Source: an uncultured Clostridia bacterium (GTDB lineage: Bacteria > Bacillota > Clostridia > TANB77 > CAG-508). From it: a stretch of DNA of 64,000 nt. The stretch is taken from NCBI GenBank assembly GCA_947630065.1, contig CANRGE010000003.1, forward strand, positions 17,792 to 81,791, in the 5' to 3' direction. Of this stretch, positions 1 to 64,000 are shown one piece after another. Under the pieces are notes generated by a model that saw only the letters and a program-made list of their open reading frames with translations, was not told the origin of the DNA and searched no databases. Numbering within the stretch: position 1 is the stretch's first letter; each line of letters opens with the position of its first letter. Position numbers and translations under genes: made by a program.

Positions 1-332
1 TTTGCACCTGTAAATATGCTTTTTCTATATATTCATTAAGTCCTTGTAACAAATTAGATGTTTCCGATATTAAACTAGTAATTCCCCAAGATAATAAGCC
101 TATAATTATTATAGAAACAATAGCTAAAACAATTATGGCACTTACCTTTCTTGTTACTCTTGTTTTATTTCTTACAAACCTTATTATTGGTTCTACTAAT
201 AAAGAAATTATAAATGCTATTAAAAATGGCATATAGAAAATAGCAAGTTTAAAAGCTAGTACAATACCTATAAATGCAAAAAATAATATAATTATTCTCT
301 TGGACACTTTTGTCCAATATCCCATATCTACA
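1..332 (-). CDS. AI-2E family transporter-like membrane protein, N-terminal part (gene runs off the window start)
   Basis: The minus-strand ORF starts at ATG 332 and continues beyond position 1. It reads MVVDMGYWTKVSKRIIILFFAFIGIVLAFKLAIFYMPFLIAFIISLLVEP..., with multiple TM segments typical of the PerM/AI-2E family. Confidence 0.4.
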
Positions 333-412
333 ACCATACTACCCCTTAATTACATATTATAAAGAGGATATATTGAATATCCTCTTATAAATTATATACA
401 TTTTTATTTTAT

Positions 413-859
413 TTATTCTGCATTTTTAGGTTGATTTGAGCAATTACAAATATTTTCTATTGTATAGCATACACTTTGTTCTCCTATATTTTCATTTGAT
501 ACTATATCACCTAAAGTTAATATTCCAACTACCTTATTTGTATCATCACATATTGGAATTCTTCTTATTTGCATTTTAGACATTTGTTCTAATGCTTCAT
601 CAACATTATCTTCTTGTTTACAACAACATGGATTACAAGTCATAATATCTGATGCTTTAGTTTGCTTTGGATTTTTTCCACATGCTACTGTTCTTAATAT
701 TATGTCTCTATCTGTTATAACACCAACAATATTTTTGTTAGCATCACATATAGGTACACAACCTACATGATTTTCATTCATTTGTTGTGCAACTTCTTCA
801 ATAGTTGAATTTGTGTTACAACAACATACATTTTTAGTCATACAATCTTTAATATACAT
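413..859 (-). CDS. CBS-pair domain protein with Cys-rich (CCC) termini
   Basis: The 148-aa protein has two CBS-like motifs (GCVPICD.NKNIVGVITDRDI and RRIPICDDTNKVVGILTLGDI). It also has three unusual CCC/CNC clusters. Confidence 0.65.
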   Translation of the reverse strand: MYIKDCMTKNVCCCNTNSTIEEVAQQMNENHVGCVPICDANKNIVGVITDRDIILRTVACGKNPKQTKASDIMTCNPCCCKQEDNVDEALEQMSKMQIRRIPICDDTNKVVGILTLGDIVSNENIGEQSVCYTIENICNCSNQPKNAE

Positions 860-926
860 TTTACATACTTCCTTTCAAAACAACATATTTAGATTATGCT
901 CATTTGAAAGAATTTTATACTTAATT

Positions 927-1364
927 TTAAAAAATTGGGCGTGGTCTAGGCATAGGTGGTCTTTGAGGATAATATGGTCTAGGTTTATTTAATAATTCTT
1001 TTAGTAATAATATTTTTATTAAATCATTTAAAAATCTATTTTGAGAAATTTGTCTATCATCTTTTCTATTTTCCGCCCTATTATTTGTCTCTATTTTCAA
1101 ATCTACACTGACTGAATTTAATACATTATTAGTCATTTTTTCTAATGTTTCGTTATCAATTTGATTACAATTTACATTCATACACTCTTTGCGAATTAAT
1201 GGTTCTAAAACCCTATATATTTCAGGATACATGCTTTCTAAATTATTATTTACCGGATAGACATTATTATTAAAATAATTCTCGTTTTGATATGTATCTT
1301 GAATACAATTAGGTGTATAACCTAAAACTGTTCTCATATATTCTTCATAAGATGTATTATACAT
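927..1364 (-). CDS. hypothetical protein with a Pro/Arg-rich C-terminus, possibly spore-coat associated
   Basis: This is a 145-aa ORF. No family was recognised. The C-terminus reads PRPYYPQRPPMPRPRPIF. Confidence 0.35.
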   Translation of the reverse strand: MYNTSYEEYMRTVLGYTPNCIQDTYQNENYFNNNVYPVNNNLESMYPEIYRVLEPLIRKECMNVNCNQIDNETLEKMTNNVLNSVSVDLKIETNNRAENRKDDRQISQNRFLNDLIKILLLKELLNKPRPYYPQRPPMPRPRPIF

Positions 1365-1428
1365 ATATTACCTCCTTTATTTTGTTATAGTAATATATGT
1401 ATAATACTTAAAATATGTTACAATTATT

Positions 1429-2837
<1,409 letters not shown>

Positions 2838-2875
2838 TTGTTTTGTTCTCCTTTTTTCTCTAAATTTATATTAAA

Positions 2876-2905
2876 ATTATATAGTTTTATTTACTTTTTT
2901 GTCAA
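2876..2905 (-). promoter_or_regulatory. candidate sigma-A promoter for the (TH)n gene
   Basis: On the minus strand there is a TTGACA (rc of 2900-2905), an 18-bp spacer and a TATAAT (rc of 2876-2881), about 40 nt upstream of ATG 2837. Confidence 0.4.
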
Positions 2906-2966
2906 TATTGTTTATAAAAAATATAATAAAATGTGGTTTATAATTCTTAACCACATTTTTACAATT

Positions 2967-4367
2967 TTAAATTTTGTTTACTAATTCTTTAAATTTATTT
3001 CCTCTTTCTTCAAAGTTTTTAAATAAATCAAAACTTGCACTTGCAGGAGAAAATAAAACTATTTGTCCTGGTTTTGCAATTTGTTTGGCAATTTTTACTG
3101 TTTGTTCAAATTCGTCACATTGATAAATAGGTAAATCTTTATCTTCTTTTTCTAATTCTTTAGATACAACATAATATATCTTATCTGATGTTTGCCCAAT
3201 TAATATTAGTCCTTTTACTTTTTCTACTATTGGTTTTGCTATTGGCTCATAATCTAAATGTTTATCATATCCTCCTGCTATTAGTATTATGTCTTCATCA
3301 AATGAATTTAATCCAGCTATTGTACGTGTTGGGCTTGTTCCTATTGAATCATTATACCATTTTACTCCATCTATTTCGCGTATAAATTCTAGTCTATGTT
3401 CTACTCCTTTAAACTGTGTTACCGCTTCTATAATAGTATCTATATCTACAAGTTGTTTTGTTGCAGCTATTGCAGCACATACATTTTCGTAATTATGCAT
3501 TCCTCTTAATATTAACTGATTTGTTGCCAAAATATGTCTTCTCAATTTATCATTACATTCTTTTATAATTCCTTCGTCTACTATTACTCCATCTTCTAAC
3601 TTTTCTTTACTACTAAAATATATTACTTTTCCATTTGCTTCTGCTTTACAATTTTTTGTTATTTCATTATCGTAGTTTAATACTAATATACCATTTTCAG
3701 ATTGTTCTTTGAATATATTTTTCTTAGCTTCTATATATTCTTCATATGAGCTATGTATATTTAAGTGATTTGGAGTTATATTAGTTATAACAGATATATC
3801 TGGACTTATTTCCATATCTATTAATTGAAAACTACTTAATTCTAATACTATTATATCTTCTGGTAGCATTTTATCTAAGCTTGTAAATAGCGGTGTTCCT
3901 ATATTTCCACCTAAATAGCAGTTAAATCCTGCATGTTTTAAAATTGCATAAATTAAGCTTGTAGTTGTTGTTTTTCCATCACTTCCAGTTACTCCTATTA
4001 CTTTACATGGAGCCATTTTCATTAACATTTCTACTTCTGTTGTTACTATAGCACCTCTTTTTATTTCGTCTAAAATTTCTGGTGTTGTTGGCATACAACT
4101 TGGAGACCTAAATATAATGTCAAATCCTTTTAGTTTAGATAAATAATTATCTCCAAAAGAAAATTCAAAAGTATACCATGTTATTTTATCAACTATTTCT
4201 TTTGGTATTTGTTCTATAGGTCTTGAATCAAATACTGTTACTTTTGATTGCATTCTATGTAAGTATTCTATTAATGGAATATTACTTACACCTAAACCTA
4301 TTACAGCAACCTTTCTATTTTTTATGTAATTATTAAATTCAACTAATTTTTCATTCACAAAGCTCAA
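2967..4367 (-). CDS. murD: UDP-N-acetylmuramoylalanine--D-glutamate ligase
   Basis: The 466-aa protein has an N-terminal Rossmann motif (VIGLGVSNIP), the Mur ligase P-loop GVTGSDGKTTTT, and central and C-terminal Mur ligase domains. Confidence 0.9.
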   Translation of the reverse strand: MSFVNEKLVEFNNYIKNRKVAVIGLGVSNIPLIEYLHRMQSKVTVFDSRPIEQIPKEIVDKITWYTFEFSFGDNYLSKLKGFDIIFRSPSCMPTTPEILDEIKRGAIVTTEVEMLMKMAPCKVIGVTGSDGKTTTTSLIYAILKHAGFNCYLGGNIGTPLFTSLDKMLPEDIIVLELSSFQLIDMEISPDISVITNITPNHLNIHSSYEEYIEAKKNIFKEQSENGILVLNYDNEITKNCKAEANGKVIYFSSKEKLEDGVIVDEGIIKECNDKLRRHILATNQLILRGMHNYENVCAAIAATKQLVDIDTIIEAVTQFKGVEHRLEFIREIDGVKWYNDSIGTSPTRTIAGLNSFDEDIILIAGGYDKHLDYEPIAKPIVEKVKGLILIGQTSDKIYYVVSKELEKEDKDLPIYQCDEFEQTVKIAKQIAKPGQIVLFSPASASFDLFKNFEERGNKFKELVNKI

Positions 4368-4645
4368 AATAAATGCTCCTTCCTTTTATTAACTTACATT
4401 TATATTAATATTATGCTATATTAATTGCTTTTGTGTTTTTATTAATTTACCATTATTGTAAAATGTTATTTTCCATATTTTGTATTAATTTCCAATATTT
4501 GATTTTTTATATCTTGTTTTTAGTGTATTATACCATATATTTGAATTCATGTTAATTTATTATTTTTATTTTGTTGCTTTTTTTGAATATTTTTTTCATT
4601 TTAGTGAAAAATATAATTAGTCAAAGAAATGGAGGTGCTTGACTC

Positions 4646-4771
4646 ATGGCAAAAAATAATAATAAAAATAATAACTCAAACCAAAATAACAATAATAACA
4701 ACAATCAAAATAGAAATGAAAATAATAATAACAAAAATCAAAACAATAACAACAATAATTGTAGATAGTTA
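4646..4771 (+). CDS. small Asn-rich peptide ORF (41 aa) with a strong SD
   Basis: GGAGGTG at 4631-4637, then ATG 4646. The peptide reads MAKNNNKNNNSNQNNNNNNNQNRNENNNNKNQNNNNNNCR and runs straight into repeat copy A. Low-complexity sequence may mean it is spurious. Confidence 0.25.
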
Positions 4772-4777
4772 TTGTAA

Positions 4778-4948
4778 GAACAAATCTCGCTTCGCGAGAC
4801 CTTTTCTCTACATCTTAAAGTTTGCTATCTAAATTCAAGGTCTCAAAGAAGCGCAAAGATTTGTTGACGCGAAAATTTACGAAGTAAATTTTCTGTGCAA
4901 TGTTATTTTTTATATAATAGGAAAGTAGAACTTTCCTATTATATAAAA
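4778..4948 (+). repeat. dispersed ~170-bp intergenic repeat, copy A
   Basis: Begins GAACAAATCTCGCTTCGCGAGACC and ends ATAATAGGAAAGTAGAACTTTCCTATTATATAAAA. It is near-identical to 9 other copies in the window. Confidence 0.9.
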
Positions 4949-5124
4949 TTGATTTTTCGAAACCTTTTTATGCATTTAATACTTATTAATCTTATTAAGG
5001 TTTCAGAAACTAAAATACTATATGTATAAAATTTACCACCACATTATATTTCATGTGGTGGCTTTCTTTTAATATTTATTCTAAAAATTTTTTTAAGAAT
5101 TTTCCTGTATAACTTTGTTCATTT

Positions 5125-7899
5125 CTACATATTTGTTCTGGGCTTCCAACAGCAATTACTTGTCCGACCTTTGTCTCCTCCTTCTGGTCCTAAATCTATT
5201 ATATAATCTGCTGTTTTTATTAAATCTAAATTGTGTTCTATTACTATAATAGAGTTCCCTGTATCTACAAGCCTTTGTAATATGTCTACAAGTCTATGAA
5301 CATCTGCTGTGTGTAATCCAGTTGTAGGTTCATCTAATATATATAATGTTTTACCTGTTGCTTTTTTAGATAATTCTGTTGCAAGTTTTACACGTTGTGC
5401 TTCTCCTCCAGATAATGTTGTTGATGGTTGTCCTAATTTTATATATCCAAGTCCTACATCATATAAAGTTTGTATTTTAGCTTTTATTCGTGGTATATTT
5501 TCAAAAAATACTAATGCTTCTTCTACTGTCATATCTAATACATCTGAAATTGTTTTTCCTTTATATTTTACTTCTAAAGTTTCTCTATTATATCTTTTTC
5601 CTTTACATACTTCACAAGGTACATATATATCTGGTAAAAAGTGCATTTCTATTCTTAGTATTCCATCACCAGAACATGCTTCACATCTTCCTCCTGGAAC
5701 ATTAAAACTAAATCTTCCTTTTTCATATCCTCTAAGTTTTGCTTCATTTGTTGTTGCAAATATTTCTCTAATTATATCAAATACTCCCGTGTATGTTGCT
5801 GGATTTGAACGAGGTGTTCTTCCTATTGGAGATTGATCTATATTTATTATTTTGTCAATATTTTCTAATCCTTTAACTTCTTCGCATTTTCCCGGTTTTT
5901 CATTTGAGCCATTTAAATCTCTTGCAATTGTTTTATATAATATTTCGTTTACAAGTGTACTTTTACCTGAACCTGATACTCCTGTAACACATGTAAATAC
6001 TCCTAATGGAAATTTAACATTTATATTTTTTAAATTATTTTCACTTGCTTTTATTACTTCTATACTTTTTCCATTAGATTTTCTTCTTTTTTTAGGTACT
6101 GGTATTTTTTTCTTTCCACTTAAATATTGTCCTGTTATAGATTCTGGAACATGTTTTATTTCTTCTGCTGTTCCTTGTGCCATAACATTTCCACCATGCA
6201 CTCCAGCACCTGGTCCAATATCTATAATTTCATCTGCTGCGTACATAGTATCTTCATCATGTTCAACAACTAATACAGTATTTCCTAAGTCTCTTAATTT
6301 TTTTAGTGTTGTTATTAATCTATCATTATCTCTTTGATGCAATCCTATACTTGGTTCATCTAGTATATACAAAACTCCTGTTAATCCAGAACCTATTTGT
6401 GTAGCAAGTCTTATACGTTGTGCTTCTCCTCCTGATAATGTTCCACTTGCTCTTGATAATGTTAAATATTCCAAACCTACATCAATTAAAAATTGTAATC
6501 TTTTATTAAGTTCTTTTATAATTTGATCTGCTATAAGGCTTTCTTTTTTTGTTAATTGTAATGAATTTATATAATCTTTTATTTTTACAATAGACATTTC
6601 TGTTAGTTCATTTATATTTTTTGTTCCTACTCTTACTGCAAGACTTTCTTCTTTTAATCTTGCTCCATGACATGTATTACAAGGGCTTTCGCTCATATAC
6701 ATTTCATAAAAGTCTCTCATTCCTTGAGATTTGGTTTCATTATGACGTCTTTCTAGTGTAGGTATTACACCTTCAAATGGACTTCTAAATTTTCTTATAC
6801 CTGCTGCTGTTTGATATTCAAAATCTATTTCCTCTGTTCCTGTTCCATATAAAATTTTATCTAGAAAATCACGTGGTAATTTTTTTATTGGTTTTTTTAT
6901 GTCTACTCCATAGTGTTTACCAATGCTTTCGAAGTACATTTTAGCCATAGTATCACCTTTTTTCATGGTACTAGCTCCAAAGGCTTTTACTCCATCATAT
7001 AATGTCTTATTTTTGTCTGGTATTATTAAATCTTCATCCATTTTCATTAAATACCCAATTCCTGTACATGTTGGACAAGCTCCAAAAGGATTATTAAAAG
7101 AAAACATTCTTGGAGTTAATTCTTCAAAACTTATTCCACAATCTGGGCATGCAAAATTTGTACTAAATAGTTTTTCTTCTTTTCCTACTACATCAATTAA
7201 TACTAAATTGTCAGCATTTTTTAATGCAGTTTCTATTGATTCTGCAAGTCTATTGGTAATTTCTTCTTTTATTACTAATCTATCTACTATTATTTCAACA
7301 TTGTGTTTCTTTTTTCTATCTATTGTTAAATCATCTGTTAATTCTACTGTTTCACCGTCTATTCTTGCTCTTACAAAACCTTCTTTAGCATATTTTTCAA
7401 AAAGTTTTGTAAATTCTCCTTTTCTTCCTCTTATAATAGGTGCTAAAACTTGTATTCTTGTTCCTTCTTCTAATTCCATTATATTGTCTACTATTTGGTC
7501 TACAGTTTGCTTTTCTATTTTTTTGCCACATTTTGGACAATATGGAATACCAATTCTTGCATACATTAAACGTATATAATCATATATTTCTGTTACTGTT
7601 CCTACTGTAGAACGCGGATTTTTAGATGTCGTTTTTTGGTCTATAGATATTGCAGGAGATAATCCTTCTATTGATTCTACTTCTGGTTTTTCCATTAGTC
7701 CTAAAAATTGTCTTGCATAGCTAGATAAACTTTCTACATATCTTCGTTGTCCTTCTGCATATAATGTATCAAATGCAAGAGACGATTTTCCAGAACCTGA
7801 TAAACCTGTTATTACTACTAATTTATCTCTTGGTATTTCTATATTTATATTTTTTAAGTTATGTTCTTTTGCACCTTTTATTATTATTTTATCATTCAT
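5125..7899 (-). CDS. uvrA: excinuclease ABC subunit A; C-terminal ~30 aa displaced by an apparent +1 frameshift near 5165
   Basis: The 924-aa product has an N-terminal ABC P-loop ([12 protein letters not shown]), zinc-finger cysteines, a second ABC module and LSGGEAQR signatures. The listed ORF ends [21 protein letters not shown]. The adjacent frame gives the canonical [30 protein letters not shown], stopping at about 5077. Confidence 0.9.
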
Positions 7900-8108
7900 G
7901 TTTAACTACATTCCTTTCATCCCAAAAAATAATTTTCCTATATATTTTTTAACAAAAACAACATAATTATATATGTCACATTTTTGTTTGTATCCCCTCA
8001 AAAAATTTGTTATATAATTTCCTTATTATACAACGAATTTATTATACTATATATTGTGCATTTAAACAAGTGTTTGTTGATATAAAATTTTAAAACTTTT
8101 ATATTATT

Positions 8109-8280
8109 GAACAAATCTCGCTTCGCGAGACCTTTTGTCTACATCTTAAAGTTTGCTATCTAAATTCAAGGTCTCAAAGAAACGTAAAGATTTGTTGACG
8201 CGAAAATTTACAAAGTAAATTTTCTGTGCAATGTTATTTTTTATATAATAGGCATGTAGAACTTTCCTATTATATAAAAA
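8109..8280 (+). repeat. dispersed ~170-bp intergenic repeat, copy B
   Basis: Same consensus. The terminal hairpin variant is GGCATGTAGAACTTTCC. Confidence 0.9.
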
Positions 8281-8284
8281 GAAT

Positions 8285-8326
8285 GGCTGGTAGTTTAACT
8301 ACCAGCCTAGCCTATTATAATAGGCT
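8285..8326 (-). terminator. tandem GC-rich hairpins downstream of the 64-aa gene
   Basis: GGCTGGTAGTTTAACTACCAGCC plus AGCCTATTATAATAGGCT. On the minus strand these are followed by a T-run. Confidence 0.45.
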
Positions 8327-8333
8327 CTCTGCC

Positions 8334-8528
8334 TTAATCTCCGTCTTTTTTGCTGTACTCAGGAAAATCGTGAATCTTTCTCACTTCTGTTTTTGTTCCG
8401 TGAGTAATTTTCACTGCGCCGCCTGGTAAAGTTTCCACCTTAATAGATTCACTTACCGGCCGATTCATCTCCTTTGTAACCTGGTCAACTACTTCATTAA
8501 TCCGTTCCTTTGATACCACTGGTGTCAT
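8334..8528 (-). CDS. small hypothetical protein (64 aa), noticeably GC-richer than its flanks
   Basis: Reads MTPVVSKERINEVVDQVTKEMNRPVSESIKVETLPGGAVKITHGTKTEVRKIHDFPEYSKKDGD. Local GC is clearly above the window average. Confidence 0.45.
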   Translation of the reverse strand: MTPVVSKERINEVVDQVTKEMNRPVSESIKVETLPGGAVKITHGTKTEVRKIHDFPEYSKKDGD

Positions 8529-8698
8529 GTTTTTCGTCCTCCTTTTAGACTTTGATTATTGAATTTTACAAACACCTATTTAGTGTTACATAATATTTTA
8601 TCACTTTTTTTGTTTGTTTTCAATACTTTTTCGTTTTTTATTTTATCATTTACCATAGTGTTTATTATCTAAAAATATCTATAAGCATTTTTTTAACA

Positions 8699-9238
8699 TT
8701 ACTGTGCATGTTGTACAATCTCTCCTGGAATTCCTACTACAGTTACGTTGTCCTCTATTGTTTTTGTAACAACTGCATTTGCTCCAATTTTCACATTATT
8801 TCCTATTTTTATAGGTCCTAATATTTTTGCTCCACAACCTATCATAACATTATTTCCAATGTCCGGATGTCTTTTTACTCTTTCTTTGCCTGTTCCACCT
8901 AATGTTACTCCGTGATATATAGTACAATCATCTCCAATTGTTGCTGTTTCTCCTATTACAATGCCCATTCCATGATCTATAAATAACCTTTTACCAATTT
9001 TTGCTCCTGGATGAATTTCTATTCCAGTTAAAAATCTACCAATCTGCGATATTAGTCTTGCTAAAAAATACATTTTTCTTTTATAAAAAAAATGTGAAAT
9101 TCTATAAAGTATTAAAATATGAAAACCTTGATATAATAATATAACAGTTAGAATACTCTTTGCTGCTGGGTCTTTTTCATAAATATTTTTTGCATCCATA
9201 TATAATGGAAATATTAGTTTCTTTAAATACTTCATCAT
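8699..9238 (-). CDS. cysE: serine O-acetyltransferase
   Basis: Hexapeptide-repeat left-handed beta-helix ([44 protein letters not shown]) preceded by a CysE-type N-terminal helical region. Confidence 0.85.
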
Positions 9239-9347
9239 GTTTTTTCACCTCTTTATAATATATTTATTTTTATATAGAGTGTGAACTTTTATTTTTTTAT
9301 AGAATATACTATTTTAGATTTTAATTAATTTATTTGTGGAGGTTTTT

Positions 9348-11195
9348 ATGTGTGGTATTGTTGGTTTTACAAATGTAAAAAGAAAAATTAATTATGAACA
9401 TAATATTATAGAAAATATGACTTCTATTTTATCTAATCGTGGACCTGATGAAAAGGGATTTTTTTACGATGATTATATTCATTTAGGTCATAGAAGACTT
9501 ACTATAATAGATGCTGAAAATGGTAAACAACCTATGACAAATACTTTTAACGAAAATAACTATACAATTTGTTATAATGGACAAATTTACAATTGTGATG
9601 AAATTAGAAAAGATTTAATTGATAAAGGTTTTGATTTTACTGGTTATTGTGATACTGAAGTTATTTTAAAGGGTTTTATTTATTATGGATATAATATAGT
9701 GAATAAGTTAAATGGTATTTTTAGTTTTGCTATATGGAATCAAAATAAAAAAGAATTATTTTTAGCTAGAGACCATTTTGGAATAAAACCTTTGTATTAT
9801 ACTATTATTGACGATACTTTAATATTTGCTTCTGAAATTAAGGCTATACTTAAATATCCAAATGTTGTTCCTAAAATTAATTCAGAAGGTATTTGCGAAT
9901 TGTTTGGTGTTGGCCCTGCACACACTCCTGGTTTTAGTGTTTTTAAAGATATTTACGAAATAAAGCCAGCACATTTTGCTATATTTAATATAAACGGATT
10001 TAAAACTTATAAATATTGGGAATTAAAGTCAAAGCCTCATACAGATAATTTTAACAAGACTTGTGAAACTGTTAATCATTTATTAGATGATGCTATAAGT
10101 AGGCAACTTGTTTCTGATGTTCCTGTATGTGATATGCTGTCTGGTGGCCTTGATTCTAGTATAATTGTTGCTTATACAAGCAATTATCGTAAAGAAGCAG
10201 GACTTTCTCCTATAGATACTTTTTCTGTAGATTATGTGGATAATGATAAAAATTTTGTTAAAAGCGATTTTCAACCAAATTCAGATAACTACTATATAGA
10301 TTTAATGGTAAAAGAATTTAATACAAATCATCATAGTATTGTAATAGACACTCCAGAACTTGCAAAAGCATTAGAGGATGCTATGATAGCAAGAGACTTT
10401 CCTGGTATGGCTGATGTTGATTCATCTATGTTGTTATTTTGCAAGAATATAAAAAAGTACGCTTCAGTTACTGTATCTGGTGAATGTTCTGATGAGATTT
10501 TTGGTGGCTATCCTTGGTTTTTTAGAGAAGATGCTCTAAAAAGTAATACTTTTCCTTGGTCTATAGGATTAAAAGACAGACAAGATTTACTAAATAAAGA
10601 TATTTCTAAAAAAATAGATTTATTAGACTACGTTGATTATAGATATAAAGACAGCATATCTGAAGTAGAAATATTAGATTGCGATTCAAAAGAAACTGCA
10701 GAAAAAAGAATTATATCATATTTAACTTTAAACTGGTTTATGCAAACACTATTAGACCGTTCTGACAGAATGAGTATGTATAATGGCTTGGAATTACGTG
10801 TTCCTTTTTGTGATTATAGATTAGTCGAATACATGTGGAATGTTCCTTGGGAAATAAAAGCTTTAAATGGCAGAGAAAAAGGATTATTGCGTTATGTTGT
10901 AAAAGATTTATTACCTAAAGAAATAGTAGATAGAAAAAAGAGTCCATATCCAAAAACTCATAATCCTACTTATTTAAAAGCTGTAAAAGATATGTTATCA
11001 AAAATAATGGAAAATAAAGATGCTCCTATAAATAATTTACTAAATAGAGAATATATTTTGGATATACTAAAGACAAATGGCGAAGCATTTAAACGTCCTT
11101 GGTTTGGTCAGTTAATGACAGGTCCTCAGCTTATGGCATACCTTTGTCAAGTAAATATGTGGCTTGAGAAGTATCAGCCAAAGATTGAGATATAA
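9348..11195 (+). CDS. asnB: asparagine synthase (glutamine-hydrolysing)
   Basis: The MCGIVGF N-terminal nucleophile Cys2, the SGGLDSS PP-loop motif and a length of about 615 aa. Confidence 0.9.
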   Translation: MCGIVGFTNVKRKINYEHNIIENMTSILSNRGPDEKGFFYDDYIHLGHRRLTIIDAENGKQPMTNTFNENNYTICYNGQIYNCDEIRKDLIDKGFDFTGYCDTEVILKGFIYYGYNIVNKLNGIFSFAIWNQNKKELFLARDHFGIKPLYYTIIDDTLIFASEIKAILKYPNVVPKINSEGICELFGVGPAHTPGFSVFKDIYEIKPAHFAIFNINGFKTYKYWELKSKPHTDNFNKTCETVNHLLDDAISRQLVSDVPVCDMLSGGLDSSIIVAYTSNYRKEAGLSPIDTFSVDYVDNDKNFVKSDFQPNSDNYYIDLMVKEFNTNHHSIVIDTPELAKALEDAMIARDFPGMADVDSSMLLFCKNIKKYASVTVSGECSDEIFGGYPWFFREDALKSNTFPWSIGLKDRQDLLNKDISKKIDLLDYVDYRYKDSISEVEILDCDSKETAEKRIISYLTLNWFMQTLLDRSDRMSMYNGLELRVPFCDYRLVEYMWNVPWEIKALNGREKGLLRYVVKDLLPKEIVDRKKSPYPKTHNPTYLKAVKDMLSKIMENKDAPINNLLNREYILDILKTNGEAFKRPWFGQLMTGPQLMAYLCQVNMWLEKYQPKIEI

Positions 11196-11269
11196 AATAT
11201 TTTAGGTGGTCAAAATTTTTGACCACCTTCTGCAAAGAAATTATTCATTTTTTTTATAATTCAGGTAAC

Positions 11270-11410
11270 TTAACTAATAAATATAATTGTTAGAGCCACT
11301 ATTTCTAACACCATAGCAAGAAATGGATGTGTGTATCCATCTCCATCTGCATGCATAGCTAGTATACCCGATACTACACTTGCGCCTATAATTCCTAAAG
11401 CATTTAACAT
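11270..11410 (-). CDS. small hydrophobic peptide (46 aa), unlisted short ORF
   Basis: Reads MLNALGIIGASVVSGILAMHADGDGYTHPFLAMVLEIVALTIIFIS. It is a membrane-peptide-like ORF in an otherwise empty 450-bp gap. The function is unknown. Confidence 0.3.
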   Translation of the reverse strand: MLNALGIIGASVVSGILAMHADGDGYTHPFLAMVLEIVALTIIFIS

Positions 11411-11673
11411 TTTAATTCTCCTTTCTTTAAGTCTAATTACTTTTTATTTGATTACGAACTATTGTTAAAAATTCGTTAGGAATTTAAAACATTTTTATTT
11501 TAACATAAATTTATTCTAATTTCAATCAAAGCTACTTATTTTCTTTGTATATTCACTATCATCTGTTTTATAAATATCGAAACATTTTTTCTATTATTTA
11601 CATATTCTTTTTTGTAATTTATAAAATTTAAGGTCGCAAATTGCGACCTTCTTTTGTTTTTAAGAATATTTTT

Positions 11674-11886
11674 TTAATCAACTTTCCAATTACTTAAAAT
11701 TGTATTTTCTTCATCTTCTAACACTTTAATTTCTTGATCTAATTCCCATATTATTCCTTGTTGCTGTAAATCATATTTTTGTTGTTCTTTCATAATTTTA
11801 TTAAGTTGTTCTTGTGCCTGCAATTTTGCTTCTTTCTTAATTTCAATGTTTTTTCTAATGTTCTCAAGTTCAGTTGTCATAATCAT
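11674..11886 (-). CDS. hypothetical coiled-coil protein (70 aa)
   Basis: Charged heptad-like sequence. Downstream is the perfect palindrome AAGGTCGCAAATTGCGACCTT at 11631-11651 followed by a T-run (terminator). Confidence 0.4.
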   Translation of the reverse strand: MIMTTELENIRKNIEIKKEAKLQAQEQLNKIMKEQQKYDLQQQGIIWELDQEIKVLEDEENTILSNWKVD

Positions 11887-12006
11887 TTTGCTCCTTTCAA
11901 ATTTAAAAGAATTTAAAGTGTTTTTTGTAGCCTTAACTTATTCTTAAAAACTCTATAATATATAAATATATATATACTTTTATTTTATCATATTTTTGCT
12001 ATTTCT

Positions 12007-12957
12007 TCAATTATTCTTACTTATTTCCTTTATATATTCACTATCTTCTATTTTTGATATAGCAAAACATCTCTTTCCTAAATCTTTTAATGACGCTCCT
12101 ATGTGGTACAAATCTTTATTATCAATTATCATAAATCTATCATGGAATTTATTTGTATATGCTAACTTTAATGTTGGATATTGTTTATTAAATTTTTGTA
12201 TATCTAATTTTCTTATATTACAATTTTGAGATGTTAATATTACAACTTCTACATCTTTATTTTTCTTTGCTAACATCTTTAAAATACTATCATCTATGTA
12301 ATTATCTATAATTAAAATTTTATTTTCGGCAGTTTTTATAATATCTACAATTACACTATAAGCATCATATATTTGTCCATCAAAAAATATTTTTTGTTTG
12401 AATTCTTCTTGTTTTTCTTTTTGTAGTTCATCAAAAATTTTTTCAAAGTTCTTTTCATGATTTGAGAGTTTTCTATCTTGATCTATTAACTTACATTCTA
12501 TATTTGATAATCTATTAAATATTTGCCCATTAGATAATATAAATTTTCTCATCTCTACAAAAGCATTGATAATATTAATGCTTACTTGAATCGCTATTTC
12601 ATTTTTTAATAGTCCTGAAAGCATTGCTATTCCTTGCTCAGTAAATACATATGGAATGTATTTTCTATGTTGTCCTCTAGCTTTTTTGTTTAAGGTCGCA
12701 ATTTGCGACCTTAAAGATTCTACTTCGTATTCTGTCAATTTAAAGCAAAAATCTTCTGGAAATCTATCTTGGTTTCTTCTAACAGTTTCATTTATTCTTT
12801 TTGTATCATAGTTATACAGCATAGCAACATCACTATCCAACATTACTTGTTTTCCTCTTATTGTATAGATTAAACTCTTGATATTTTCTGTATCATAATT
12901 TTGTATATTGGTTTTATTATTAGTTACAATTACATTATTTTCTTCTATAAAAATCAC
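12007..12957 (-). CDS. ORF6N-domain (phage antirepressor-like DNA-binding) protein
   Basis: The motif KYIPYVFTEQGIAMLSGLLKNEIA matches the ORF6N/KilA-C-type domain. The tandem paralog immediately upstream is 75-85% identical. Confidence 0.55.
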   Translation of the reverse strand: MIFIEENNVIVTNNKTNIQNYDTENIKSLIYTIRGKQVMLDSDVAMLYNYDTKRINETVRRNQDRFPEDFCFKLTEYEVESLRSQIATLNKKARGQHRKYIPYVFTEQGIAMLSGLLKNEIAIQVSINIINAFVEMRKFILSNGQIFNRLSNIECKLIDQDRKLSNHEKNFEKIFDELQKEKQEEFKQKIFFDGQIYDAYSVIVDIIKTAENKILIIDNYIDDSILKMLAKKNKDVEVVILTSQNCNIRKLDIQKFNKQYPTLKLAYTNKFHDRFMIIDNKDLYHIGASLKDLGKRCFAISKIEDSEYIKEISKNN

Positions 12958-12990
12958 TCCTTTTATTGTACTGTTTACAGAAATTCGTTT

Positions 12991-13956
12991 TTAACTCATT
13001 AATAATATTTTTGATTCTATTTTTTCAATATATTCTTCATCTTCTATTCTAGAAACTGCAAAACATTTCTTTCCTAGGTCTTTTAATGAAGCTCCTATGT
13101 GGTACAAATCTTTACTATCAATTATCATAAATCTATCATGGAATTTATTTGTATATGCTAACTTTAATGTTGAATATTGTTTATTAAATTTTTGTATATC
13201 CAATTTTCTTATATTACAATTTTGAGATGTTAATATTACAACTTCTACATCTTTATTTTTCTTTGCTAACATTTTCAAAATGCTATCATCTATGTAATTA
13301 TCTATTATTAAAATTTTATTTTCGGCAGTTTTTATAATATCTATTATTAGGCTATATGCATCATAAATTTGCCCATTCAAAAATATTTTCTGTTTAAATT
13401 CTTCTTGTTTCTCTTTTTGTAGTTCATCAAAAACAAGATTGAATTTTTCATCATGATTTAGTAATCTTGCATCTTGTTCTAACAATTTACTTTTTATAGT
13501 ATTTATGTCTTGAAATACTTGTCCATTTAATGCTATAAACCTCCTCATTTCAACAAAAGCATTCATAATACTAATGCTTACTTGGACCGCTATTTCGTTT
13601 TTTAATAATCCCGAAAGCATTGCTATTCCTTGTTCTGTAAATACATAAGGCGTATATTTTCTGTGCTGTCCTCTACCATTTTTGTTTAAGGTTGCAATTT
13701 GCAACCTTAAAGATTTTGTTTATTCTTCTGATAATTGAAAACAAAAATTTTCTGGAAATCTATCTTTATTTCTCCTTACAGCAAGGTTAATATACTTTGT
13801 TTCATAATGATATAACATAGCAACATCACTATCTAACATTACTTGTTTTCCTCTTATTGTATAAATTAAATTCTTAATATTTTCTGTATCATAATTTTGT
13901 ATATTGGTTTTATTATTAGTTACAATTACATTATTTTCTTGTTCTATAATAATCAC
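12991..13956 (-). pseudogene. ORF6N-domain paralog interrupted by an in-frame TAA (split into 13720-13956 and 12991-13704)
   Basis: Alignment to 12007-12957: ...CFKLTEYEVESLRSQIATLNKKARGQ versus ...CFQLSEE*TKSLRLQIATLNKNGRGQ. This is a same-length substitution that creates a stop just upstream of the conserved palindrome. Confidence 0.5.
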
Positions 13957-14065
13957 TCCTTTTATTGTGCTAATTATAGAACATATGTTTTCATTTTGTC
14001 AATAATATTTTTATATTTTCTTTTATTTCTATAAAAATATAATGTTTTATTGAAAATGATATATA

Positions 14066-14237
14066 GAACAAATCTCGCTTCGCAAGACCTTTTCTCTACA
14101 TCTTAAAGTTTGCTATCTAAATTCAAGGTCTCAAAGAAGCGTAAAGATTTGTTGACGCGAAAATTTACAAAGTAAATTTTCTGTGCAATGTTATTTTTTA
14201 TATAATAGGAAAGTAGAACTTTCCTATTATATAAAAA
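14066..14237 (+). repeat. dispersed ~170-bp intergenic repeat, copy C
   Basis: Same consensus with a CGCAAGACC variant. It is followed at 14238-14265 by the hairpin GAAGTCGCAATTGCGACTTC plus a T-run. Confidence 0.9.
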
Positions 14238-14272
14238 GAAGTCGCAATTGCGACTTCTTTTTATGTAATGCT

Positions 14273-14611
14273 TTAGCCTATGACTCTTTCTAATTCTTCA
14301 CACATTTCAAATATTTCTTGAATAGCCATTTCTTCAGTCCTTTTTTTTAATTTTCGAAGAGTTTCTTCTGGATTATTATTTGCTCCTGGTTCCATTTCCA
14401 CAGAATGATTTGAACTTAATGCAGTTAATATTTTTGACGGAATATAATATTGTTTTGTTGTTAAGTTAACTAGTATATCTCCATCATACCGCCATACATA
14501 TTTTTTCTCATCTGGTATAAACAGATTTGTTATAGAAGAAAGTTGAAATATTATTTCTTCTTTTTCATTTACAAATCTCTTGTTAAAACTTAAAACTGTT
14601 TTTCTTGTCAT
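14273..14611 (-). CDS. hypothetical protein (112 aa)
   Basis: ORF with no recognisable family. Confidence 0.35.
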   Translation of the reverse strand: MTRKTVLSFNKRFVNEKEEIIFQLSSITNLFIPDEKKYVWRYDGDILVNLTTKQYYIPSKILTALSSNHSVEMEPGANNNPEETLRKLKKRTEEMAIQEIFEMCEELERVIG

Positions 14612-14634
14612 ATGTTTACCTCCTTAGAAAATAG

Positions 14635-15066
14635 TTATATGTTACCTATTACCCATTTATTAATTTGTTTGTATTTACGTATACATTTTATTGTATACTT
14701 TAATCCTGCAACAGTCCAAATCTGGTAATAATCTACATATAGTTCTTCCTTTTTTCCCTGTTTAATTAGTTCCTTTATCTTATCTTCTCTTGGATACTTT
14801 TCTAAGTCATGATGTGCTCTTTCAATTGGTTTCCAATTTTTAGGACCTCCATCTACACAAATATCCATTCGATTTAATGGATCAGAACTAATCATTTCTG
14901 CAAGTGCTAGCGGTATTCTTCCTGAAAGTTCTACATACTCCCTGTCTTTTCTGTGTTTGAATAGAAAGCCATATAGCCTCCGTTCATTTTGAATTTCAAA
15001 AATTTTTTCCTCCTCCATTACTTCTTCAAATATTTCATTCCAATCTTCCCAATATTTTGTGTTCAT
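14635..15066 (-). CDS. hypothetical protein (143 aa)
   Basis: ORF with no recognisable family. It is co-directional and tightly spaced with 14273-14611. Confidence 0.35.
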   Translation of the reverse strand: MNTKYWEDWNEIFEEVMEEEKIFEIQNERRLYGFLFKHRKDREYVELSGRIPLALAEMISSDPLNRMDICVDGGPKNWKPIERAHHDLEKYPREDKIKELIKQGKKEELYVDYYQIWTVAGLKYTIKCIRKYKQINKWVIGNI

Positions 15067-15239
15067 AATGCTACCTCCTAAGATATAATATTAAAAAGTT
15101 TGTAAATGTTATTAATACTACTTAGTATATATTTTATATTAACATAATTTGTTTCCGTTTTCAAGTAAGCACACGTATGCATAATATAATTTCAATCTTT
15201 ATAATTATTTAGACTTTTTACTAATACATATTCATATAT

Positions 15240-15956
15240 TTAAAATTTTAATAAATACATATCACTTTTATTATTTTCTATAATCCAAAATTTATTTTTT
15301 CTAATTTCTTCTATTTCTCCTTCTGTTATTTCTACACGCTTGTAACACATTTCATATTCTTCTTTATTTTTCAATTTTTTAGTAGTAAACATACATTTTT
15401 TCACACATGCATTATTGTTTTTAGCTGTTCCCATTATGCTTCCTCCATATGTACCATGTGCAGTTAATCGTAAGTCTATCATTATTTGCACTTTTTCATA
15501 TCTTCCTTCATCTCTGCCTGTTAAATTGATATATGCAATTTTATTGCTGACTTCTAATGTTCCATCATATTTATATGCATAATCATCCTCGTCTTTTGTT
15601 ATTGCATTATACATAGTTACATTTGTACATCCTATTCCTTTTGATATTTCTATTCTAGATTCTATTAAATTATTATAACTAATGTAATAAAGATAAATTA
15701 CATCTGTATTAAATGGATTTATATTTTTTTCTGGTTCATTTAAATCTGAATAGTTACATAATTGCTCTATTTTTATATCTAGAGCATTACATATAGATAA
15801 AACAGTTTCTATATCTGGAATAATTGTACCTAATTCATATTTATTAACTGTCGGTCTAGATTTGCCTATTTCATTTGCTAAATTTTCTTGTGTCATTTTT
15901 CTTGATTTTCTATATTCTGCTATTCTTTTTCCAAAGTTTTCATTTATATTATACAT
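15240..15956 (-). CDS. XRE-family HTH regulator with an uncharacterised Cys-containing C-terminal domain
   Basis: The N-terminal HTH_3 reads RKMTQENLANEIGKSRPTVNKYELG. A full-length paralog lies on the mobile element at 46061-46765, sharing the C-terminal pattern GG..GT...C..KC.F..K.L. Confidence 0.7.
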   Translation of the reverse strand: MYNINENFGKRIAEYRKSRKMTQENLANEIGKSRPTVNKYELGTIIPDIETVLSICNALDIKIEQLCNYSDLNEPEKNINPFNTDVIYLYYISYNNLIESRIEISKGIGCTNVTMYNAITKDEDDYAYKYDGTLEVSNKIAYINLTGRDEGRYEKVQIMIDLRLTAHGTYGGSIMGTAKNNNACVKKCMFTTKKLKNKEEYEMCYKRVEITEGEIEEIRKNKFWIIENNKSDMYLLKF

Positions 15957-16040
15957 GTCCTATTCTCCTTTTCCAATATATGGAATTATATCATATATTA
16001 TAGCATTAAAGCAAGTCTTTAGGCGACTTGCTTTATGTGT

Positions 16041-18644
16041 TTATGATGCACTTTGTTTTAATTTTACTAATATGTTTAATGCTTCTATTGGTGTAAGTTC
16101 ATCTAAGTTTATCTTATCTATTTGATGAGCTATTTCTGCTAATTTATAATTATACATATCTAATTGCCCTTCTGGTTGTTTTTTATTAGAAATAGTTTTA
16201 TTGGTCATTATATTTTTTCGTTCTAGTGATTTTAATATTTCGTTTGCATTTTTTACTACTACACTTGGAACTCCTGCTAATTTTGCTACATGTATACCAT
16301 AGCTTTCATCTGTACCACCTTCAACTATTTTTCTTAAAAATATTATATCTTCTCCTTTTTCTTTTACTGCTATCGAATAGTTTTTAACTCCTTCTTGTTG
16401 GTTTCCAAGTTCTATTAATTCATGATAGTGTGTTGCAAATAAAGTTTTTGCTCCGCATTTTTCTTTATCTGCTATATAAGAAGCAACCGCCCATGCTATA
16501 GATAATCCATCATAAGTTGATGTTCCTCTACCTATTTCATCTAATATAATTAAACTATCACTTGTTGCTTCTTTTAGTATTGTTGCAACTTCCATCATTT
16601 CTACCATAAATGTACTTTGTCCCATGCTCAAGTCATCTGATGCTCCAACTCTTGTAAATATTTTATCTACAACACCTATTTTAGCATAAGATGCTGGAAC
16701 AAAACTTCCTACTTGTGCCATAAGTGTAATTAAAGCTACTTGTCTCATATATGTAGATTTACCTGCCATATTAGGTCCTGTTATTATAGAAAGTCTGTCT
16801 TCATTTTTGTCTAAATATGTATTATTTTCAATGAAATTTCCCATTCCCAACATTTTTTCTATAACTGGATGTCTTCCATCTTTTATATTTATTTGTCCTT
16901 CATTATCTACTATTGGTCTTGTATAATTTAATTCTTCTGCTACAGTTGCAAAAGATGTTAAAACATCTAAATTAGAAATTATTTCTGCTGCTTTTTGTAT
17001 TCGTTGTATTTCTTTTGCAATTTTTATTCTTATTTCTACAAATAAATCATATTCTAGTGTTATTAATTTTTCTTCTGCTCCTAGAATTGTATTTTCTAAT
17101 TCTTTTAGTTCCTCAGTTATATATCTTTCCGCATTTGTTAATGTTTGCTTTCGTATAAATCTTGTAGGAACCATGTCTAAGTTTGATTTTGTTATTTCAA
17201 TAAAATATCCAAATACTTTATTAAATCCTATCTTTAAGTTTTTAATTCCTGTTTGTTTCTTTTCCTTAGTTTCTAATTCTACTATCCATTTTTTACCATC
17301 TGTTGTTGCTGTTTTTAATTTGTCTACTTCTTCATTATAGCCTTTTTTTATTATTCCTCCTTCTTTTACTGATATAGGAGGTTCTTCAATAATAGCTTTA
17401 TCTATTAATTCATATATATCTTTTAATTCATCAAGATTTTGATATAATTTTTGTAGTTGATTAGACTTTGTTCCAGATAATATTCTTTTTATTAGTGGTA
17501 TCTGTCCAACTGAATTTTTTAAAGATATCATATCTCTAGCATTTGCATTTCCATAAGATATTTTTCCTATTAGTCTTTCTATATCATAAACTTTTTTTAA
17601 TGCTTGTATAACATCTCCTCTTAACATAACATTATTTTTTAATTCTTCGACAGAATCTAATCTCTCATTTATTTCTTTTATATCAATTAGAGGGTCATTT
17701 AGCCATCTTCTTAGGTTTCTTCCTCCCATTGATGTAGTAGTTTTGTCTAATACCCATAAAAGAGTTCCTTTTTTAGATTTATCTCTCATTCTTTCTGTAA
17801 TTTCTAAATTTCTTCTTGCGTTTATATCTAATGCCATATATTTATTTGTGCTATATATTTGTATTGTATTAATATGTTCTAATTTCGTTTTTTGAGTTTG
17901 ATTTAAATAGTTTAATAATCCATTTATTGCTGAAACACATAATGTATAATTCTCAAGATTTTCTATTTGCTTATTTTGCTCATATACTTTATATTCCATT
18001 AAAATATTATTTGCATCATCTCCAAAATTTTTTGAGTCTATTTGAGAAATATATAATCCAAATCTCTCTTGTATTTTATTTATTTCTGATTGAGACGAAT
18101 ACATAAAATCATTTGCAACTATTTCTGCAGGTCCAAACCTAGATATTTCATCTAATAACTTTTCAAAATTATTCTCATTATCTATTTTAGCTGAATAAAA
18201 TTCTCCTGTAGAAACATCACATACTGCTATTCCAAAATATAATCCTTTTTTATAAATAGACATTATATAATTATTTTTCTTTTCATCTAATAGATTTGAT
18301 TCTATTACTGTTCCTGGCGTTATAACTCTTATTACTTCTCTTTTTACAATCCCTTTTGCTTGTTTTGGATCTTCTACTTGTTCACATATTGCTACTTTAA
18401 ATCCTTTTTGTACAAGTCTTGCTATATACATTTCAGCTGCATGAAAAGGTATTCCACACATAGGAGCTCTTTCTTCTTGTCCACAATCTTTTCCTGTTAA
18501 TGTTAACTCTAATTCTCTAGAAGCATTTATTGCATCATCGAAAAACATTTCATAGAAATCACCTAATCTATAAAATAGAATACAGTCTTTATACTCTTCT
18601 TTTGTTTGTAAATAATGTTGCATCATTGGTGAAAACTCTGCCAT
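16041..18644 (-). CDS. mutS: DNA mismatch repair protein MutS
   Basis: MAEFSPMMQHYLQTKEEY...GDFYEMFFDDA mismatch-binding domain, Walker A GPNMAGKSTYMRQ, STFMVEMMEVA and DEIGRGTSTYDG. Confidence 0.95.
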   Translation of the reverse strand: MAEFSPMMQHYLQTKEEYKDCILFYRLGDFYEMFFDDAINASRELELTLTGKDCGQEERAPMCGIPFHAAEMYIARLVQKGFKVAICEQVEDPKQAKGIVKREVIRVITPGTVIESNLLDEKKNNYIMSIYKKGLYFGIAVCDVSTGEFYSAKIDNENNFEKLLDEISRFGPAEIVANDFMYSSQSEINKIQERFGLYISQIDSKNFGDDANNILMEYKVYEQNKQIENLENYTLCVSAINGLLNYLNQTQKTKLEHINTIQIYSTNKYMALDINARRNLEITERMRDKSKKGTLLWVLDKTTTSMGGRNLRRWLNDPLIDIKEINERLDSVEELKNNVMLRGDVIQALKKVYDIERLIGKISYGNANARDMISLKNSVGQIPLIKRILSGTKSNQLQKLYQNLDELKDIYELIDKAIIEEPPISVKEGGIIKKGYNEEVDKLKTATTDGKKWIVELETKEKKQTGIKNLKIGFNKVFGYFIEITKSNLDMVPTRFIRKQTLTNAERYITEELKELENTILGAEEKLITLEYDLFVEIRIKIAKEIQRIQKAAEIISNLDVLTSFATVAEELNYTRPIVDNEGQINIKDGRHPVIEKMLGMGNFIENNTYLDKNEDRLSIITGPNMAGKSTYMRQVALITLMAQVGSFVPASYAKIGVVDKIFTRVGASDDLSMGQSTFMVEMMEVATILKEATSDSLIILDEIGRGTSTYDGLSIAWAVASYIADKEKCGAKTLFATHYHELIELGNQQEGVKNYSIAVKEKGEDIIFLRKIVEGGTDESYGIHVAKLAGVPSVVVKNANEILKSLERKNIMTNKTISNKKQPEGQLDMYNYKLAEIAHQIDKINLDELTPIEALNILVKLKQSAS

Positions 18645-18743
18645 TTTTCTATCTCCTTTTCTATTTATATACATGTCATATTTTATCACATAATTGTATA
18701 TTTTGTAACTGTATTTATATAAAGTTTTTCTTTTTAGGAAATT

Positions 18744-20123
18744 TTATGAATCTATTATTTCTCCTTTTAAATACCACATATGCTGAGATAGTATTTTTAC
18801 ATTTATTGTAGTATTTATTAATTCATCATTTCCTTCGAAAACAACCACTTTATTTGAATCTGTTCTTCCTGTAAGCATATTAGAATTGTTTTTACTTTTT
18901 CCCTCTACTAATATTTTTTGTATTGTACCTATATATTTTTTATTGTTTGATTCTATTTGACTTTCTACTAATTCTTTTAATCTATTAAATCTTTCATGTT
19001 TTATTTCTTCTGGTATTTGATTTTCCATTCTATCTGCTGGTGTTCCTACCCTTCTTGAATAAATAAACATAAATACTTGTTCAAATTCTACTTTTTTTAC
19101 CACATCTAATGTATCTTTAAAATCTTCCTCTGTTTCTTCTGGAAAGCCTACAATTATATCTGTTGAAAATACAACATTAGGAATTAATTTCTTCATTTTT
19201 TCTACTAATTCTAAATACTGCTCTTTTGTGTAATGTCTATTCATTTTCTTTAGAACATTACTACTTCCAGATTGAAGTGGTAAATGTATTATCTTTGAAA
19301 CTTTTTCGCAGTCTTTTATTGCATTTATAACATCTATTGAGAAATCTTTTGGATGAGGAGATATAAATCTTATTTTTTCTATTTTATCTATTTTGTTTAC
19401 ATCTCTTAAAAGTTCTGCAAAGCCATAATTCTCTCCACCATTATAAGAATTTACATTCTGTCCTAAAAGAGTTATTTCTTTATATCCTTCTTCTGCTAGT
19501 TGTTTTATTTCGTTTAATATATCTTCCTTTTTTCTACTGCGTTCTCTTCCTCTTACATATGGAACTATACAATATGTACAAAAATTATTACATCCATACA
19601 TTATAGTTACTGATGCTTTCGAATTGTCAGTTCTTTTTATTGGTAAGCCTTCATAAATTTCTCCATCTATATTTATTATATCTTCTACCTTTCTTCTATT
19701 TTCTAATACTTTAAAAATATCTTCAGGTAATTTATGCATAGTATGTGTTCCAAATATAATATCTACATATGGGTAGCTATTATGTAATTTTTCTACAATA
19801 TGTTTTTCTTGCATCATACAGCCACCAATAGCAATAATTGTCCCGTTTCGTTCTTTTAACTTTTTCATTTCTCCTATTTTTCCAAATAACTTATCTTCGG
19901 CATTTTCTCTTACACAACAAGTATTAAAAATAGCTATATCTGCTTGGTTTACATTATTCGTAACTGTATATCCCATTTTTTCTAACATTCCAGCAATTTT
20001 TTCAGAATCATTTTCATTTAATTGACATCCCATTGTAAATATGTTATATTTTAAATTTTTTCCTTCATTAATACTTTTAATTTTATCTATAAAATTAAAT
20101 TGTTCTTTTATTTCTTCTTTCAT
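18744..20123 (-). CDS. miaB: tRNA-2-methylthio-N6-dimethylallyladenosine synthase
   Basis: MTTase N-terminal domain (FTMGCQLNENDSE), radical-SAM CxxxCxxC (CNNFCTYC) and a TRAM domain. Confidence 0.85.
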   Translation of the reverse strand: MKEEIKEQFNFIDKIKSINEGKNLKYNIFTMGCQLNENDSEKIAGMLEKMGYTVTNNVNQADIAIFNTCCVRENAEDKLFGKIGEMKKLKERNGTIIAIGGCMMQEKHIVEKLHNSYPYVDIIFGTHTMHKLPEDIFKVLENRRKVEDIINIDGEIYEGLPIKRTDNSKASVTIMYGCNNFCTYCIVPYVRGRERSRKKEDILNEIKQLAEEGYKEITLLGQNVNSYNGGENYGFAELLRDVNKIDKIEKIRFISPHPKDFSIDVINAIKDCEKVSKIIHLPLQSGSSNVLKKMNRHYTKEQYLELVEKMKKLIPNVVFSTDIIVGFPEETEEDFKDTLDVVKKVEFEQVFMFIYSRRVGTPADRMENQIPEEIKHERFNRLKELVESQIESNNKKYIGTIQKILVEGKSKNNSNMLTGRTDSNKVVVFEGNDELINTTINVKILSQHMWYLKGEIIDS

Positions 20124-20327
20124 TTCTACCTCTTTTTACTATTATGATAACACTGATTTTATCATAATAACTTGATTTTTGCAAATTAATGTTTCCTAAT
20201 AATACCAAATTTTCTTAGATAATAAATAGGAAAGCCTTAATGTTTTTTACTCTTGACTTTCCTAGAATATAAATAGAAAAAAATAAATAAAAAGACGTCT
20301 TATGACATCTTCTATAATTTTAAAATA

Positions 20328-20528
20328 TTATTGTATTCCATATTTTTTCTTAAATTTATCTGCTCTACCACCTGTTGTATTTAATTTTAAGTTTCCTGTC
20401 CAAAATGGATGACATTTTGAGCAAACATCAACTTTTATATCTTTTTTTGTTGAACTTGTTTTTAAAACATTTCCACATGCACATGTTATTGTAGTTTCGT
20501 TGTATTCTGGATGTATTCCTTCTTTCAT
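20328..20528 (-). CDS. rpmE: 50S ribosomal protein L31 (zinc-binding type)
   Basis: [20 protein letters not shown]...[10 protein letters not shown], 66 aa. Confidence 0.9.
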
Positions 20529-20962
20529 TTATGCATTCACCTCTTTCTTATTCTTAAATACCTTAATTTTATTTAACACTTATTAGTAATAAAATAATAA
20601 GCGCGAATTTGCTATCTAATATATTAACATATATTTTTATTTATTTCAACCCTATATTGAAATTTTCTATTTTTGTTTATTCTCATTTAATATGTATTGT
20701 GCAGAAGATTTTAATTCTTCAACGAATGGTGTTTTATTTACAATTTTATACATAATATTAAATAAACAAGCTATTATTAAAATAATAAAACCTAGTTTTT
20801 TCCATATTCTAGCCATTTCATTATCCTCCACTTCTTTTTAACCTATATATTATTATATATAATTATTGAATTTTTGTCAACCTATTAAATTTGCGTATTT
20901 TTAGCATATTATTTGCATTTTAGGTAAAAATATAACTAATTTATAAAAAGGTTGGAGATTTT

Positions 20963-21595
20963 ATGAAAAAATTAACAAATTGTGTTATATTACTTTTTCT
21001 TGTTCTTATATTAAGTGGTTGTTCAAATGATAATCAAAATGATACTTCTTATGACACTTCCAGAACTAGTAGCAATTCTCAAGAAAACAATTCTATTAGT
21101 AATTCTATAGATAGCACTACAAAACCTCAACCAAAACAGGAAACTGAAATAGCTGTTTATTCTACAAAATTAAGTGGTAGAGATACTCCTAGAAGTCGAA
21201 ATATTATAATTACTAGTAATACTTTAAATGGAACAATTATTGAGCCTAATCAAACTTTTTCTTTTTGTGATATAGTAGGTGTTTGCACAGAAGAAAAAGG
21301 TTATGAAAAAGCAGATTCTTTTGATGCTGATGGAAAAAAAGTAAAAACTTTAGGTGGTGGAAACTGTCAAGTAAGTTCAACTATATATAATGCTGTATTA
21401 TTAATTCCTGAATTATCTATAGTTGAAAGACATGCTCATAGTGGTCATGTTGATTATGTGCCTGAAGATAAAGATGCAGCTGTTTCACATGGTAGTGTTG
21501 ATTTTAAATTTAAAAATACTCTTACAGTACCTGTAAAATTATATATTAACTCTGATTTAAATGGTGTAAATGTTCGCCTTGTTAGAATAGATTAA
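20963..21595 (+). CDS. VanW-domain lipoprotein
   Basis: Lipobox LSGCSN. The C-terminal GGGNCQVSSTIYNAVLL...VERHAHSGHVDYVPEDKDAAVS matches the VanW family. Confidence 0.6.
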   Translation: MKKLTNCVILLFLVLILSGCSNDNQNDTSYDTSRTSSNSQENNSISNSIDSTTKPQPKQETEIAVYSTKLSGRDTPRSRNIIITSNTLNGTIIEPNQTFSFCDIVGVCTEEKGYEKADSFDADGKKVKTLGGGNCQVSSTIYNAVLLIPELSIVERHAHSGHVDYVPEDKDAAVSHGSVDFKFKNTLTVPVKLYINSDLNGVNVRLVRID

Positions 21596-21632
21596 AGCAT
21601 TCAAAAACTATGTTTTTGAATGCTTTAATCTA
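21596..21632. terminator. bidirectional intrinsic terminator between the VanW gene and greA
   Basis: AAGCATTCAAAAACTATGTTTTTGAATGCTTT is a perfect hairpin flanked by A/T runs on both sides. Confidence 0.6.
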
Positions 21633-22106
21633 TTTTTTTATATCTAGTATTTTATATTTTATAATACCTGCTGGTGCTTTAACTTCTACTGTTTCTCCTT
21701 TTTTTGCTCCTATAAGAGCTTTTCCTATTGGTGATTCATTAGAAATTTTATTTTGTGATAAGTCTACTTCTGTTGAACCAACTATTGTATATTCAAAATC
21801 TTCTTTAAATTCTAAATCTTTAATTTTTACAGTATTTCCCACTTGAACTGTTTCTGTATCTATTTCTGATTCATCTATAATCTTAGCATATCTTAATTTT
21901 TGCTCTAAATTTGCTATTTTTATTTCATTTTCTGCTTGAGCATTTTTTGCTTCGTCATATTCTGAATTTTCAGATAAGTCTCCAAATCCTAGTGCTATTT
22001 TTATACGTTCTGCTATTTCTGCTCTTTTTTCTGTTCTAAGATATTCTAAATCCTTTTCTAATTTTTCATAACCTTCTTGTGTTAATAATACTTCTTTTTC
22101 TTCCAT
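21630..22106 (-). CDS. greA: transcription elongation factor GreA
   Basis: N-terminal coiled coil ([17 protein letters not shown]...) plus a C-terminal FKBP-like domain, 158 aa. Confidence 0.9.
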
Positions 22107-22241
22107 AATAGTTTTTCCTCCTTAATATATATTTTTACTATATATTTCTTGTGTTCACTCTATATTAAGATAATTATTTGTTTTTGTCAAGAGTTTTTAT
22201 TAATAATGGTCAAAATTGATTTATTGATAAAACCCTAAAAA

Positions 22242-23162
22242 TTAATTAAATTTATGTTTTGTAAATTCTTGTTTTTGTATTATTCCGTTTTTTCCAATTA
22301 AATTAATTATATTTAAATTACTTTCAACTATTTTTTTGTTATTAAGTGGTGCTAAAAAGCTTTCATATACTTCTTTTCTATCAAATTTTTCGTATAATTG
22401 ATATGGACAATTAATTTTATAATAATCAAATGAAATTTCATAGTTAAGTATATTTATTCCTTCAAAATATTTTGCATATATATTTGCTTTTTCCTTTATA
22501 TTTATTATTACAGCTTTAGGATTCATATTATACTTATTTATATCTTTTTCATTAAAATCTAAATTTAAAATAATTCTAGATTTTAATATTGACTTTTTCC
22601 TATTATTTGAAATAAGTATTGCTATTCCATATTTTTCATTTAATTCTTTCTCTAATTGTCCAAAATTTGTTATATTATTAGTTACTATAGATATTCTTTT
22701 TGATAAATTTGCTATATTCATTATAATTTTTTTATTATCTAGTGTTAAATTTTTTACTAAAATAGTGACATCTTGTGTACACAATTCCAAATTTAATAAT
22801 GTACATACATAATTTAAAATATTTATCATCAAATGATTGCAAAGTTCCTTTGACTCTATCTTTTCTTTTTTTACACTTTTAAATTTTTCCATAAATAATT
22901 TATTAGTTTTTAATTTTTTGGATAAAATTATTGTTTTGTTTTTTCTTAATAACTTGTCTATAATAATTTCAATTAAATACTTATTCTTCAATTCTTTGTA
23001 TGGTAATATACATATATTATTTTTATCTATTTTAATTAAACAAAAAATTTTTCTAACTAGATATATAATTTTTTTAATCCATAATGGCATTATTTTTTTA
23101 TCATCGATTAATTCATCTATATCCTCTAATTCCTTCACATAGATTGTACTAATTTTTCTCAC
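22242..23162 (-). CDS. hypothetical Lys/Ile-rich protein (306 aa)
   Basis: ORF only. Confidence 0.35.
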   Translation of the reverse strand: MRKISTIYVKELEDIDELIDDKKIMPLWIKKIIYLVRKIFCLIKIDKNNICILPYKELKNKYLIEIIIDKLLRKNKTIILSKKLKTNKLFMEKFKSVKKEKIESKELCNHLMINILNYVCTLLNLELCTQDVTILVKNLTLDNKKIIMNIANLSKRISIVTNNITNFGQLEKELNEKYGIAILISNNRKKSILKSRIILNLDFNEKDINKYNMNPKAVIINIKEKANIYAKYFEGINILNYEISFDYYKINCPYQLYEKFDRKEVYESFLAPLNNKKIVESNLNIINLIGKNGIIQKQEFTKHKFN

Positions 23163-23263
23163 CTCTAAAACCTTTTTTTAATTTTATGAGGCAAAGTATA
23201 ATAATATTCAAAAAAGAAACTTTAGATCTACTAAAGTTTCTAAAATATTAGCTATATATTATT

Positions 23264-23932
23264 TTAAAATTCTTCTATTGATAATTTTGCATAATATTCT
23301 GGATTAAATTCTTCATCATATTCTATTCCATCAAATATCTCAGGCATTTCTTGTTTGAAATATTTTAATAATGGAATCATTACTTGACGAATTGCTGGAT
23401 GAACATGATTATTTGCTCTTAGACTAAGTATATGTTTCCACTCACGTATATTTGCTGTCATTGTATATTCTGCTGCTGTAGAATGTGGTAATAAATTTCT
23501 GCACATATCTGTTGTAGCACCTAATTCTTTCATTTTTAAATATGATTTTTCAATTTCTTGCATTGCTTTTTTCCAATTATCATATATTTCTTTATCTTCT
23601 ATATATACAGGATTAATAAAAGAAATTTCATTTCCATATTTGTCTTTATCGTAACTGCAATATCTCGTTGATTCTACTGAAAAGCTTGCAAATCTATGTC
23701 TAGTTAAATCTTTATATGAACCTATATCATTATAAATTCTTACAGTTATTTTTTCGTGCTCTAAAACTGATTCATGTCCACGGTTTAAACAGTTTTTTAA
23801 TAAGTTTTTATAACTGTCTTCTGAGATTTTATCTTCAGAACGATAACATGTTCTACAAGCCCTTTCTATTCTTTTCATTATTTGTTTTCCGTCAAATTTT
23901 TCTACTTTTATCCATGGTTCCACTAATTTCAT
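23264..23932 (-). CDS. thyX: FAD-dependent thymidylate synthase
   Basis: ThyX signature RHRFASFSVESTRY and a length of about 220 aa. Confidence 0.8.
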   Translation of the reverse strand: MKLVEPWIKVEKFDGKQIMKRIERACRTCYRSEDKISEDSYKNLLKNCLNRGHESVLEHEKITVRIYNDIGSYKDLTRHRFASFSVESTRYCSYDKDKYGNEISFINPVYIEDKEIYDNWKKAMQEIEKSYLKMKELGATTDMCRNLLPHSTAAEYTMTANIREWKHILSLRANNHVHPAIRQVMIPLLKYFKQEMPEIFDGIEYDEEFNPEYYAKLSIEEF

Positions 23933-24109
23933 TTTAATTCCTCCATTTTTTATATCTTAATTTTTATTCAATATATCAAAAATACCTATTTTTTGCAATA
24001 GGTATTTAGATAATTTAAACTTTTATAAAAAAGCTGATAATATAAACTTTTTTATTGCATAAATCAAAAAGAAGAAATAATATAACTAACTATTTCTTCT
24101 TTTAATTAT

Positions 24110-24949
24110 TTACATATTATGTCCTCTTCCTTCTGGAAGTGCTGGTGTATCAACAACAATTCTAATTCTAAATATCATACCAACAGCTCTACCGAATTTG
24201 CTATTTTTAATTCTTTGCCATAATGTTGGTTTTATTTCTACTTGCGTATTTTCTACATATTCTTTATTTTCTTCTTCAGCAGCAAGAGCTTGTTCTTTTT
24301 CTTCTGCAAGTTGTTTTTCATATTCTACTGGAACAGGTATTACTTTTAATGCATCAGCAACTTCTATTCCTATGTAGCTTAAAGCTTTTGATCTATCTTC
24401 TATTCTTTCCATATCAATTTCTATATGTAAATTAGATTCTAGGTTAGCAATTCTTGCATTTACAAGTTTTAATGCATCTTGATAATTTTGAGATTTATCT
24501 GTTTTTGATCTTCCTATTATTCCTAGAGTTTCTGCTATATCTTCGCCATATTTTTCTTCGGCTGCTTTAACTTCATTTTTCCAATCTGGTGCTTTTGTTT
24601 CTACTTTTTCTAATGCGTCTTTTAATTCTCCTGCTAATATAATATTTTTTTCTCTTTGTCTTATTAATTCTTCTATTTGTTTTGTATTTTCTTCAAATTG
24701 GTTTGTTGCATATTCTACTAACCCATAAGCTGATCTATATACGCTTACAGGGAAATTCTTCTTTTTTGGATATTCAATTAAATACGTTTTAACTGATTCA
24801 ATTAAGTCTTTAAAATATGAATCTTCTTCTAATTGAACTATTTGTTTTTTACTATTTGGATTAATTAATTTTTGTATTTTATCTATGTTAGATAAAATTT
24901 TTTCTTCTGTGATTACCATTCTCACGTTTACTATGCCAGTCTTAGACAT
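24110..24949 (-). CDS. hypothetical coiled-coil protein (279 aa)
   Basis: ORF with a long charged helical region and no confident family. Confidence 0.35.
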   Translation of the reverse strand: MSKTGIVNVRMVITEEKILSNIDKIQKLINPNSKKQIVQLEEDSYFKDLIESVKTYLIEYPKKKNFPVSVYRSAYGLVEYATNQFEENTKQIEELIRQREKNIILAGELKDALEKVETKAPDWKNEVKAAEEKYGEDIAETLGIIGRSKTDKSQNYQDALKLVNARIANLESNLHIEIDMERIEDRSKALSYIGIEVADALKVIPVPVEYEKQLAEEKEQALAAEEENKEYVENTQVEIKPTLWQRIKNSKFGRAVGMIFRIRIVVDTPALPEGRGHNM

Positions 24950-25116
24950 TGTAAACCTCCCTCCTTTGTCCTATGTATTATTAAATTTACTATTACGTTT
25001 TCTAACAATCAAATTATACATCTTTTTTCAAAAAACTACAATAGGATTTCGATTAAATTTATATTTCTATTCGATTACAATTTTATTACAAAATTATTCT
25101 AAAAGTCAACAAGATT

Positions 25117-25689
25117 TTACATTTTTTTCAATAAATTTTTTAGTAGATAATTGTCGTATTCTTTATAAAGCTTTTGTATGTCCATTTCTTCTTTTATTCT
25201 TATTTTATAAACAAGGCTTGCACAAGTTAATCCGAATATTCCTGATGCTAAAATTTCCGGATCACCTTGAATTATTTCTCCTTTTTCCATTCCTTCTTTT
25301 ATTAACTCTTCTATTTGTTTTATGTATTCAACAACATAATTTTTGCACATTATATTTCTTGGTTCATTTCCCCATATTTGACTTAAAACTATAGTCATAA
25401 AATCTTCATATTTTGCTATTATTTTTATTTGAATTAATATAACAGCTCTTAGTTTATCTATTGAATTATCTAATTTAGAGATTTTAATATCTATGCTGTT
25501 TCTTAATAATTTCATTCCTTCCTCTACTAAGAAATTAAAAATTTCTTCCTTACTAGAAAAATGATAATATAATGTTCCTTTAGCTACTCCAACCATTGCT
25601 GTAATTTCTTCTATACTGGTAGCATCATAACCTTTTTGTGCAAATAATTTCATAGAAGTTTCGAATATTTTTCTTTTTGTCTTGTTCAT
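25117..25689 (-). CDS. TetR/AcrR-family transcriptional regulator
   Basis: N-terminal HTH FAQKGYDATSIEEITAMVGVAKGTLYYHFSSKEEIF. Confidence 0.8.
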   Translation of the reverse strand: MNKTKRKIFETSMKLFAQKGYDATSIEEITAMVGVAKGTLYYHFSSKEEIFNFLVEEGMKLLRNSIDIKISKLDNSIDKLRAVILIQIKIIAKYEDFMTIVLSQIWGNEPRNIMCKNYVVEYIKQIEELIKEGMEKGEIIQGDPEILASGIFGLTCASLVYKIRIKEEMDIQKLYKEYDNYLLKNLLKKM

Positions 25690-25704
25690 ATAATTCTCCT
25701 AATA

Positions 25705-26289
25705 TTAATAATTATTCTTTTTTAACCATTCATTATATTTTTCTTTTATAATCTCTTTTGTTTCAATTGGTGTAATGTCGCTAGTATCTATTACTAAGTC
25801 GTAATTATTCATATCATTTCTTTTTATTCCATACAATTCTAAGAATCTTTTATTTTCTAATTCATATCTTTTTTCTAGTGCTTTTTTTTGTTCTTCAAAA
25901 GTTTCAAAACTTTCTGTATCTTTTCTATCTTTATCGTTTAATGCTCTTCTTGCCGAAACATCTATGTCTACTTTTAAATATACCTTAAATGATTTAGGTA
26001 CAGCATACCATCCTAGTCTTGCATCTACAATTACATTATCATTTTCCATTGCATATTCTGCTGCACTTTGTTCTATTTTTCTATCAATTTCCGGATGATT
26101 TTCTACATACTTATTATATTCTGTTATATCCATGTTTAGCTCTTTTGCTATTTTTCTTGCATATGCACCATTTCTATGAATAGAATATCCTAACTCTTCA
26201 GCAAGAAGATTAGTAACTGTAGTTTTACCACTTGCTAAATCTCCTGTAATTGTTATAATATGTCTATTTTTTATGTTTTCACCTAACAT
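25705..26289 (-). CDS. cytidylate-kinase-like family P-loop kinase
   Basis: P-loop TGDLASGKTTV and a Cmk-like VIVDARLGWYAVP...SARRA region. It occupies the slot after rpoZ and is not guanylate kinase. Confidence 0.55.
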   Translation of the reverse strand: MLGENIKNRHIITITGDLASGKTTVTNLLAEELGYSIHRNGAYARKIAKELNMDITEYNKYVENHPEIDRKIEQSAAEYAMENDNVIVDARLGWYAVPKSFKVYLKVDIDVSARRALNDKDRKDTESFETFEEQKKALEKRYELENKRFLELYGIKRNDMNNYDLVIDTSDITPIETKEIIKEKYNEWLKKNNY

Positions 26290-26471
26290 ATTGTCACCTT
26301 TCCTTCAGCAATTTCATCTGCTGCAAGAGTTACTGTAGATGCCTCTGTTTTATTTACTAAAGGTCTATCTCCTTTAGATAATTGTCTTGCCCTTTTTGAA
26401 GTTACTACTACTAGTTTAAATCTGTTATCAATTTTTGTTAGTAATTTTGTTACTGTTGGTTCTACCATCAT
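26283..26471 (-). CDS. rpoZ: DNA-directed RNA polymerase subunit omega
   Basis: MMVEPTVTKLLTKIDNRFKLVVVTSKRARQL is typical RpoZ. Confidence 0.8.
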   Translation of the reverse strand: MMVEPTVTKLLTKIDNRFKLVVVTSKRARQLSKGDRPLVNKTEASTVTLAADEIAEGKVTIC

Positions 26472-26487
26472 TTTTAAATTCCCCCTT

Positions 26488-26736
26488 TTATTCTTCAACC
26501 TCATCCTTATCTAATCTTCCTGCTACTGTTTCAGGTTGTACTGCAGAAAGTATAATATGTCCTGAATCCATAATTATTACTGCTCTTGTTCTTCTACCAT
26601 AAGTTGCATCAACTGCCGAGCCAGAATCTTTTGCTTCTTGAATAATTCTTTTTATTGGTGCTGATTCTGGACTAACAATTGCAATTATTCTATTTGCAGA
26701 TACTATGTTGCCAAATCCAATATTTATTAATTGCAT
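26488..26736 (-). CDS. remA: DUF370/RemA-family regulator
   Basis: 82 aa, [37 protein letters not shown], in the conserved position between yicC and rpoZ. Confidence 0.8.
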
Positions 26737-26754
26737 TTTTTGACTCCTTTTCTT

Positions 26755-27627
26755 TTATTCTATATTTTGAATTTGTTCTCTAATGTCTTCTAATATTGTT
26801 TTAATTTGAATTACTAAATTGGTAATTTCCAAATTATTTGCCTTAGAACCTATAGTATTTGTTTCTCTATTCATTTCTTGCATTAAAAAGTCAAGTTTCT
26901 TGCCTACTGGCTCATCTTCTGTTATTAACTTTTTGAATTGTGAAATATGACTTTTCAATCTTGTCAACTCTTCTTCTATAGAACATTTATCAGAATAAAT
27001 AACTATTTCTTGTTCTAATCTGTCTTCATTAACAATATCTGTATTTAGTAATTCTTTTATCCTTGTTCTTAATTTTACTATATATTCTTCCACAAGTCTA
27101 GTAGAATATTTAGAAATTTTTTCAACATCTTTTGATACTTCTTCTATTCTTTTTTCAAAATCCTCTTTAATTCTAGTTCCTTCTTCTTTTCTCATCATAA
27201 CAAATTGGTCTATTGCATTTTTTAAACATATACTTAATTCTTCCCAAATTAGTGTTTCATCTTCATTATTTTCTACTGTTAATACATCTGGAAGTTTAGA
27301 AATATCCATTACTTGTATATCATCTTTTATATTATTTTCTTTTGCTAATTTTTTTAATTCCCCTATATAAATTTTAGCAAGCTCTGAATTAATTTTTATA
27401 TTCTTTCCCTGTGCACTATTATTTTCGAATTCAATATATATGTCTATTTTTCCTCTTGAAATATTGGCTTGTACATATTTTTTTACTTTTTCCTCTAAAT
27501 AGCTTATATCTTTTGGCATTTTTATTGTTAGTGCATTATACTTATGATTTACTGATTTTATTTCTACTTTATAACATCTATTATTAGTTTCTATATTCGC
27601 TCTACCATAGCCAGTCATACTATTCAT
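26755..27627 (-). CDS. yicC: YicC/YloC-family protein
   Basis: MNSMTGYGRANIETNNRCYKVEIKSVNHKY N-terminus and a length of 290 aa. Confidence 0.85.
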   Translation of the reverse strand: MNSMTGYGRANIETNNRCYKVEIKSVNHKYNALTIKMPKDISYLEEKVKKYVQANISRGKIDIYIEFENNSAQGKNIKINSELAKIYIGELKKLAKENNIKDDIQVMDISKLPDVLTVENNEDETLIWEELSICLKNAIDQFVMMRKEEGTRIKEDFEKRIEEVSKDVEKISKYSTRLVEEYIVKLRTRIKELLNTDIVNEDRLEQEIVIYSDKCSIEEELTRLKSHISQFKKLITEDEPVGKKLDFLMQEMNRETNTIGSKANNLEITNLVIQIKTILEDIREQIQNIE

Positions 27628-27644
27628 ATCTTTTATCTCTCCTA

Positions 27645-28157
27645 TTATTTCTTTATTATTTCGTTAATGTCATTTAAATTTTCTTTGTATTCTTTGTTAA
27701 GTTTTATATATGTAATTGTAGCTTTTAATACATAATAAATGGCAAATACATATCCTACAAATGCCACTAAGACTTCATATTTTTCAAAATATAATTTGTA
27801 TACGTATATTCCAATCATAGTAAACAATGATAACAAAAAGGTTTCTATTGAATGAATAAATATACTAGTATTTTCTTTTTTATAACTTAGTTCAAATAAA
27901 ACAATAGTTAATATTATAAGAGCCATCGTAAACACTTTTAAATCAACTATATATATATTAGTTTCTATATTTAATGCTCCCAAATTCAAAAAATTGCTAT
28001 ATACCAATACAATTATTGCTATTATTATATTTTCAAATACTTTTTTATTAATTATATCCAAATTTTTTTTAGGAATTTGTTTTTTATTTTTAAATTGTCT
28101 ATCAATTTCTTCAATATTTTCATAAATTTTATCTTCATTTTTTATGTTTTCTTTCAT
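27645..28157 (-). CDS. hypothetical membrane protein (170 aa)
   Basis: Three or four predicted TM segments. Confidence 0.4.
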   Translation of the reverse strand: MKENIKNEDKIYENIEEIDRQFKNKKQIPKKNLDIINKKVFENIIIAIIVLVYSNFLNLGALNIETNIYIVDLKVFTMALIILTIVLFELSYKKENTSIFIHSIETFLLSLFTMIGIYVYKLYFEKYEVLVAFVGYVFAIYYVLKATITYIKLNKEYKENLNDINEIIKK

Positions 28158-28181
28158 GCACCTATCAACCTCCTTGTACTA

Positions 28182-28928
28182 TTAATTTTTATCTAATTCA
28201 TACATTATTATACTTGAAATAACCATTCCTGCTGTTTCTGTTCTTAATATTCTTTTTCCTAATGTTATTATTTTTGAATTATTATCCTTTAAAAATTCAA
28301 TTTCTTTTGGAGCTATTCCACCTTCTGGTCCAATAATAATTGCGATCCTATATTTTTCTTTATTATTTACTTCTTTTATTATTTGTTTTAATGTCTGCTG
28401 TTTTTCTTCCTCATATGCTACTATTACTATATCATAATCTTTTAAATTTTCATATATATTTTTTAAACTTGTGCAATTATTTATTATAGGTATTTTATCT
28501 CTTTTACTTTGTTTTGCAGCAACCTCAGCAATTTTTCTCCATCTTTCAATTTTTTTGTTTTCATTTTTATTATCTAATTTTACTACACATCTTTCCATAA
28601 TAACAGGAGTAAATTCAGATACTCCTATTTCTGTATTTTTTTGAATTATAGTCTCCATTTTCTCTGATTTTGGCAATCCTTGTAGTATGTGTATATAGAC
28701 ATTACTTTCCGTAGTTTCATCTAATTTTGATAATATCTCACATTTAATACTATTACTATTTAAGTCAATTATTTTACATTCATAATTTTCAGAAGTATTT
28801 AAGTTGCATATTTGTATTTCATCGTTTTTATTTAATCTTAATACGTTTTTTATATGATTAACATCTTCATTTAATATTTCTATTTGATTATTATTAATTT
28901 GATTGCTATTAACAAAAAATTTATACAT
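28182..28928 (-). CDS. rsmE: 16S rRNA (uracil1498-N3)-methyltransferase
   Basis: C-terminal SPOUT motif IIGPEGGIAPKEIEFL...LGKRILRTETAG. Confidence 0.85.
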   Translation of the reverse strand: MYKFFVNSNQINNNQIEILNEDVNHIKNVLRLNKNDEIQICNLNTSENYECKIIDLNSNSIKCEILSKLDETTESNVYIHILQGLPKSEKMETIIQKNTEIGVSEFTPVIMERCVVKLDNKNENKKIERWRKIAEVAAKQSKRDKIPIINNCTSLKNIYENLKDYDIVIVAYEEEKQQTLKQIIKEVNNKEKYRIAIIIGPEGGIAPKEIEFLKDNNSKIITLGKRILRTETAGMVISSIIMYELDKN

Positions 28929-28943
28929 TACTTCTCCCTTCTA

Positions 28944-29069
28944 GAACAAATCTCGCTTCGCGAGACCTTTTCCTACATCTTAAAGTTTACTATCTAAATT
29001 CAAGGTCTCAAAGAAGCGTAAAGATTTGTTGACGCGAAAATTTACAAAGTAAATTTCCCGTGCAATATT
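28944..29069 (+). repeat. dispersed intergenic repeat, copy D1 (3'-truncated), in tandem with D2
   Basis: Consensus from GAACAAATCTCGC through TTTCCCGTGCAATATTA, then an immediate restart of the element. Confidence 0.9.
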
Positions 29070-29238
29070 AGAACAAATCTCGCTTCGCGAGACCTTTTCT
29101 CTACATCTTAAAGTTTGCTATCTAAATTTAAGGTCTCAAAGAAGCGTAAAGATTTGTTGTCGCGAAAATTTACAAAGTAAATTTTCTGTGCAATGTTAGT
29201 TTTTGATATAATAGGAAAGTTCTACTTTCCTATTATAT
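29070..29238 (+). repeat. dispersed intergenic repeat, copy D2 (full length)
   Basis: Full consensus. It abuts the xerD terminator hairpin. Confidence 0.9.
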
Positions 29239-29239
29239 C

Positions 29240-29275
29240 AAAAAATGATACTGCTAAGCAGTATCATTTTTTTGT
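29240..29275 (-). terminator. intrinsic terminator of xerD
   Basis: ATGATACTGCTAAGCAGTATCAT hairpin with T7 on plus and T6 on minus. Confidence 0.6.
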
Positions 29276-29289
29276 GTAATTTTCTTTTA

Positions 29290-30171
29290 TTATGCTCTTG
29301 GATGAGCTTGTTTATATATATTCTTAATACTGTCATCTTGGAATTGCATATATACTTGTGTTGATGATATATCTGAATGGCCAAGCATTGTTTGTATAGC
29401 TTTTAAATCTGCTCCATTTTGTAAAAGATGTGTTGCAAATGAATGTCTTAGTACGTGTGGAGTTATGTCTTTTGTTATATGAGCTTGTTCTTTATAGTAT
29501 TTTACTATTTTCCAAAATCCTTGACGTGTTAATCTTTTTCCATTTGTGTTTACAAATAATGCTGTTTCTGCATCATTTTTTATAATTAATGGTCTCGCAT
29601 TTTGTATATATTCTTTTAATGCTTTTAATGATAATGTTCCTAATGGTATACGTCTTTGTTTTGAACCATTTTTGCAAGTTACGATTCCTTCTTTTAGATT
29701 AACATCTTCTAAATTTAATGATATTATTTCTGTAACTCTCATTCCTGTAGCATATGCAAATTCTAACATCGCTTTATCTCTAGTTCCTTTTAAATCTACA
29801 TCTTTAGGTTGTTCTAATAGTAATTCTATTTCTTGTGATGATAATACACTTGGTGCTTTTTTCTCTACTTTTGGAGATTGTATTTTTTCTGTAGGGTCTT
29901 TTTTTATTTTTCTATTACGTAATAAAAATTGATAAAATGATCTTATTGATGCTAAATTCCTTGATATTGTTGATGTCTTTTTGCCTATTTCTGCTAGATA
30001 ATCTAAATATTTTTTTATATCTGCATTTTCTACTTTTAAATAATTTATTTTATTCTTATTCACATATTCTTCATATTGCAAAATGTCTCTTCTGTATGAT
30101 TGTAATGTGTTTTCAGATAGTTTCTTGTCTTCTTTAATAAATTCTAAAAAATTGCTAATTTGTTTTTCCAT
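29290..30171 (-). CDS. xerD: site-specific tyrosine recombinase XerD
   Basis: 293 aa with HVLRHSFATHLLQNGADLKAIQTMLGHSDISSTQVY catalytic R-H-R-Y box. It is adjacent to spoIIM as in other Clostridia. Confidence 0.85.
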   Translation of the reverse strand: MEKQISNFLEFIKEDKKLSENTLQSYRRDILQYEEYVNKNKINYLKVENADIKKYLDYLAEIGKKTSTISRNLASIRSFYQFLLRNRKIKKDPTEKIQSPKVEKKAPSVLSSQEIELLLEQPKDVDLKGTRDKAMLEFAYATGMRVTEIISLNLEDVNLKEGIVTCKNGSKQRRIPLGTLSLKALKEYIQNARPLIIKNDAETALFVNTNGKRLTRQGFWKIVKYYKEQAHITKDITPHVLRHSFATHLLQNGADLKAIQTMLGHSDISSTQVYMQFQDDSIKNIYKQAHPRA

Positions 30172-30462
30172 TTTTTATAACATTCCTTTCCTTATCTCTC
30201 ACAAATCAATCTCAATTAGTTTCTACACTTGCAGTAAATTTTTATTATAGAAAACTATTATATATTAAATTTTCTATAGTTTCAAAACATTATGTATTAA
30301 TGTCTAAACTGTTGCTGTTAGTTAAGAATTAACATAACTTACTATGTTATATCAAATTATTTTAAAAAAGTAAATACTTTTTTAAATTTAATTTTTAAAT
30401 TTTATTGCTAAATTGCTTGCTTAAAAAATTAATTGCTTTAAGCAATAGAAATAATAAGATGA

Positions 30463-30633
30463 GAACAAATCTCGCTTCGCGAGACCTTTTCTCTACGTCT
30501 TAAAGTTTGCTATCTAAATTCAAGGTCTCAAAGAAGCGTAAAGATTTGTTGACGTGAAAATTTACAAAGTAAATTTTCTGTGCAATGTTATTTTTTATAT
30601 AATAGGAAAGTTCTACTTTCCTATTATATAAAA
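30463..30633 (+). repeat. dispersed ~170-bp intergenic repeat, copy E
   Basis: Full consensus with a CTACGTCTT variant. Confidence 0.9.
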
Positions 30634-30804
30634 AACGAGTTCGACCCTGAGAAGCGACAGCGCCATAATGCTTTTGCTAAGAATAGTGTGTCTCTTTACT
30701 TCTTAAAACCACGTTAACTAAAACGCCTTGGAGAACGGAATTTTTTAGCTTATTATTTCTATTGTTATTTCTATACAACTACTTATTTTATCCTATTAAT
30801 TGCA

Positions 30805-31467
30805 TTATATATACTTTGAGCATATTTGTAATAGCCCCGTAGAAACATATGCTTCTATAAATGCTGTCATTTCTATAAATAATAAAATTATTAAGCAAAA
30901 CAAAGTATGTCTTGTAATTTCTAATTTTATATTCTTTCTGTTTCGTTCCTTTACAATATTTTTATATATTTTCGTTCCACTTACTGTTAATGCTATAATG
31001 CATGGTATAAATATTACATTCTGTAATAATATAGAAGCACTTGTAAACAATATACCTTTTCCTATTCCAAAAACCAGTATTGATGCAGATATTGTATAAC
31101 TTAAGCAAAAGCCCCTATATGCTATAATTATATATACAAGTGGAATTCCTATTATAGTTGACCCCATAAACCAAATTAGTACTGTTAACCAAAAATTCGA
31201 AATTAATGAATTTTTTAATAATAAAGTTGTATCTATTTCATAATTAGTTTTTAATTGTTGTAAAAAATCATTCAAATATGTACTAATTTCGTTTATCTGT
31301 TGTTCATTTGCATTATTAACAAAAATAACTCCGCAAATAACTCCTACAATAAATATTAATAGTGTAAAAATGTACTCTTTTAAATTATTATTTATATGTT
31401 TTAATATTATATCTTTAATTGTATTGTTGTTTTTTCTTCCTCTGTTTTTCAATTTGCCCTCCCACAT
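30805..31467 (-). CDS. spoIIM: stage II sporulation protein M-like membrane protein
   Basis: 220-aa polytopic membrane protein adjacent to xerD. Length and TM layout fit SpoIIM. Confidence 0.55.
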   Translation of the reverse strand: MWEGKLKNRGRKNNNTIKDIILKHINNNLKEYIFTLLIFIVGVICGVIFVNNANEQQINEISTYLNDFLQQLKTNYEIDTTLLLKNSLISNFWLTVLIWFMGSTIIGIPLVYIIIAYRGFCLSYTISASILVFGIGKGILFTSASILLQNVIFIPCIIALTVSGTKIYKNIVKERNRKNIKLEITRHTLFCLIILLFIEMTAFIEAYVSTGLLQICSKYI

Positions 31468-31543
31468 ATTATTTTGTTACATAATATGTAGAAAAAACAT
31501 TTTTAGAACTAATAGAGAAAAATATTTCATTATACTATTTTTA

Positions 31544-32764
31544 TTAATTAGCTGTTATTTTTCCATATACTCCTCCACCACCTGCTTGTATTCCTAATTG
31601 TCCTTCTCTGGCTTTTATTATATTATCAGCTATTTTTTCTCCTACTACTGCTTCAATATCATCTTTTGATAATTTATGTAATATATTCATTTCTGTTTCG
31701 AAATTATCTATAAGTTTATTTATTGTTTTTCCTCCAAGTCCTGGTATAAATGTAAGAGGTATTTGATATACATATGGTGGCCTATTTTCTGGACTTTTTG
31801 TATTTTCTTTGTCTTTTATAATTTCTATTCTATCAAAAACGCCCATAGTTATATTTTTCGAATCACAATCTGGGCAGCTTATAACTGGCGCTTTTCCTTC
31901 TACATTTTTTTGGCAAGTTTCACAATAAGTTCTGTGATATTTTCCAAGTTTAGGATCTAATCCATAATTACATAATATTTTTCTTCCGTTTTCCCCTTTA
32001 ATTGCTTGTAATATTTCTTTAAAACTAATATCTTGTACTAACATTTTGTTATATTCTCTTGCTATTTTTGGTAAAGAATGTGCATCTGAATTTGTTAAAA
32101 AGTTTTTTGTTTCTAATTCTGATATTTTATCTGCTAAATATGTGTCAGAACTTAATCCTAATTCTATTGCAAATATCTTATTAAATTTTTCTTTAAATAT
32201 ATTTTCTAATCGTGCTGTACAATTTCCATAAAAACTTTTATGTGGAGTAAATGCATGTGCAGGTATTAAAACGCCATTATATTTTTCTACTATATCAACC
32301 AATTCATATGCTGAAATATTAGCCCTTTGAGAACTCAATGTGATATTTTTTATATGTTTTTCCATTTCCTTTGAAAAGTTTTTTATGTCTTGTAATTTTG
32401 GAAAATAGCATAAATTATGAGCACTACCTGTTTTTCCATTATCATTTATTTCTGATGTTTCTATTTCGCTTCCTAATATTATACAAACCTTATCTTTGTA
32501 AATAATTCCCCCATCTTCTATTTCATATGCCTCTCCATTTTTTAAAAAATCTTCAATATCTTCAATAACATATGGAGATGCACAATCTATTATTCCAACT
32601 ACATTTATTCCTTTTTTATCAACACATTCTTTTGCTATATTTTCAAAATTTAGACTTCTTGCTGCTGTTATTTTTATTGGTTTGTTGGATTTACTTCTTC
32701 CTATGTGAACATGCATATCTGCAAAAATTTCATACATTTTACCTATTATAACTCCTTTCACCAT
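31544..32764 (-). CDS. PHP-domain TIGR00375/endonuclease-Q-like protein
   Basis: N-terminal FADMHVHIG PHP motif, C-terminal Cys cluster CETCQKN...CPDC and GGGGVYG. Confidence 0.55.
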   Translation of the reverse strand: MVKGVIIGKMYEIFADMHVHIGRSKSNKPIKITAARSLNFENIAKECVDKKGINVVGIIDCASPYVIEDIEDFLKNGEAYEIEDGGIIYKDKVCIILGSEIETSEINDNGKTGSAHNLCYFPKLQDIKNFSKEMEKHIKNITLSSQRANISAYELVDIVEKYNGVLIPAHAFTPHKSFYGNCTARLENIFKEKFNKIFAIELGLSSDTYLADKISELETKNFLTNSDAHSLPKIAREYNKMLVQDISFKEILQAIKGENGRKILCNYGLDPKLGKYHRTYCETCQKNVEGKAPVISCPDCDSKNITMGVFDRIEIIKDKENTKSPENRPPYVYQIPLTFIPGLGGKTINKLIDNFETEMNILHKLSKDDIEAVVGEKIADNIIKAREGQLGIQAGGGGVYGKITAN

Positions 32765-32803
32765 ATTAATGTTTCTAACATAAAGATAGAGGTATAATTA
32801 CCT

Positions 32804-33067
32804 CTATCTTTCCTCTTCTTCTGTAACTTTTACTACATAATCTATTGGTTCTTGTCTTTCTTTTGATTCCATATATTCTTTTAAAACATCATCTATCTTT
32901 GTATTTTTATTTTTTTCTGTTTTTCTTTGAGCTGCTGCAATAGCAAATCCTATTTCTATATTGTTTATATCGTGTTTATCAAATGCTTCTTTTAAAAGTG
33001 TTATTTTATTTGTTGCTTCCGGTTTTTTACTAAATTCTTCATAATATTCACCATTATATGTTCCCAT
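32804..33067 (-). CDS. hypothetical protein (87 aa)
   Basis: ORF only. Confidence 0.35.
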   Translation of the reverse strand: MGTYNGEYYEEFSKKPEATNKITLLKEAFDKHDINNIEIGFAIAAAQRKTEKNKNTKIDDVLKEYMESKERQEPIDYVVKVTEEEER

Positions 33068-33081
33068 TTTTTCCTCCTATT

Positions 33082-33636
33082 TTATACTGCTATTCCTTCT
33101 GTTATTTGTACAAATTCTTTAAATTTTTCTAAATATATATTGTTTTTTCCTTTTAAATTTCTATATTCTAATAATACAAGTGCTTCATCTACTGGAAATC
33201 CTCTTCTTTCTGGTCTATTAAGTAACATTCCGCCAAAATTATCTACTAATTCCAATATATCACTTTCTTTTTCTCTAGGTTCGCTACCTGTATATCTATT
33301 AACTTCTTCACATATTTTACAAAATCTGCTCGGAAATCCTAAAGTTGATAAGTAATCAGCACCTTCTTTTGCATACATCTTTATTTTGTTAAAATCATTA
33401 GTATTAGTAGGCTTTTTACAAGCATATAACATACATGCTGTTAATACCAAATTTTCATCTATGTCGATTTGCATATCTTCAATAAACATTTTTGCTAATT
33501 CTGTTTTAAATATTACTGAGTTATCAAAAAATATATTTGTTCTTTTCTTTAAATAATAGACAATTTCTAATTTTTTTATATAATCTGATTCACTTAGTAT
33601 ATATTCTGCAAAACTTCCCATATTATCCCCTCGCAA
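33082..33636 (-). CDS. hypothetical protein (184 aa)
   Basis: ORF only. Confidence 0.35.
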   Translation of the reverse strand: MRGDNMGSFAEYILSESDYIKKLEIVYYLKKRTNIFFDNSVIFKTELAKMFIEDMQIDIDENLVLTACMLYACKKPTNTNDFNKIKMYAKEGADYLSTLGFPSRFCKICEEVNRYTGSEPREKESDILELVDNFGGMLLNRPERRGFPVDEALVLLEYRNLKGKNNIYLEKFKEFVQITEGIAV

Positions 33637-33759
33637 TACATTTTCTTTTGTATATTAATTTTTGCCTTTTTTATTCGTCTTTATTATATGATAAAGCAAA
33701 AAGCAATTCAACAATATTACAAAAATGTCATTTTATTGTAATATTGTTGAATTGTTTTT

Positions 33760-33797
33760 TATATAATAGGAAAGGTCTCGCGAAGCGAGATTTGTTC
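33760..33797 (-). repeat. 37-bp minimal form of the dispersed repeat (its two ends joined)
   Basis: TATATAATAGGAAAG directly fused to GTCTCGCGAAGCGAGATTTGTTC. These are the two termini of the 170-bp element with the interior absent. Confidence 0.7.
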
Positions 33798-33808
33798 GTT
33801 GAATTTTA

Positions 33809-34243
33809 TTATAATGTATCTATTGCATTTCTAGCCATCTCGTCACATCTATTATTGTATTCATTATCACTATGTCCTTTTACTTTTATAAATGTTACAT
33901 TATGTATTTTCGTTAATTCATACAATTCCTCCCATAGTTCTTTATTTTTCACCGGCTCATTGCTTGAATTTTTCCAATTTTTCTTAATCCATCCATAAAT
34001 CCATTTTTGTTCAAATGCATTAACTACATATGCACTATCACTATATAATTTTACATTGCATTTATATTTTAATAATTTTAGTGCTTCTATAACTGCTGTT
34101 AATTCCATTACATTATTTGTAGTATCTTTTTTTGCGCCAGAAATTTCTTTTTTGTTACCTTTATACATTAGAATACTTCCCCATCCACCTGGTCCTGGAT
34201 TTCCCGAACATGCACCATCTGTATATATTATTACATCTTCCAT
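33809..34243 (-). CDS. rnhA: ribonuclease HI
   Basis: [17 protein letters not shown]...[13 protein letters not shown]...[15 protein letters not shown]. Confidence 0.85.
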
Positions 34244-34388
34244 AATTTTATATATTATAGTCTCCTTTCTTAATAAATCTTACTATAAATAAAATTTTAT
34301 TATTTTATGTAAAAAATATTTGTAATATATCTATTTTTATGATATTATATCAATAAATCATAATAAATTGCAATAAGGAGACTAATAT

Positions 34389-35624
34389 ATGAACAAAATT
34401 CTTGGTGTTATTGCTGAATACAACCCATTTCATAATGGACATTTGTATCATTTAACTGAATCAAAAAAATTTGTAGAAGCTGACTATACCGTTGGTGTTA
34501 TTAGTGGTAACTTTGTTCAACGTGGTGATACGTCTTTAGTTGATAAATGGTCAAAAGCAGAAATGGCTATTCGTAATGGTGTTGATTTAGTTATAGAACT
34601 TCCTACATTGTATAGTATATCTAGTGCAGAAAACTTTGCTGAAGGAAGTATTAAAATTTTAAATTCATTAAATATAGTAGATTGTGTTTCTTTTGGTTGT
34701 GAACTTGCTGATTTAAACATATTAAACGAATGTGCTAAAGTATTATATGAAGAACCAAAAGAATTTGTATCTCTTTTAAATCATGAATTAGGTAAAGGTT
34801 TTTCTTTTCCAAAAGCTCGTGAAAATGCTTTACTTATATATTTAAATGATATCCGAAAATATGCCAACGTACTTTCTAGTCCTAACAATATTTTAGCCAT
34901 AGAATATTTAAAAGCATTAATGAAGTATAATAGCCCTATTGCACCTATTGGAATAAAAAGAAATAAGACAAATTATGATAGTACCGAAATAGTTGACGGT
35001 TTTGCTAGTGCTACTGCCATTAGACAAATTGCTTGTACTAATGATGTTTGGAGTTTAAGAGAAGTTATGCCAAAATCTAGTTTTGATATAATGTATGACT
35101 GTTTAAAAGCCGGAAAAACTGTTAATAACTTAAATAAATTCGAACGCGAAATTATATATTTATTTAGAAGAATGACTCTTTTTGAGATAGCTCAATTGCC
35201 TGATGTCTCAGAAGGTTTAGAGTATGCAATAAAAAATGCAGCAAATTCTTGTAATACTATAGATGATTTTATTAATATTATAAAAAGTAAAAGATATACT
35301 ACAACAAGATTAAAGCGTATAATGGTTTATGCTTTATTAGGTATAACAGAAAAAGATTTACAGCTTTCTAGAAAAATTAGTCCATATATAAGAGTTCTTG
35401 GATTTAATGAAAAAGGAAAAGAACTATTATCTGGTATATCTAATGCTAATCCAAAACTTGAAATTGTTACATCAGTTAAAAAATTTATGGAATCTTCTGC
35501 GCCACGAAATTTAAAGACAATGTTACAAAAAGATATATTTGCAACAGATATTTATACTTTAGGTTACCAAGATGACTCTTGCTCAGGTTTAGATTATACT
35601 CATCCTATTGTAACAGTAGAATAA
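34389..35624 (+). CDS. tmcAL: tRNA(Met) cytidine acetate ligase (UPF0348/YlbM family)
   Basis: GVIAEYNPFHNGHLYHL HIGH-like motif and a length of 411 aa. Confidence 0.75.
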   Translation: MNKILGVIAEYNPFHNGHLYHLTESKKFVEADYTVGVISGNFVQRGDTSLVDKWSKAEMAIRNGVDLVIELPTLYSISSAENFAEGSIKILNSLNIVDCVSFGCELADLNILNECAKVLYEEPKEFVSLLNHELGKGFSFPKARENALLIYLNDIRKYANVLSSPNNILAIEYLKALMKYNSPIAPIGIKRNKTNYDSTEIVDGFASATAIRQIACTNDVWSLREVMPKSSFDIMYDCLKAGKTVNNLNKFEREIIYLFRRMTLFEIAQLPDVSEGLEYAIKNAANSCNTIDDFINIIKSKRYTTTRLKRIMVYALLGITEKDLQLSRKISPYIRVLGFNEKGKELLSGISNANPKLEIVTSVKKFMESSAPRNLKTMLQKDIFATDIYTLGYQDDSCSGLDYTHPIVTVE

Positions 35625-35851
35625 GCTTAAAATAAAACCAAATATAACTGAGGTAAGTCTCAGTTATATTTGGTTTTATTTTTTATTCTAACTGTTATTA
35701 ATAATAATAGCGTTATTCCTTTCTATATATCTTTATATTTTCCAGATTTTAATCCTATAATTATTATAAAAAATTACTCTAATAATATGACTTTATATTA
35801 TCACATTGTTTTTTCAAAATCAACATCTTTCAACATTATTCTTAATATTTT

Positions 35852-37132
35852 TCAATTTAGCGATTCATTATGGTCTAAATAATTTGCTGTTTTTTTCAAG
35901 TAAATTGCTGATATTATCAAGAAAAACATTAATATAGAAACAGATATTGCTAATATGTTTACATCATAGAAATAATTATATAATATATATATTAGGCTAT
36001 AACTAATTATCTGTCCTATTGTCATATACACATTATAGGCAAATATATGTTCTTTCTTATATTCTATTAAATCTTTTGTTTTTATTGCCGAATATACTAT
36101 GCTACATGATTCTGACTCAATTATAGTTCCTAAAGAGTTCATAAAAATATAGTATATTAGCAATGTAATAAAGCTTGAATCGTATACTACTAATAATGAG
36201 GATAGAAATATTATAACCGCTAAGTATGGGTAAAAATCTTTTTTTATCTTTTTATTATTTATTATTTTTAATATTTGTAATGATATTATTGAAAGTATTG
36301 CAAATGCTGAATTATATGTACCCAGATCCATTTCTGTTCCTAATCTTAAAAATAATATTATTGGTAATAATTCTGTTATAGCTCCTTGAGATGATATTCT
36401 TCTATAAAACATACATTTATAAATATCTTGTATATGTTTTTTGTCTTTAATTATTTTAAAAAACTTTCTCAATTCTAGCTTTTTGTCACTAACTGTAAAA
36501 TCTTTTATTTTAAATGATATTGCTATAATAATTAATGTTTCTAATATTAATAAAACAAATAGCGTATAGTAAGAGAATTTTTGTATTATAAAGCCCGAAA
36601 CAATAGGAGTTATTATTGTTGCTATGCTTGAAAGTATATTTATATTTGCTATAAAGCTACTCATAGTATCATTATTATTTGACCCAATTACTATTAATTC
36701 ATATGGCATTGAATAACATACTTCTGATAGTCTTTCTAATATTTTAAATAAGTAAATGTATTCAACTATATTTTCTTTAAATACTAACAATGCTAGTATA
36801 TTTAATATTAATAAAGGAAAACTCGCTTTATATATAGTTTTTGCATTTCTTGAGTTAATAAATTTTAAGATAACATAACAAATTATAAAATCTACAATTA
36901 CTCCAAATAATGTATATTTTATTATAAAACTCAAATCATTATTTACTATTTTTAATATATATATGTTAAAAAATAAGTTAAAGAAAATTCTTATAAGTTT
37001 TCTAAAGAATGATATTATTGCTATGTATCTTCTATTTCCTTGTTCCATTTTTCCTCCTATTTTATTGCTAATATTAAATGGATTATAACAATAGTTTTTA
37101 TATATTACAACAAAATAGTAATATTTTTTCAT
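35852..37132 (-). CDS. polytopic membrane protein, possibly an MFS-type transporter
   Basis: 426 aa with about 12 hydrophobic segments. Confidence 0.4.
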   Translation of the reverse strand: MKKYYYFVVIYKNYCYNPFNISNKIGGKMEQGNRRYIAIISFFRKLIRIFFNLFFNIYILKIVNNDLSFIIKYTLFGVIVDFIICYVILKFINSRNAKTIYKASFPLLILNILALLVFKENIVEYIYLFKILERLSEVCYSMPYELIVIGSNNNDTMSSFIANINILSSIATIITPIVSGFIIQKFSYYTLFVLLILETLIIIAISFKIKDFTVSDKKLELRKFFKIIKDKKHIQDIYKCMFYRRISSQGAITELLPIILFLRLGTEMDLGTYNSAFAILSIISLQILKIINNKKIKKDFYPYLAVIIFLSSLLVVYDSSFITLLIYYIFMNSLGTIIESESCSIVYSAIKTKDLIEYKKEHIFAYNVYMTIGQIISYSLIYILYNYFYDVNILAISVSILMFFLIISAIYLKKTANYLDHNESLN

Positions 37133-37707
37133 TTTATAAAATTTACATTATTATCAAATGTTTTTGTTATTAAATATCTCATTATAGCAGAATTAGACAT
37201 TCTATTATATCTATTTTGTAGAAGCTCTTTCGTAATATTATAGTCTTTTTGTGTACATAATATTTCATATTCGACTCCACTATCAACAATAAATTTATTG
37301 GTTTCATTAAATCCATTTCTTAGATAAAAATTTTTTCTATTTTTACTATTTTTTAATTCTTCTCTTGGTCTTTCGATACTTAAAATAATAATTTTATATT
37401 TTTCTATTAAATGTTTTAATACTTTAGAACCATATCCTTTATTTCTTTGTTTCTCATCTATTGCGAAATACATCAAATAAGTAATGTTGTCATAGTTAAT
37501 TAAATATTCCATTCCTATTACTTTATCATTATCTAATATTACATCAAACACCACATTTTCTTCTTTTGCACAATTCTTTAACATCCAAAATGGAAAACGT
37601 TCACTCTTTTGGAATGAGTTTATATATATTCTTTTAATATCGTCTTTATAATTACTTTGAAAATAATTCTCATATTTTAAATTCATTTTTACCTCACTAC
37701 AAATCAT
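37129..37707 (-). CDS. GNAT-family N-acetyltransferase
   Basis: QRNKGYGSKVLKHLIEKY...YLRNGF acetyl-CoA binding motif. Confidence 0.7.
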   Translation of the reverse strand: MICSEVKMNLKYENYFQSNYKDDIKRIYINSFQKSERFPFWMLKNCAKEENVVFDVILDNDKVIGMEYLINYDNITYLMYFAIDEKQRNKGYGSKVLKHLIEKYKIIILSIERPREELKNSKNRKNFYLRNGFNETNKFIVDSGVEYEILCTQKDYNITKELLQNRYNRMSNSAIMRYLITKTFDNNVNFIK

Positions 37708-37934
37708 TTAATTACATTGATAATTATAACAAACCTTATAAAATGTCCTAATAGTTTTATCGTCAATTAGAGAATATATATTTAATTGCTTATAAGATTT
37801 TATTGTAAAGTTATATCTTTTTAAATATATAGTTTTTGTAAACTTTTTAAAAATCACAAAATGCTGATGAAATCTATAATTGCATAAAACGTATTTATAA
37901 AAAATTTACTTTTTTCTATTAATTTACTTTTTCA

Positions 37935-38526
37935 TTATATCATTAACCTTTTTATAAGTTTATCTACATTAACTTTTTCAATATCTTTCAAATTTATAAC
38001 ATTTCCTAAGTTTATACTATTTGAAAGTAAATTATCATATTCCGATTTAAAAGTGTCATATTCATATTCAAAAAATGGTTTATATTCATTTCGTTTTTTA
38101 TAGTAATATGAGTTTAAGTAATGCGCTGGATGTCTTTCTTCTTTTATACTCTCTCTTTTTAGTAATCTATTCCAAATTGTTTCAAAATCTTTAGCAAATA
38201 TATTAATTGTATAAGTTTCATATTCGTACTTAGTTATTAAGTCTTTTAGAAAATCTTTCCATTCTATTTTAAATGGTTTCTCTAATATTATTATTTCATC
38301 TTCTCTTTGCATACACTCTTCTATTAATTTTTTATACATTTCTATTTTTAAATAGTCCAAATGCTTTTTTTTGTTTCTCATTTTTAAATCCTATAATATC
38401 ATATATCTTTTCGCTCAATTCATCATATGATAATAAAATACTATTTTCTAACTTTTTATATAAAGTTCTTGCAAGAGTAGTTTTTCCTGTACCACTAACA
38501 CCTGTTATTATAATTAATTTTTTCAT
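37935..38526 (-). pseudogene. P-loop AAA/kinase-family gene split by a frameshift at an A8 homopolymer
   Basis: The 64-aa N-terminal ORF (MKKLIIITGVSGTGKTTLARTL...) and the 148-aa ORF overlap at 38332-38381 in different frames. The T8 run at 38365-38372 is A8 on the coding strand. A7 would fuse them to ...FKNEKQKKHLDYLKIEMYKK... Confidence 0.55.
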
Positions 38527-39005
38527 CTAATCTTCCTCAAAACATTAATATTTATATCAATAATTATACTAGATTATTTTTAATTTAACAATAGCCTCCT
38601 CTATTTATGTTGTTGGTTAAAGTGATTAATGCGTTTCTAAGTGATGTCAATGCCATTCTATATGTAATACGGTAGTAACTTTATATAAATAAAGCTATCT
38701 AATTAAGATATATCAACAAATATATAAAATATAAATATAAAATATTTTTATAAATTGCCAGTATAAATAAAAAAATTCTTATAGAACTATAAAATCCTAT
38801 AAGAACATTCAGACTGGTGTCAATGACGTAGATATTTACAACTCGTTAGCTCTCCCTACGATTGATATAAAAATCAATCTATTTGCTAATAGTATATCAT
38901 ATTTTTTATAGATTGCAATAATTTAACAAAAAAATAATAAATAAAAATTTTTATAATTCTAATGTGAACAGTCCAACTCTGATAGAATTGGACTGTTCGT
39001 GTTTC

Positions 39006-39419
39006 TTAGAACATGGTGACTTCTACTCCAGCATCAACCATTTCGACCTTTATTGCGTCATCATTTGATACTATCAAGGAGTATCTTGACACCTTAAATG
39101 GGTATTTTGAAAAATACCAGGAACTATCCCAAGTAATAACTCCAATCTGTTCAAAAGGTTTACCAGGATGTCCAGCGTCTGATGGTGAATTCCAGTTCAT
39201 GAATTCAATCTCGTCTGTGGCTGCTAACCGCTCTAATTGTGCAATAAGCTGGTCAGGGATGTTCTGAAAGAAAACATTACAACCTCTTTCTCCAGTCTCT
39301 TTGGCGAAATCCTTTAAAGCTTCCTTTATTGGATTCCATACCTCTTTTCCGTCCCGTAGTAATGCACCATTTTTGGCTGCTTCGGCAGACAAATTGCATA
39401 ACTCTTTTTCAAAACTCAT
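39006..39419 (-). CDS. hypothetical protein (137 aa) on a GC-rich islet
   Basis: ORF with local GC near 40-45% against a background of about 25%. Flanked by 400-500 bp of gene-free AT-rich DNA and by the hairpin GAACAGTCCAACTCTGATAGAATTGGACTGTTC at 38963-38995. Confidence 0.5.
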   Translation of the reverse strand: MSFEKELCNLSAEAAKNGALLRDGKEVWNPIKEALKDFAKETGERGCNVFFQNIPDQLIAQLERLAATDEIEFMNWNSPSDAGHPGKPFEQIGVITWDSSWYFSKYPFKVSRYSLIVSNDDAIKVEMVDAGVEVTMF

Positions 39420-39937
39420 AATGTTACCTCCTAAAATATTATTGGAATATGGTTTATAGTTCCATTTTTTCTCTCTTCCCTATTTAGAATATAGAGAAAA
39501 AATATTGCTATGACTATGAGTACTCTATCATATTTATTTACATAAATCAATTCAAATATTAAATCTTTTCTATTTTTTTACTTTTTTCAATATTTTTATA
39601 TTATTAAAAAAATATAAAACTACTATATTTTGTTCTATGGTTTCTTTTTCATAAGTTTAACCATTGCAAACATTACAATATTATATTTTTCAAAGTTTAT
39701 AAGTGTAGTTTTATTTCTTGATCAACTTCTTTTAGCATAGTGTCAGACTTCTTATAATTTTCTTTAGTATTATATAAGACCTGACCATTTGCTTTGGCTC
39801 ATACATATTGCTAATCTTGATTTATCTTTTTTAGGACTTTGTCTTTTGTCATAATTCCTAACCCAGTACGAATTATTTAAGTACACTTTTTTATACAAAA
39901 ATGAGAAATCTCTTTTTATATAGATTTCTCAATAATT

Positions 39938-41035
39938 TTATTTTTTGTCTTCGTTATTGTCTTTTTCATGTTGTAAATTAAATATTGTTTTTTGGTTTTC
40001 TATTTCTGCTCTAAGTTCTTCTTCAGTTGGTAGATATAATTTATATTTTGAAGCAAATAGTTGCTCATTACCTTTTAAAATAGAATATTTTGCTATATCG
40101 CTATCAGTTTCTGAACATAATAAAATTCCAATTGTAGGATTATCTTCTTTAGATTTTTTTAGTTCATCATACATTCTCACATACATATCCATTTGACCTA
40201 TATCTTGATGTGTTACTTGAGTAGTTTTTAAATCTATCAATACAAAACATTTTAAAATATAGTTGTAAAACACTAAATCAATAAAGTAATCTCCCTTTTC
40301 TGTACGAATATGTTGTTGCCTTTCTACGAAAGCATAACCTTTTCCAAGTTCCATTAAAAATTTCTGTAAATTGTTTATTATGCTAGTTTCTAATTCTGTT
40401 TCAGTAAACTCACTATCTAATGAATATCCTAAAAATTCAGCTATTACTGGATTTTTTACAAATTCTAATTTGTTTAATAAATAGTGTTCTCTATTTTTTT
40501 CTTGCATTTCTTTAATTACAGGTTCTTTAACTTGTGATTTTAAAAGCCTATAATAATATTGTGAAGAAATATTTCTTTGCAAAGTTCTAGTACTCCACAT
40601 TTGGTCAAAAGCTTCTTTTTCATACCAATCTCTAGCTTGTTTATCAAAAACTTGTAATAATGTTCTATAATGTGTCCAAGACAACAACATTCCAGATTGT
40701 CGACTCAGTGCGTCGACAATTTGTGGAAAATTTTTGTAAAAACTTAAAAATCGATACAAATTACTTCTATCATAGCCTTTACCATATTCTTTTGTAAGCT
40801 CTTTAGATAATTTTTTTATTACTTCTATTCCGTAATCTGCTCTATCATTTCCTTTTAATTCTTCTTCAGCAATTCTATAACCAATAAGCCAATTTCTTTC
40901 TACTAATGCTATATTCACAGATTTATAAGCATAATCTCTTGCTGATTCAATAATAGAACATACATCTTCTAATACATTATCTGTTTTTTGATATTTGATA
41001 ATCATTGAATTATTGTTTGTTTTTTGTAAATCCAT
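39938..41035 (-). CDS. YhcG-family (DUF1016) PDDEXK nuclease-fold protein
   Basis: N-terminal DUF1016 region (ERNWLIGYRIAEEEL...YGKGYDRSNLYRFLSFY) and a C-terminal PD-(D/E)xK-like core (FIDLVFYNYILKCFVLIDLK). Confidence 0.7.
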   Translation of the reverse strand: MDLQKTNNNSMIIKYQKTDNVLEDVCSIIESARDYAYKSVNIALVERNWLIGYRIAEEELKGNDRADYGIEVIKKLSKELTKEYGKGYDRSNLYRFLSFYKNFPQIVDALSRQSGMLLSWTHYRTLLQVFDKQARDWYEKEAFDQMWSTRTLQRNISSQYYYRLLKSQVKEPVIKEMQEKNREHYLLNKLEFVKNPVIAEFLGYSLDSEFTETELETSIINNLQKFLMELGKGYAFVERQQHIRTEKGDYFIDLVFYNYILKCFVLIDLKTTQVTHQDIGQMDMYVRMYDELKKSKEDNPTIGILLCSETDSDIAKYSILKGNEQLFASKYKLYLPTEEELRAEIENQKTIFNLQHEKDNNEDKK

Positions 41036-41038
41036 TAT

Positions 41039-41584
41039 TTACCTACTTTCTTCTTTTAAATTAAACTTGTTTATCATTTCTTTAGTTGCAAAACCATTAT
41101 GTTCTTTTACTCTTTCTAAAAATACAATTCCATCTAAATGGTCACACTCGTGTTGTATATCTCTTGCAGTAAAACCTTTTACCTGTTTAATAATTTTCTC
41201 TCCTTTTTCATTATAATATGTTACTTCAATATTTGTATATCTTTCTACTTTTCCTCTTATTGAAGGAACACTTAAACAACCTTCAAATTCAATTTCTGTA
41301 TCTTCTAATATTTTTTTCCATGTTGGATTTATCATCACTGTAGTTGGTACTTCTTCACAATTTTTATATGTACATTTTTCTTTATCTACCTGAATAATTA
41401 CAATTCTTTTATTTATTCCTACTTGTGGTGCTGCAATTCCAAATCCATCTGTAAAATTTAATGTTTCTTTTAAATCATCAATTTCTTCTAATATTTCTTT
41501 ATTGATGTTTTTAATATCTACTTCTTGACATTTTATAGTTAAAATTGGATCTCCTACTTCTCTTACTTTCAAAACTTTACCCAT
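41039..41584 (-). CDS. def: peptide deformylase
   Basis: GIAAPQVG, EGCLSVP and HECDHLDG are the three PDF motifs. Confidence 0.9.
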   Translation of the reverse strand: MGKVLKVREVGDPILTIKCQEVDIKNINKEILEEIDDLKETLNFTDGFGIAAPQVGINKRIVIIQVDKEKCTYKNCEEVPTTVMINPTWKKILEDTEIEFEGCLSVPSIRGKVERYTNIEVTYYNEKGEKIIKQVKGFTARDIQHECDHLDGIVFLERVKEHNGFATKEMINKFNLKEESR

Positions 41585-41600
41585 TATTTAAACTTCTCCT

Positions 41601-41807
41601 TTAATTAACAAATAAGACACTTATTATATTTTTATATCTATCCTTTAATAGTTCTCTAGTTTTTTGACTTAATTTATTATAATCTCTTTCTAGTTTTTTT
41701 CTTACATATTTTATATGTTCATTCCAAAAGTCGTATCCATCTTTTTGTTTTGACCTTTCACATCTAATTAACAATTCTCGTTTTATTTTTTCAGTAATTA
41801 CACTCAT
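41601..41807 (-). CDS. hypothetical protein (68 aa)
   Basis: ORF only. Confidence 0.3.
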   Translation of the reverse strand: MSVITEKIKRELLIRCERSKQKDGYDFWNEHIKYVRKKLERDYNKLSQKTRELLKDRYKNIISVLFVN

Positions 41808-42294
41808 TATTTTCCTCCAAGCAATTTAAAGATAACAATATTATGTGTTGATTATATCAAAATTATTGATGCTTTTCAATTAAAAATTTGTACTTCCTTG
41901 ACATTTACATAAAATAAATGTATTTATAATACACTGAAAAATTAAATATAAATGACAAACATAAATTATTATCACAAGATTAGATAATTTATGAGCTTTC
42001 CGCTAGGAGCCCACGACATCTTTGCAAAACGTAGTTTTGAAAGTGTCATAGTGGGTTACATACTTTTGCGAAAAAGTTATGTAACAGCTATCTTCGTTCA
42101 CTTATTTGCTACCTACTGAAAGGCAACTATTTAAAAAAATGGCAAGAATATAGCAACGTAGCACTTCAATACTATAAAAAATGAATAATTAATAGTTGTT
42201 AATAGTATATAAGTGCTCTTATTTCCTATTTACAATTATTAATTATTCATTCTTACTATTCTCTTTTAACTGCGAATTGTTAAATTCGCACTTA

Positions 42295-42347
42295 TGGTGC
42301 GGATGAAGGGACTTGAACCCCCACGTCGTTGACACTGGTTCCTAAGA
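42295..42347 (-). repeat. distal att direct repeat (orphan 3' fragment of tRNA-Leu)
   Basis: Identical to the 3' 53 nt of the tRNA at 50222-50274. The sequence diverges right after CCTAAGA. Confidence 0.85.
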
Positions 42348-42557
42348 AATATTACGATTGTTGACATTTAAATTAAAACTAACTTTTTTGTTTAAGTAAT
42401 TGTTTGAGTAAAAAAAATTAGCAAAAATTAATATTAATTAAAAATGAACAAATTTTTGTTTTTATATTGATTTTTTATATTTTTTATTATATATTGTCTA
42501 CCATAGGAAATTGAGAATAAGCAGATGTGGTCTACCTCCACTAAGGAGGTGATGCGT

Positions 42558-42680
42558 ATGATAGAAATACAAATATTAATTGCAACAATATACATATTAT
42601 ATTATTCATTAATTGGAATAACTATCATTACGTTTGCCTTAATTATTGCAATAGTAATAATTATTAGCAAACAAAAATAG
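42558..42680 (+). CDS. candidate type I toxin-like small hydrophobic peptide (40 aa)
   Basis: AAGGAGGTG SD 8 nt upstream. The peptide is MIEIQILIATIYILYYSLIGITIITFALIIAIVIIISKQK. Downstream are the hairpins ATAGACACATC...GATGTGTCTAT at 42688-42728 and AAACCACGTTTGTGGTTT. Confidence 0.4.
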   Translation: MIEIQILIATIYILYYSLIGITIITFALIIAIVIIISKQK

Positions 42681-43039
42681 CAAAAAAATAGACACATCTG
42701 TAAACTTACCTGGTTTGATGTGTCTATCAAACAATTTAGGTAAACCACGTTTGTGGTTTCTCTATTTCCTATTTTTATTTTACTATGATATTTTGCAAAT
42801 GTCAAATATAATTGACTAAAATTAGAACAATTTAATTAAAAAGCACTTGTTCAAACATACATAGCTTTTGTGAGCTTTGATTAGACGAAGTCTAGCTAAG
42901 CTAACAAAAGCCATAGAAAAATATGAGCCAGTTGGCGAACATTTTTCTATGTAATGAAAGATATTGAATTATATTTTGCGTTAGCAAAATTAATTGAATA
43001 TCTTTCACACAAAAGGATTATTAAGGAAAACTTTAGTTG

Positions 43040-43090
43040 TCCTTAATCACATGGAACTTGCTTGCAAGTTCTAGTGTGTTAGAACTTCAA
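43040..43090 (+). promoter_or_regulatory. oriT of the MobV relaxase (pMV158-like)
   Basis: Overlapping inverted repeats GAACTTGCTTGCAAGTTC and GTTCTAGTGTGTTAGAAC containing TAGTGTG/TTA, about 100 bp upstream of mob. The pMV158 nic sequence is GTGTG/TT. The predicted nick lies between 43078 and 43079. Confidence 0.5.
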
Positions 43091-43176
43091 AAAAGTTTAT
43101 TTAAGAAAAATCAAAAGGGGTATTTATTTTTTAGTAAGCCTACAAAGGCTATCTTATAAAAAAGGAATATTTAAAA

Positions 43177-44127
43177 ATGAGCTATGCTATTATTAGAAAT
43201 GCAAATTATAAAAAAGATAATTTAGCAGGACTATATAAACATAACGAAAGAAAAAATACTAATTATTCTAATAAAGATATTAATAAAAATAATTCGATAA
43301 ATAATTATTCAATTAAACAATGTAATACCACATATTCAAAAGCTATTAAAAATTTAATTAATGAAAATAATTTAAAATGTAGAATAACAAGTTATACTAA
43401 TGTTGCTTGTGAATTTATTATTACATCTAATAGAGAATTCTTTGAAAAAATTGGAACAGAAGAAACAAAACGTTATTTTAAAACAGCTTATGATTTTGTT
43501 GCTAACTATAAAAATTTAGGAGAAAAATACATATTATCTGCAAAAGTACATATGGATGAAAGTACTCCCCATTTACATTTAGTTTTCGTTCCAGTAATGC
43601 ATACAAAAGACAAAACTGGTAAAGAAATAACTAAAATTGCTTGTAGTGAATATTGGAAAGGCAAAGACAGTTACAGAGCATTACAAGATAATTTTTATAA
43701 ATATGTTACTGAAAACGGTTTTGATTTACAACGCGGTAAATCAACAAGTGTTGAACATTTATCTACCGAAAAATTAAAACAAATAACAAATTATGATAAT
43801 ATAAAATATGAAATTACTAACGAAACAATACAACCCTTAGAAACTAAAAATACAAGCTTAATATTAGCACAAAATAAAAGTTTAATAGAATATACAAATA
43901 AATTAAAAATGCAACTAGCAAAATCTTATTCTGCTATTGAAAAAGTATCTAAATTGCAAAATGAAAATACTAGATTAATACAAGAAAATAATGATTTAAA
44001 GCAAGAAAATTATAAATTAAAAGACTATATATCAAAAACATTTGAAGTAGTAAAGCATTTATTTGATTTTCCTATTGATAGGTTTAAAAGAATTGTAGAT
44101 AATTTTGTAAAAAATATGGAAAAATAA
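43177..44127 (+). CDS. mob: MobV-family (Mob_Pre) mobilization relaxase
   Basis: MobM-like N-terminus MSYAIIRNANYKKDNLAGLYKHNERKN...NKDIN, an HxH motif (HLHLVFVPV) and a C-terminal coiled coil. Confidence 0.8.
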   Translation: MSYAIIRNANYKKDNLAGLYKHNERKNTNYSNKDINKNNSINNYSIKQCNTTYSKAIKNLINENNLKCRITSYTNVACEFIITSNREFFEKIGTEETKRYFKTAYDFVANYKNLGEKYILSAKVHMDESTPHLHLVFVPVMHTKDKTGKEITKIACSEYWKGKDSYRALQDNFYKYVTENGFDLQRGKSTSVEHLSTEKLKQITNYDNIKYEITNETIQPLETKNTSLILAQNKSLIEYTNKLKMQLAKSYSAIEKVSKLQNENTRLIQENNDLKQENYKLKDYISKTFEVVKHLFDFPIDRFKRIVDNFVKNMEK

Positions 44128-44240
44128 ATATAGCACATATAAGAATTATATTATATTCTTATATGTGCTTATTGTTACTGTTTTTCTTCCATTTTATATA
44201 TTGCTTGCTATTGTTATTCTTTAATAAATAGAATTTATCA

Positions 44241-45209
<969 letters not shown>

Positions 45210-45301
45210 TTGTAATCGCTCCTTTTTTATTCTTATGGTTTAATTATATATTTCTATTATTTTATTGTCAATTGTATTAATTAAAATAATAACTTCATTT
45301 T

Positions 45302-45496
45302 TTATTCTAGCATATTTTGTATATATTCTAGTTGCTCTTTAGTTAATCTATTATTTACAACAGCTAATCTTAATAAAGCTTTTATATTTTCTTTTTTCAT
45401 TACTTTATCATTTCCATTTGCTTTCAATTTCACATATTCTACTACTTCATCAAATATATAAAATGGAACATTAAAATCTAAATTTAATCTATTCAT
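45302..45496 (-). CDS. hypothetical protein (64 aa)
   Basis: ORF only, on the element. Confidence 0.3.
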   Translation of the reverse strand: MNRLNLDFNVPFYIFDEVVEYVKLKANGNDKVMKKENIKALLRLAVVNNRLTKEQLEYIQNMLE

Positions 45497-45626
45497 ATTA
45501 TTATTTCTTCCTACAACTTTTTATCATATTTAGCCTTAATAGACTGTACTCTATAATTTTAGCATATAAATAATTATAAAATCAATACTATAAATATAAA
45601 TTATTTTTGGTAAAGGAAATTTTGAT

Positions 45627-45866
45627 ATGAATTTTAATAAATATAATAATAACTATAATATCATAAGCAAAAAATTAAAAGAGTTTAGAACAAAACGCAA
45701 TATTTCTCAAGAACAACTTAGTAATAAATTATCTTTATTAGGTATTACATTATATCAATCTGACATATTCAAAATAGAAAATAATCAAAGGACTGTACGA
45801 GATTTTGAATTATGGGGTATTACAAAAGTTTTAGATATTAAAGCTGAAGAACTATTTAAACCTTAA
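45627..45866 (+). CDS. XRE-family HTH regulator (79 aa)
   Basis: KLKEFRTKRNISQEQLSNKLSLLGITLYQSDIFKIENNQR is HTH_3. Confidence 0.7.
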   Translation: MNFNKYNNNYNIISKKLKEFRTKRNISQEQLSNKLSLLGITLYQSDIFKIENNQRTVRDFELWGITKVLDIKAEELFKP

Positions 45867-45885
45867 TTTATAGGTTAAATAGTTC

Positions 45886-46057
45886 TTTTTATACAATAGG
45901 AAAGTTCTACTTTCCTATTATATAAAAAATAACATTGCACAGAAAATTTACTTTGTAAATTTTCGCGTCAACAAATCTTTACGCTTCTTTGAGACCTTGA
46001 ATTTAGATAGCAAACTTTAAGATGTAGAGAAAAGGTCTCGCGAAGCGAGATTTGTTC
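45886..46057 (-). repeat. dispersed ~170-bp intergenic repeat, copy G (reverse orientation, inside the mobile element)
   Basis: Reverse complement of the consensus from TATACAATAGGAAAGTTCTACTTTCC through GGTCTCGCGAAGCGAGATTTGTTC. Confidence 0.9.
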
Positions 46058-46060
46058 TAT

Positions 46061-46765
46061 TTACACATTAAATATATCTAAATATAAAGCATTTTGCTTA
46101 TTTAATATTTCTTGTTCATTTTCATTTAACTTTAATTTTTCAATCATTTCATTTGTAAATTCTAAATTCTTCTTTGAAAAATAACATTTTCTTAAACTTG
46201 GCTCACACTTTGCATTTGTTCCAAAATAACCACCTAACATTAAACCATCTATACCATTGCAAATATTTATTTCAAGCACTGAAACATCTACACGACTACT
46301 TGTTGGCTTATAATTCTCCATTACAACAAATACAATTTCATCATTACATATTAAGTAACCCTCTGAGTATATTCTTTTATCGTGATAATCTACAAATTTT
46401 GCTTTACAAATATTTTGTTTTTGTTCTAGTTCTAATATATACTTATCTGGTGCAAATTTATTAGTTCTAAAATTATATGCGTTAAAATACACATATAGCT
46501 TATCTACTTTAAAAGGATTTCTTGATCTATTATTTTGAGTTGTTCTATTTGTATCATTTCCATATAAATCTGCTTCATATATTCCTAATTCTTCACAAAT
46601 TATACTTATATCTCTTACATCTGGTAAAATTTCGCCTTTTTCATATCTACTTATAGTAGCTTTGTTTTTATTAAGCACTGTAGCTATATTTTCTTGGCTC
46701 AAACCTTTTTGAATTCTATAATTTTTTAGTCTTTCTCCAAAATCTTTACTATTAAATTCAGCCAT
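46061..46765 (-). CDS. XRE-family HTH regulator with the same C-terminal domain as 15240-15956
   Basis: HTH LSQENIATVLNKNKATISRYEKG. The C-terminal ...GGYFGTNAKCEPSLRKCYFSKKNL is alignable with the chromosomal paralog. Confidence 0.7.
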   Translation of the reverse strand: MAEFNSKDFGERLKNYRIQKGLSQENIATVLNKNKATISRYEKGEILPDVRDISIICEELGIYEADLYGNDTNRTTQNNRSRNPFKVDKLYVYFNAYNFRTNKFAPDKYILELEQKQNICKAKFVDYHDKRIYSEGYLICNDEIVFVVMENYKPTSSRVDVSVLEINICNGIDGLMLGGYFGTNAKCEPSLRKCYFSKKNLEFTNEMIEKLKLNENEQEILNKQNALYLDIFNV

Positions 46766-47482
46766 AATAGCACCCCCTATTAACTATTTTTATTATACTA
46801 TTCATTTATAAATTAAGCAATATTAAATCGTTATAAGCCTTTATATATTTGATATTTAAAGCTTTTTATAGTATAATATATTTAATACCTATTTTTTGGT
46901 AAGTCTTTATATAATTTACCTAAGCGTTAGCTTAATTGTAACATAAATTGTTATTTTTAAGCTACGCAAGTGGCTTAAATTATATAGAATCTCCTCTTAT
47001 TTGGACTTTCTAATTTATGTGCAATAAAAAATAGAGACTATTAGAAAGGAGAAATAAGAATGATACTATCAAAACACAAAATTATAGCATTCCCTCGGTG
47101 GTAGTGGAGGTTGTTAAGACTAAAGGAAAGAGATTTTTATTCTCTTTCCTTTTTATATTATTTTTGTGTTGCATTTAATGCAACATTTTATACTTTTTTA
47201 TATTTCTAATTATTTTTCTCACTTATTTTACCTAAATTTAACTAAAAAAATATATTTATACCCTAAAAATTGCATATTACGCAACTTTCGTTGCATTGTG
47301 TGCAATTTTACTATCTTTTGCTTTGTTTACATAACAATACTATAATATAATTGTAAGCTACTAGAACGATTATATGTATAAAAATTCATTTCACTTTTTA
47401 CTTCTAAATACTCATTTCTTTCTAAGCTTATTAGTTCGAACAAATTAAAGATTTCTAGAAATCTAATATTTTAATAGGAGAT

Positions 47483-47839
47483 TTGCCTATGAGAAATTTT
47501 AAAAATATTAGACCTACAAATGAAAAAATCAATAAGGAACTAGAAAATGTTTTTTATCAAAATCAATTAAATGACTTAGATAACATTGATGTTGATATTA
47601 ATCATCTAGAAAAAATCTTCACAAATGAAACTTATTATTTAGCAATGAAAATCGTTCCATTGCTTGAAAGAAAAGTGTTATATCTTGCATATGTTGAGAA
47701 TGTTCGATTAAACGATATTTGCAGAAGATTAAAATTACCAAAGAAACAAGTTATTGTACTAAAGAATAAAGCAATAATACATTTTAAGAATAATTTAAAC
47801 ACTCTTACTAAAGCTACAGGTGGTGGCAAAAATGTTTAA
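47483..47839 (+). CDS. sigma-70 region-4-like regulator (Tn916 Orf7-like)
   Basis: 118 aa. LYLAYVENVRLNDICRRLKLPKKQVIVLKNKAIIHFKNNL resembles a sigma region 4 HTH. It sits upstream of xis-int. Confidence 0.5.
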   Translation: MPMRNFKNIRPTNEKINKELENVFYQNQLNDLDNIDVDINHLEKIFTNETYYLAMKIVPLLERKVLYLAYVENVRLNDICRRLKLPKKQVIVLKNKAIIHFKNNLNTLTKATGGGKNV

Positions 47840-48389
47840 ACATAAAAAGAAAGAAAAAAATACTTTAGCAAAAAACATTACCACTAAAACACAACATAAT
47901 TTTTCAATAAGAGTTCTTTATAAGAAAACAAATAAAGTACCAGAAGTAAAAATAATACCCAATATAAAAAGATTAAAAAAAGCAATAATAAAAAATTCAC
48001 TAGATATTATTCCATACGAAAATGTATTTATAATTTGTTCTAATCAAAAATTAAATATTAATTCATCTCCTAATATACTTCTACCTTTAAAAACCATTTA
48101 TGGAGATTTTATCTTAGTAAAAATTAATAGAAAAGAACGAGAATTTGAAAGTCTATCACAAGAAGACATTATGTGGTATACACAAGACTTAATAAACAAA
48201 AGTAATATTCAAAATACTTTAAGCGAAACAAAAAGACCTAGTGTTAAAAACTTTATGGACTTTTACGAAAGAGATTTTGAAAAAGGAAATAATGGTAAAA
48301 CAGTAAACTATGAAACTACAATAATAAACTCTTTAACAACAATAGAAATGACATTAATAAAATTATTGAAAGGGAAAAATAAAAAATGA
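47820..48389 (+). CDS. hypothetical protein (189 aa)
   Basis: ORF overlapping its neighbours by a few bp (operon-like). Confidence 0.4.
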   Translation: MVAKMFKHKKKEKNTLAKNITTKTQHNFSIRVLYKKTNKVPEVKIIPNIKRLKKAIIKNSLDIIPYENVFIICSNQKLNINSSPNILLPLKTIYGDFILVKINRKEREFESLSQEDIMWYTQDLINKSNIQNTLSETKRPSVKNFMDFYERDFEKGNNGKTVNYETTIINSLTTIEMTLIKLLKGKNKK

Positions 48390-48646
48390 ATAATATAAAT
48401 GAAAAAATAATAGATACAAAAGAAGATTCAAACGAACAAATAGTAATAAATTATTTATCAAAAATAAGTAATCCTTTTATTACCCTATCAGTGCAAGATG
48501 TTTCAAAAGATTTACATATAGGAATAAATCAAGCTTATGAATTATTTAAACAAAAAGATTTTCCAACAATATCAATTGGAAAGCGAAAAACTATTACATT
48601 GGCAGCATACCTATTATGGAAAATGAACAAGAAAGGCGGTGTATAG
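48386..48646 (+). CDS. xis: excisionase-like small HTH protein
   Basis: 86 aa, ISVQDVSKDLHIGINQAYELFKQKDFP..., immediately upstream of and overlapping int. Confidence 0.55.
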   Translation: MNNINEKIIDTKEDSNEQIVINYLSKISNPFITLSVQDVSKDLHIGINQAYELFKQKDFPTISIGKRKTITLAAYLLWKMNKKGGV

Positions 48647-49844
48647 TATGCGTCAAAAAGGTCATAGTGAAGGATATGTCTATTATAATAAACAGAGAAA
48701 AACTTTTAACGCACAATATAGTGAATATGACATAAAAACTGGAGATATAAAAAGAAAAACTAAGAGTTTTAAAACCGAAGAAGATGCAAAAAAATATTTA
48801 AGTAGCATTATGTATCAAAAAGAAAATCCTCTTTATATAGAACATAATGGAATACCATTATGTGAAGTAATGAAATCAAATTTAAGATTAAAGTTAGATA
48901 CAAACCAAATTTCAGAAGCACAATTTACTAGAATAGAAGACACAATCGTAAAAATAGAAAAAAGTGCATTAGGAAAAAAGAATATAGATGAAATACTTTC
49001 AGAAGAATTACAAGCTTATTTAAACTCTTTAAAACATTTAAGTAATTCTACTATAACAAAAGCATATCAACAACTTAATCAAGCATTTAAAATAGCAATA
49101 AATAAAGGGTATTTAGTTAAAAACCCTATGGTAGATGTGATAAAACCAAAAAGTTTGAAAGAAGATAAAATTGTACGAGCTTTAACAGTAGAAGAACAAC
49201 AAGTTTTTACCGATTATCTTTTAAGTACTGATTTAAAAACTTGTAAATACAAAAATGTGTTTCTAATACAAATGTATATGGGCTTAAGGGTAGGCGAAGC
49301 ATTAGCACTTACTACACATGATATAGATTTAAAAAATAAAAAAGTAAATATTCATAGAACACTAACTACTGATGGCAATAGATATGTAGTTATGGGAAAG
49401 AAAACAAAAAATTATGCTGCTAAACGCATATTACCTCTTCCCGACTTTTTATTTCCTTATATTATAGAACAAATGCAAATAGCAAATAATCAAATTAATA
49501 ATGATGAAAAATTATTATTTAAACCCAAATATTCAAATTATACTAAAAGAAAAAATGTAAATTATGAATTGAAACAAATATTTAATAATCTTTTAGGAGT
49601 TACTGACATTACTTCTCATAATTTAAGACATACGTATGGAACTCGTTGTATTGAATCTGGAATGGCTCCTGTCGTTGTTCAAAGATTAATGGGACATAAA
49701 GATATAAGTGTAACTTTAAACACATACACTTCTGTTCTTGATAAATTTAAAGAAAGTGAAATTGATAAAGTTAATCAGTACTATATTAATGAAAACTTAA
49801 TATCTGCCCACAACAATAATATAAAACAATTAGAAGATAGGTAA
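48639..49844 (+). CDS. int: tyrosine-type site-specific integrase
   Basis: C-terminal HNLRHTYGTRCIESGMAPVVVQRLMGHKDISVTLNTYTSV, with the R...HxxR...Y catalytic pattern, and a SAM-like N-terminal domain. Confidence 0.85.
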   Translation: MYSMRQKGHSEGYVYYNKQRKTFNAQYSEYDIKTGDIKRKTKSFKTEEDAKKYLSSIMYQKENPLYIEHNGIPLCEVMKSNLRLKLDTNQISEAQFTRIEDTIVKIEKSALGKKNIDEILSEELQAYLNSLKHLSNSTITKAYQQLNQAFKIAINKGYLVKNPMVDVIKPKSLKEDKIVRALTVEEQQVFTDYLLSTDLKTCKYKNVFLIQMYMGLRVGEALALTTHDIDLKNKKVNIHRTLTTDGNRYVVMGKKTKNYAAKRILPLPDFLFPYIIEQMQIANNQINNDEKLLFKPKYSNYTKRKNVNYELKQIFNNLLGVTDITSHNLRHTYGTRCIESGMAPVVVQRLMGHKDISVTLNTYTSVLDKFKESEIDKVNQYYINENLISAHNNNIKQLEDR

Positions 49845-50221
49845 ACATTTTTTATGCATAAATATAATTAGTTTGAGTTTATACAAACAATTTTTAACAG
49901 TTGTTTGTATAAACTTTTATTTAAAATTTGTAAAATTGCTTATTTTTCAAATATTATTTCAAAAAATCGTGTTTGAGTAGTTATTTTTTAAAAAATGCTC
50001 GAAAGTATATATTCCATGCATATTACAGCCAAAAAAAATTGTTTGAGTAAATGTTTGAAAAAAATAAAAATTAAGAAAAATTATAAAAAATGATAATCAG
50101 TGAAAACTTAACAATATCAACGGTTACAGAGAATTATAGGTAAATTTTGATTTTTTTAAATTAAAGACAAAAAAATACAGCATTTATTTTTGTATAAACG
50201 CTGTATCTCGCTTGTTTCTAA

Positions 50222-50305
50222 GTGGTGCGGATGAAGGGACTTGAACCCCCACGTCGTTGACACTGGTTCCTAAGACCAGCGCGTCTGCCAGTTCCGCCAC
50301 ATCCG
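50222..50305 (-). tRNA. tRNA-Leu (anticodon UAG)
   Basis: rc reads GCGGATGTGGCGGAACTGGCAGACGCGCTGGTCTTAGGAACCAGTGTCAACGACGTGGGGGTTCAAGTCCCTTCATCCGCACCA. The anticodon loop CTTAGGA gives TAG. It has a long variable arm (class II) and an encoded CCA. Confidence 0.85.
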
Positions 50306-50400
50306 CATTTCTATTGACAAGGTATATATTAGCATATTTCAACGTTTACTGTCAATAGAATTTTTACATTTTTTCAATTTTGTTGAGCAATGTTATTATT

Positions 50401-50601
50401 TTAATATTCAACATTTTTATAACTACTACACATTGATTCATCTGGTTGTTTTGTTTCGCAATCTTCTATAGGTGTAACTATTATTTGTTCTAATCCACAT
50501 TGTTGTTCTTGATTTCTATTGTATTTACAACTTGTTACTGTGCAATTTATTTTTTGATTTCTTTCCATAAAAAATGACCTCCTTTTATATAGTATGGTCA
50601 T
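50401..50601 (-). CDS. DUF1540-family small Cys-rich protein
   Basis: CTVTSCKYN...QCGLEQIIV...C pattern typical of DUF1540 in spore-formers. Confidence 0.6.
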   Translation of the reverse strand: MTILYKRRSFFMERNQKINCTVTSCKYNRNQEQQCGLEQIIVTPIEDCETKQPDESMCSSYKNVEY

Positions 50602-50620
50602 TTTTTTATTTTTTTATGTG

Positions 50621-51133
50621 TTACAAAATTTTAAATGTTTCTATCATTTTTAGCATTATATTTCTTGCATCTTTTTCTTCTTCTGGATAAAACATTTCTA
50701 TTCGGTATATTTTATTTTTATCTTTTTTGTAAATAATTTTTTCGCTATTTTCTTGTGTATCAAAATATGAATCTATTTTGTCATATTGTGCATATTGTTC
50801 TATTGTAAAATATACTTGTGGATTTTCTATTAATGAGTATCTACTGTATATTTCATTTTCATCAAATTTATATTGCTCCTCTATATATTCCATAGTATAA
50901 CCTAATTTACTCTTTACTTGTTTTGTAGGTAGTGTTTGCTTTTTTCCTCCTATTTCTACAACTATTCCATTACCTACTGAAGTATTAGTTGGTTCTTCTT
51001 GTTGTGAAATTCCTAAACTATCATTCTTACTTTGATGAAATCTTGCCTTGATTTTATTTGATACATTTACTGTTAATACTACTAATGCAATACATAAAAT
51101 TAATATAATACCTTTAACATAAATACTTCTCAT
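50621..51133 (-). CDS. hypothetical signal-anchored protein (170 aa)
   Basis: N-terminal TM and no family. Confidence 0.35.
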   Translation of the reverse strand: MRSIYVKGIILILCIALVVLTVNVSNKIKARFHQSKNDSLGISQQEEPTNTSVGNGIVVEIGGKKQTLPTKQVKSKLGYTMEYIEEQYKFDENEIYSRYSLIENPQVYFTIEQYAQYDKIDSYFDTQENSEKIIYKKDKNKIYRIEMFYPEEEKDARNIMLKMIETFKIL

Positions 51134-51205
51134 GTTCTTTCTCCTTTGTATTTTTTCTTATTGTATCATATTTATTTTTTTATTACTATATTTTTTTCAA
51201 TTTTT

Positions 51206-51913
51206 TTATTTTTTCTCTGTTATTTTACAATTTTCTTTTTCTTCTATGCAATTTTTAGGTATATCTTTAAAGCTTAAATACCAACTCATTCCATTGCTAT
51301 TTGCTTCAATTTCTTCATTTCGTGCTTGTAAAGCATCAAAGGTTTGTGGCGCTGGTACAATTACTGGTTGATTTGGTATCCAATTTGCTGGTGTTGAACC
51401 TTTAGCACAGTCTGCTATTTGTAATGCTTGAACTATTCTTAAAATTTCTGGAATAAATCTTCCTATATTCATTGGATATATTAAAACAGTTTTTACAACT
51501 CCTTGTGGATCAATAATAAATACATTTCTAACTGTTTCCGTATTACTAACATCATTTGATATCATTCCGTATTTTCTTGCAATTTGTCCATTCCTGTCTG
51601 CTATAATAGGAAATGATACTTTTATTCCTGTTTTACAATATATATCATATATCCATGCAAGATGTGATGCATTACTATCTACACTTAATCCTAATAATTC
51701 TGTATTTAGTTGTTTGAAATATGTATGTGCCTTTGTGAAAGCTATAATCTCTGTTGTACATACAGGGGTAAAGTCTCCCGGATGTGAAAATAGAACCAAC
51801 CATTTTCCTCTGTAATTATTTAATGATATATCTCCCATAGTAGTTTGTGCTTCAAATTCTGGAGCAAGCATACCTATTTTTACATTACCATTCATCATAA
51901 CTTCATAATCCAT
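51206..51913 (-). CDS. peroxiredoxin (AhpC/TSA, Prx6-like)
   Basis: Peroxidatic motif FTPVCTTE and a length of 235 aa. Confidence 0.8.
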   Translation of the reverse strand: MDYEVMMNGNVKIGMLAPEFEAQTTMGDISLNNYRGKWLVLFSHPGDFTPVCTTEIIAFTKAHTYFKQLNTELLGLSVDSNASHLAWIYDIYCKTGIKVSFPIIADRNGQIARKYGMISNDVSNTETVRNVFIIDPQGVVKTVLIYPMNIGRFIPEILRIVQALQIADCAKGSTPANWIPNQPVIVPAPQTFDALQARNEEIEANSNGMSWYLSFKDIPKNCIEEKENCKITEKK

Positions 51914-52094
51914 AAAAAATAACTCCCTTCAAATTTTTGTATATAATATGAAAGGTGTTTAGATGTTGTTACTAATACAAAATTAAGAATTATGAAACTA
52001 AATAATTCATTTATATCCAGTTTTTTATCTTATAAAACTACAGAACTAGAAACTAAGCAATAGTTTCTAGTTCTGTGGTTTTGTACAAAAAAAT

Positions 52095-52550
52095 TTACAT
52101 AAAATCAATTAGAACATCATATCCATATTCTTTTTTTATCTCATTTTTTACCCATTGCTCTCGTTCTTTTGCAGAGTAAAAATCATACTCAGCTCTCATC
52201 CGCATAATCTCTTGATCAGAAATTTTTACAACCCAATTCAAATTGTTTTTCGTAACATACATAATATCGGCTGCATCATATCCTATTTTTTTCAGCACGC
52301 TATATATATGTTCTTCATATTCTGGATTGACCTTACAATAATCAAGTTCAATACAGACTTCTCTAGTCCTTCTCTTATAGTTAATCTTTAAGTCTTTTAT
52401 TAAATTTTCATCAAGCTGCTTTTCTTTCTTAATCCGTCCTACTAAATCGTTTACTTGTGTTAAAACGTTGTTTGTTTCTTCCACTTTTTCAACTAAAGTA
52501 TAAGTTATAGATGTGTTTGTTTCATTTTGACTAATTTCTTTTTTGTACAT
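52095..52550 (-). CDS. hypothetical protein (151 aa)
   Basis: ORF only. Confidence 0.35.
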   Translation of the reverse strand: MYKKEISQNETNTSITYTLVEKVEETNNVLTQVNDLVGRIKKEKQLDENLIKDLKINYKRRTREVCIELDYCKVNPEYEEHIYSVLKKIGYDAADIMYVTKNNLNWVVKISDQEIMRMRAEYDFYSAKEREQWVKNEIKKEYGYDVLIDFM

Positions 52551-52686
52551 ATTTTACCTCCTTCTATAATTACTGTCGTTTACTAGTTATCTATGTCTAT
52601 TCCCATAAGGAAGTTATATAATTAAGTCTAGCATCCACTAGAATATCATTATTATACTATATTTTCATATAATCTGCAATGTTATT

Positions 52687-52775
52687 TATATAATAGGAAA
52701 GTTCTACTTTCCTATTATATAAATAACATTGCACAGAAAATTTACTTTGTAAATTTTCGCGTCAACAAATCTTTA
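52687..52775 (-). repeat. dispersed intergenic repeat, copy H (truncated, lacks the GGTCTC hairpin module)
   Basis: rc consensus from TATATAATAGGAAAGTTCTACTTTCC to GTCAACAAATCTTTA only. Confidence 0.85.
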
Positions 52776-52937
52776 AATATTCTTTATCTATTAGTATTAT
52801 TATATTTTTTATCAATAGCGTGTTAGACTTGCTGTTTTATGTAAATTATGGTATAATTTTATTATTAAGAGTTATTCTCTTAGAAACAAATAAACATTCG
52901 GAGGGAAACCTCCGATGACTTAAAAGGAGGTAAAACT

Positions 52938-53624
52938 ATGTCAAATTACAAGTGGGTTAAAATGAGTGATTCATATGCAGAATTACGGCAAGAAGATTTC
53001 TCTTCACTTCCAAGCTTTGAAGTAAACGCTATAGATCCAATACTTATGAAAAAGCTTGAAGAAAATGGTATTGATCCTTGGCTAGAAGGAGATGGATTCT
53101 TAGAAAAATGTAGATATGTTTTAAGTATGGATAACAGAAAATATGTTACAATTACAGCACCTTTATATGAATATAATCTTGATAGTGGGCAATATGTTTT
53201 GATATCTGAAACATATACAGATGAGGCTATTGACCCTTCTGAATATGAATTAGTAAAGAAAACATATTTCCGTTGCTCAGAAGAAGTGGCTCGTGAACAG
53301 GCAAAAATTTTTGAAGAAGAGTTTATAGAAAAATCCCTTGATGGTATTTCTTCAGTCATAACAATTGCTTCAGATTTTTATCAGGAGCCAAACTACTTTT
53401 ATGAGCACTACATCCCTGAAGGATATATTAAAGTATGTGAAAAGAATTGTCCATTTACCCGTGAGAAACACGATATTGTATTCATTAGACAAATGGATGC
53501 AAAAAGACAAACAATTACAATTAAGCTTCACGACATATATAAGGGGCTTGCTATCGGCACAGGCGGCGAAAATATTAAAAGAATTGCTAAATTAATTAAC
53601 GCCAAAAGAATTAATGTAATTTGA
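52938..53624 (+). CDS. hypothetical protein with a C-terminal KH-like domain
   Basis: Strong SD AAAAGGAGGT. The C-terminal IKLHDIYKGLAIGTGGENIKRIAKLINAKRINVI has a GxxG KH motif. Confidence 0.45.
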   Translation: MSNYKWVKMSDSYAELRQEDFSSLPSFEVNAIDPILMKKLEENGIDPWLEGDGFLEKCRYVLSMDNRKYVTITAPLYEYNLDSGQYVLISETYTDEAIDPSEYELVKKTYFRCSEEVAREQAKIFEEEFIEKSLDGISSVITIASDFYQEPNYFYEHYIPEGYIKVCEKNCPFTREKHDIVFIRQMDAKRQTITIKLHDIYKGLAIGTGGENIKRIAKLINAKRINVI

Positions 53625-53861
53625 TAAGAATTTAGGAGTCTATATAGACTCCTTTTTTCTTTAATATGTATTATTCATCGTAGTTTGTGTTCAAATTCTG
53701 GAACAAGCATACCTATTTTTACATTGTCATTCATATAACTCTTCATAATCCATAAAAAATAACTCCCTTCAAATTTTTGTATAAATATTAAAGGTTATTA
53801 TTTAGTAACAATAAATAATAAATAGAGAAATATTTTATAAAAAATACTTCTCTATTTAAAA

Positions 53862-55518
53862 CTATACATATTGTTGTTTATTTAATACTACAATTCCTGC
53901 AAGAGCTCCTATCATTATAAATATTAATATAGTATCTAAATCATCTTCACCAGTTTTTGGTACATCATCTAATTCTCCTGTTTGATGTTCTTGTGTTTTT
54001 ACTTCTAGTGAATTAATAGCCTCATTAATTGCCTTTTCCATAGTATCTACTTCGCCTTGTTCTAAAATATTTTTACCTCTAACTACTGCTGATATCGCTT
54101 TTTCAACAGCACTAAAGTCTTTATAATCATCTTTATTTAAATTGTTTGCTTTTGCTATTGCTTCATCTACTTTACTATAATCTGCATCTAGATATTCAAG
54201 CGAATTAATTGCATTAATAATTGCTTTTTCCATAGCATCTACTTCATTTTGTTCTGAAATATTTTTATTTTTAACTACTGCATTGATTGCTACCTCAACA
54301 GCACTAAAATCTTTATAATTAGATTTATTCAATTTATTTGCTTTTGCTATTGTTTCATCTACTTTGCTATAATCCGCATCTAGATATTCAAGCGAATTAA
54401 TTGCATCAATAATTGCTTTTTCCATAGCATCTACTTCATTTTGCTCTAAAATATTTTTATTTTTAACTACTGCATTGATTGCTACCTCAACAGCACTAAA
54501 ATCTTTATAATTAGATTTATTCAATTTATTGGCTTTTTCTATTGCTTTATCTACTTTACTATAATCTGCATCAGCATATTTTATTTCATTACCATTTCCT
54601 GCAGCTACTTTAAATACTTCTTTTTTAACTCCATTAGCATTAAAACTTTCAAAACCATTTATTGTAATAACACCATTATTTGTATATACTCCATAATCTC
54701 CAGAAAGAGTAATGTTTCCTCCATTAATAACTATATTTTTTCTTTTTGTTTGACCAGCAGAAATTGCAGGAGTGTCGGCATCTTGAGTACTAAGAACTAC
54801 ATTACCTCCAGTAATAAATACTCCATCTTCTGTATCTTCTGTATATAGGCTATTTCCTGGTACATGAATTGCTGCTGAATTTGCTTTAATATCAACATTT
54901 CCACCAGTAATTTTCACTTGTGATAACACATAAACTCCTGATGCAGTATAATTTTGACTTCCATAAGTCATATTTTCAGTATTAATTTTAAGATTTCCAC
55001 CACTTATATTTAAATTACCATCAACCCAAAATCCACCTGTACTATTTATTGTACCAGATAAAATATTTAAGTTGTTTACATAATGAATTGTATTTCCCAA
55101 ATTATCTCCACCGATTACCACTTATCTCTGTTATTTCAAGATTTAATATGGCATTAGCTTTTCCTTCAAATGTTAGGCTTCCACCCATACCACCATTTGC
55201 ATAAATTACAGATTTTTTTTGTGATTTTAATGTATTTATTCCTTCAAATATAATTTTTATGTTATCTGATTTTTTTAATTTAATACATGGGTTTGAATTA
55301 TTATCATCTTTTACATCAAAGTTTGCATTTCTTAAAGTTAATATTTTGTTTTCATTATCCCATTTCCATCCTTTATCTGCGAGTTTATCTTCTGTTGCAT
55401 GCTCTGTTAAATCCAATGTTGTAGTTTGTGTTTCTATATTTGCTGCTGAAACAACATTTGGTACTAAGAAAAATAGAAATATCATAAATAAAATATTAAA
55501 TATTTTTGATTTAAACAT
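53862..55518 (-). pseudogene. sortase-anchored surface protein (beta-helix-like head, 3 FIVAR-like repeats, VPKTG sorting signal) split by a frameshift at about 55102-55121
   Basis: The signal peptide ORF 55102-55518 (MFKSKIFNILFMIFLFFLVPNVVSA) and ORF 53862-55121 are in different frames and overlap by 20 nt. The C-terminus reads VPKTGEDD plus a TM segment and a short tail. Confidence 0.5.
53990..54560 (-). repeat. about 186-bp tandem coding repeats (~2.8 copies) encoding FIVAR-like 62-aa modules
   Basis: Near-identical DNA units containing CATCTAGATATTCAAGCGAATTAATTGCAT(T/C)AATAATTGCTTTTTCCATAGCATCTAC recur with a period of about 186 bp. Confidence 0.8.
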
Positions 55519-55725
55519 TTAAATTAACCTCCTATAAATTAAATTCAATTTTATTTTAACACCTTTGATTCTATATGTTAACATAAAATTTTAAGCTTCA
55601 TTTTTATTTTAATACTCTGATTACATAATGTCAACCAAAATAGCTATTATTTAAATGAAAATTCTTTCCAAATATTCCAACATTACTAGCATTATATGTA
55701 TTATTTTCTTTTTTATAATACTATT

Positions 55726-56895
55726 CTAATATGTTCCTTTTATATGTATGCTGTGATTTTCCATTAAGCATTTCCATCTTTGCATTAAATTGTAATCAAT
55801 AATCTCTGGTTTTCCCGAACTTGCTTTAAGTAATTCTACAAACTCATTAAAATCAATTATATGAAACATTGCTCCTGTTTCATTAATAGCATTGAATAAT
55901 AAATCTTCTACTTCGCCCCAATCTCCTTCATGTATAAATTCTGTTATAAGTATAATACAGTGTGGAGGCTGATTTCTATTTATATTGATTTTTTCATTAT
56001 TATCTGAATATATTTCGTTTCCTTCAAGAAATAATTTTGTTGCACCTGTCATTTGTTTAATTGCCTTTTTTACTTGATTTTGAATTCTTAGAATTCGTCG
56101 TGCTTTATTACTATAACCGTCACAATTTATTATTGAAACATCTTTTGCTTCAATTAAAAAGGAGCCATATTTATAAAAAGCAAAAATATCTGTTAATTCT
56201 CTAATGTTGTTTCCTTTCCTAACTTTAGGATTTTTATATAGTGATGTTGGAAATATATTAGTTAATGCTGATGCTATTTCTTTTTCAAAAGTTCTACCCT
56301 CTTCTTTATCATTAATTTTAAAATCATAATAGTTATTATCTCCATAGTAATAAACCTTACTTGTGTTCCAATCTTCTATAATAGTTTCTATTTCTATAAA
56401 AGGAATCTTATGTGCCTTAGGATATATTGTTTTATATTTGTTTTCTACTGAAACACAAAAGCAATCATGTGCGTATTCCACTTCTTTTGTATATACACCC
56501 GTATATGTCTCACCAATAAAGTTTAAAATATTTTCAGCTTCTTGTTTTGATATTTTTAATTTTGCCCATGCTACTAATATATCCATTTCATTTATTAATA
56601 ATATATCAAATTCACATTTTTGAAGTGCGGAAATTAATGCTTCGTGTTCTTTAAAATTATATTGAGCTTTGGAAATAAACAATGCTCCGTCAGGAATATC
56701 TTTTATTTTTGCACCTATGCATAAATAGTTGTTTTTTCTTCCAAAAAGTAGTTGCAAAGGGCATCCTACAATTAATGATTTTATGCTAGATGTATTAGTT
56801 TTTATAATCAATTTTGTTTGTGTTTCATTAATATACCAAAGTGATACTTGTTCTCTTTTTATTTCATTACTAAATTCTTCATTTATTACATCCAT
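55726..56895 (-). CDS. hypothetical protein (389 aa)
   Basis: ORF with no family recognised, upstream-adjacent to the DUF4153/BNR membrane protein. Confidence 0.4.
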   Translation of the reverse strand: MDVINEEFSNEIKREQVSLWYINETQTKLIIKTNTSSIKSLIVGCPLQLLFGRKNNYLCIGAKIKDIPDGALFISKAQYNFKEHEALISALQKCEFDILLINEMDILVAWAKLKISKQEAENILNFIGETYTGVYTKEVEYAHDCFCVSVENKYKTIYPKAHKIPFIEIETIIEDWNTSKVYYYGDNNYYDFKINDKEEGRTFEKEIASALTNIFPTSLYKNPKVRKGNNIRELTDIFAFYKYGSFLIEAKDVSIINCDGYSNKARRILRIQNQVKKAIKQMTGATKLFLEGNEIYSDNNEKININRNQPPHCIILITEFIHEGDWGEVEDLLFNAINETGAMFHIIDFNEFVELLKASSGKPEIIDYNLMQRWKCLMENHSIHIKGTY

Positions 56896-56951
56896 TTTGC
56901 GTATTTACTCCTATTTTGAATAACTACTTATTGTCATAAATTATTTTTAGT

Positions 56952-58979
56952 CTATAATTTTATATTATCTTTTTTGCTTTCTTTCCAAGTTATTCCATTA
57001 TCATATGATTCAAAATTATAATAAGTTCTTTGTCCATTTTTTAATGTATAAATTTTTGTTTCTAATATTCCATTTTCTAATTTAGGTAAATCTGTTGGAA
57101 TTAAATTATTTTCCAATATATTATCAGATTTAAATGTTATTTTTTCCCAATTTGCTCCTCCATCTTTTGTTATATTTAGTTCTGGATAATTGTCTGTTCC
57201 TGCTCTTTGTGGTTCATACATAAACCCTATTTTTTCATCTGTAAACATAAATTTAGTTCCATAGTGTACACTAAAAAAATCTTTTGTTATTTTGTTCCAT
57301 GTATCTCCACCATCTGTTGTATTATATATAACTACTGCATATGTCCCCATTGCTGGATCTCCCATACATACTGCATGACCTTCTTTTTCGTTTGTAAAGT
57401 GTACATATTCTATTGGTAAATTATTACCTTTTATTGTTATATTATCTTCATTATTTATATTTTTTGAATAATTATAATTGTAATTATATTTGTTTATATA
57501 TTCAAGATTCATTTTTTCTAGTTGTTTTTCTATCAATGTCTTTGAAATATTGAATTCTTGTGGATTTCTATCTTCTTTTAATTCTTGGTATTTTTTGTAT
57601 AGATAATTATTTACTTTTATATAATTTTCGTTGTTTTCTTTAATTTCTTCATTCTCATACAATTTTATAATTTGTGGTACTGCATTAATTCCTAAATTGT
57701 CTACTAAATAATCTACATCTATAGGTCTTACTACTACTTGTGTTAATTTTGTAGCTCTATCTACATTATTTTTTGCTATAACATAATCTATATTTGCAAA
57801 ATTTGCTATTATATACATTGTTGTTCCAATTATAAAATATGTTTTAAGTAAGTTTATTTTTCCTTTTAATATGTATTTTATTGTAGGTATTATCATAATA
57901 ATTTCAGTTGTTAATATAAAATATACCATTAATCTTAAAAATGTATATCCATATTCTTTTTCATATAATCTCATCCTACAAAATGCAGATATTGCTATTA
58001 TTATAGTAAATACACACATACATATATTCATTATTTTTGTATATTTGCTTGAATTTGTCTTATTATTTATGTTTGTTAATATTATAATTACAAAATTTAT
58101 AAATGTAATAAACATTAATTGAAAAAATCCCTGTCTTGCATATGTTGCAAGATTATATCCTAATTTATTTGCTATTCCACCTAAATATGTAAATTGAATT
58201 AAACTAAATATTAAATATACTATATTTATAACTGTAAGAATTGTATTTACTATAGTATTATTTAAATTTAATTTATATTCTTTTTCCTCAGAATTTAACA
58301 TATTATAAGAACTGCCTTTTTCTAATATGTTATAAACTATGCAAATTATATAAATAGTAATTAATATTATACAAATTATTCTAAGTATTATATTCAGAAT
58401 AAATTCACTTGTAAATATAATTTCTAGATTTTTTATAACTCCTGCAAATATGTTTGCAAATATTCCATCTGCTGATGCTAATAGTCCAATTATTACAAAC
58501 AATATTGGCAACGAGCATAGTATTCCTATTCCTATTAATTTGAATTTTTGACCTTTTGTTTCTGAATTATTTGTTTTAAATGCATTTTTTATAATTTTTA
58601 CAGATTTAGGTAAAAACTCTAAAGAACCTATGTAAAGATTTATTGTTTTACGAAATAAGTCTTGGAATTTGAATTTGTCGAATATACTCCATGTTATCAT
58701 TATTACTGTTAATATAGGTATTACAATAATATTTAATGTATTAAAAAATTCATTATCAAAAAATAAATATGTACTGCTTAATAATATTATTGGTATGCTT
58801 AAAAGAAGTGCCTTTTTGTTTTTTATTTTATTAGTTTGTTTTAGCATTTGCATTATTAAAAATACCACTACTAAAGTGAATAATAATACCGATATTCCTA
58901 GCTCTTGCCCATAAAAAAGTATTGAATGTAATACTGCAAGAATAAAACTTCCAATTACTGCTTTTTTCATAAATATCAT
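56952..58979 (-). CDS. polytopic membrane protein with a C-terminal extracellular BNR/Ycf48-like repeat domain
   Basis: About 10 TM helices over 430 aa, followed by BNR-type motifs DGGDTWNK, DGGANWEK and DNGITWKE. Confidence 0.55.
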   Translation of the reverse strand: MIFMKKAVIGSFILAVLHSILFYGQELGISVLLFTLVVVFLIMQMLKQTNKIKNKKALLLSIPIILLSSTYLFFDNEFFNTLNIIVIPILTVIMITWSIFDKFKFQDLFRKTINLYIGSLEFLPKSVKIIKNAFKTNNSETKGQKFKLIGIGILCSLPILFVIIGLLASADGIFANIFAGVIKNLEIIFTSEFILNIILRIICIILITIYIICIVYNILEKGSSYNMLNSEEKEYKLNLNNTIVNTILTVINIVYLIFSLIQFTYLGGIANKLGYNLATYARQGFFQLMFITFINFVIIILTNINNKTNSSKYTKIMNICMCVFTIIIAISAFCRMRLYEKEYGYTFLRLMVYFILTTEIIMIIPTIKYILKGKINLLKTYFIIGTTMYIIANFANIDYVIAKNNVDRATKLTQVVVRPIDVDYLVDNLGINAVPQIIKLYENEEIKENNENYIKVNNYLYKKYQELKEDRNPQEFNISKTLIEKQLEKMNLEYINKYNYNYNYSKNINNEDNITIKGNNLPIEYVHFTNEKEGHAVCMGDPAMGTYAVVIYNTTDGGDTWNKITKDFFSVHYGTKFMFTDEKIGFMYEPQRAGTDNYPELNITKDGGANWEKITFKSDNILENNLIPTDLPKLENGILETKIYTLKNGQRTYYNFESYDNGITWKESKKDNIKL

Positions 58980-59008
58980 CCTTTCATTATAAAATATTTT
59001 TTCAAATG

Positions 59009-59180
59009 GAACAAATCTCGCTTCGCGAGACCTTTTCTCTACATCTTAAAGTTTGCTATCTAAATTCAAGGTCTCAAAGAAGCGTAAAGATTTGTTGACG
59101 CGAAAATTTACAAAGTAAATTTTCTGTGCAATGTTATTTTTTTATATAATAGGAATGTAGAACTTTCCTATTATATAAAA
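59009..59180 (+). repeat. dispersed ~170-bp intergenic repeat, copy I
   Basis: Full consensus between trxA and the membrane protein gene. It abuts the trxA terminator hairpin ATAGGAATGTATAAGTACATTCCTAT. Confidence 0.9.
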
Positions 59181-59202
59181 ATAGGAATGTATAAGTACAT
59201 TC

Positions 59203-59514
59203 CTATGTTAGTATATTTAAAATTTCTTCTTTACTTTGTACTCCTACTGTTCTGTTTATAACTTTACCATTTTTTATAACTACTAAAGTTGGTATACTTT
59301 CTATTTCAAATTCTGTTGCTAATTGCATTTCTTCATCAACATTTATTTTACCTATTTTCACAGTATCTGGTACTTCTTGTGCAACTTGTTCAACTATAGG
59401 TGACAACATTCTACAAGGTCCACACCAATCTGCCCAAAAGTCTAATAAAACTGTTTTTGTAGTTTTCATTACCTCCTCTTCAAAATTATCAATTGTTATT
59501 TTCATTACATCCAT
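59203..59514 (-). CDS. trxA: thioredoxin
   Basis: WCGPC active site, 103 aa. Confidence 0.9.
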   Translation of the reverse strand: MDVMKITIDNFEEEVMKTTKTVLLDFWADWCGPCRMLSPIVEQVAQEVPDTVKIGKINVDEEMQLATEFEIESIPTLVVIKNGKVINRTVGVQSKEEILNILT

Positions 59515-59549
59515 TTCTAATATTCTCCTTTCTAATGTATAAAATAAAA

Positions 59550-60434
59550 TTATTTTTCAACATTGTTATCTTTTTTTAAAAGACTTATTATATCAGTTCC
59601 AGCTTTAGCCCCTTCATATACAGCTTTTGAAATTTGTAAAAGCCCTCCTGTACAATCTCCACATGCATATAGTCTTGGTACATTAGTTCTCATGTTTTCG
59701 TCTATTTCTATATAATTATTTTTTATTATAGCTCCTAATTTTTTTGCGAAATCAAATGATGTTGCTGTTCCCAATGCTACAAATAATCCATCTGTTTTTA
59801 AGCTTGAATTATCTTTAAATTTAACATCTTCTATTCTTTTAGTTCCTTCTATTGATTGTATCTGTCTTGTTTCTAAATGTATATTACTTGGCATTTCTGT
59901 TCTATTTTCTACTATATCTTTTCCATCTGTTAAAATAGTTACTTTAGATGCAGTTTTAGATAATATATTTGCTTCTTTTAGCGCATAATCTCCATTTCCT
60001 AAAACTGCAACATTTTTTCCTTTATAAAAGAATCCATCACATATAGCACAATAGCTTACTCCATTACCTTCATATTCTTTTATTCCTTTTATTGTTGGTA
60101 TGTTTCTTCTTGATCCTGTTGCAAGTATTAATGTTTTTGATTTGTATTCATTATTTCTTGTTTCTACTATAAATTCATTTTCTTTATATTCTACACTTAC
60201 TACCTCATCTGTATCTATAGGTATTTGTAATCTTTTTGCTTGTTTTAATCCATTTTCTAATAATTGCTTACCTGAAATAGGATTTTCAAATCCATAATAA
60301 TTTTCTATTTTTTCTGTTTTTTCAAGAGTTCCTCCGTCTTTGCCTATTATTAGCACATTCAAATTTGCTCTTTTTACATATAATCCTGCTGATATTCCAG
60401 CTGGTCCTTTTCCTATTATTATGCAATCGTACAT
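59550..60434 (-). CDS. trxB: thioredoxin-disulfide reductase
   Basis: GKGPAGISAGLY FAD motif, redox CAICDG and an NAD(P) GNGDYA motif. Confidence 0.85.
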   Translation of the reverse strand: MYDCIIIGKGPAGISAGLYVKRANLNVLIIGKDGGTLEKTEKIENYYGFENPISGKQLLENGLKQAKRLQIPIDTDEVVSVEYKENEFIVETRNNEYKSKTLILATGSRRNIPTIKGIKEYEGNGVSYCAICDGFFYKGKNVAVLGNGDYALKEANILSKTASKVTILTDGKDIVENRTEMPSNIHLETRQIQSIEGTKRIEDVKFKDNSSLKTDGLFVALGTATSFDFAKKLGAIIKNNYIEIDENMRTNVPRLYACGDCTGGLLQISKAVYEGAKAGTDIISLLKKDNNVEK

Positions 60435-60465
60435 TATAACCTCCGCTTTTTAGTGAATTAATATT

Positions 60466-61935
60466 TTAATAAACATATATATGCATTGTATCTTCTATTA
60501 ATACTATTTGCTCATCATCAAAGAAAGTCCAATTTTTATCTTTGAAATATTGCTCATATATTTCTTGATTTTGTTCTACTTGTGTAAATGTTCTATTAAA
60601 ATAGTATTCTAAATAACTTTTTCTTGCCCACTCTGGAAACATTGCTTTTAAATTTGTATCTCCACTAACAAACAAATTTGGATATGAATATTGTACATAT
60701 TCTGCTGGATATAATGATATTTTTTCTATTTTGTTTCCTGTTTCTTCTTCATATTTTTGAACTTTATTTTGTATTTGTAAAAATTGATTATAATCCATAT
60801 AATTTAATATATATCTGTCTCTAATAATATTTTGGAATCCAATATATTGCAAACTTAAATATATTATTAATATACCTATTAAAATATCTTGACTAATTTT
60901 TTCTAATTTTACATTCATGCATAAATATGCTAATACTAACCCTATTATTGAAGCAAATGCATATGTGCTTCTTGGAACAAATGATATTGATGCTGTACTT
61001 TGCATAATTTGTGGAAATATTGTAAATACAGTAGTTACTAATATTATATACACAATTCCAAGTATTAATAAAATTTTTTTCTTAGCTGTTTCTTTTTGTC
61101 TTAATATATTTATTATTCCAACAAAAATTATTAATGATAATACTCCTACAAAAAAGTATTTTGGCAAAATACTATATGTTGAACCTATCATATATTTTGT
61201 TCCATCTATAATTTTTTCTATAGATAGTAGCAAATTATTTTCTGCACTTACTCTAGGATTAGAATAAATTACTTTTACTGTTAAATAATTTACTAATGCT
61301 GGTATTCCATAACAAATTGCTGTATAGATATTGTTTATTATAAAAGTTTTTATATTTTTTGCGTTTTTTATTATATACAAAGTACATAAAGCCACAAATA
61401 ATGCAACTGTTCCTTGATATGAGAAATTTGCAATAAGCATATATACAAATACCCATAATATTGCTTTTTTATCTCCTTCGAAAAACTTAATCATTTTTTC
61501 AAAAGCTAATACACATAGCAAAACAGATAGCATTAATACGCCTTTTTCTAAAAACAAGTATAATTCTATTGAGAACACATTTAGTATTAGTAATATAGCT
61601 GATATTACTAATACTAAATTATTTTTTATTTCTGCTTTTAAAATGGTATATAATTTGTACATAGATATACTAGTACACGCAAACGCTAATATAACAGATA
61701 TTAAATATATAGTTGTATTTCCTAATGCTAATTTTGTACTAATCCATCCTGAAAATGCTGTTACAAATCTTCCTGATTGCATAAAATGTGCTATTATTTC
61801 TTGTCGATTTGTTGCAAATACAGAATATGTATCTGTTGCATATTCCATTTTTATAAATGTTCCAAAAAATATTATTGTAATTAAAGCAAATAGCCAAAAT
61901 TCTTTATTTTTAACTATCTTTTTTACTTTTTCCAT
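60466..61935 (-). CDS. large polytopic membrane protein, possibly a glycan polymerase/transferase-type
   Basis: 489 aa with about 12 TM segments. It is adjacent to a glycosyltransferase gene. Confidence 0.4.
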   Translation of the reverse strand: MEKVKKIVKNKEFWLFALITIIFFGTFIKMEYATDTYSVFATNRQEIIAHFMQSGRFVTAFSGWISTKLALGNTTIYLISVILAFACTSISMYKLYTILKAEIKNNLVLVISAILLILNVFSIELYLFLEKGVLMLSVLLCVLAFEKMIKFFEGDKKAILWVFVYMLIANFSYQGTVALFVALCTLYIIKNAKNIKTFIINNIYTAICYGIPALVNYLTVKVIYSNPRVSAENNLLLSIEKIIDGTKYMIGSTYSILPKYFFVGVLSLIIFVGIINILRQKETAKKKILLILGIVYIILVTTVFTIFPQIMQSTASISFVPRSTYAFASIIGLVLAYLCMNVKLEKISQDILIGILIIYLSLQYIGFQNIIRDRYILNYMDYNQFLQIQNKVQKYEEETGNKIEKISLYPAEYVQYSYPNLFVSGDTNLKAMFPEWARKSYLEYYFNRTFTQVEQNQEIYEQYFKDKNWTFFDDEQIVLIEDTMHIYVY

Positions 61936-61950
61936 TTTTAGTACTCCTTA

Positions 61951-64000
61951 CTAAATCTTCATCTTTTTCTTTAAAAATCCAATAATTCCTAATTTTTGTA
62001 ATAGTTTTATTAATCCTCTATACCAACTATATTTCCACATTTTTTCACCAAATTGAGATATATTGTTATGCATTTCTTTAGAATAATAAACATTATTATA
62101 TTCTTCGCATTCCCAAGTATATTTTATATTTAAAGCTATAAGAGATTTTGTTAATAATTCTTTTGTAATTTCTATATTTTTTGCAAGTGCTTGTCCGTTT
62201 TCTATTTTTTGTTGGTTTGGTTTAGACTGTGTGTCTTCTAATATTTGTGACATATTTTTTACCATATGAGATATTGTAAATCCTTCTAAAATTCTTTTTC
62301 TACAATTTTGTTTGTATTTGTCTAAATTTTTTATTATTTTATTTATGGCATCTACATAATTTTGAATTTCATCATCTTCATATTCAAACTCTAATATATC
62401 TTCTTCTTTTTGCAAACATGGAACTACTACTCCTACATCTTCATTTATTAATTCTTTTTGTCCTCCTACATCTGATGATATAACAGGTACTCCCATTGAT
62501 AGAGATTCATAAGATGTTAAGGCTACACCTTCTTTTATTGAGCAATTTAATGTTATATCACAAGCAGAATAAAATTCTTCAGTTTGCTCTACTTTTCCTA
62601 TAAATTTTACACAATCTTCTAGTTTTTCATTTTTTATTTTGCGTTTTAGTTTTGATAATAAATTTCCATCTCCTGCTATTAAAAACACGAAATCATCTTT
62701 TTGAGTTCTTAATTTTTTTATAATTTCTAATAGTAAAAATGGTCTTTTTTGTTCAGTTATTCTACATATAAATCCAATTACATATTTTTTATTTATATTA
62801 TATTTTTTCTCTAATTCTTCTGCATTATATAACTCTGGATTAAATTTATTCTCATCTACTCCTATATATACTGTTTGTAATTCATCTTTATTTCTATTAA
62901 AATGTTCTTCTAATATTTTTTCGCTATTTTTATTACAAGTTAAAGTTTTATCTATTATAGATGCTACTCCACTAGAATCTCTTGAATAGCCACCATTTCT
63001 ATTGTACCATTCTTCCATATGAATATAATCAATTATAGGTATATTTGAGTGTTTTGCTTTTATATATGGTAACATTGCATATCCAATTTCACTATTTGTA
63101 TTTAGTATTAAATTTATATTATTTTTATCTATTATATAATTTATAAAAGCAAGCCAATATTCATGGTCTAAAAATGTAGTTAAATCATATACAGTTGCAA
63201 AATCTTCTATTTTTTGTCTCATTGTATTAATTGCTGGTTCTGTCGAAATAACAGTTATTTCATATTTATTTTTGTCTAATTTTTCTATTAAATCTAAATT
63301 AAATTTGTCTGCTCCACCTAATAACATCCAAGGAACAATAATTAATATATTTATTTTATTGTTTTTTTCTTTTTTTACTTCTATTTTGTTATCAAAGTTT
63401 TCTTTTAATATTTCCCAATTATATTCAAATCTTGGATATTGTATTGCGTCTACTTCTTCTTTCACTGTTGCTGCTGTGTTATTTATTATTTCCATAGCTC
63501 TTTTTTTATTTTGTTTTGCTTTATTTAATTCTCCTGAATTAGCTTTTCTTCTATACCAAAAGCCATAAAAATTCATTCTTACAGGATATTTTCCTTTTGC
63601 TAATAATTTAAGCCAAAAGTTCCAATCTTCAAAAAAAGATTTTTCTTTTACTCCATATCCACCAACTTCAAAAAAATCCTCTTTTCTTATCATTGCTGTA
63701 CTTACTAAAATATTTTCATTTTTCATTTTTTTTGTAGTAAACCATTTATTCCACAAGTATTCATTTGCATCAAATCCCACAGAGTCTGTATATGCCCATG
63801 TTGCTTTTTTATTTATTTCTAAAGTGAAAAATGCACACTCAAAATAAGTTTTCTCTATTAAATCATCTGAATCTAAAAAGAATAAATATTTAGAAGTTTT
63901 ACAAGCTTTTTTAGCTCCGTAATCTCTTGTTGCTGCCAAACCTTCATTTTCTTTATGAAACACTTTTATTCTTTCATCTAATTTTTTTATTTCTTCTAAT
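61951..64000 (-). CDS. bifunctional glycosyltransferase (GT2-like N-part, GT4/GT1-like C-part), 5' end off-window
   Basis: FLDSDDLIEKTYF is a GT2 DxD motif. The C-terminal IGKVEQTEEFYSACDITLNCSIKEGVALTSYESLSMGVPVI is GT4-like. The reading frame stays open upstream to position 64000. Confidence 0.65.
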   Translation of the reverse strand, partial: LEEIKKLDERIKVFHKENEGLAATRDYGAKKACKTSKYLFFLDSDDLIEKTYFECAFFTLEINKKATWAYTDSVGFDANEYLWNKWFTTKKMKNENILVSTAMIRKEDFFEVGGYGVKEKSFFEDWNFWLKLLAKGKYPVRMNFYGFWYRRKANSGELNKAKQNKKRAMEIINNTAATVKEEVDAIQYPRFEYNWEILKENFDNKIEVKKEKNNKINILIIVPWMLLGGADKFNLDLIEKLDKNKYEITVISTEPAINTMRQKIEDFATVYDLTTFLDHEYWLAFINYIIDKNNINLILNTNSEIGYAMLPYIKAKHSNIPIIDYIHMEEWYNRNGGYSRDSSGVASIIDKTLTCNKNSEKILEEHFNRNKDELQTVYIGVDENKFNPELYNAEELEKKYNINKKYVIGFICRITEQKRPFLLLEIIKKLRTQKDDFVFLIAGDGNLLSKLKRKIKNEKLEDCVKFIGKVEQTEEFYSACDITLNCSIKEGVALTSYESLSMGVPVISSDVGGQKELINEDVGVVVPCLQKEEDILEFEYEDDEIQNYVDAINKIIKNLDKYKQNCRKRILEGFTISHMVKNMSQILEDTQSKPNQQKIENGQALAKNIEITKELLTKSLIALNIKYTWECEEYNNVYYSKEMHNNISQFGEKMWKYSWYRGLIKLLQKLGIIGFLKKKMKI

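Follow-up and report, generated by a model that had tools for sequence, protein, structure and literature searches.

A non-coding element of about 172 bp is repeated throughout the window, which is the whole 64-kb stretch of DNA analysed here. Repeat searches and nhmmer detect seven full copies, a truncated tandem copy (~128 bp), a half copy and a copy consisting only of the ends, essentially reproducing the ten copies of a first-pass annotation. All of them are intergenic, as had been claimed, and no ORF is found within the element. Their mean pairwise identity in alignment is ~96%, close to the ~95% estimated earlier, and the proposed density above chance is borne out by a 45-nt core that has nine matches at three or fewer mismatches, compared with none in 100 shuffles. 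The copies are as follows, with H1, H2 and H3 denoting the hairpins described below.

4777-4948, plus strand: full copy between a convergent small N-rich ORF and uvrA (nhmmer, 200 bits)
8108-8281, plus strand: full copy upstream of uvrA (nhmmer), with a conserved terminator hairpin (GGCTGG..CCAGCC) 4 nt from its right end
14065-14238, plus strand: full copy, taken as the reference; the bidirectional terminator GAAGTCGCAATTGCGACTTC adjoins its right-end A-run
28943-29069, plus strand: truncated copy with H1 and H2 but no H3, first tandem unit; the rsmE start codon is 14 nt from its left end
29070-29245, plus strand: full copy, second tandem unit, adjoining the xerD terminator; H3 loop inverted
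30462-30635, plus strand: full copy in the spoIIM-xerD gap, with inverted H3 loop; its right end meets the T-run of a member of another repeat family (30636-30745)
33755-33797, minus strand: derivative reduced to the ends, with the leftmost 23 nt (GAACAAATCTCGCTTCGCGAGAC) joined to the rightmost 20 nt (CTTTCCTATTATATAAAAAA); it separates the stop codon of rnhA from that gene's terminator hairpin
45885-46058, minus strand: full copy within an integrative mobilisable element (42295-50275); an HTH gene stop codon is 2 nt from its left end, and the terminator of a convergent small HTH gene adjoins its right end
52685-52775, minus strand: half copy with only H2 and H3 (nhmmer, alignment)
59008-59181, plus strand: full copy between trxA and a DUF4153 gene, with the trxA 3' end and terminator at right; 28 nt separate its left end from the start of the DUF4153 gene

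The two tandem units are fused head-to-tail (TRF period 128, 2.0 copies, 94% matches). The integrative mobilisable element has 53-bp tRNA-Leu repeats at its borders (42295-42347 and 50223-50275), encodes a Mob_Pre relaxase and an integrase and carries one copy, so the earlier observation of a copy inside mobile DNA holds. In the half copy, the palindrome is extended outwards and an inverted TGCAA motif yields TTGCAG-17 nt-TATAAT, which stands upstream of a 151-aa gene (52095-52550). At 59008-59181, the terminal TTGTTC and a flanking TATAAT at 17 nt form a possible hybrid promoter.

Hairpins, termini and modules

Fold prediction reveals three hairpins in the reference copy, H1 (14067-14153), H2 (14156-14185) and H3 (14195-14237); the two-module structure originally proposed is thus correct as far as it goes but incomplete. 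H1 is a long hairpin with a conserved closing helix (AACAAATC/GATTTGTT), and H2, an A/T hairpin, contains a bulged T and precedes TGTGCAATGT. H3 is an AT-rich, near-perfect 20-bp palindrome that extends from a T-run through ATAATAGGAAAG, a loop and CTTTCCTATTAT to an A-run; its loop reads GTTCTAC rather than the usual GTAGAAC in the copies at 29070 and 30462, a feature absent from the first-pass annotation. Folding gives a z-score of about -8 whichever strand is used. Substitutions number 0.26 per paired column versus 0.75 per unpaired column, a three-fold difference in which the changes lie mostly on terminal branches, and two double compensatory changes occur among the copies.

Neither terminal inverted repeats nor a regular target-site duplication marks the element. 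The first-pass annotation found no obvious duplication, and this is true of all full copies; on either side of the ends-only copy, in contrast, stands an 8-bp direct repeat, AATTCAAC, present only once in the empty orthologous site of L032. Because of the A/T-run, the right boundary, and hence the insertion point, is ambiguous at the level of the exact nucleotide.

Modules are both duplicated, as in the 128-bp tandem, and lost, as in the H1-less, H3-less and ends-only forms, and head-to-tail joins have the junction CCTAT+3 nt|AGAAC. Divergent subfamilies (L016:6725-6847, L047:1190-1340, L047:9641-9800 and L004:2224-2300) are older and retain the ends and all three hairpins; their stem sequences differ, and the hairpins are preserved through compensatory changes. 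In L047, one copy is nested in a second, TIR-bearing repeat family.

Genomic context, empty sites and spread

Copies almost always have one orientation: at 20 of 24 sites, the gene next to the H3 end lies on the opposite strand and has its 3' end towards the element. The earlier remark that copies adjoin terminators can be sharpened: in 16 of 22 cases the terminal A-run adjoins the terminator hairpin of that gene, with the stem beginning 0-1 nt past the A-run. Mean fold energy is -10.3 kcal/mol in the 45 nt past the right end and -3.5 kcal/mol in the left flank. The copy at 4777-4948 is an exception to this arrangement, having no hairpin directly adjoining its right end. Lying against the terminator hairpin, the element's own A/T-run thus acts as, or lengthens, the U-tract of the upstream gene's terminator. 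At the uvrA site the T-run comes with the element, since it is missing in the empty allele.

Syntenic loci of four closer relatives (13-23 kb; XerD 84-87% or UvrA 89% identical) have no element at four orthologous sites. The junctions compared side by side are xerD-rsmE, spoIIM-xerD, rnhA and that between a hexapeptide-transferase gene (hexapep) and uvrA; the site of copy 8108-8281 is empty in L048 and L049. Where the xerD-rsmE site is empty, an extended -10 sequence, TGATATAAT, comes immediately after the T-run of the terminator. The copy occupying this site in the window is alone in having TGATATAAT in its H3 arm, where a compensated change from T:A to G:C in copy 29070-29245 creates it on the gene-sense strand. 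Empty sites, envisaged in the first-pass annotation, are therefore present in related species, but among near-identical strains there is no filled/empty polymorphism, all informative contigs either carrying the copy or breaking there, and so the evidence for mobility comes from between-species comparison only.

The copies anticipated beyond the window were found by scanning 185,579 species genomes for an exact 23-mer, which yields 16 loci in seven MAGs (six rabbit 'Lapin' MAGs and one Clostridium sp. MAG). In these seven other species-level MAGs the element is ~95% identical. Identity is 94.9% between genomes versus 95.9% within genomes, and unpaired columns diverge by only ~4%; flanking proteins are only 64-74% identical. 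Searches of IMG/VR, plasmids and phages gave no match, and those of JGI metagenomes a single chance match. Short-read contigs from five other samples break off inside the element, contigs from other samples terminate at copy 59008-59181, three contigs (L023-L025) start at the same element-rsmE junction as copy 28943, and another (L020, 99.98% identical) departs from the window exactly at the left end of one copy. Element identity of ~95% against ~70% for flanking proteins, together with the empty orthologous sites, indicates that the family was recently gained, spread and amplified in several co-resident rabbit-gut Clostridia species.

Relation to known RNAs and mobile elements

No Rfam family matches the element; tRNA-Leu alone exceeds its gathering threshold, and relaxed searches give only chance-level matches (for example, FuFi-1 at 10-15 bits versus a cut-off of 59.6). 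A cognate transposase, suggested earlier as TnpA-REP or a tyrosine REPtron, was not found: no transposase or other candidate mobilising gene was detected within the window or beside any copy, and Pfam scans of 40 ORFs detect no RAYT or IS200/IS605 transposase in the window. The xerD gene between two copies is an ordinary housekeeping gene and not a REPtron, since spoIIM-xerD-rsmE synteny is conserved in relatives without the element. The first-pass annotation listed a MITE, a REP/BIME-like element, structured sRNA genes and regulator-binding cassettes; the general description of a dispersed, structured and probably mobile repeat stands, but the defining features of the specific element families fail: the element is not a canonical MITE, because terminal inverted repeats and a regular target-site duplication are absent, nor a REP, having no 20-40-nt GTAG-type unit. 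By strict definition it is also neither an IS200/IS605 nor an IS91 element.

The best reading, by analogy, is that the element resembles pneumococcal BOX/SPRITE or REP/BIME elements. In common with BOX, RUP and SPRITE, it is shorter than 200 bp, AT-rich, non-coding, highly folded, interspersed and confined to one species cluster; it is modular like boxA-B-C, with lone and multiplied modules, and shows clustering and mutual insertion (Croucher et al. 2011, PMC3049150). The 'TIRs' of SPRITE amount to AAAA/TTTT alone; it lacks a demonstrable target-site duplication, resembles a long terminator and is enriched near gene 3' ends (PMC3049150). However, no sequence relationship to these repeats is apparent, and the element differs in its three-hairpin architecture, its much stricter orientation rule and its host, an uncultured Clostridia lineage of 25% GC rather than pneumococcus. 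It also directly adjoins a pre-existing terminator hairpin and does not replace the terminator.

Like REP, BIME and REPIN sequences, the element is extragenic, hairpin-forming and mosaic, often follows gene 3' ends, has no target-site duplication or terminal inverted repeats, and has a consensus stable across related species (PMC2817692). Its unit, however, measures 172 bp, in place of the 20-40-nt imperfect palindrome with a 5' GTAG that characterises REP, and does not consist of a single REP doubled in inverted orientation; no RAYT was found in the window.

With HUH transposons the element shares subterminal hairpins at either end, one conserved hairpin with a bulged T, and forms that are 5'-truncated or joined head-to-tail. 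The two end hairpins are mutually unrelated, which argues against recognition of the type familiar from IS608. As in IS200/IS605- and IS91-type elements, there are no terminal inverted repeats or target-site duplications, and one terminus ends in GTTC (gene-sense), recalling the tetranucleotide cleaved at terIS in IS801 and IS1294 (PMC13181058 for IS91). The IS91 rule (GTTC or CTTG flanking the other end) applies to only one of 21 element flanks, and the searches revealed neither a Y1 nor a Y2 transposase.

Bacterial class C group II introns integrate in the sense orientation immediately behind the stem-loops of intrinsic terminators. The element has the same target and orientation logic: it directly follows a terminator hairpin and is co-oriented with the gene ending there. 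In contrast to these introns, it is 172 bp long, has no ribozyme domains, reverse transcriptase or GUGYG...AY ends, and has no Rfam group II match. Much as proposed for some copies of the element, Correia (NEMIS) and ERIC sequences are structured repeats transcribed together with their neighbours; they can act as sources of promoters, terminators and RNase III sites, and they indicate where rearrangements have occurred. Unlike the element, they have clear terminal inverted repeats and TA target duplications (MITE review PMC10969869).

Proposed mobility and possible functions of the family

We consider it probable (roughly 0.6) that the ~172-bp element represents a lineage-restricted, non-autonomous, trans-mobilised, non-coding mosaic repeat family. 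The copies would be mobilised by an enzyme encoded elsewhere. The combination of conserved termini and hairpins with no terminal inverted repeats or target-site duplications suggests that this enzyme probably recognizes folded single strands or hairpins instead of terminal inverted repeats. The bias in location and orientation might reflect targeting of terminators or T-tracts, survival of insertions that spare termination, or both, and could stem wholly from selection, without targeting.

It is unlikely that the copies are a host-serving cis-regulatory cassette, possibly a domesticated mobile repeat. On the gene-sense strand, such a cassette would come after the terminator of gene A, contribute a U-tract as well as a TATAAT box carried by the H3 arm, and then form a structured leader of ~165 nt for gene B. 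The H1 3' arm could fold as long H1 or as a small GC hairpin followed by UUUGUUCU, a terminator/antiterminator-like choice, and RNase III could cut H3, a 20-bp duplex. Consistent with this idea, rsmE and genes in L015 and L016 begin 14-30 nt past the left end, leaving no space for a promoter of their own, and in a scan of the consensus the small hairpin at the left end is called terminator-like whichever strand is read; slow stem evolution, the -10 match at xerD-rsmE and plausible hybrid promoters at 59008 and 52685 also fit. However, the TATAAT box varies in subfamily B (TCTAAT, TACAAT) though pairing is kept, and no -35/-10 pair is conserved across subfamilies on either strand. Moreover, the neighbours are functionally unrelated (murD, uvrA, xerD, rsmE, trxA, ORF6N and HTH genes), downstream genes more than 100 nt away (xerD, uvrA, ORF6N) retain their own promoter, and the same junctions work without the element in close relatives.

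Multicopy genes for small structured RNAs, transcribed in the element sense, antisense to neighbours and ending at the adjacent bidirectional terminator, would be a still less probable explanation. Strong predicted folding and compensatory changes are compatible with it, as are a lower H2 stem (bulged T, G.T wobble) that forms only in the element sense in all three H2 variants, and flanking hairpins about half of which also precede an element-sense T-run. Nevertheless, the complementary strand folds as well, and wobble-type changes in standard copies show no strand preference. No promoter is conserved upstream or inside, TTGACG and TTTACA being lost in the compact and B subfamilies, and the terminator differs at each copy as a property of the neighbouring gene. 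Module loss, tandems, nesting and assembly-breaking copy number typify selfish repeats, and close relatives lack the element.

Dispersed protein sites (an H3-palindrome recombinase site, a MobV-relaxase oriT mimic, or a nucleoid or replication factor site) are very improbable. In their favour, H3 has two 13-14-bp inverted arms and a short asymmetric loop that flips between copies, AACAAATC/GATTTGTT, TGTGCAATGT and CTTTCCTATT are sequence-conserved across subfamilies, and the likely oriT of the integrative mobilisable element (hairpin plus TAGTGTG/TT, ~43053-43085) resembles H2 in having a hairpin and then GTGTG. Against them, the post-H2 motif is TGTG|CA rather than GTGTG|TT, the H3 arms are inside-out relative to dif-type sites with no XerD-arm-like half-site (by inspection against the Bacillus dif consensus), the loop is inverted in just two of ~24 copies, as expected from template switching in palindromes, and the copies have no linked cognate gene.

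The family is new and uncatalogued, and its general kind, the small bacterial 'junk/mobile' repeat, is already familiar. Some copies may have secondary effects on neighbours, providing hybrid promoters, additional terminator-like hairpins, rearrangement breakpoints or, where the RBS is 30 nt or less from the left end, a long structured leader. Given the slower evolution of stems and the long retention of hairpins in divergent subfamilies, the copies themselves could be functional for the host.

Copies and architecture of the element

The window has a G+C content of 25.6%, its G-rich leading strand is the minus strand, and most genes lie on that strand. A family of dispersed intergenic repeats, proposed in the first-pass annotation, was recovered by repeat finding, by MAFFT alignment and with an nhmmer profile. 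The 10 copies in 64 kb share ~96% (95.9%) pairwise identity, and every one lies between ORFs. Their density is above chance, as had been claimed: a 45-nt core of the element gives nine matches at ≤3 mismatches, versus none in 100 shuffles.

Copies of the element in the window, referred to by their start positions
4777-4948, plus strand: full copy (repeat search, MAFFT, nhmmer)
8108-8281, plus strand: full copy (repeat search, MAFFT, nhmmer)
14065-14238, plus strand: full copy, the reference for folds (repeat search, MAFFT, nhmmer)
28943-29069, plus strand: copy without the last hairpin (H3), head-to-tail onto copy 29070 (TRF period 128, 2.0 copies)
29070-29245, plus strand: full copy, second unit of the tandem
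30462-30635, plus strand: full copy
33755-33797, minus strand: ends-only copy
45885-46058, minus strand: full copy, inside an integrative mobilisable element (IME)
52685-52775, minus strand: half copy
59008-59181, plus strand: full copy

The element is 172 bp long, lacks an ORF and folds into three hairpins, which are located here in the reference copy. H1 (14067-14153) is long and interrupted, with the base AACAAATC/GATTTGTT, and its 5' arm can alternatively fold into a small GC hairpin, TCTCGC-TTC-GCGAGA. H2 (14156-14185) combines a short lower stem with an A/T stem that bulges out a single T, and TGTGCAATGT comes next. The near-perfect 20-bp palindrome of H3 (14195-14237), T-run-ATATAATAGGAAAG / CTTTCCTATTATAT-A-run, has a loop that is inverted in two copies and is the only place in the element where GTAG occurs. 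The folding z-score of the reference copy is about -8 on both strands alike; the H2 lower stem alone favors the element-sense strand, and wobble pairs among standard copies show no strand asymmetry. The termini are AGAACAAATC...CTTTCCTATTAT, and on the gene-sense strand (that of the flanking genes, opposite to element sense) every copy finishes ...TCTCGCGAAGCGAGATTTGTTC(T). No complementarity exists between the left end, AGAACAAATCTCGC..., and the right end, ...CTTTCCTATTATATAAAAA; all inverted repeats are internal, as arms of H1, H2 and H3.

A match to an annotated RNA family had been named as an outcome that would count against the proposal. No such match to the element was found at Rfam gathering thresholds, which only a tRNA-Leu (50223-50306) passed. 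Relaxed matches (FuFi-1, ctRNA, miRNA) are hairpin look-alikes, with FuFi-1 scoring 15.2 and 10.5 bits versus a gathering threshold of 59.6.

Copies differ in their modules. In three genomes (window position 52775 and the fetched loci L011 and L016), forms lacking H1 share the starting point (T)AAAGATTTG, and H3 is absent or deleted in copy 28943, L010 and L006. The head-to-tail junction, CCTAT plus 3 nt joined to AGAAC, is seen again in L004 and L016, and a vestigial form, with TTCCTAT exactly 3 nt ahead of the left end, in L012, L008 and L002; looser versions occur in L010 and L020. The recurrence of the TTCCTAT junction has a chance expectation of ~0.1. Three subfamilies, found in loci from other genomes or samples, are older than the standard copies.

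Subfamilies of the element
L016:6725-6847: compact subfamily, 123 nt
L047:1190-1340 and L047:9641-9800: subfamily B
L004:2224-2300: relic subfamily (H2'+H3')

Common to all three are the sequences AGAACAAATC and CTTTCCTATT, at opposite ends, and TGT(G/A)CAATG after H2. The three hairpins are also retained in subfamilies, with altered stem sequences: H3 stems change from TATATAAT/ATTATATA to TATCTAAT/ATTAGATA or TCTACAAT/ATTGTAGA, and H2 stems from AAAATTTAC/GTAAATTTT to CAAATTTAT/ATAAATTTG or AAAAATTG/CAATTTTT, as judged by per-variant folds, the H2 register being shifted between subfamilies in MAFFT alignment A2. Among standard copies, substitutions per column are 0.26 in stems versus 0.75 in loops, and two double compensatory events are present. 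It is pairing that is conserved, and not a TATAAT box or any other promoter. Of the sigma-70 promoter candidates (TTGACG, TTTACA-17-TGcAATGTT, TTGAAT-15-TAAGAT and the TATAAT of H3), none is preserved in the B and compact subfamilies.

In the half copy (52650-52780, minus strand), the H3 palindrome is symmetrically lengthened and takes in an inverted post-H2 motif (GCAATGTTAT...ATAACATTGC). The inverted motif yields TTGCAG-17 nt-TATAAT, a predicted canonical promoter toward a 151-aa gene (52095-52550). We rejected a link between half copy and gene: this gene is unrelated to the 151-aa gene beside a partial copy in L047.

Distribution and recent gain

Copies are not restricted to the window. 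When one genome per species was scanned for exact matches, 16 loci turned up in 7 MAGs of other species, six from the rabbit ('Lapin') project and one a Clostridium sp. MAG. A scan of IMG/VR with two patterns gave no matches, the JGI metagenome scan gave one chance match within a 47%-GC coding gene, and BLAST against plasmids and phages returned nothing beyond a 43-nt AT-rich match.

Identity to window copies across the MAG species is 94.9%, compared with 95.9% among the window copies themselves, whereas the proteins encoded beside copies are just 64-74% identical between species. Because unpaired positions of the element also diverge by only ~4%, these sequence comparisons exclude neutral vertical descent from a common ancestor of the host species. 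Syntenic loci of 13-23 kb were obtained through XerD and UvrA homologs. No copy is present in the loci of three species whose XerD is 84-87% identical, nor in L048 and L049 (UvrA 89% identical), and the same stretch of the window holds four to five copies; empty orthologous sites are found in L032-L040, L048 and L049. Since syntenic loci are empty, the family must have been acquired and amplified recently in some lineages. The empty-site polymorphism sought between strains was thus observed between related species; among near-identical strains there was no filled/empty pair, and each contig examined had the copy or broke off there. Contigs from five other samples end inside the element.

One contig from another rabbit sample, L020, is 99.98% identical to window positions 29066-34171. 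Its segment L020:4923-5440, compared with window positions 28900-29070, departs precisely where copy 29070 has its left end, and a family-2 repeat and an ABC-transporter gene follow instead of the truncated copy and rsmE. This divergence reflects a genuine rearrangement at the repeat or, alternatively, a mis-join made in assembly.

This second repeat family is ~110-150 nt long with ends AAAAACGAGTTCGACC ... AAACGCCTTGGAGAACGGAATTTTT, and occurs at window positions 30636-30745 (minus strand), L020:5182-5310, L047:9560-9900 and L047:13560-13720. In L047 it has 24-bp terminal inverted repeats (ATGCAAAATATACATATTTAAAAA), and one copy there encloses a subfamily-B copy of the main element. It shows no Rfam match and no excess RNA folding, and it accounts for what had seemed a possible 110-nt RNA beside copy 30462.

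Placement at terminators and neighboring features

At 20 of 24 independent sites, the H3 end points toward the 3' end of an opposite-strand gene. The usual gene-sense order is gene A, terminator hairpin, T-run-ATATAAT-H3, H2, H1, ...GATTTGTTCT, gene B. Mean folding energy is -10.3 kcal/mol in the 45 nt past the H3 end and -3.5 kcal/mol in the other flank. The element's run acts as the U-tract of the terminator, because a hairpin of varying sequence begins 0-1 nt past the A-run in 16/22 copies.

Individual sites illustrate this arrangement. Downstream of xerD, relatives with an empty site have hairpin-T7-GATATAAT (an extended -10)-6 nt-RBS-rsmE, whereas the filled site in the window reads hairpin-T6-GATATAAT-AGGAAAG...two units...GTTCT-RBS-rsmE. 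Upstream of uvrA, the empty allele has AGTTCTATT... after a conserved hairpin, GGCTGG..CCAGCC, where the window has ATTC, T5 and the element; the T-run at this site came in with the element. The ends-only copy, 3' of rnhA, separates stop codon and terminator and is in reversed orientation to the gene, yet its A-run end is again at the hairpin foot. This copy alone is flanked by a direct repeat, the 8-bp AATTCAAC, present just once in the L032 empty site; the flanks of full copies contain none, in keeping with the earlier remark that no target-site duplication is obvious. The exact insertion point stays ambiguous, because native T residues are indistinguishable from those of the element. The data fit targeting of T-tracts or hairpin feet, and they also fit the survival of insertions that do no harm. 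This regular, oriented placement is the family's most interesting property.

Other features occur near the copies. Just 5' of the uvrA -10 (TATAGTATAAT), at ~8061-8078 (minus strand), is AACAAACACTTGTTTAAA, which looks like a Gram-positive LexA (SOS) box and is conserved in L047 and L048; copy 8108 lies ~30 nt upstream and leaves it intact. Between uvrA and murD, a small Asn/Lys-rich ORF (4629-4771, plus strand) is convergent with uvrA and encoded by a low-complexity AAT/AAC tract (TRF). L048 and L049 each have a 40-aa counterpart called in the equivalent place, and in L048 cmk, which the window lacks, lies between uvrA and murD. Two neighboring ORF6N-domain (antirepressor-like) paralogs occupy 12007-13956. 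The second is probably a frameshifted pseudogene, because it is split into 78-aa and 237-aa ORFs versus an intact 316-aa copy; L008 has a 310-aa homolog, with the main element at the equivalent relative position.

A 53-bp sequence from the tRNA-Leu 3' end, repeated directly at 42295-42347 and 50223-50275, delimits the IME (42295-50275). Genes of the IME include those for HTH regulators, a tyrosine integrase (48639-49844) and a Mob_Pre relaxase (43177-44127), and a likely MobV-type oriT lies 5' of mob at ~43053-43085 (hairpin GGAACTTGC-TT-GCAAGTTC, then TAGTGTG/TT). Perfect (GT)14-16 microsatellites at 2780-2807 and 45148-45179, within an 85%-identical 200-bp repeat, are at the 5' ends of or upstream of paralogous minus-strand genes (1429-2706 and, in the IME, 44241-45209), and are candidates for slipped-strand phase variation. 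A 93-bp stretch covering the start of ahpC (51206-51913) and upstream sequence is present in near-identical duplicate at 51851-51943 and 53690-53783, 1.84 kb apart. The duplicate sits in the gap between 52938-53624 and 53862-55121 and is probably a gene fragment left by rearrangement. The 419-aa ORF at 53862-55121 has no Pfam match and contains three tandem 192-bp units (54003-54580; 82-88% identical), and its product therefore has 64-aa repeats.

Candidate mechanisms and significance

Comparable families (BOX, RUP, SPRITE, REP/BIME, ERIC and Correia) have long been known, and the element is a real feature that represents a new family of this category, opening no new one. It combines multiplicity, lineage restriction, near-identity across species, empty orthologous sites and module gain and loss, and one copy is nested in the second repeat family. 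The element is most likely a non-autonomous, trans-mobilized mosaic repeat of the broad kind of pneumococcal BOX/RUP/SPRITE and REP/BIME. The first-pass suggestion of a MITE or REP/BIME-like element holds as to broad kind, structured and probably mobile repeats, but fails on terminal inverted repeats, target-site duplications and REP units. Like canonical MITEs, the element is small, non-coding and multicopy and shows insertion polymorphism between genomes, but it lacks their terminal inverted repeats and the fixed-length duplication at each copy; neither the window nor any fetched locus yielded an autonomous IS with the same ends. REP/BIME units (REPINs) are 20-40-nt imperfect palindromes with 5' GTAG/GTGG in inverted pairs, whereas the element has three different hairpins, and no Y1_Tnp domain indicative of a RAYT was found by Pfam among the 40 window ORFs.

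We infer a mobilizing enzyme. The Pfam scan of these 40 ORFs for a cognate transposase found none, only XerD, the IME integrase, the Mob_Pre relaxase and a YhcG nuclease. XerD, whose gene lies between two copies, is a housekeeping protein and was dismissed as the cognate enzyme, because spoIIM-xerD-rsmE synteny is kept in genomes without the element. Conserved termini and hairpins, together with the lack of terminal inverted repeats and target duplications, point towards recognition through single strands or hairpins. IS200/IS605-type (PATE-like) elements have similar subterminal hairpins at both ends for one TnpA; here the left small hairpin and H3 have no common sequence, and the left hairpin differs again in subfamilies B and compact. 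IS608-type recognition is argued against because the end hairpins are unrelated. IS91-family ends carry a terminal palindrome beside a GTTC-type cleavage tetranucleotide (PMC13181058), and one end of the element likewise finishes with a hairpin and GTTC on the gene-sense strand. However, the IS91 target, GTTC or CTTG, adjoins the other (ori) end, and only one of 21 independent H3-end flanks is GTTC and none CTTG, which rules out an IS91-type target rule. Pneumococcal SPRITE/BOX repeats are AT-rich, folded, modular or terminator-like, enriched at gene 3' ends and restricted to species clusters (PMC3049150). The element shares all these traits, in a comparison of functional class by description rather than homology to published HMMs. 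For transfer of such a trans-mobilized repeat between hosts, the IME bearing one copy is a plausible carrier.

A more specific mechanism, which we consider unlikely, is structure-guided insertion at the foot of an intrinsic terminator, or at its stalled or single-stranded state, in fixed orientation and without terminal inverted repeats or target duplications, the element bringing its own U-tract. The mobilizing enzyme would then represent a type not previously connected with such repeats, and the three conserved hairpins, including the bulged T of H2 with TGTGCAATGT after it, would serve it as signals for recognition and cleavage. If true, this mechanism would be a small-scale DNA equivalent of class C group II intron behavior.

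A less likely reading is a cassette serving the host, which might donate a U-tract or leader, switch between alternative terminator and antiterminator folds of H1, or present H3 as an RNase III target. Such roles agree with slowly evolving stems, with the TGATATAAT of the rsmE site and with downstream genes whose starts are 14-30 nt away from the element, but relatives do without the element, neighboring genes are unrelated to one another and promoters are not conserved. A family of sRNA genes is possible though improbable; against it stand this same lack of promoter conservation and a borrowed terminator that differs from site to site. Protein-site readings gained no support, and a dif-like, attC-like or oriT-like identity for H3, H1 or H2 was rejected on inspection.

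Small structured repeats of this kind shape intergenic regions, interrupt short-read assemblies and initiate rearrangements, and neighboring genes can acquire terminators, promoters and long leaders from them. The family described here is a clean case, being near-identical in species with ~70%-identical proteins, missing from sister species at the same junctions and seated with unusual regularity at terminator hairpins. It can mark recent exchange of DNA between uncultured Clostridia of the rabbit gut, is worth annotating as an item that accounts for fragmented MAGs, and offers a tractable system in which to ask whether terminator-adjacent placement arises by targeting or by selection.

Follow-up and report, generated by a model that had tools for sequence, protein, structure and literature searches.

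A probable integrative mobilizable element at the 3' end of a tRNA-Leu(UAG) gene in an uncultured Clostridia bacterium

Results

The island of approximately 7.9 kb at positions 42295-50275 occupies the 3' end of a tRNA-Leu(UAG) gene and is very probably an integrative mobilizable element (IME). Its host is an uncultured gut-type Clostridia bacterium of roughly 24% GC, and the window referred to here is the whole 64-kb stretch of that genome which was analysed. The island probably excises itself and makes use of the conjugation machinery of another element. This reading is carried by the anatomy of the island, by the homology of its integrase and relaxase, catalytic residues included, by the match of its oriT to a known one, and by the mobility of a sister element found in three contexts. 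A first-pass annotation had also described an IME in tRNA-Leu(UAG), which is supported by the tyrosine integrase, excisionase-like protein, MobV relaxase and pMV158-like oriT described below; ORF and family scans confirmed that all of the genes it listed exist.

The island is bounded by a perfect direct repeat (53/53). The distal junction, attR (42295-42347), is a copy of the tRNA-Leu 3' end, and attL (50223-50275) is the last 53 nt, CCA included, of the intact tRNA-Leu(UAG) gene on the minus strand (50223-50306; ARAGORN, anticodon tag; Rfam, 55 bits). The repeat had been noticed previously, with its second copy placed one base off. Neither half was found elsewhere in the window with three mismatches allowed, and 100 shuffles gave zero matches to them. 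An element-borne terminator (50172-50209, minus strand, from the terminator scan) lies just downstream of the tRNA gene. The source is a metagenome-assembled contig, and same-species assemblies from other samples fragment inside the island, as might be expected if a chimeric contig had created a false repeat. Such an artefact is scarcely credible, because assemblies made independently from several samples (L001-L005, L018 and L019) recover both junctions, that joining flank, attR and mobV in L001-L003 and L018, and that joining int, tRNA and flank in L004 and L005. The breaks, moreover, fall at true repeats, namely the direct repeat, an interspersed repeat of ~180 nt and the N-terminus of the paralogous (TH)n genes.

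The tyrosine integrase (398 aa; 48648-49844, plus strand) matches Phage_integrase (2.4e-25), Arm-DNA-bind_4 and SAM_5, the PHROG_1 integrase family (1.6e-62) and the structure of Tn1549 Int (6EMY; E 9e-16). Its catalytic set, aligned to 6EMY, is intact: R (GLRVGE), HxxR (HNLRH), H (GHKD) and Y (LNTY). Public gene calls and an identical 398-aa database product (P0001) place its start at ATG 48648, so that int does not overlap the Xis-like gene, which ends at 48646, as had been thought; the true overlaps are of 8 nt between the sigma-like and DUF3846 genes and of 4 nt between the DUF3846 and xis-like genes. The Xis-like gene (48386-48646, plus strand) encodes a winged-helix protein of 86 aa and is directly upstream of int in all relatives examined. 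Its best profile match is HTH_17, sub-threshold at E 0.031. An AF2 model built with an alignment (pLDDT 83) has beta-alpha-alpha-beta-beta wing topology, and its BFVD matches include phage proteins annotated as excisionase and as HTH-domain protein (probability 1.0, E 2.7e-4 to 3e-2). The modelled fold is excisionase-like, and the sequence matches behind the assignment are sub-threshold. A terminator follows int (49875-49916, plus strand, terminator scan).

A repeat search found, on the plus strand, candidate arm-type integrase sites TGTTTAAGTA and TGTTTGAGTA near attR (42389-42410) and two further exact copies of TGTTTGAGTA, at 49970 and 50040, near attL (49970-50049, repeat D6). The exact 10-mer TGTTTGAGTA occurs three times in 64 kb against 0.17 expected, always at an element end and in the same orientation. 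The 42389-42410 block is 77-81% similar to the DNA lying immediately within the tRNA-side end of the sister elements L007, L011 and L015 and, in L007 and L011, within the far end too. These repeats may be bound by the Arm-DNA-bind_4 domain of Int.

The mobV gene (43177-44127, plus strand) encodes a MOBV1-type relaxase of 316 aa, with matches to Pfam Mob_Pre (2.5e-43), NCBIfam MobV (131.9 bits, cutoff 100) and the MobM structure 4LVI (E 3.3e-33); His22 (KHNER) and HMDESTPHLH are conserved. The oriT, recognised by sequence and hairpins at 43053-43087 (plus strand), consists of the overlapping inverted repeats GGAACTTGC-tt-GCAAGTTC and AAGTTCTA-GTGTGT-TAGAACTT. Its core, TAGTGTGTTA, is identical to the pMV158 nick region, TAGTGTG/TTA (checked at 3570-3609 of the 5540-bp NZ_MZ396393.1), and the nick is predicted to fall between G43078 and T43079. 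By itself the 10-mer is not significant across the window; within the element, GTGNGN between inverted arms occurs only at oriT. In L007-L010 an oriT also lies ~100 nt upstream of mobV, its left hairpin altered and complementarity kept. The Mob_Pre and 4LVI motifs and the pMV158-identical core bear out the MobV and oriT module as first annotated. Neither the integrase nor the relaxase is degenerate, their catalytic residues being aligned, and Int, MobV and Xis have the lengths of their orthologues. A bidirectional terminator (44132-44169, terminator scan) separates mobV from the (TH)n gene.

All listed ORFs of at least 40 aa that look coding were scanned against family profiles. No match to T4SS or coupling-protein families was found among them, nor were mating-pore genes, in agreement with the absence of conjugation machinery noted earlier, and the 64-kb window contains no co-resident conjugative helper. 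Since the island has neither coupling protein nor mating pore, it would depend on a helper. The same scans bear on whether the island could be a phage satellite or defective prophage, in which MobV was an incidental passenger and Int, Xis and XRE served phage-linked induction. The Int, Xis and XRE module does match phage families, DUF3846 is known from phage sequence sets and the Xis-like fold matches phage excisionases, but capsid, terminase, packaging and replication genes were not found in the family scans, there is no near DNA match to phage records, and MobV and oriT are conserved in the family core. We regard a phage origin as very improbable.

Two XRE-family regulators are convergent: a small one of 79 aa (45627-45866, plus strand; HTH_3, 7e-6) and one of 234 aa with a conserved C-terminal domain of unknown function (46061-46765, minus strand; HTH_3, 1.8e-11). 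The latter has 29-86% identity across sister elements and a 90% cluster of 201 members; it is probably a repressor, divergent from the int operon. The regulatory region (46849-47305, plus strand), delimited by promoter and terminator scans and by comparison, contains the promoter P1 (46849-46877), a leader ORF, MILSKHKIIAFPRW (47060-47104), a terminator (47122-47152) and three TTGCA-N5-TGCAA palindromes at 47169, 47270 and 47291. It is 74% conserved with L015; the changes in the F and P leader codons are synonymous, and the terminator stem differs in sequence with its pairing kept. A leader-peptide attenuator with operator palindromes is the candidate function. The operon opens with a small sigma-70 region-4-like protein (116 aa; 47489-47839, plus strand), whose matches are sub-threshold (sigma70-ECF, 4e-4; WhiG, 1.6e-4; Sigma70_r4, 0.017) and whose L011 orthologue matches Sigma70_r4 at 1.6e-5. 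It is followed by a DUF3846 protein of 185 aa (47832-48389, plus strand; Pfam 1e-6, 29.3 bits, cutoff 27.5), kept in sister elements. The DUF3846 gene and a 64-aa ORF of unknown function and no family match (45302-45496, minus strand) were absent from the first-pass annotation.

The cargo (44241-45271, minus strand) is a pseudopilin-like surface protein of 322 aa, its gene (44241-45209) preceded by a perfect TTGACA-17-TATAAT promoter (45271-45243); the match to Pfam N_methyl is sub-threshold (E 1.2e-3). A (GT)16 tract at 45148-45179 encodes a (TH)5 leader and, as had been observed, keeps the gene in frame, whereas (GT)14 in a chromosomal paralog (1429-2836, minus strand) causes a frameshift. 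Cargo homologues carry (TH)2-7 leaders, and the (GT)n tract is a putative on/off switch. The paralog shares only its N-terminal module with the cargo, a widespread feature of the lineage that is fused to many different C-terminal domains, and the likeness of the chromosomal XRE protein is confined to the HTH domain (35% over 93 aa). The suggestion that related elements had visited this chromosome before cannot be drawn from these paralogs, each of which has a single module in common with the island.

Near attR lies a candidate type I toxin-antitoxin-like locus. The toxin-like mRNA (42502-42775, plus strand), recognised by its fold, carries an ORF (42558-42680) for a hydrophobic peptide of 40 aa, MIEIQILIATIYILYYSLIGITIITFALIIAIVIIISKQK, behind an AAGGAGG Shine-Dalgarno that is paired with an upstream CCUCC; a long helix (inverted repeat I9) closes the 5' and 3' ends. 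Its MFE is -83.2 kcal/mol against -45 +/- 4.3 in shuffles (z -8.9). Searches for the peptide gave a family of 17 representatives, 62-90% identical. Promoter and terminator scans gave a candidate antisense (antitoxin) sRNA of ~90 nt (42681-42805, minus strand), with a TTGACA-17-TAAAAT promoter (42805-42777; score 11/12) and an intrinsic terminator (stem at ~42690-42729, then a U-run). Its fold, at -25.9 kcal/mol (z -4.2), ends in a hairpin and U-run, and the sRNA converges on the peptide mRNA, to whose 3' UTR it is complementary. Neither RNA has an Rfam match. The small toxin first proposed here is strengthened as a candidate by the structured mRNA, the antisense sRNA and the conserved peptide family.

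A sister element, with Int 71% and MobV 79% identical to those described here, carries orthologues of MobV, the XRE regulator with C-terminal domain, the sigma-like and DUF3846-like proteins, Xis and Int (P0050). The element has one and the same sequence in L007, L008 and L010, whose flanks differ on both sides, and the identity stops precisely at ATGGTCGAGGTGA, the tRNA-Pro 3' end, with a bounding repeat of 13 nt. Further relatives adjoin tRNA-Met. The search for homologues of the integrase gave more than 2500 (the best 120 at 69-75% identity), and the compact ~8-kb architecture recurs as a unit in many genomes. These comparisons show the closely related element family to be mobile and to target tRNA 3' ends.

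They also bear on whether the present island is a fixed, non-mobile remnant, either what is left of a decayed ICE at its integration, regulation and mobilization end, or an old IME unable to excise. Pattern and protein scans of genome and metagenome contigs gave neither an empty tRNA-Leu site nor an attP circle or attB product for this copy, all contigs with the flank proteins being occupied, and the island is not distinct in composition from its host, as if fully ameliorated. Two signs are compatible with long residence: a single G>T change in attR in one sample's contig, and a structured host repeat of ~180 nt (45883-46063, minus strand) inserted between the convergent XRE genes, which is 97-99% identical to at least six other copies in the window, is missing from sister elements and is a point where metagenome contigs break. 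Against this, the core genes are full length with intact catalytic residues, and the direct repeat is perfect. The recurrence of the compact unit, and the identical sister in three contexts, argue for an autonomous small element rather than ICE decay. A remnant is therefore unlikely, and an IME is the reading we prefer.

Discussion

IMEs that pair a MobV relaxase with a tyrosine integrase and lie at tRNA genes are known (PMC5357655, PMC5704250, PMC12084326). The closest likeness is to the MOBV1 IMEs of Firmicutes, such as IMESag-rpsI of Streptococcus agalactiae and the Faecalibacterium MOBV1 superfamily (PMC5090054, PMC5704250, PMC12084326), which are also small chromosomal islands with their own integrase, a pMV158-type MobV and oriT, variable cargo, and no coupling protein or mating pore. 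The present island differs in integrase lineage and target (here tRNA-Leu/Pro/Met 3' ends), in having no Rep_trans/MobT partner, in its regulatory module of XRE with C-terminal domain, sigma-like and DUF3846 proteins, and in its uncultured Clostridia host of roughly 24% GC, where its transfer is a prediction. As in pMV158 MobM/oriT, the MOBV1 prototype (PDB 4LVI), the TAGTGTG/TTA core forms part of the loop in an 8-bp hairpin overlapping a second one; unlike pMV158, this is an integrated island without rolling-circle replication genes, the arms of its hairpins have unrelated sequences and the C-terminal half of MobV is divergent. Streptococcal IMEs at the tRNA-Leu 3' end (Tyr_1 and Tyr_8 families) likewise use a tyrosine integrase and this target; among them closely related integrases switch tRNA genes and direct repeats may be long or short. 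MobV is uncommon in the streptococcal IMEs surveyed, occurring in 11/144, most paired with a MobT relaxase (PMC5357655).

The regulation had been called Tn916-like. This holds for gene order (compared with pCF10/Tn925), since in Tn916/Tn1549 (orf9, orf7, orf8, xis, int) a divergent HTH regulator is likewise followed by a sigma-like gene, a small gene, xis and int, but protein similarity fails except for Int, which is distantly homologous to Int-Tn916 (26% identity, E 6e-21) and, among solved structures, nearest to that of Tn1549 Int. Similarity to Orf7, Orf9 and Xis-Tn916 was not detectable: the sigma-like protein gave no BLASTP alignment with Orf7, the XRE protein reached E 0.12 with Orf9, and the Xis-like profile E 0.024 (2% probability) with Xis-Tn916. 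The leader ORF and terminator recall, by analogy, the attenuation logic of Tn916. The island also differs in being site-specific at a tRNA with a 53-bp repeat, against AT-rich sites with coupling sequences, and in having MobV as relaxase, not MobT/Rep. A non-conjugative relative of Tn916/Tn1549, Tn6218, is known (PMC3914685). The locus near attR resembles type I toxin-antitoxin systems of Clostridioides difficile mobile elements (PMC7699646) in its short hydrophobic peptide with a charged tail, convergent antisense sRNA, structured mRNA, sequestered Shine-Dalgarno and mobile-element location. This candidate locus has no sequence or Rfam match to them. Its layout has the same likeness to 3'-overlapping type I systems such as bsrG/SR4 of Bacillus subtilis, again with no match in sequence or Rfam.

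A life cycle can be inferred from the sequence. The XRE protein with C-terminal domain would repress the rightward operon (sigma-like, DUF3846, xis-like, int) through the TTGCA-N5-TGCAA palindromes, with the leader-peptide attenuator as a second check. On derepression, Int and the excisionase-like protein would recombine attL with attR within the 53-bp identity, and the TGTTTGAGTA arm repeats at the two ends would set the position of Int. Excision would release a circle and leave the tRNA gene intact, since the element brings a tRNA 3' end of its own. MobV would then nick oriT at GTGTG/T (43078/43079) through His22, and the relaxase-DNA complex would leave the cell by way of a co-resident conjugative element, using its coupling protein and mating pore; in the recipient, Int would insert the circle into tRNA-Leu. 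The toxin-antitoxin-like locus may stabilise the island, whose cargo would be a strongly promoted pseudopilin-like surface protein kept in frame by (GT)16.

Conclusions

The element belongs to a large family of ~8-kb IMEs, so far found only in uncultured Clostridia. As a kind of element the island is ordinary, and its most interesting component is the surface protein that it carries as cargo.

Boundaries and gene content of the island

The sole tRNA gene of the window, tRNA-Leu(tag), lies at 50223-50306 on the minus strand (Rfam 55 bits), and its 3' 53 nt, CCA included, are copied perfectly (53/53) at 42295-42347, as the first-pass annotation had reported. The coordinates given there hold for this first copy; those of the second copy are one base off, the tRNA starting at 50223. 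Neither half of the repeat was found elsewhere in the window with up to three mismatches allowed, 100 shuffles produced no match, and a search of the window for degenerate tRNA-Leu repeats marking tandem islands returned none. Both island junctions were recovered in separately assembled contigs of the same species from several samples (L001-L005, L018 and L019), and these contigs break only at true repeats, namely the direct repeat, an interspersed repeat of ~180 nt and the paralogous (TH)n N-terminus. The repeat and the island that it bounds are real and not an assembly artefact. The island is not distinct in composition from its host (GC ~24%), and a strong terminator immediately downstream of the tRNA gene is of island origin.

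The attR of sample ERZ27249337 (L019) differs by a single G>T at the position equivalent to window 42309 (GAAGTGAC vs GAAGGGAC), which is either drift in a non-functional copy or a contig-end error. Outside the island, between a 68-aa ORF and attR, there is a 475-nt non-coding stretch (41820-42294) with a GC-richer block at ~41990-42130 and a 37-nt inverted repeat, 86% complementary, at 42177-42254; this stretch had no Rfam match.

The island encodes a 40-aa hydrophobic peptide (42558-42680), a MobV protein (43177-44127; Mob_Pre 2.5e-43, NCBIfam MobV 131.9 bits vs a cutoff of 100), a 322-aa protein with a (TH)5 leader (44241-45209, minus), a 79-aa XRE protein with a 64-aa ORF between its gene and the (TH)n gene, and a 234-aa XRE protein with an uncharacterised C-terminal domain (minus). 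To these are added a 116-aa protein whose similarity to sigma-70 region 4 is sub-threshold only (E about 1e-4 to 2e-2), a DUF3846 protein of 185 aa, an 86-aa protein directly upstream of int for which all family matches fall below significance, and a 398-aa tyrosine integrase (Phage_integrase 2.4e-25, Arm-DNA-bind_4, SAM_5; PHROG_1 1.6e-62). An integrase and an Xis-like gene had been described as overlapping. Both genes are present, and since int begins at ATG 48648 in public gene calls they do not overlap; the overlapping pairs are sigma-like/DUF3846 and DUF3846/xis. No type IV secretion system (T4SS), coupling-protein or replication family was matched among the island ORFs scanned, and the earlier statement that conjugation machinery genes are missing agrees with the finding that 0 of 10 ORFs match VirB4, VirD4/TcpA or pilin families.

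Recombination and mobilization functions

Among solved structures the integrase (Int) is nearest to Tn1549 Int (6EMY, E 9e-16), and the full catalytic set of Arg, His-x-x-Arg, His and Tyr is aligned between the two. The 86-aa protein is more difficult to place. Its top Pfam match is HTH_17 (E 0.031), a match that is equally weak in orthologues, and a profile of its family searched against PDB sequences found nothing and did not recover Xis-Tn916 (1Y6U). Direct alignment by hhalign to the verified Xis-Tn916 (1Y6U) yielded an E of 0.024 with the register that would be expected, at 2% probability. An AlphaFold model built with 79 homologues (pLDDT 83) has a winged-helix topology; a single-sequence AF2 model (pLDDT 46) was discarded. 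Foldseek searches with the 86-aa protein matched phage proteins annotated as excisionase, HTH-domain protein and PrtN in BFVD (probability 1.0, E 2.7e-4 to 3e-2) and generic winged-helix proteins only in the PDB (E>0.04). The position of the gene directly upstream of int is invariant in relatives. From these fold and profile matches, together with the invariant position, we infer that the 86-aa protein is a putative recombination directionality factor.

Exact copies of the 10-mer TGTTTGAGTA number three in the 64 kb, where 0.17 would be expected; they lie at 42401, 49970 and 50040, just inside both island ends and in one orientation, and a further copy with one mismatch is at 42389. In all 3 of the sister elements compared, the surrounding block is conserved at the end next to the tRNA, and in two of them at the far end as well. 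These repeats are candidate arm sites of Int, in agreement with its Arm-DNA-bind_4 domain.

The relaxase assignment has been upheld. MobV scores above its curated cutoffs (Mob_Pre, 148.6 bits vs 25.5; NF041497, 131.9 vs 100) and aligns with the relaxase domain of MobM of pMV158 (4LVI, E 3.3e-33), keeping His22 (KHNER, HxxR motif) and the HxDE..PHxH metal site (HMDESTPHLH). The first-pass annotation had allowed for degeneracy of the integrase or the relaxase; the catalytic residues of both align with 6EMY and 4LVI.

An oriT is predicted ~100 nt upstream of mobV. Its right hairpin is AAGTTCTA-GTGTGT-TAGAACTT at 43066-43087, its left hairpin GGAACTTGC-tt-GCAAGTTC overlaps the right one, and it is the only GTGNGN with flanking inverted arms in the island. 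In the oriT of pMV158, verified at 3570-3609 of the 5540-bp S. pneumoniae plasmid record, there is likewise a 6-nt GTGTGT loop between 8-bp arms and a second hairpin that shares an arm, and the core TAGTGTGTTA (TAGTGTG/TTA) is identical in the two. The pMV158-like oriT proposed earlier is thus matched in both core and layout. As a 10-mer the core by itself is not significant in 64 kb, and its weight comes from position, hairpin context and conservation. In the sister element of L007-L010 the oriT lies at an equal distance from mobV, with a left hairpin that is altered yet complementary; in the more distant sister on L011 the motif was sought and no convincing hairpin was found. The nick site is predicted at G43078/T43079. 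At the sequence level the predicted oriT has what is expected for MOBV1, overlapping inverted repeats that enclose a GTGTG/T nick site.

Relationship to other mobile elements

Integrase homologues number more than 2500, the best 120 being 69-75% identical; all are from metagenomes or MAGs, and those that are named are called Clostridia bacterium. An element with an integrase (P0050) 71% identical to Int carries orthologues of MobV (79%), Xis (68%), the sigma-like protein (60%), the DUF3846-like protein (50%) and the XRE protein with the C-terminal domain (45%). This element is sequence-identical in three contigs (L007, L008 and L010) with flanks that differ on both sides. On the right the shared sequence ends within tRNA-Pro(tgg); its left limit coincides exactly with a 13-nt repeat of the 3' end of that tRNA, ATGGTCGAGGTGA. 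The recurrence of this sister in three genomic contexts speaks, indirectly, for excision and helper-assisted transfer in the family. Other relatives adjoin tRNA-Met, and one has MobV moved between DUF3846 and xis. From the contexts of the tRNA-Pro element and the tRNA-Met relatives it follows that the family consists of modular ~8-kb integrative mobilizable elements (IMEs) that target tRNA 3' ends.

In the tRNA-Met sister on L011, a 126-nt copy of the int 3' end (2131-2256 vs 11034-11159, 75% identical) at the far boundary is a possible leftover of a previous tandem insertion. On the other side of tRNA-Met, both L011 and L015 have T4SS pilin genes, and L011 also has TraC- and VirB4-like genes; it is therefore possible that an integrative and conjugative element adjoins the sister IME and may serve as its helper.

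All the features of an IME, sensu Guedon et al. 2017 (PMC5704250), that can be tested on sequence were found in the island: a boundary at a defined target, given by the 53/53 repeat of the tRNA-Leu 3' end, a site-specific recombinase of its own in the tyrosine integrase, its own oriT and relaxase, as read from sequence, and no complete mating-pore (T4SS) set among the ORFs scanned. The proposal of an IME in tRNA-Leu(UAG) has accordingly stood up well. In streptococci and gut Firmicutes, IMEs whose tyrosine integrases act at tRNA genes have been well described, as have IMEs that carry a MOBV1 relaxase (PMC5357655, PMC5704250, PMC12084326, PMC5090054), and it is very probable that the island is an intact-looking IME of this already described class. 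Our confidence in this reading is limited by the fact that no empty site or excision product was found. The comparison with unoccupied sites suggested at the outset gave no empty configuration among contigs with the exact flank proteins, all of which are occupied or end in a repeat. Exact-protein look-ups with five flanking or island proteins returned only occupied or truncated contigs, junction patterns had 0 matches in genome and metagenome contig collections, and the 170-aa flank protein had no relatives among the genome contigs searched. When the whole-island DNA was compared with plasmids and phages, the tRNA part alone was matched.

Immediately left of the island, at 39938-41584 (minus), are genes for a peptide deformylase and a DUF1016/YhcG protein. 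In other genomes (L021-L025) a deformylase >90% identical, with its DUF1016/YhcG neighbour, lies inside Tn4451-like mobilizable transposons with a large serine recombinase (TnpX), TnpV and TnpW, one of which also has Mob_Pre. These contexts are unrelated, and the deformylase loci were for this reason rejected as empty sites. The left flank of the island may itself be derived from a mobile element.

Regulation and comparison with Tn916

The regulatory region (46766-47488) contains a near-consensus promoter (46849-46877), a leader ORF of 14 codons (47060-47104), an intrinsic terminator (47122-47152) and three palindromes of the form TTGCA-N5-TGCAA. It is 74% conserved in the tRNA-Met sister on L015, where the leader Phe/Pro codons change synonymously and the terminator stem differs in sequence with its pairing kept. 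By analogy, the leader and terminator could act like an attenuator, an arrangement that recalls the attenuation logic of Tn916.

Tn916-like regulation had been proposed for the island, and the gene order agrees with this, as a divergent HTH regulator, a sigma-like gene, a small gene, xis and int are also found in this order in pCF10/Tn925 (L026). The resemblance does not extend to homology or to the mode of integration. The island's sigma-like protein gave no BLASTP alignment with Orf7 at E<=100 and no tblastn match on any plasmid, and Orf9 of Tn916 has no significant similarity in the island. Unlike members of the Tn916/Tn1549 family, which use AT-rich sites and coupling sequences, the island has a tRNA target with 53-bp identity, and its Int is only a distant homologue (26% identity to Int-Tn916 from pCF10 over 301 residues, E 6e-21), the N-terminal arm-binding regions of the two not aligning. 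Given the lack of significant similarity for Orf7 and Orf9 and the different integration mode, the sequence comparisons indicate that the island is not part of the Tn916 regulatory family by homology. Tn6218 is a non-conjugative relative of Tn916 with a Rep/MobT protein and AT-rich targets (PMC3914685).

A type I toxin-antitoxin-like locus

The candidate small toxin noted earlier has gained support. The 40-aa peptide is a member of a conserved small family, and its mRNA (42502-42775) has a predicted folding energy of -83 kcal/mol (z -8.9), with the Shine-Dalgarno sequence paired and the molecule closed by a 5'-3' helix. A small hydrophobic peptide encoded by a structured mRNA that hides its Shine-Dalgarno sequence is a hallmark of type I systems. 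A convergent antisense RNA of ~90 nt is also predicted at 42681-42770 on the minus strand, from a TTGACA-17-TAAAAT promoter (11/12) and a terminator hairpin; it has no Rfam family, and the matches obtained at relaxed threshold (OrzO-P, 29.8 bits vs 60; SNORA18) were at chance level and were set aside. The locus as a whole appears type I toxin-antitoxin-like. Comparable type I systems stabilise mobile elements of C. difficile (PMC7699646).

Interspersed and other repeats

The ~180-nt structured interspersed repeat is present in at least 8 copies in the window, 95-99% identical, at 4774-4952, 8105-8283, 14062-14240, 30459-30637 and 59005-59183, with tandem copies at 28939-29245, an inverted copy at 45883-46063 and a partial one at 52651-52775. 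The copy at 45883-46063 is inside the island and absent from the sister elements. Three long hairpins are predicted in the repeat, the last with its loop in both orientations (GTAGAAC, GTTCTAC), and it breaks metagenome assemblies. It has no Rfam match; a MITE- or REP-like element and a family of small RNA genes are both possible identities.

Several other features of the window were recorded. A XerC/XerD-type tyrosine recombinase gene (29290-30171, minus; Phage_integrase 4.9e-48, SAM_1) adjoins two of the interspersed copies, arranged in tandem at 28942-29199. In a 419-aa ORF (53862-55121), the stretch 54003-54580 consists of three 192-nt units in tandem, 82-88% identical, which encode 64-residue protein repeats. 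The first ~60 coding nt of a peroxiredoxin gene (51206-51913, minus), together with its upstream region, are duplicated 1.84 kb away (51851-51943 and 53690-53783, 93-100% identical).

The cargo gene and its putative (GT)n switch

The (TH)n protein gene carried as cargo has a promoter that is a perfect sigma-70 consensus, and a tract of (GT)16 at 45148-45179 keeps it in frame in the window. Its N-terminus is of prepilin type at a sub-threshold level (N_methyl E 1.2e-3). The full-length protein is unique in the database; its homologues share the N-terminal 20-35% only, carry many different C-terminal domains and in 87 of 119 cases have (TH)2-7 in the leader. A chromosomal paralog at 1429-2836 (minus, start 2836), with 85% nucleotide identity to the island gene over the first ~200 nt, has (GT)14 at 2780-2807 and is out of frame: the reading frame that enters the tract terminates after 26 codons, and in the downstream frame a TGA precedes the tract by three codons. 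Its C-terminus, judged by eye, is FGE-sulfatase-like. The first-pass annotation had taken the chromosomal paralogs of island genes to imply earlier visits by related elements. This is not supported, as what is shared amounts to an HTH domain of generic type (35%) and an N-terminal module found across the lineage.

One mark of phase variation by simple sequence repeats is a tract near the 5' end of the coding region that determines the reading frame by its length, as the (GT)16 and (GT)14 tracts do in the two genes of the window. Tract-length polymorphism between alleles is another, and was found in clusters of homologues >90% identical, where leaders have between 3 and 5 TH/HT dipeptides; the polymorphism refers to these clusters, the window's own gene being on a single contig. 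Such clusters contain alleles with a long leader, MNKELECLEAV(HT)n, alleles with a short leader, MRLY(TH)n, that use another ATG in another frame, and gene calls that are truncated at the N-terminus. Slipped-strand phase variation would be expected to leave a (GT)n pattern of this kind, and from the sequences at hand a three-state (GT)n switch looks to be widespread in uncultured Clostridia. A literature search found no paper describing a (GT)n-switched gene family. We consider the chances evenly balanced that the cargo gene and its paralog are members of an extensive family in uncultured Clostridia, to all appearances undescribed, whose proteins have a pseudopilin-like N-terminus and which is governed by a three-state translational (GT/AC)n switch, the IME delivering an ON copy into a genome with an OFF resident. 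The states of such a switch would be two start frames with different leaders, plus OFF, and the IME would be the vehicle by which an ON copy with a consensus promoter enters a genome whose resident copy is OFF.

Significance

IMEs are abundant and poorly catalogued vehicles of gene flow, and the island documents a large modular family of them in uncultured low-GC Clostridia, with tRNA-Leu, tRNA-Pro and tRNA-Met as targets. The anatomy of the family, comprising att sites, candidate arm sites, predicted oriT nick, putative attenuator and operators, could be used as a template for the annotation of metagenomes. The island itself is of modest interest; its putatively (GT)n-switched cargo family most deserves to be followed up. 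A strongly promoted, in-frame, (GT)n-switched surface protein on such an element would link horizontal transfer with cell-surface phase variation in gut-type anaerobes.
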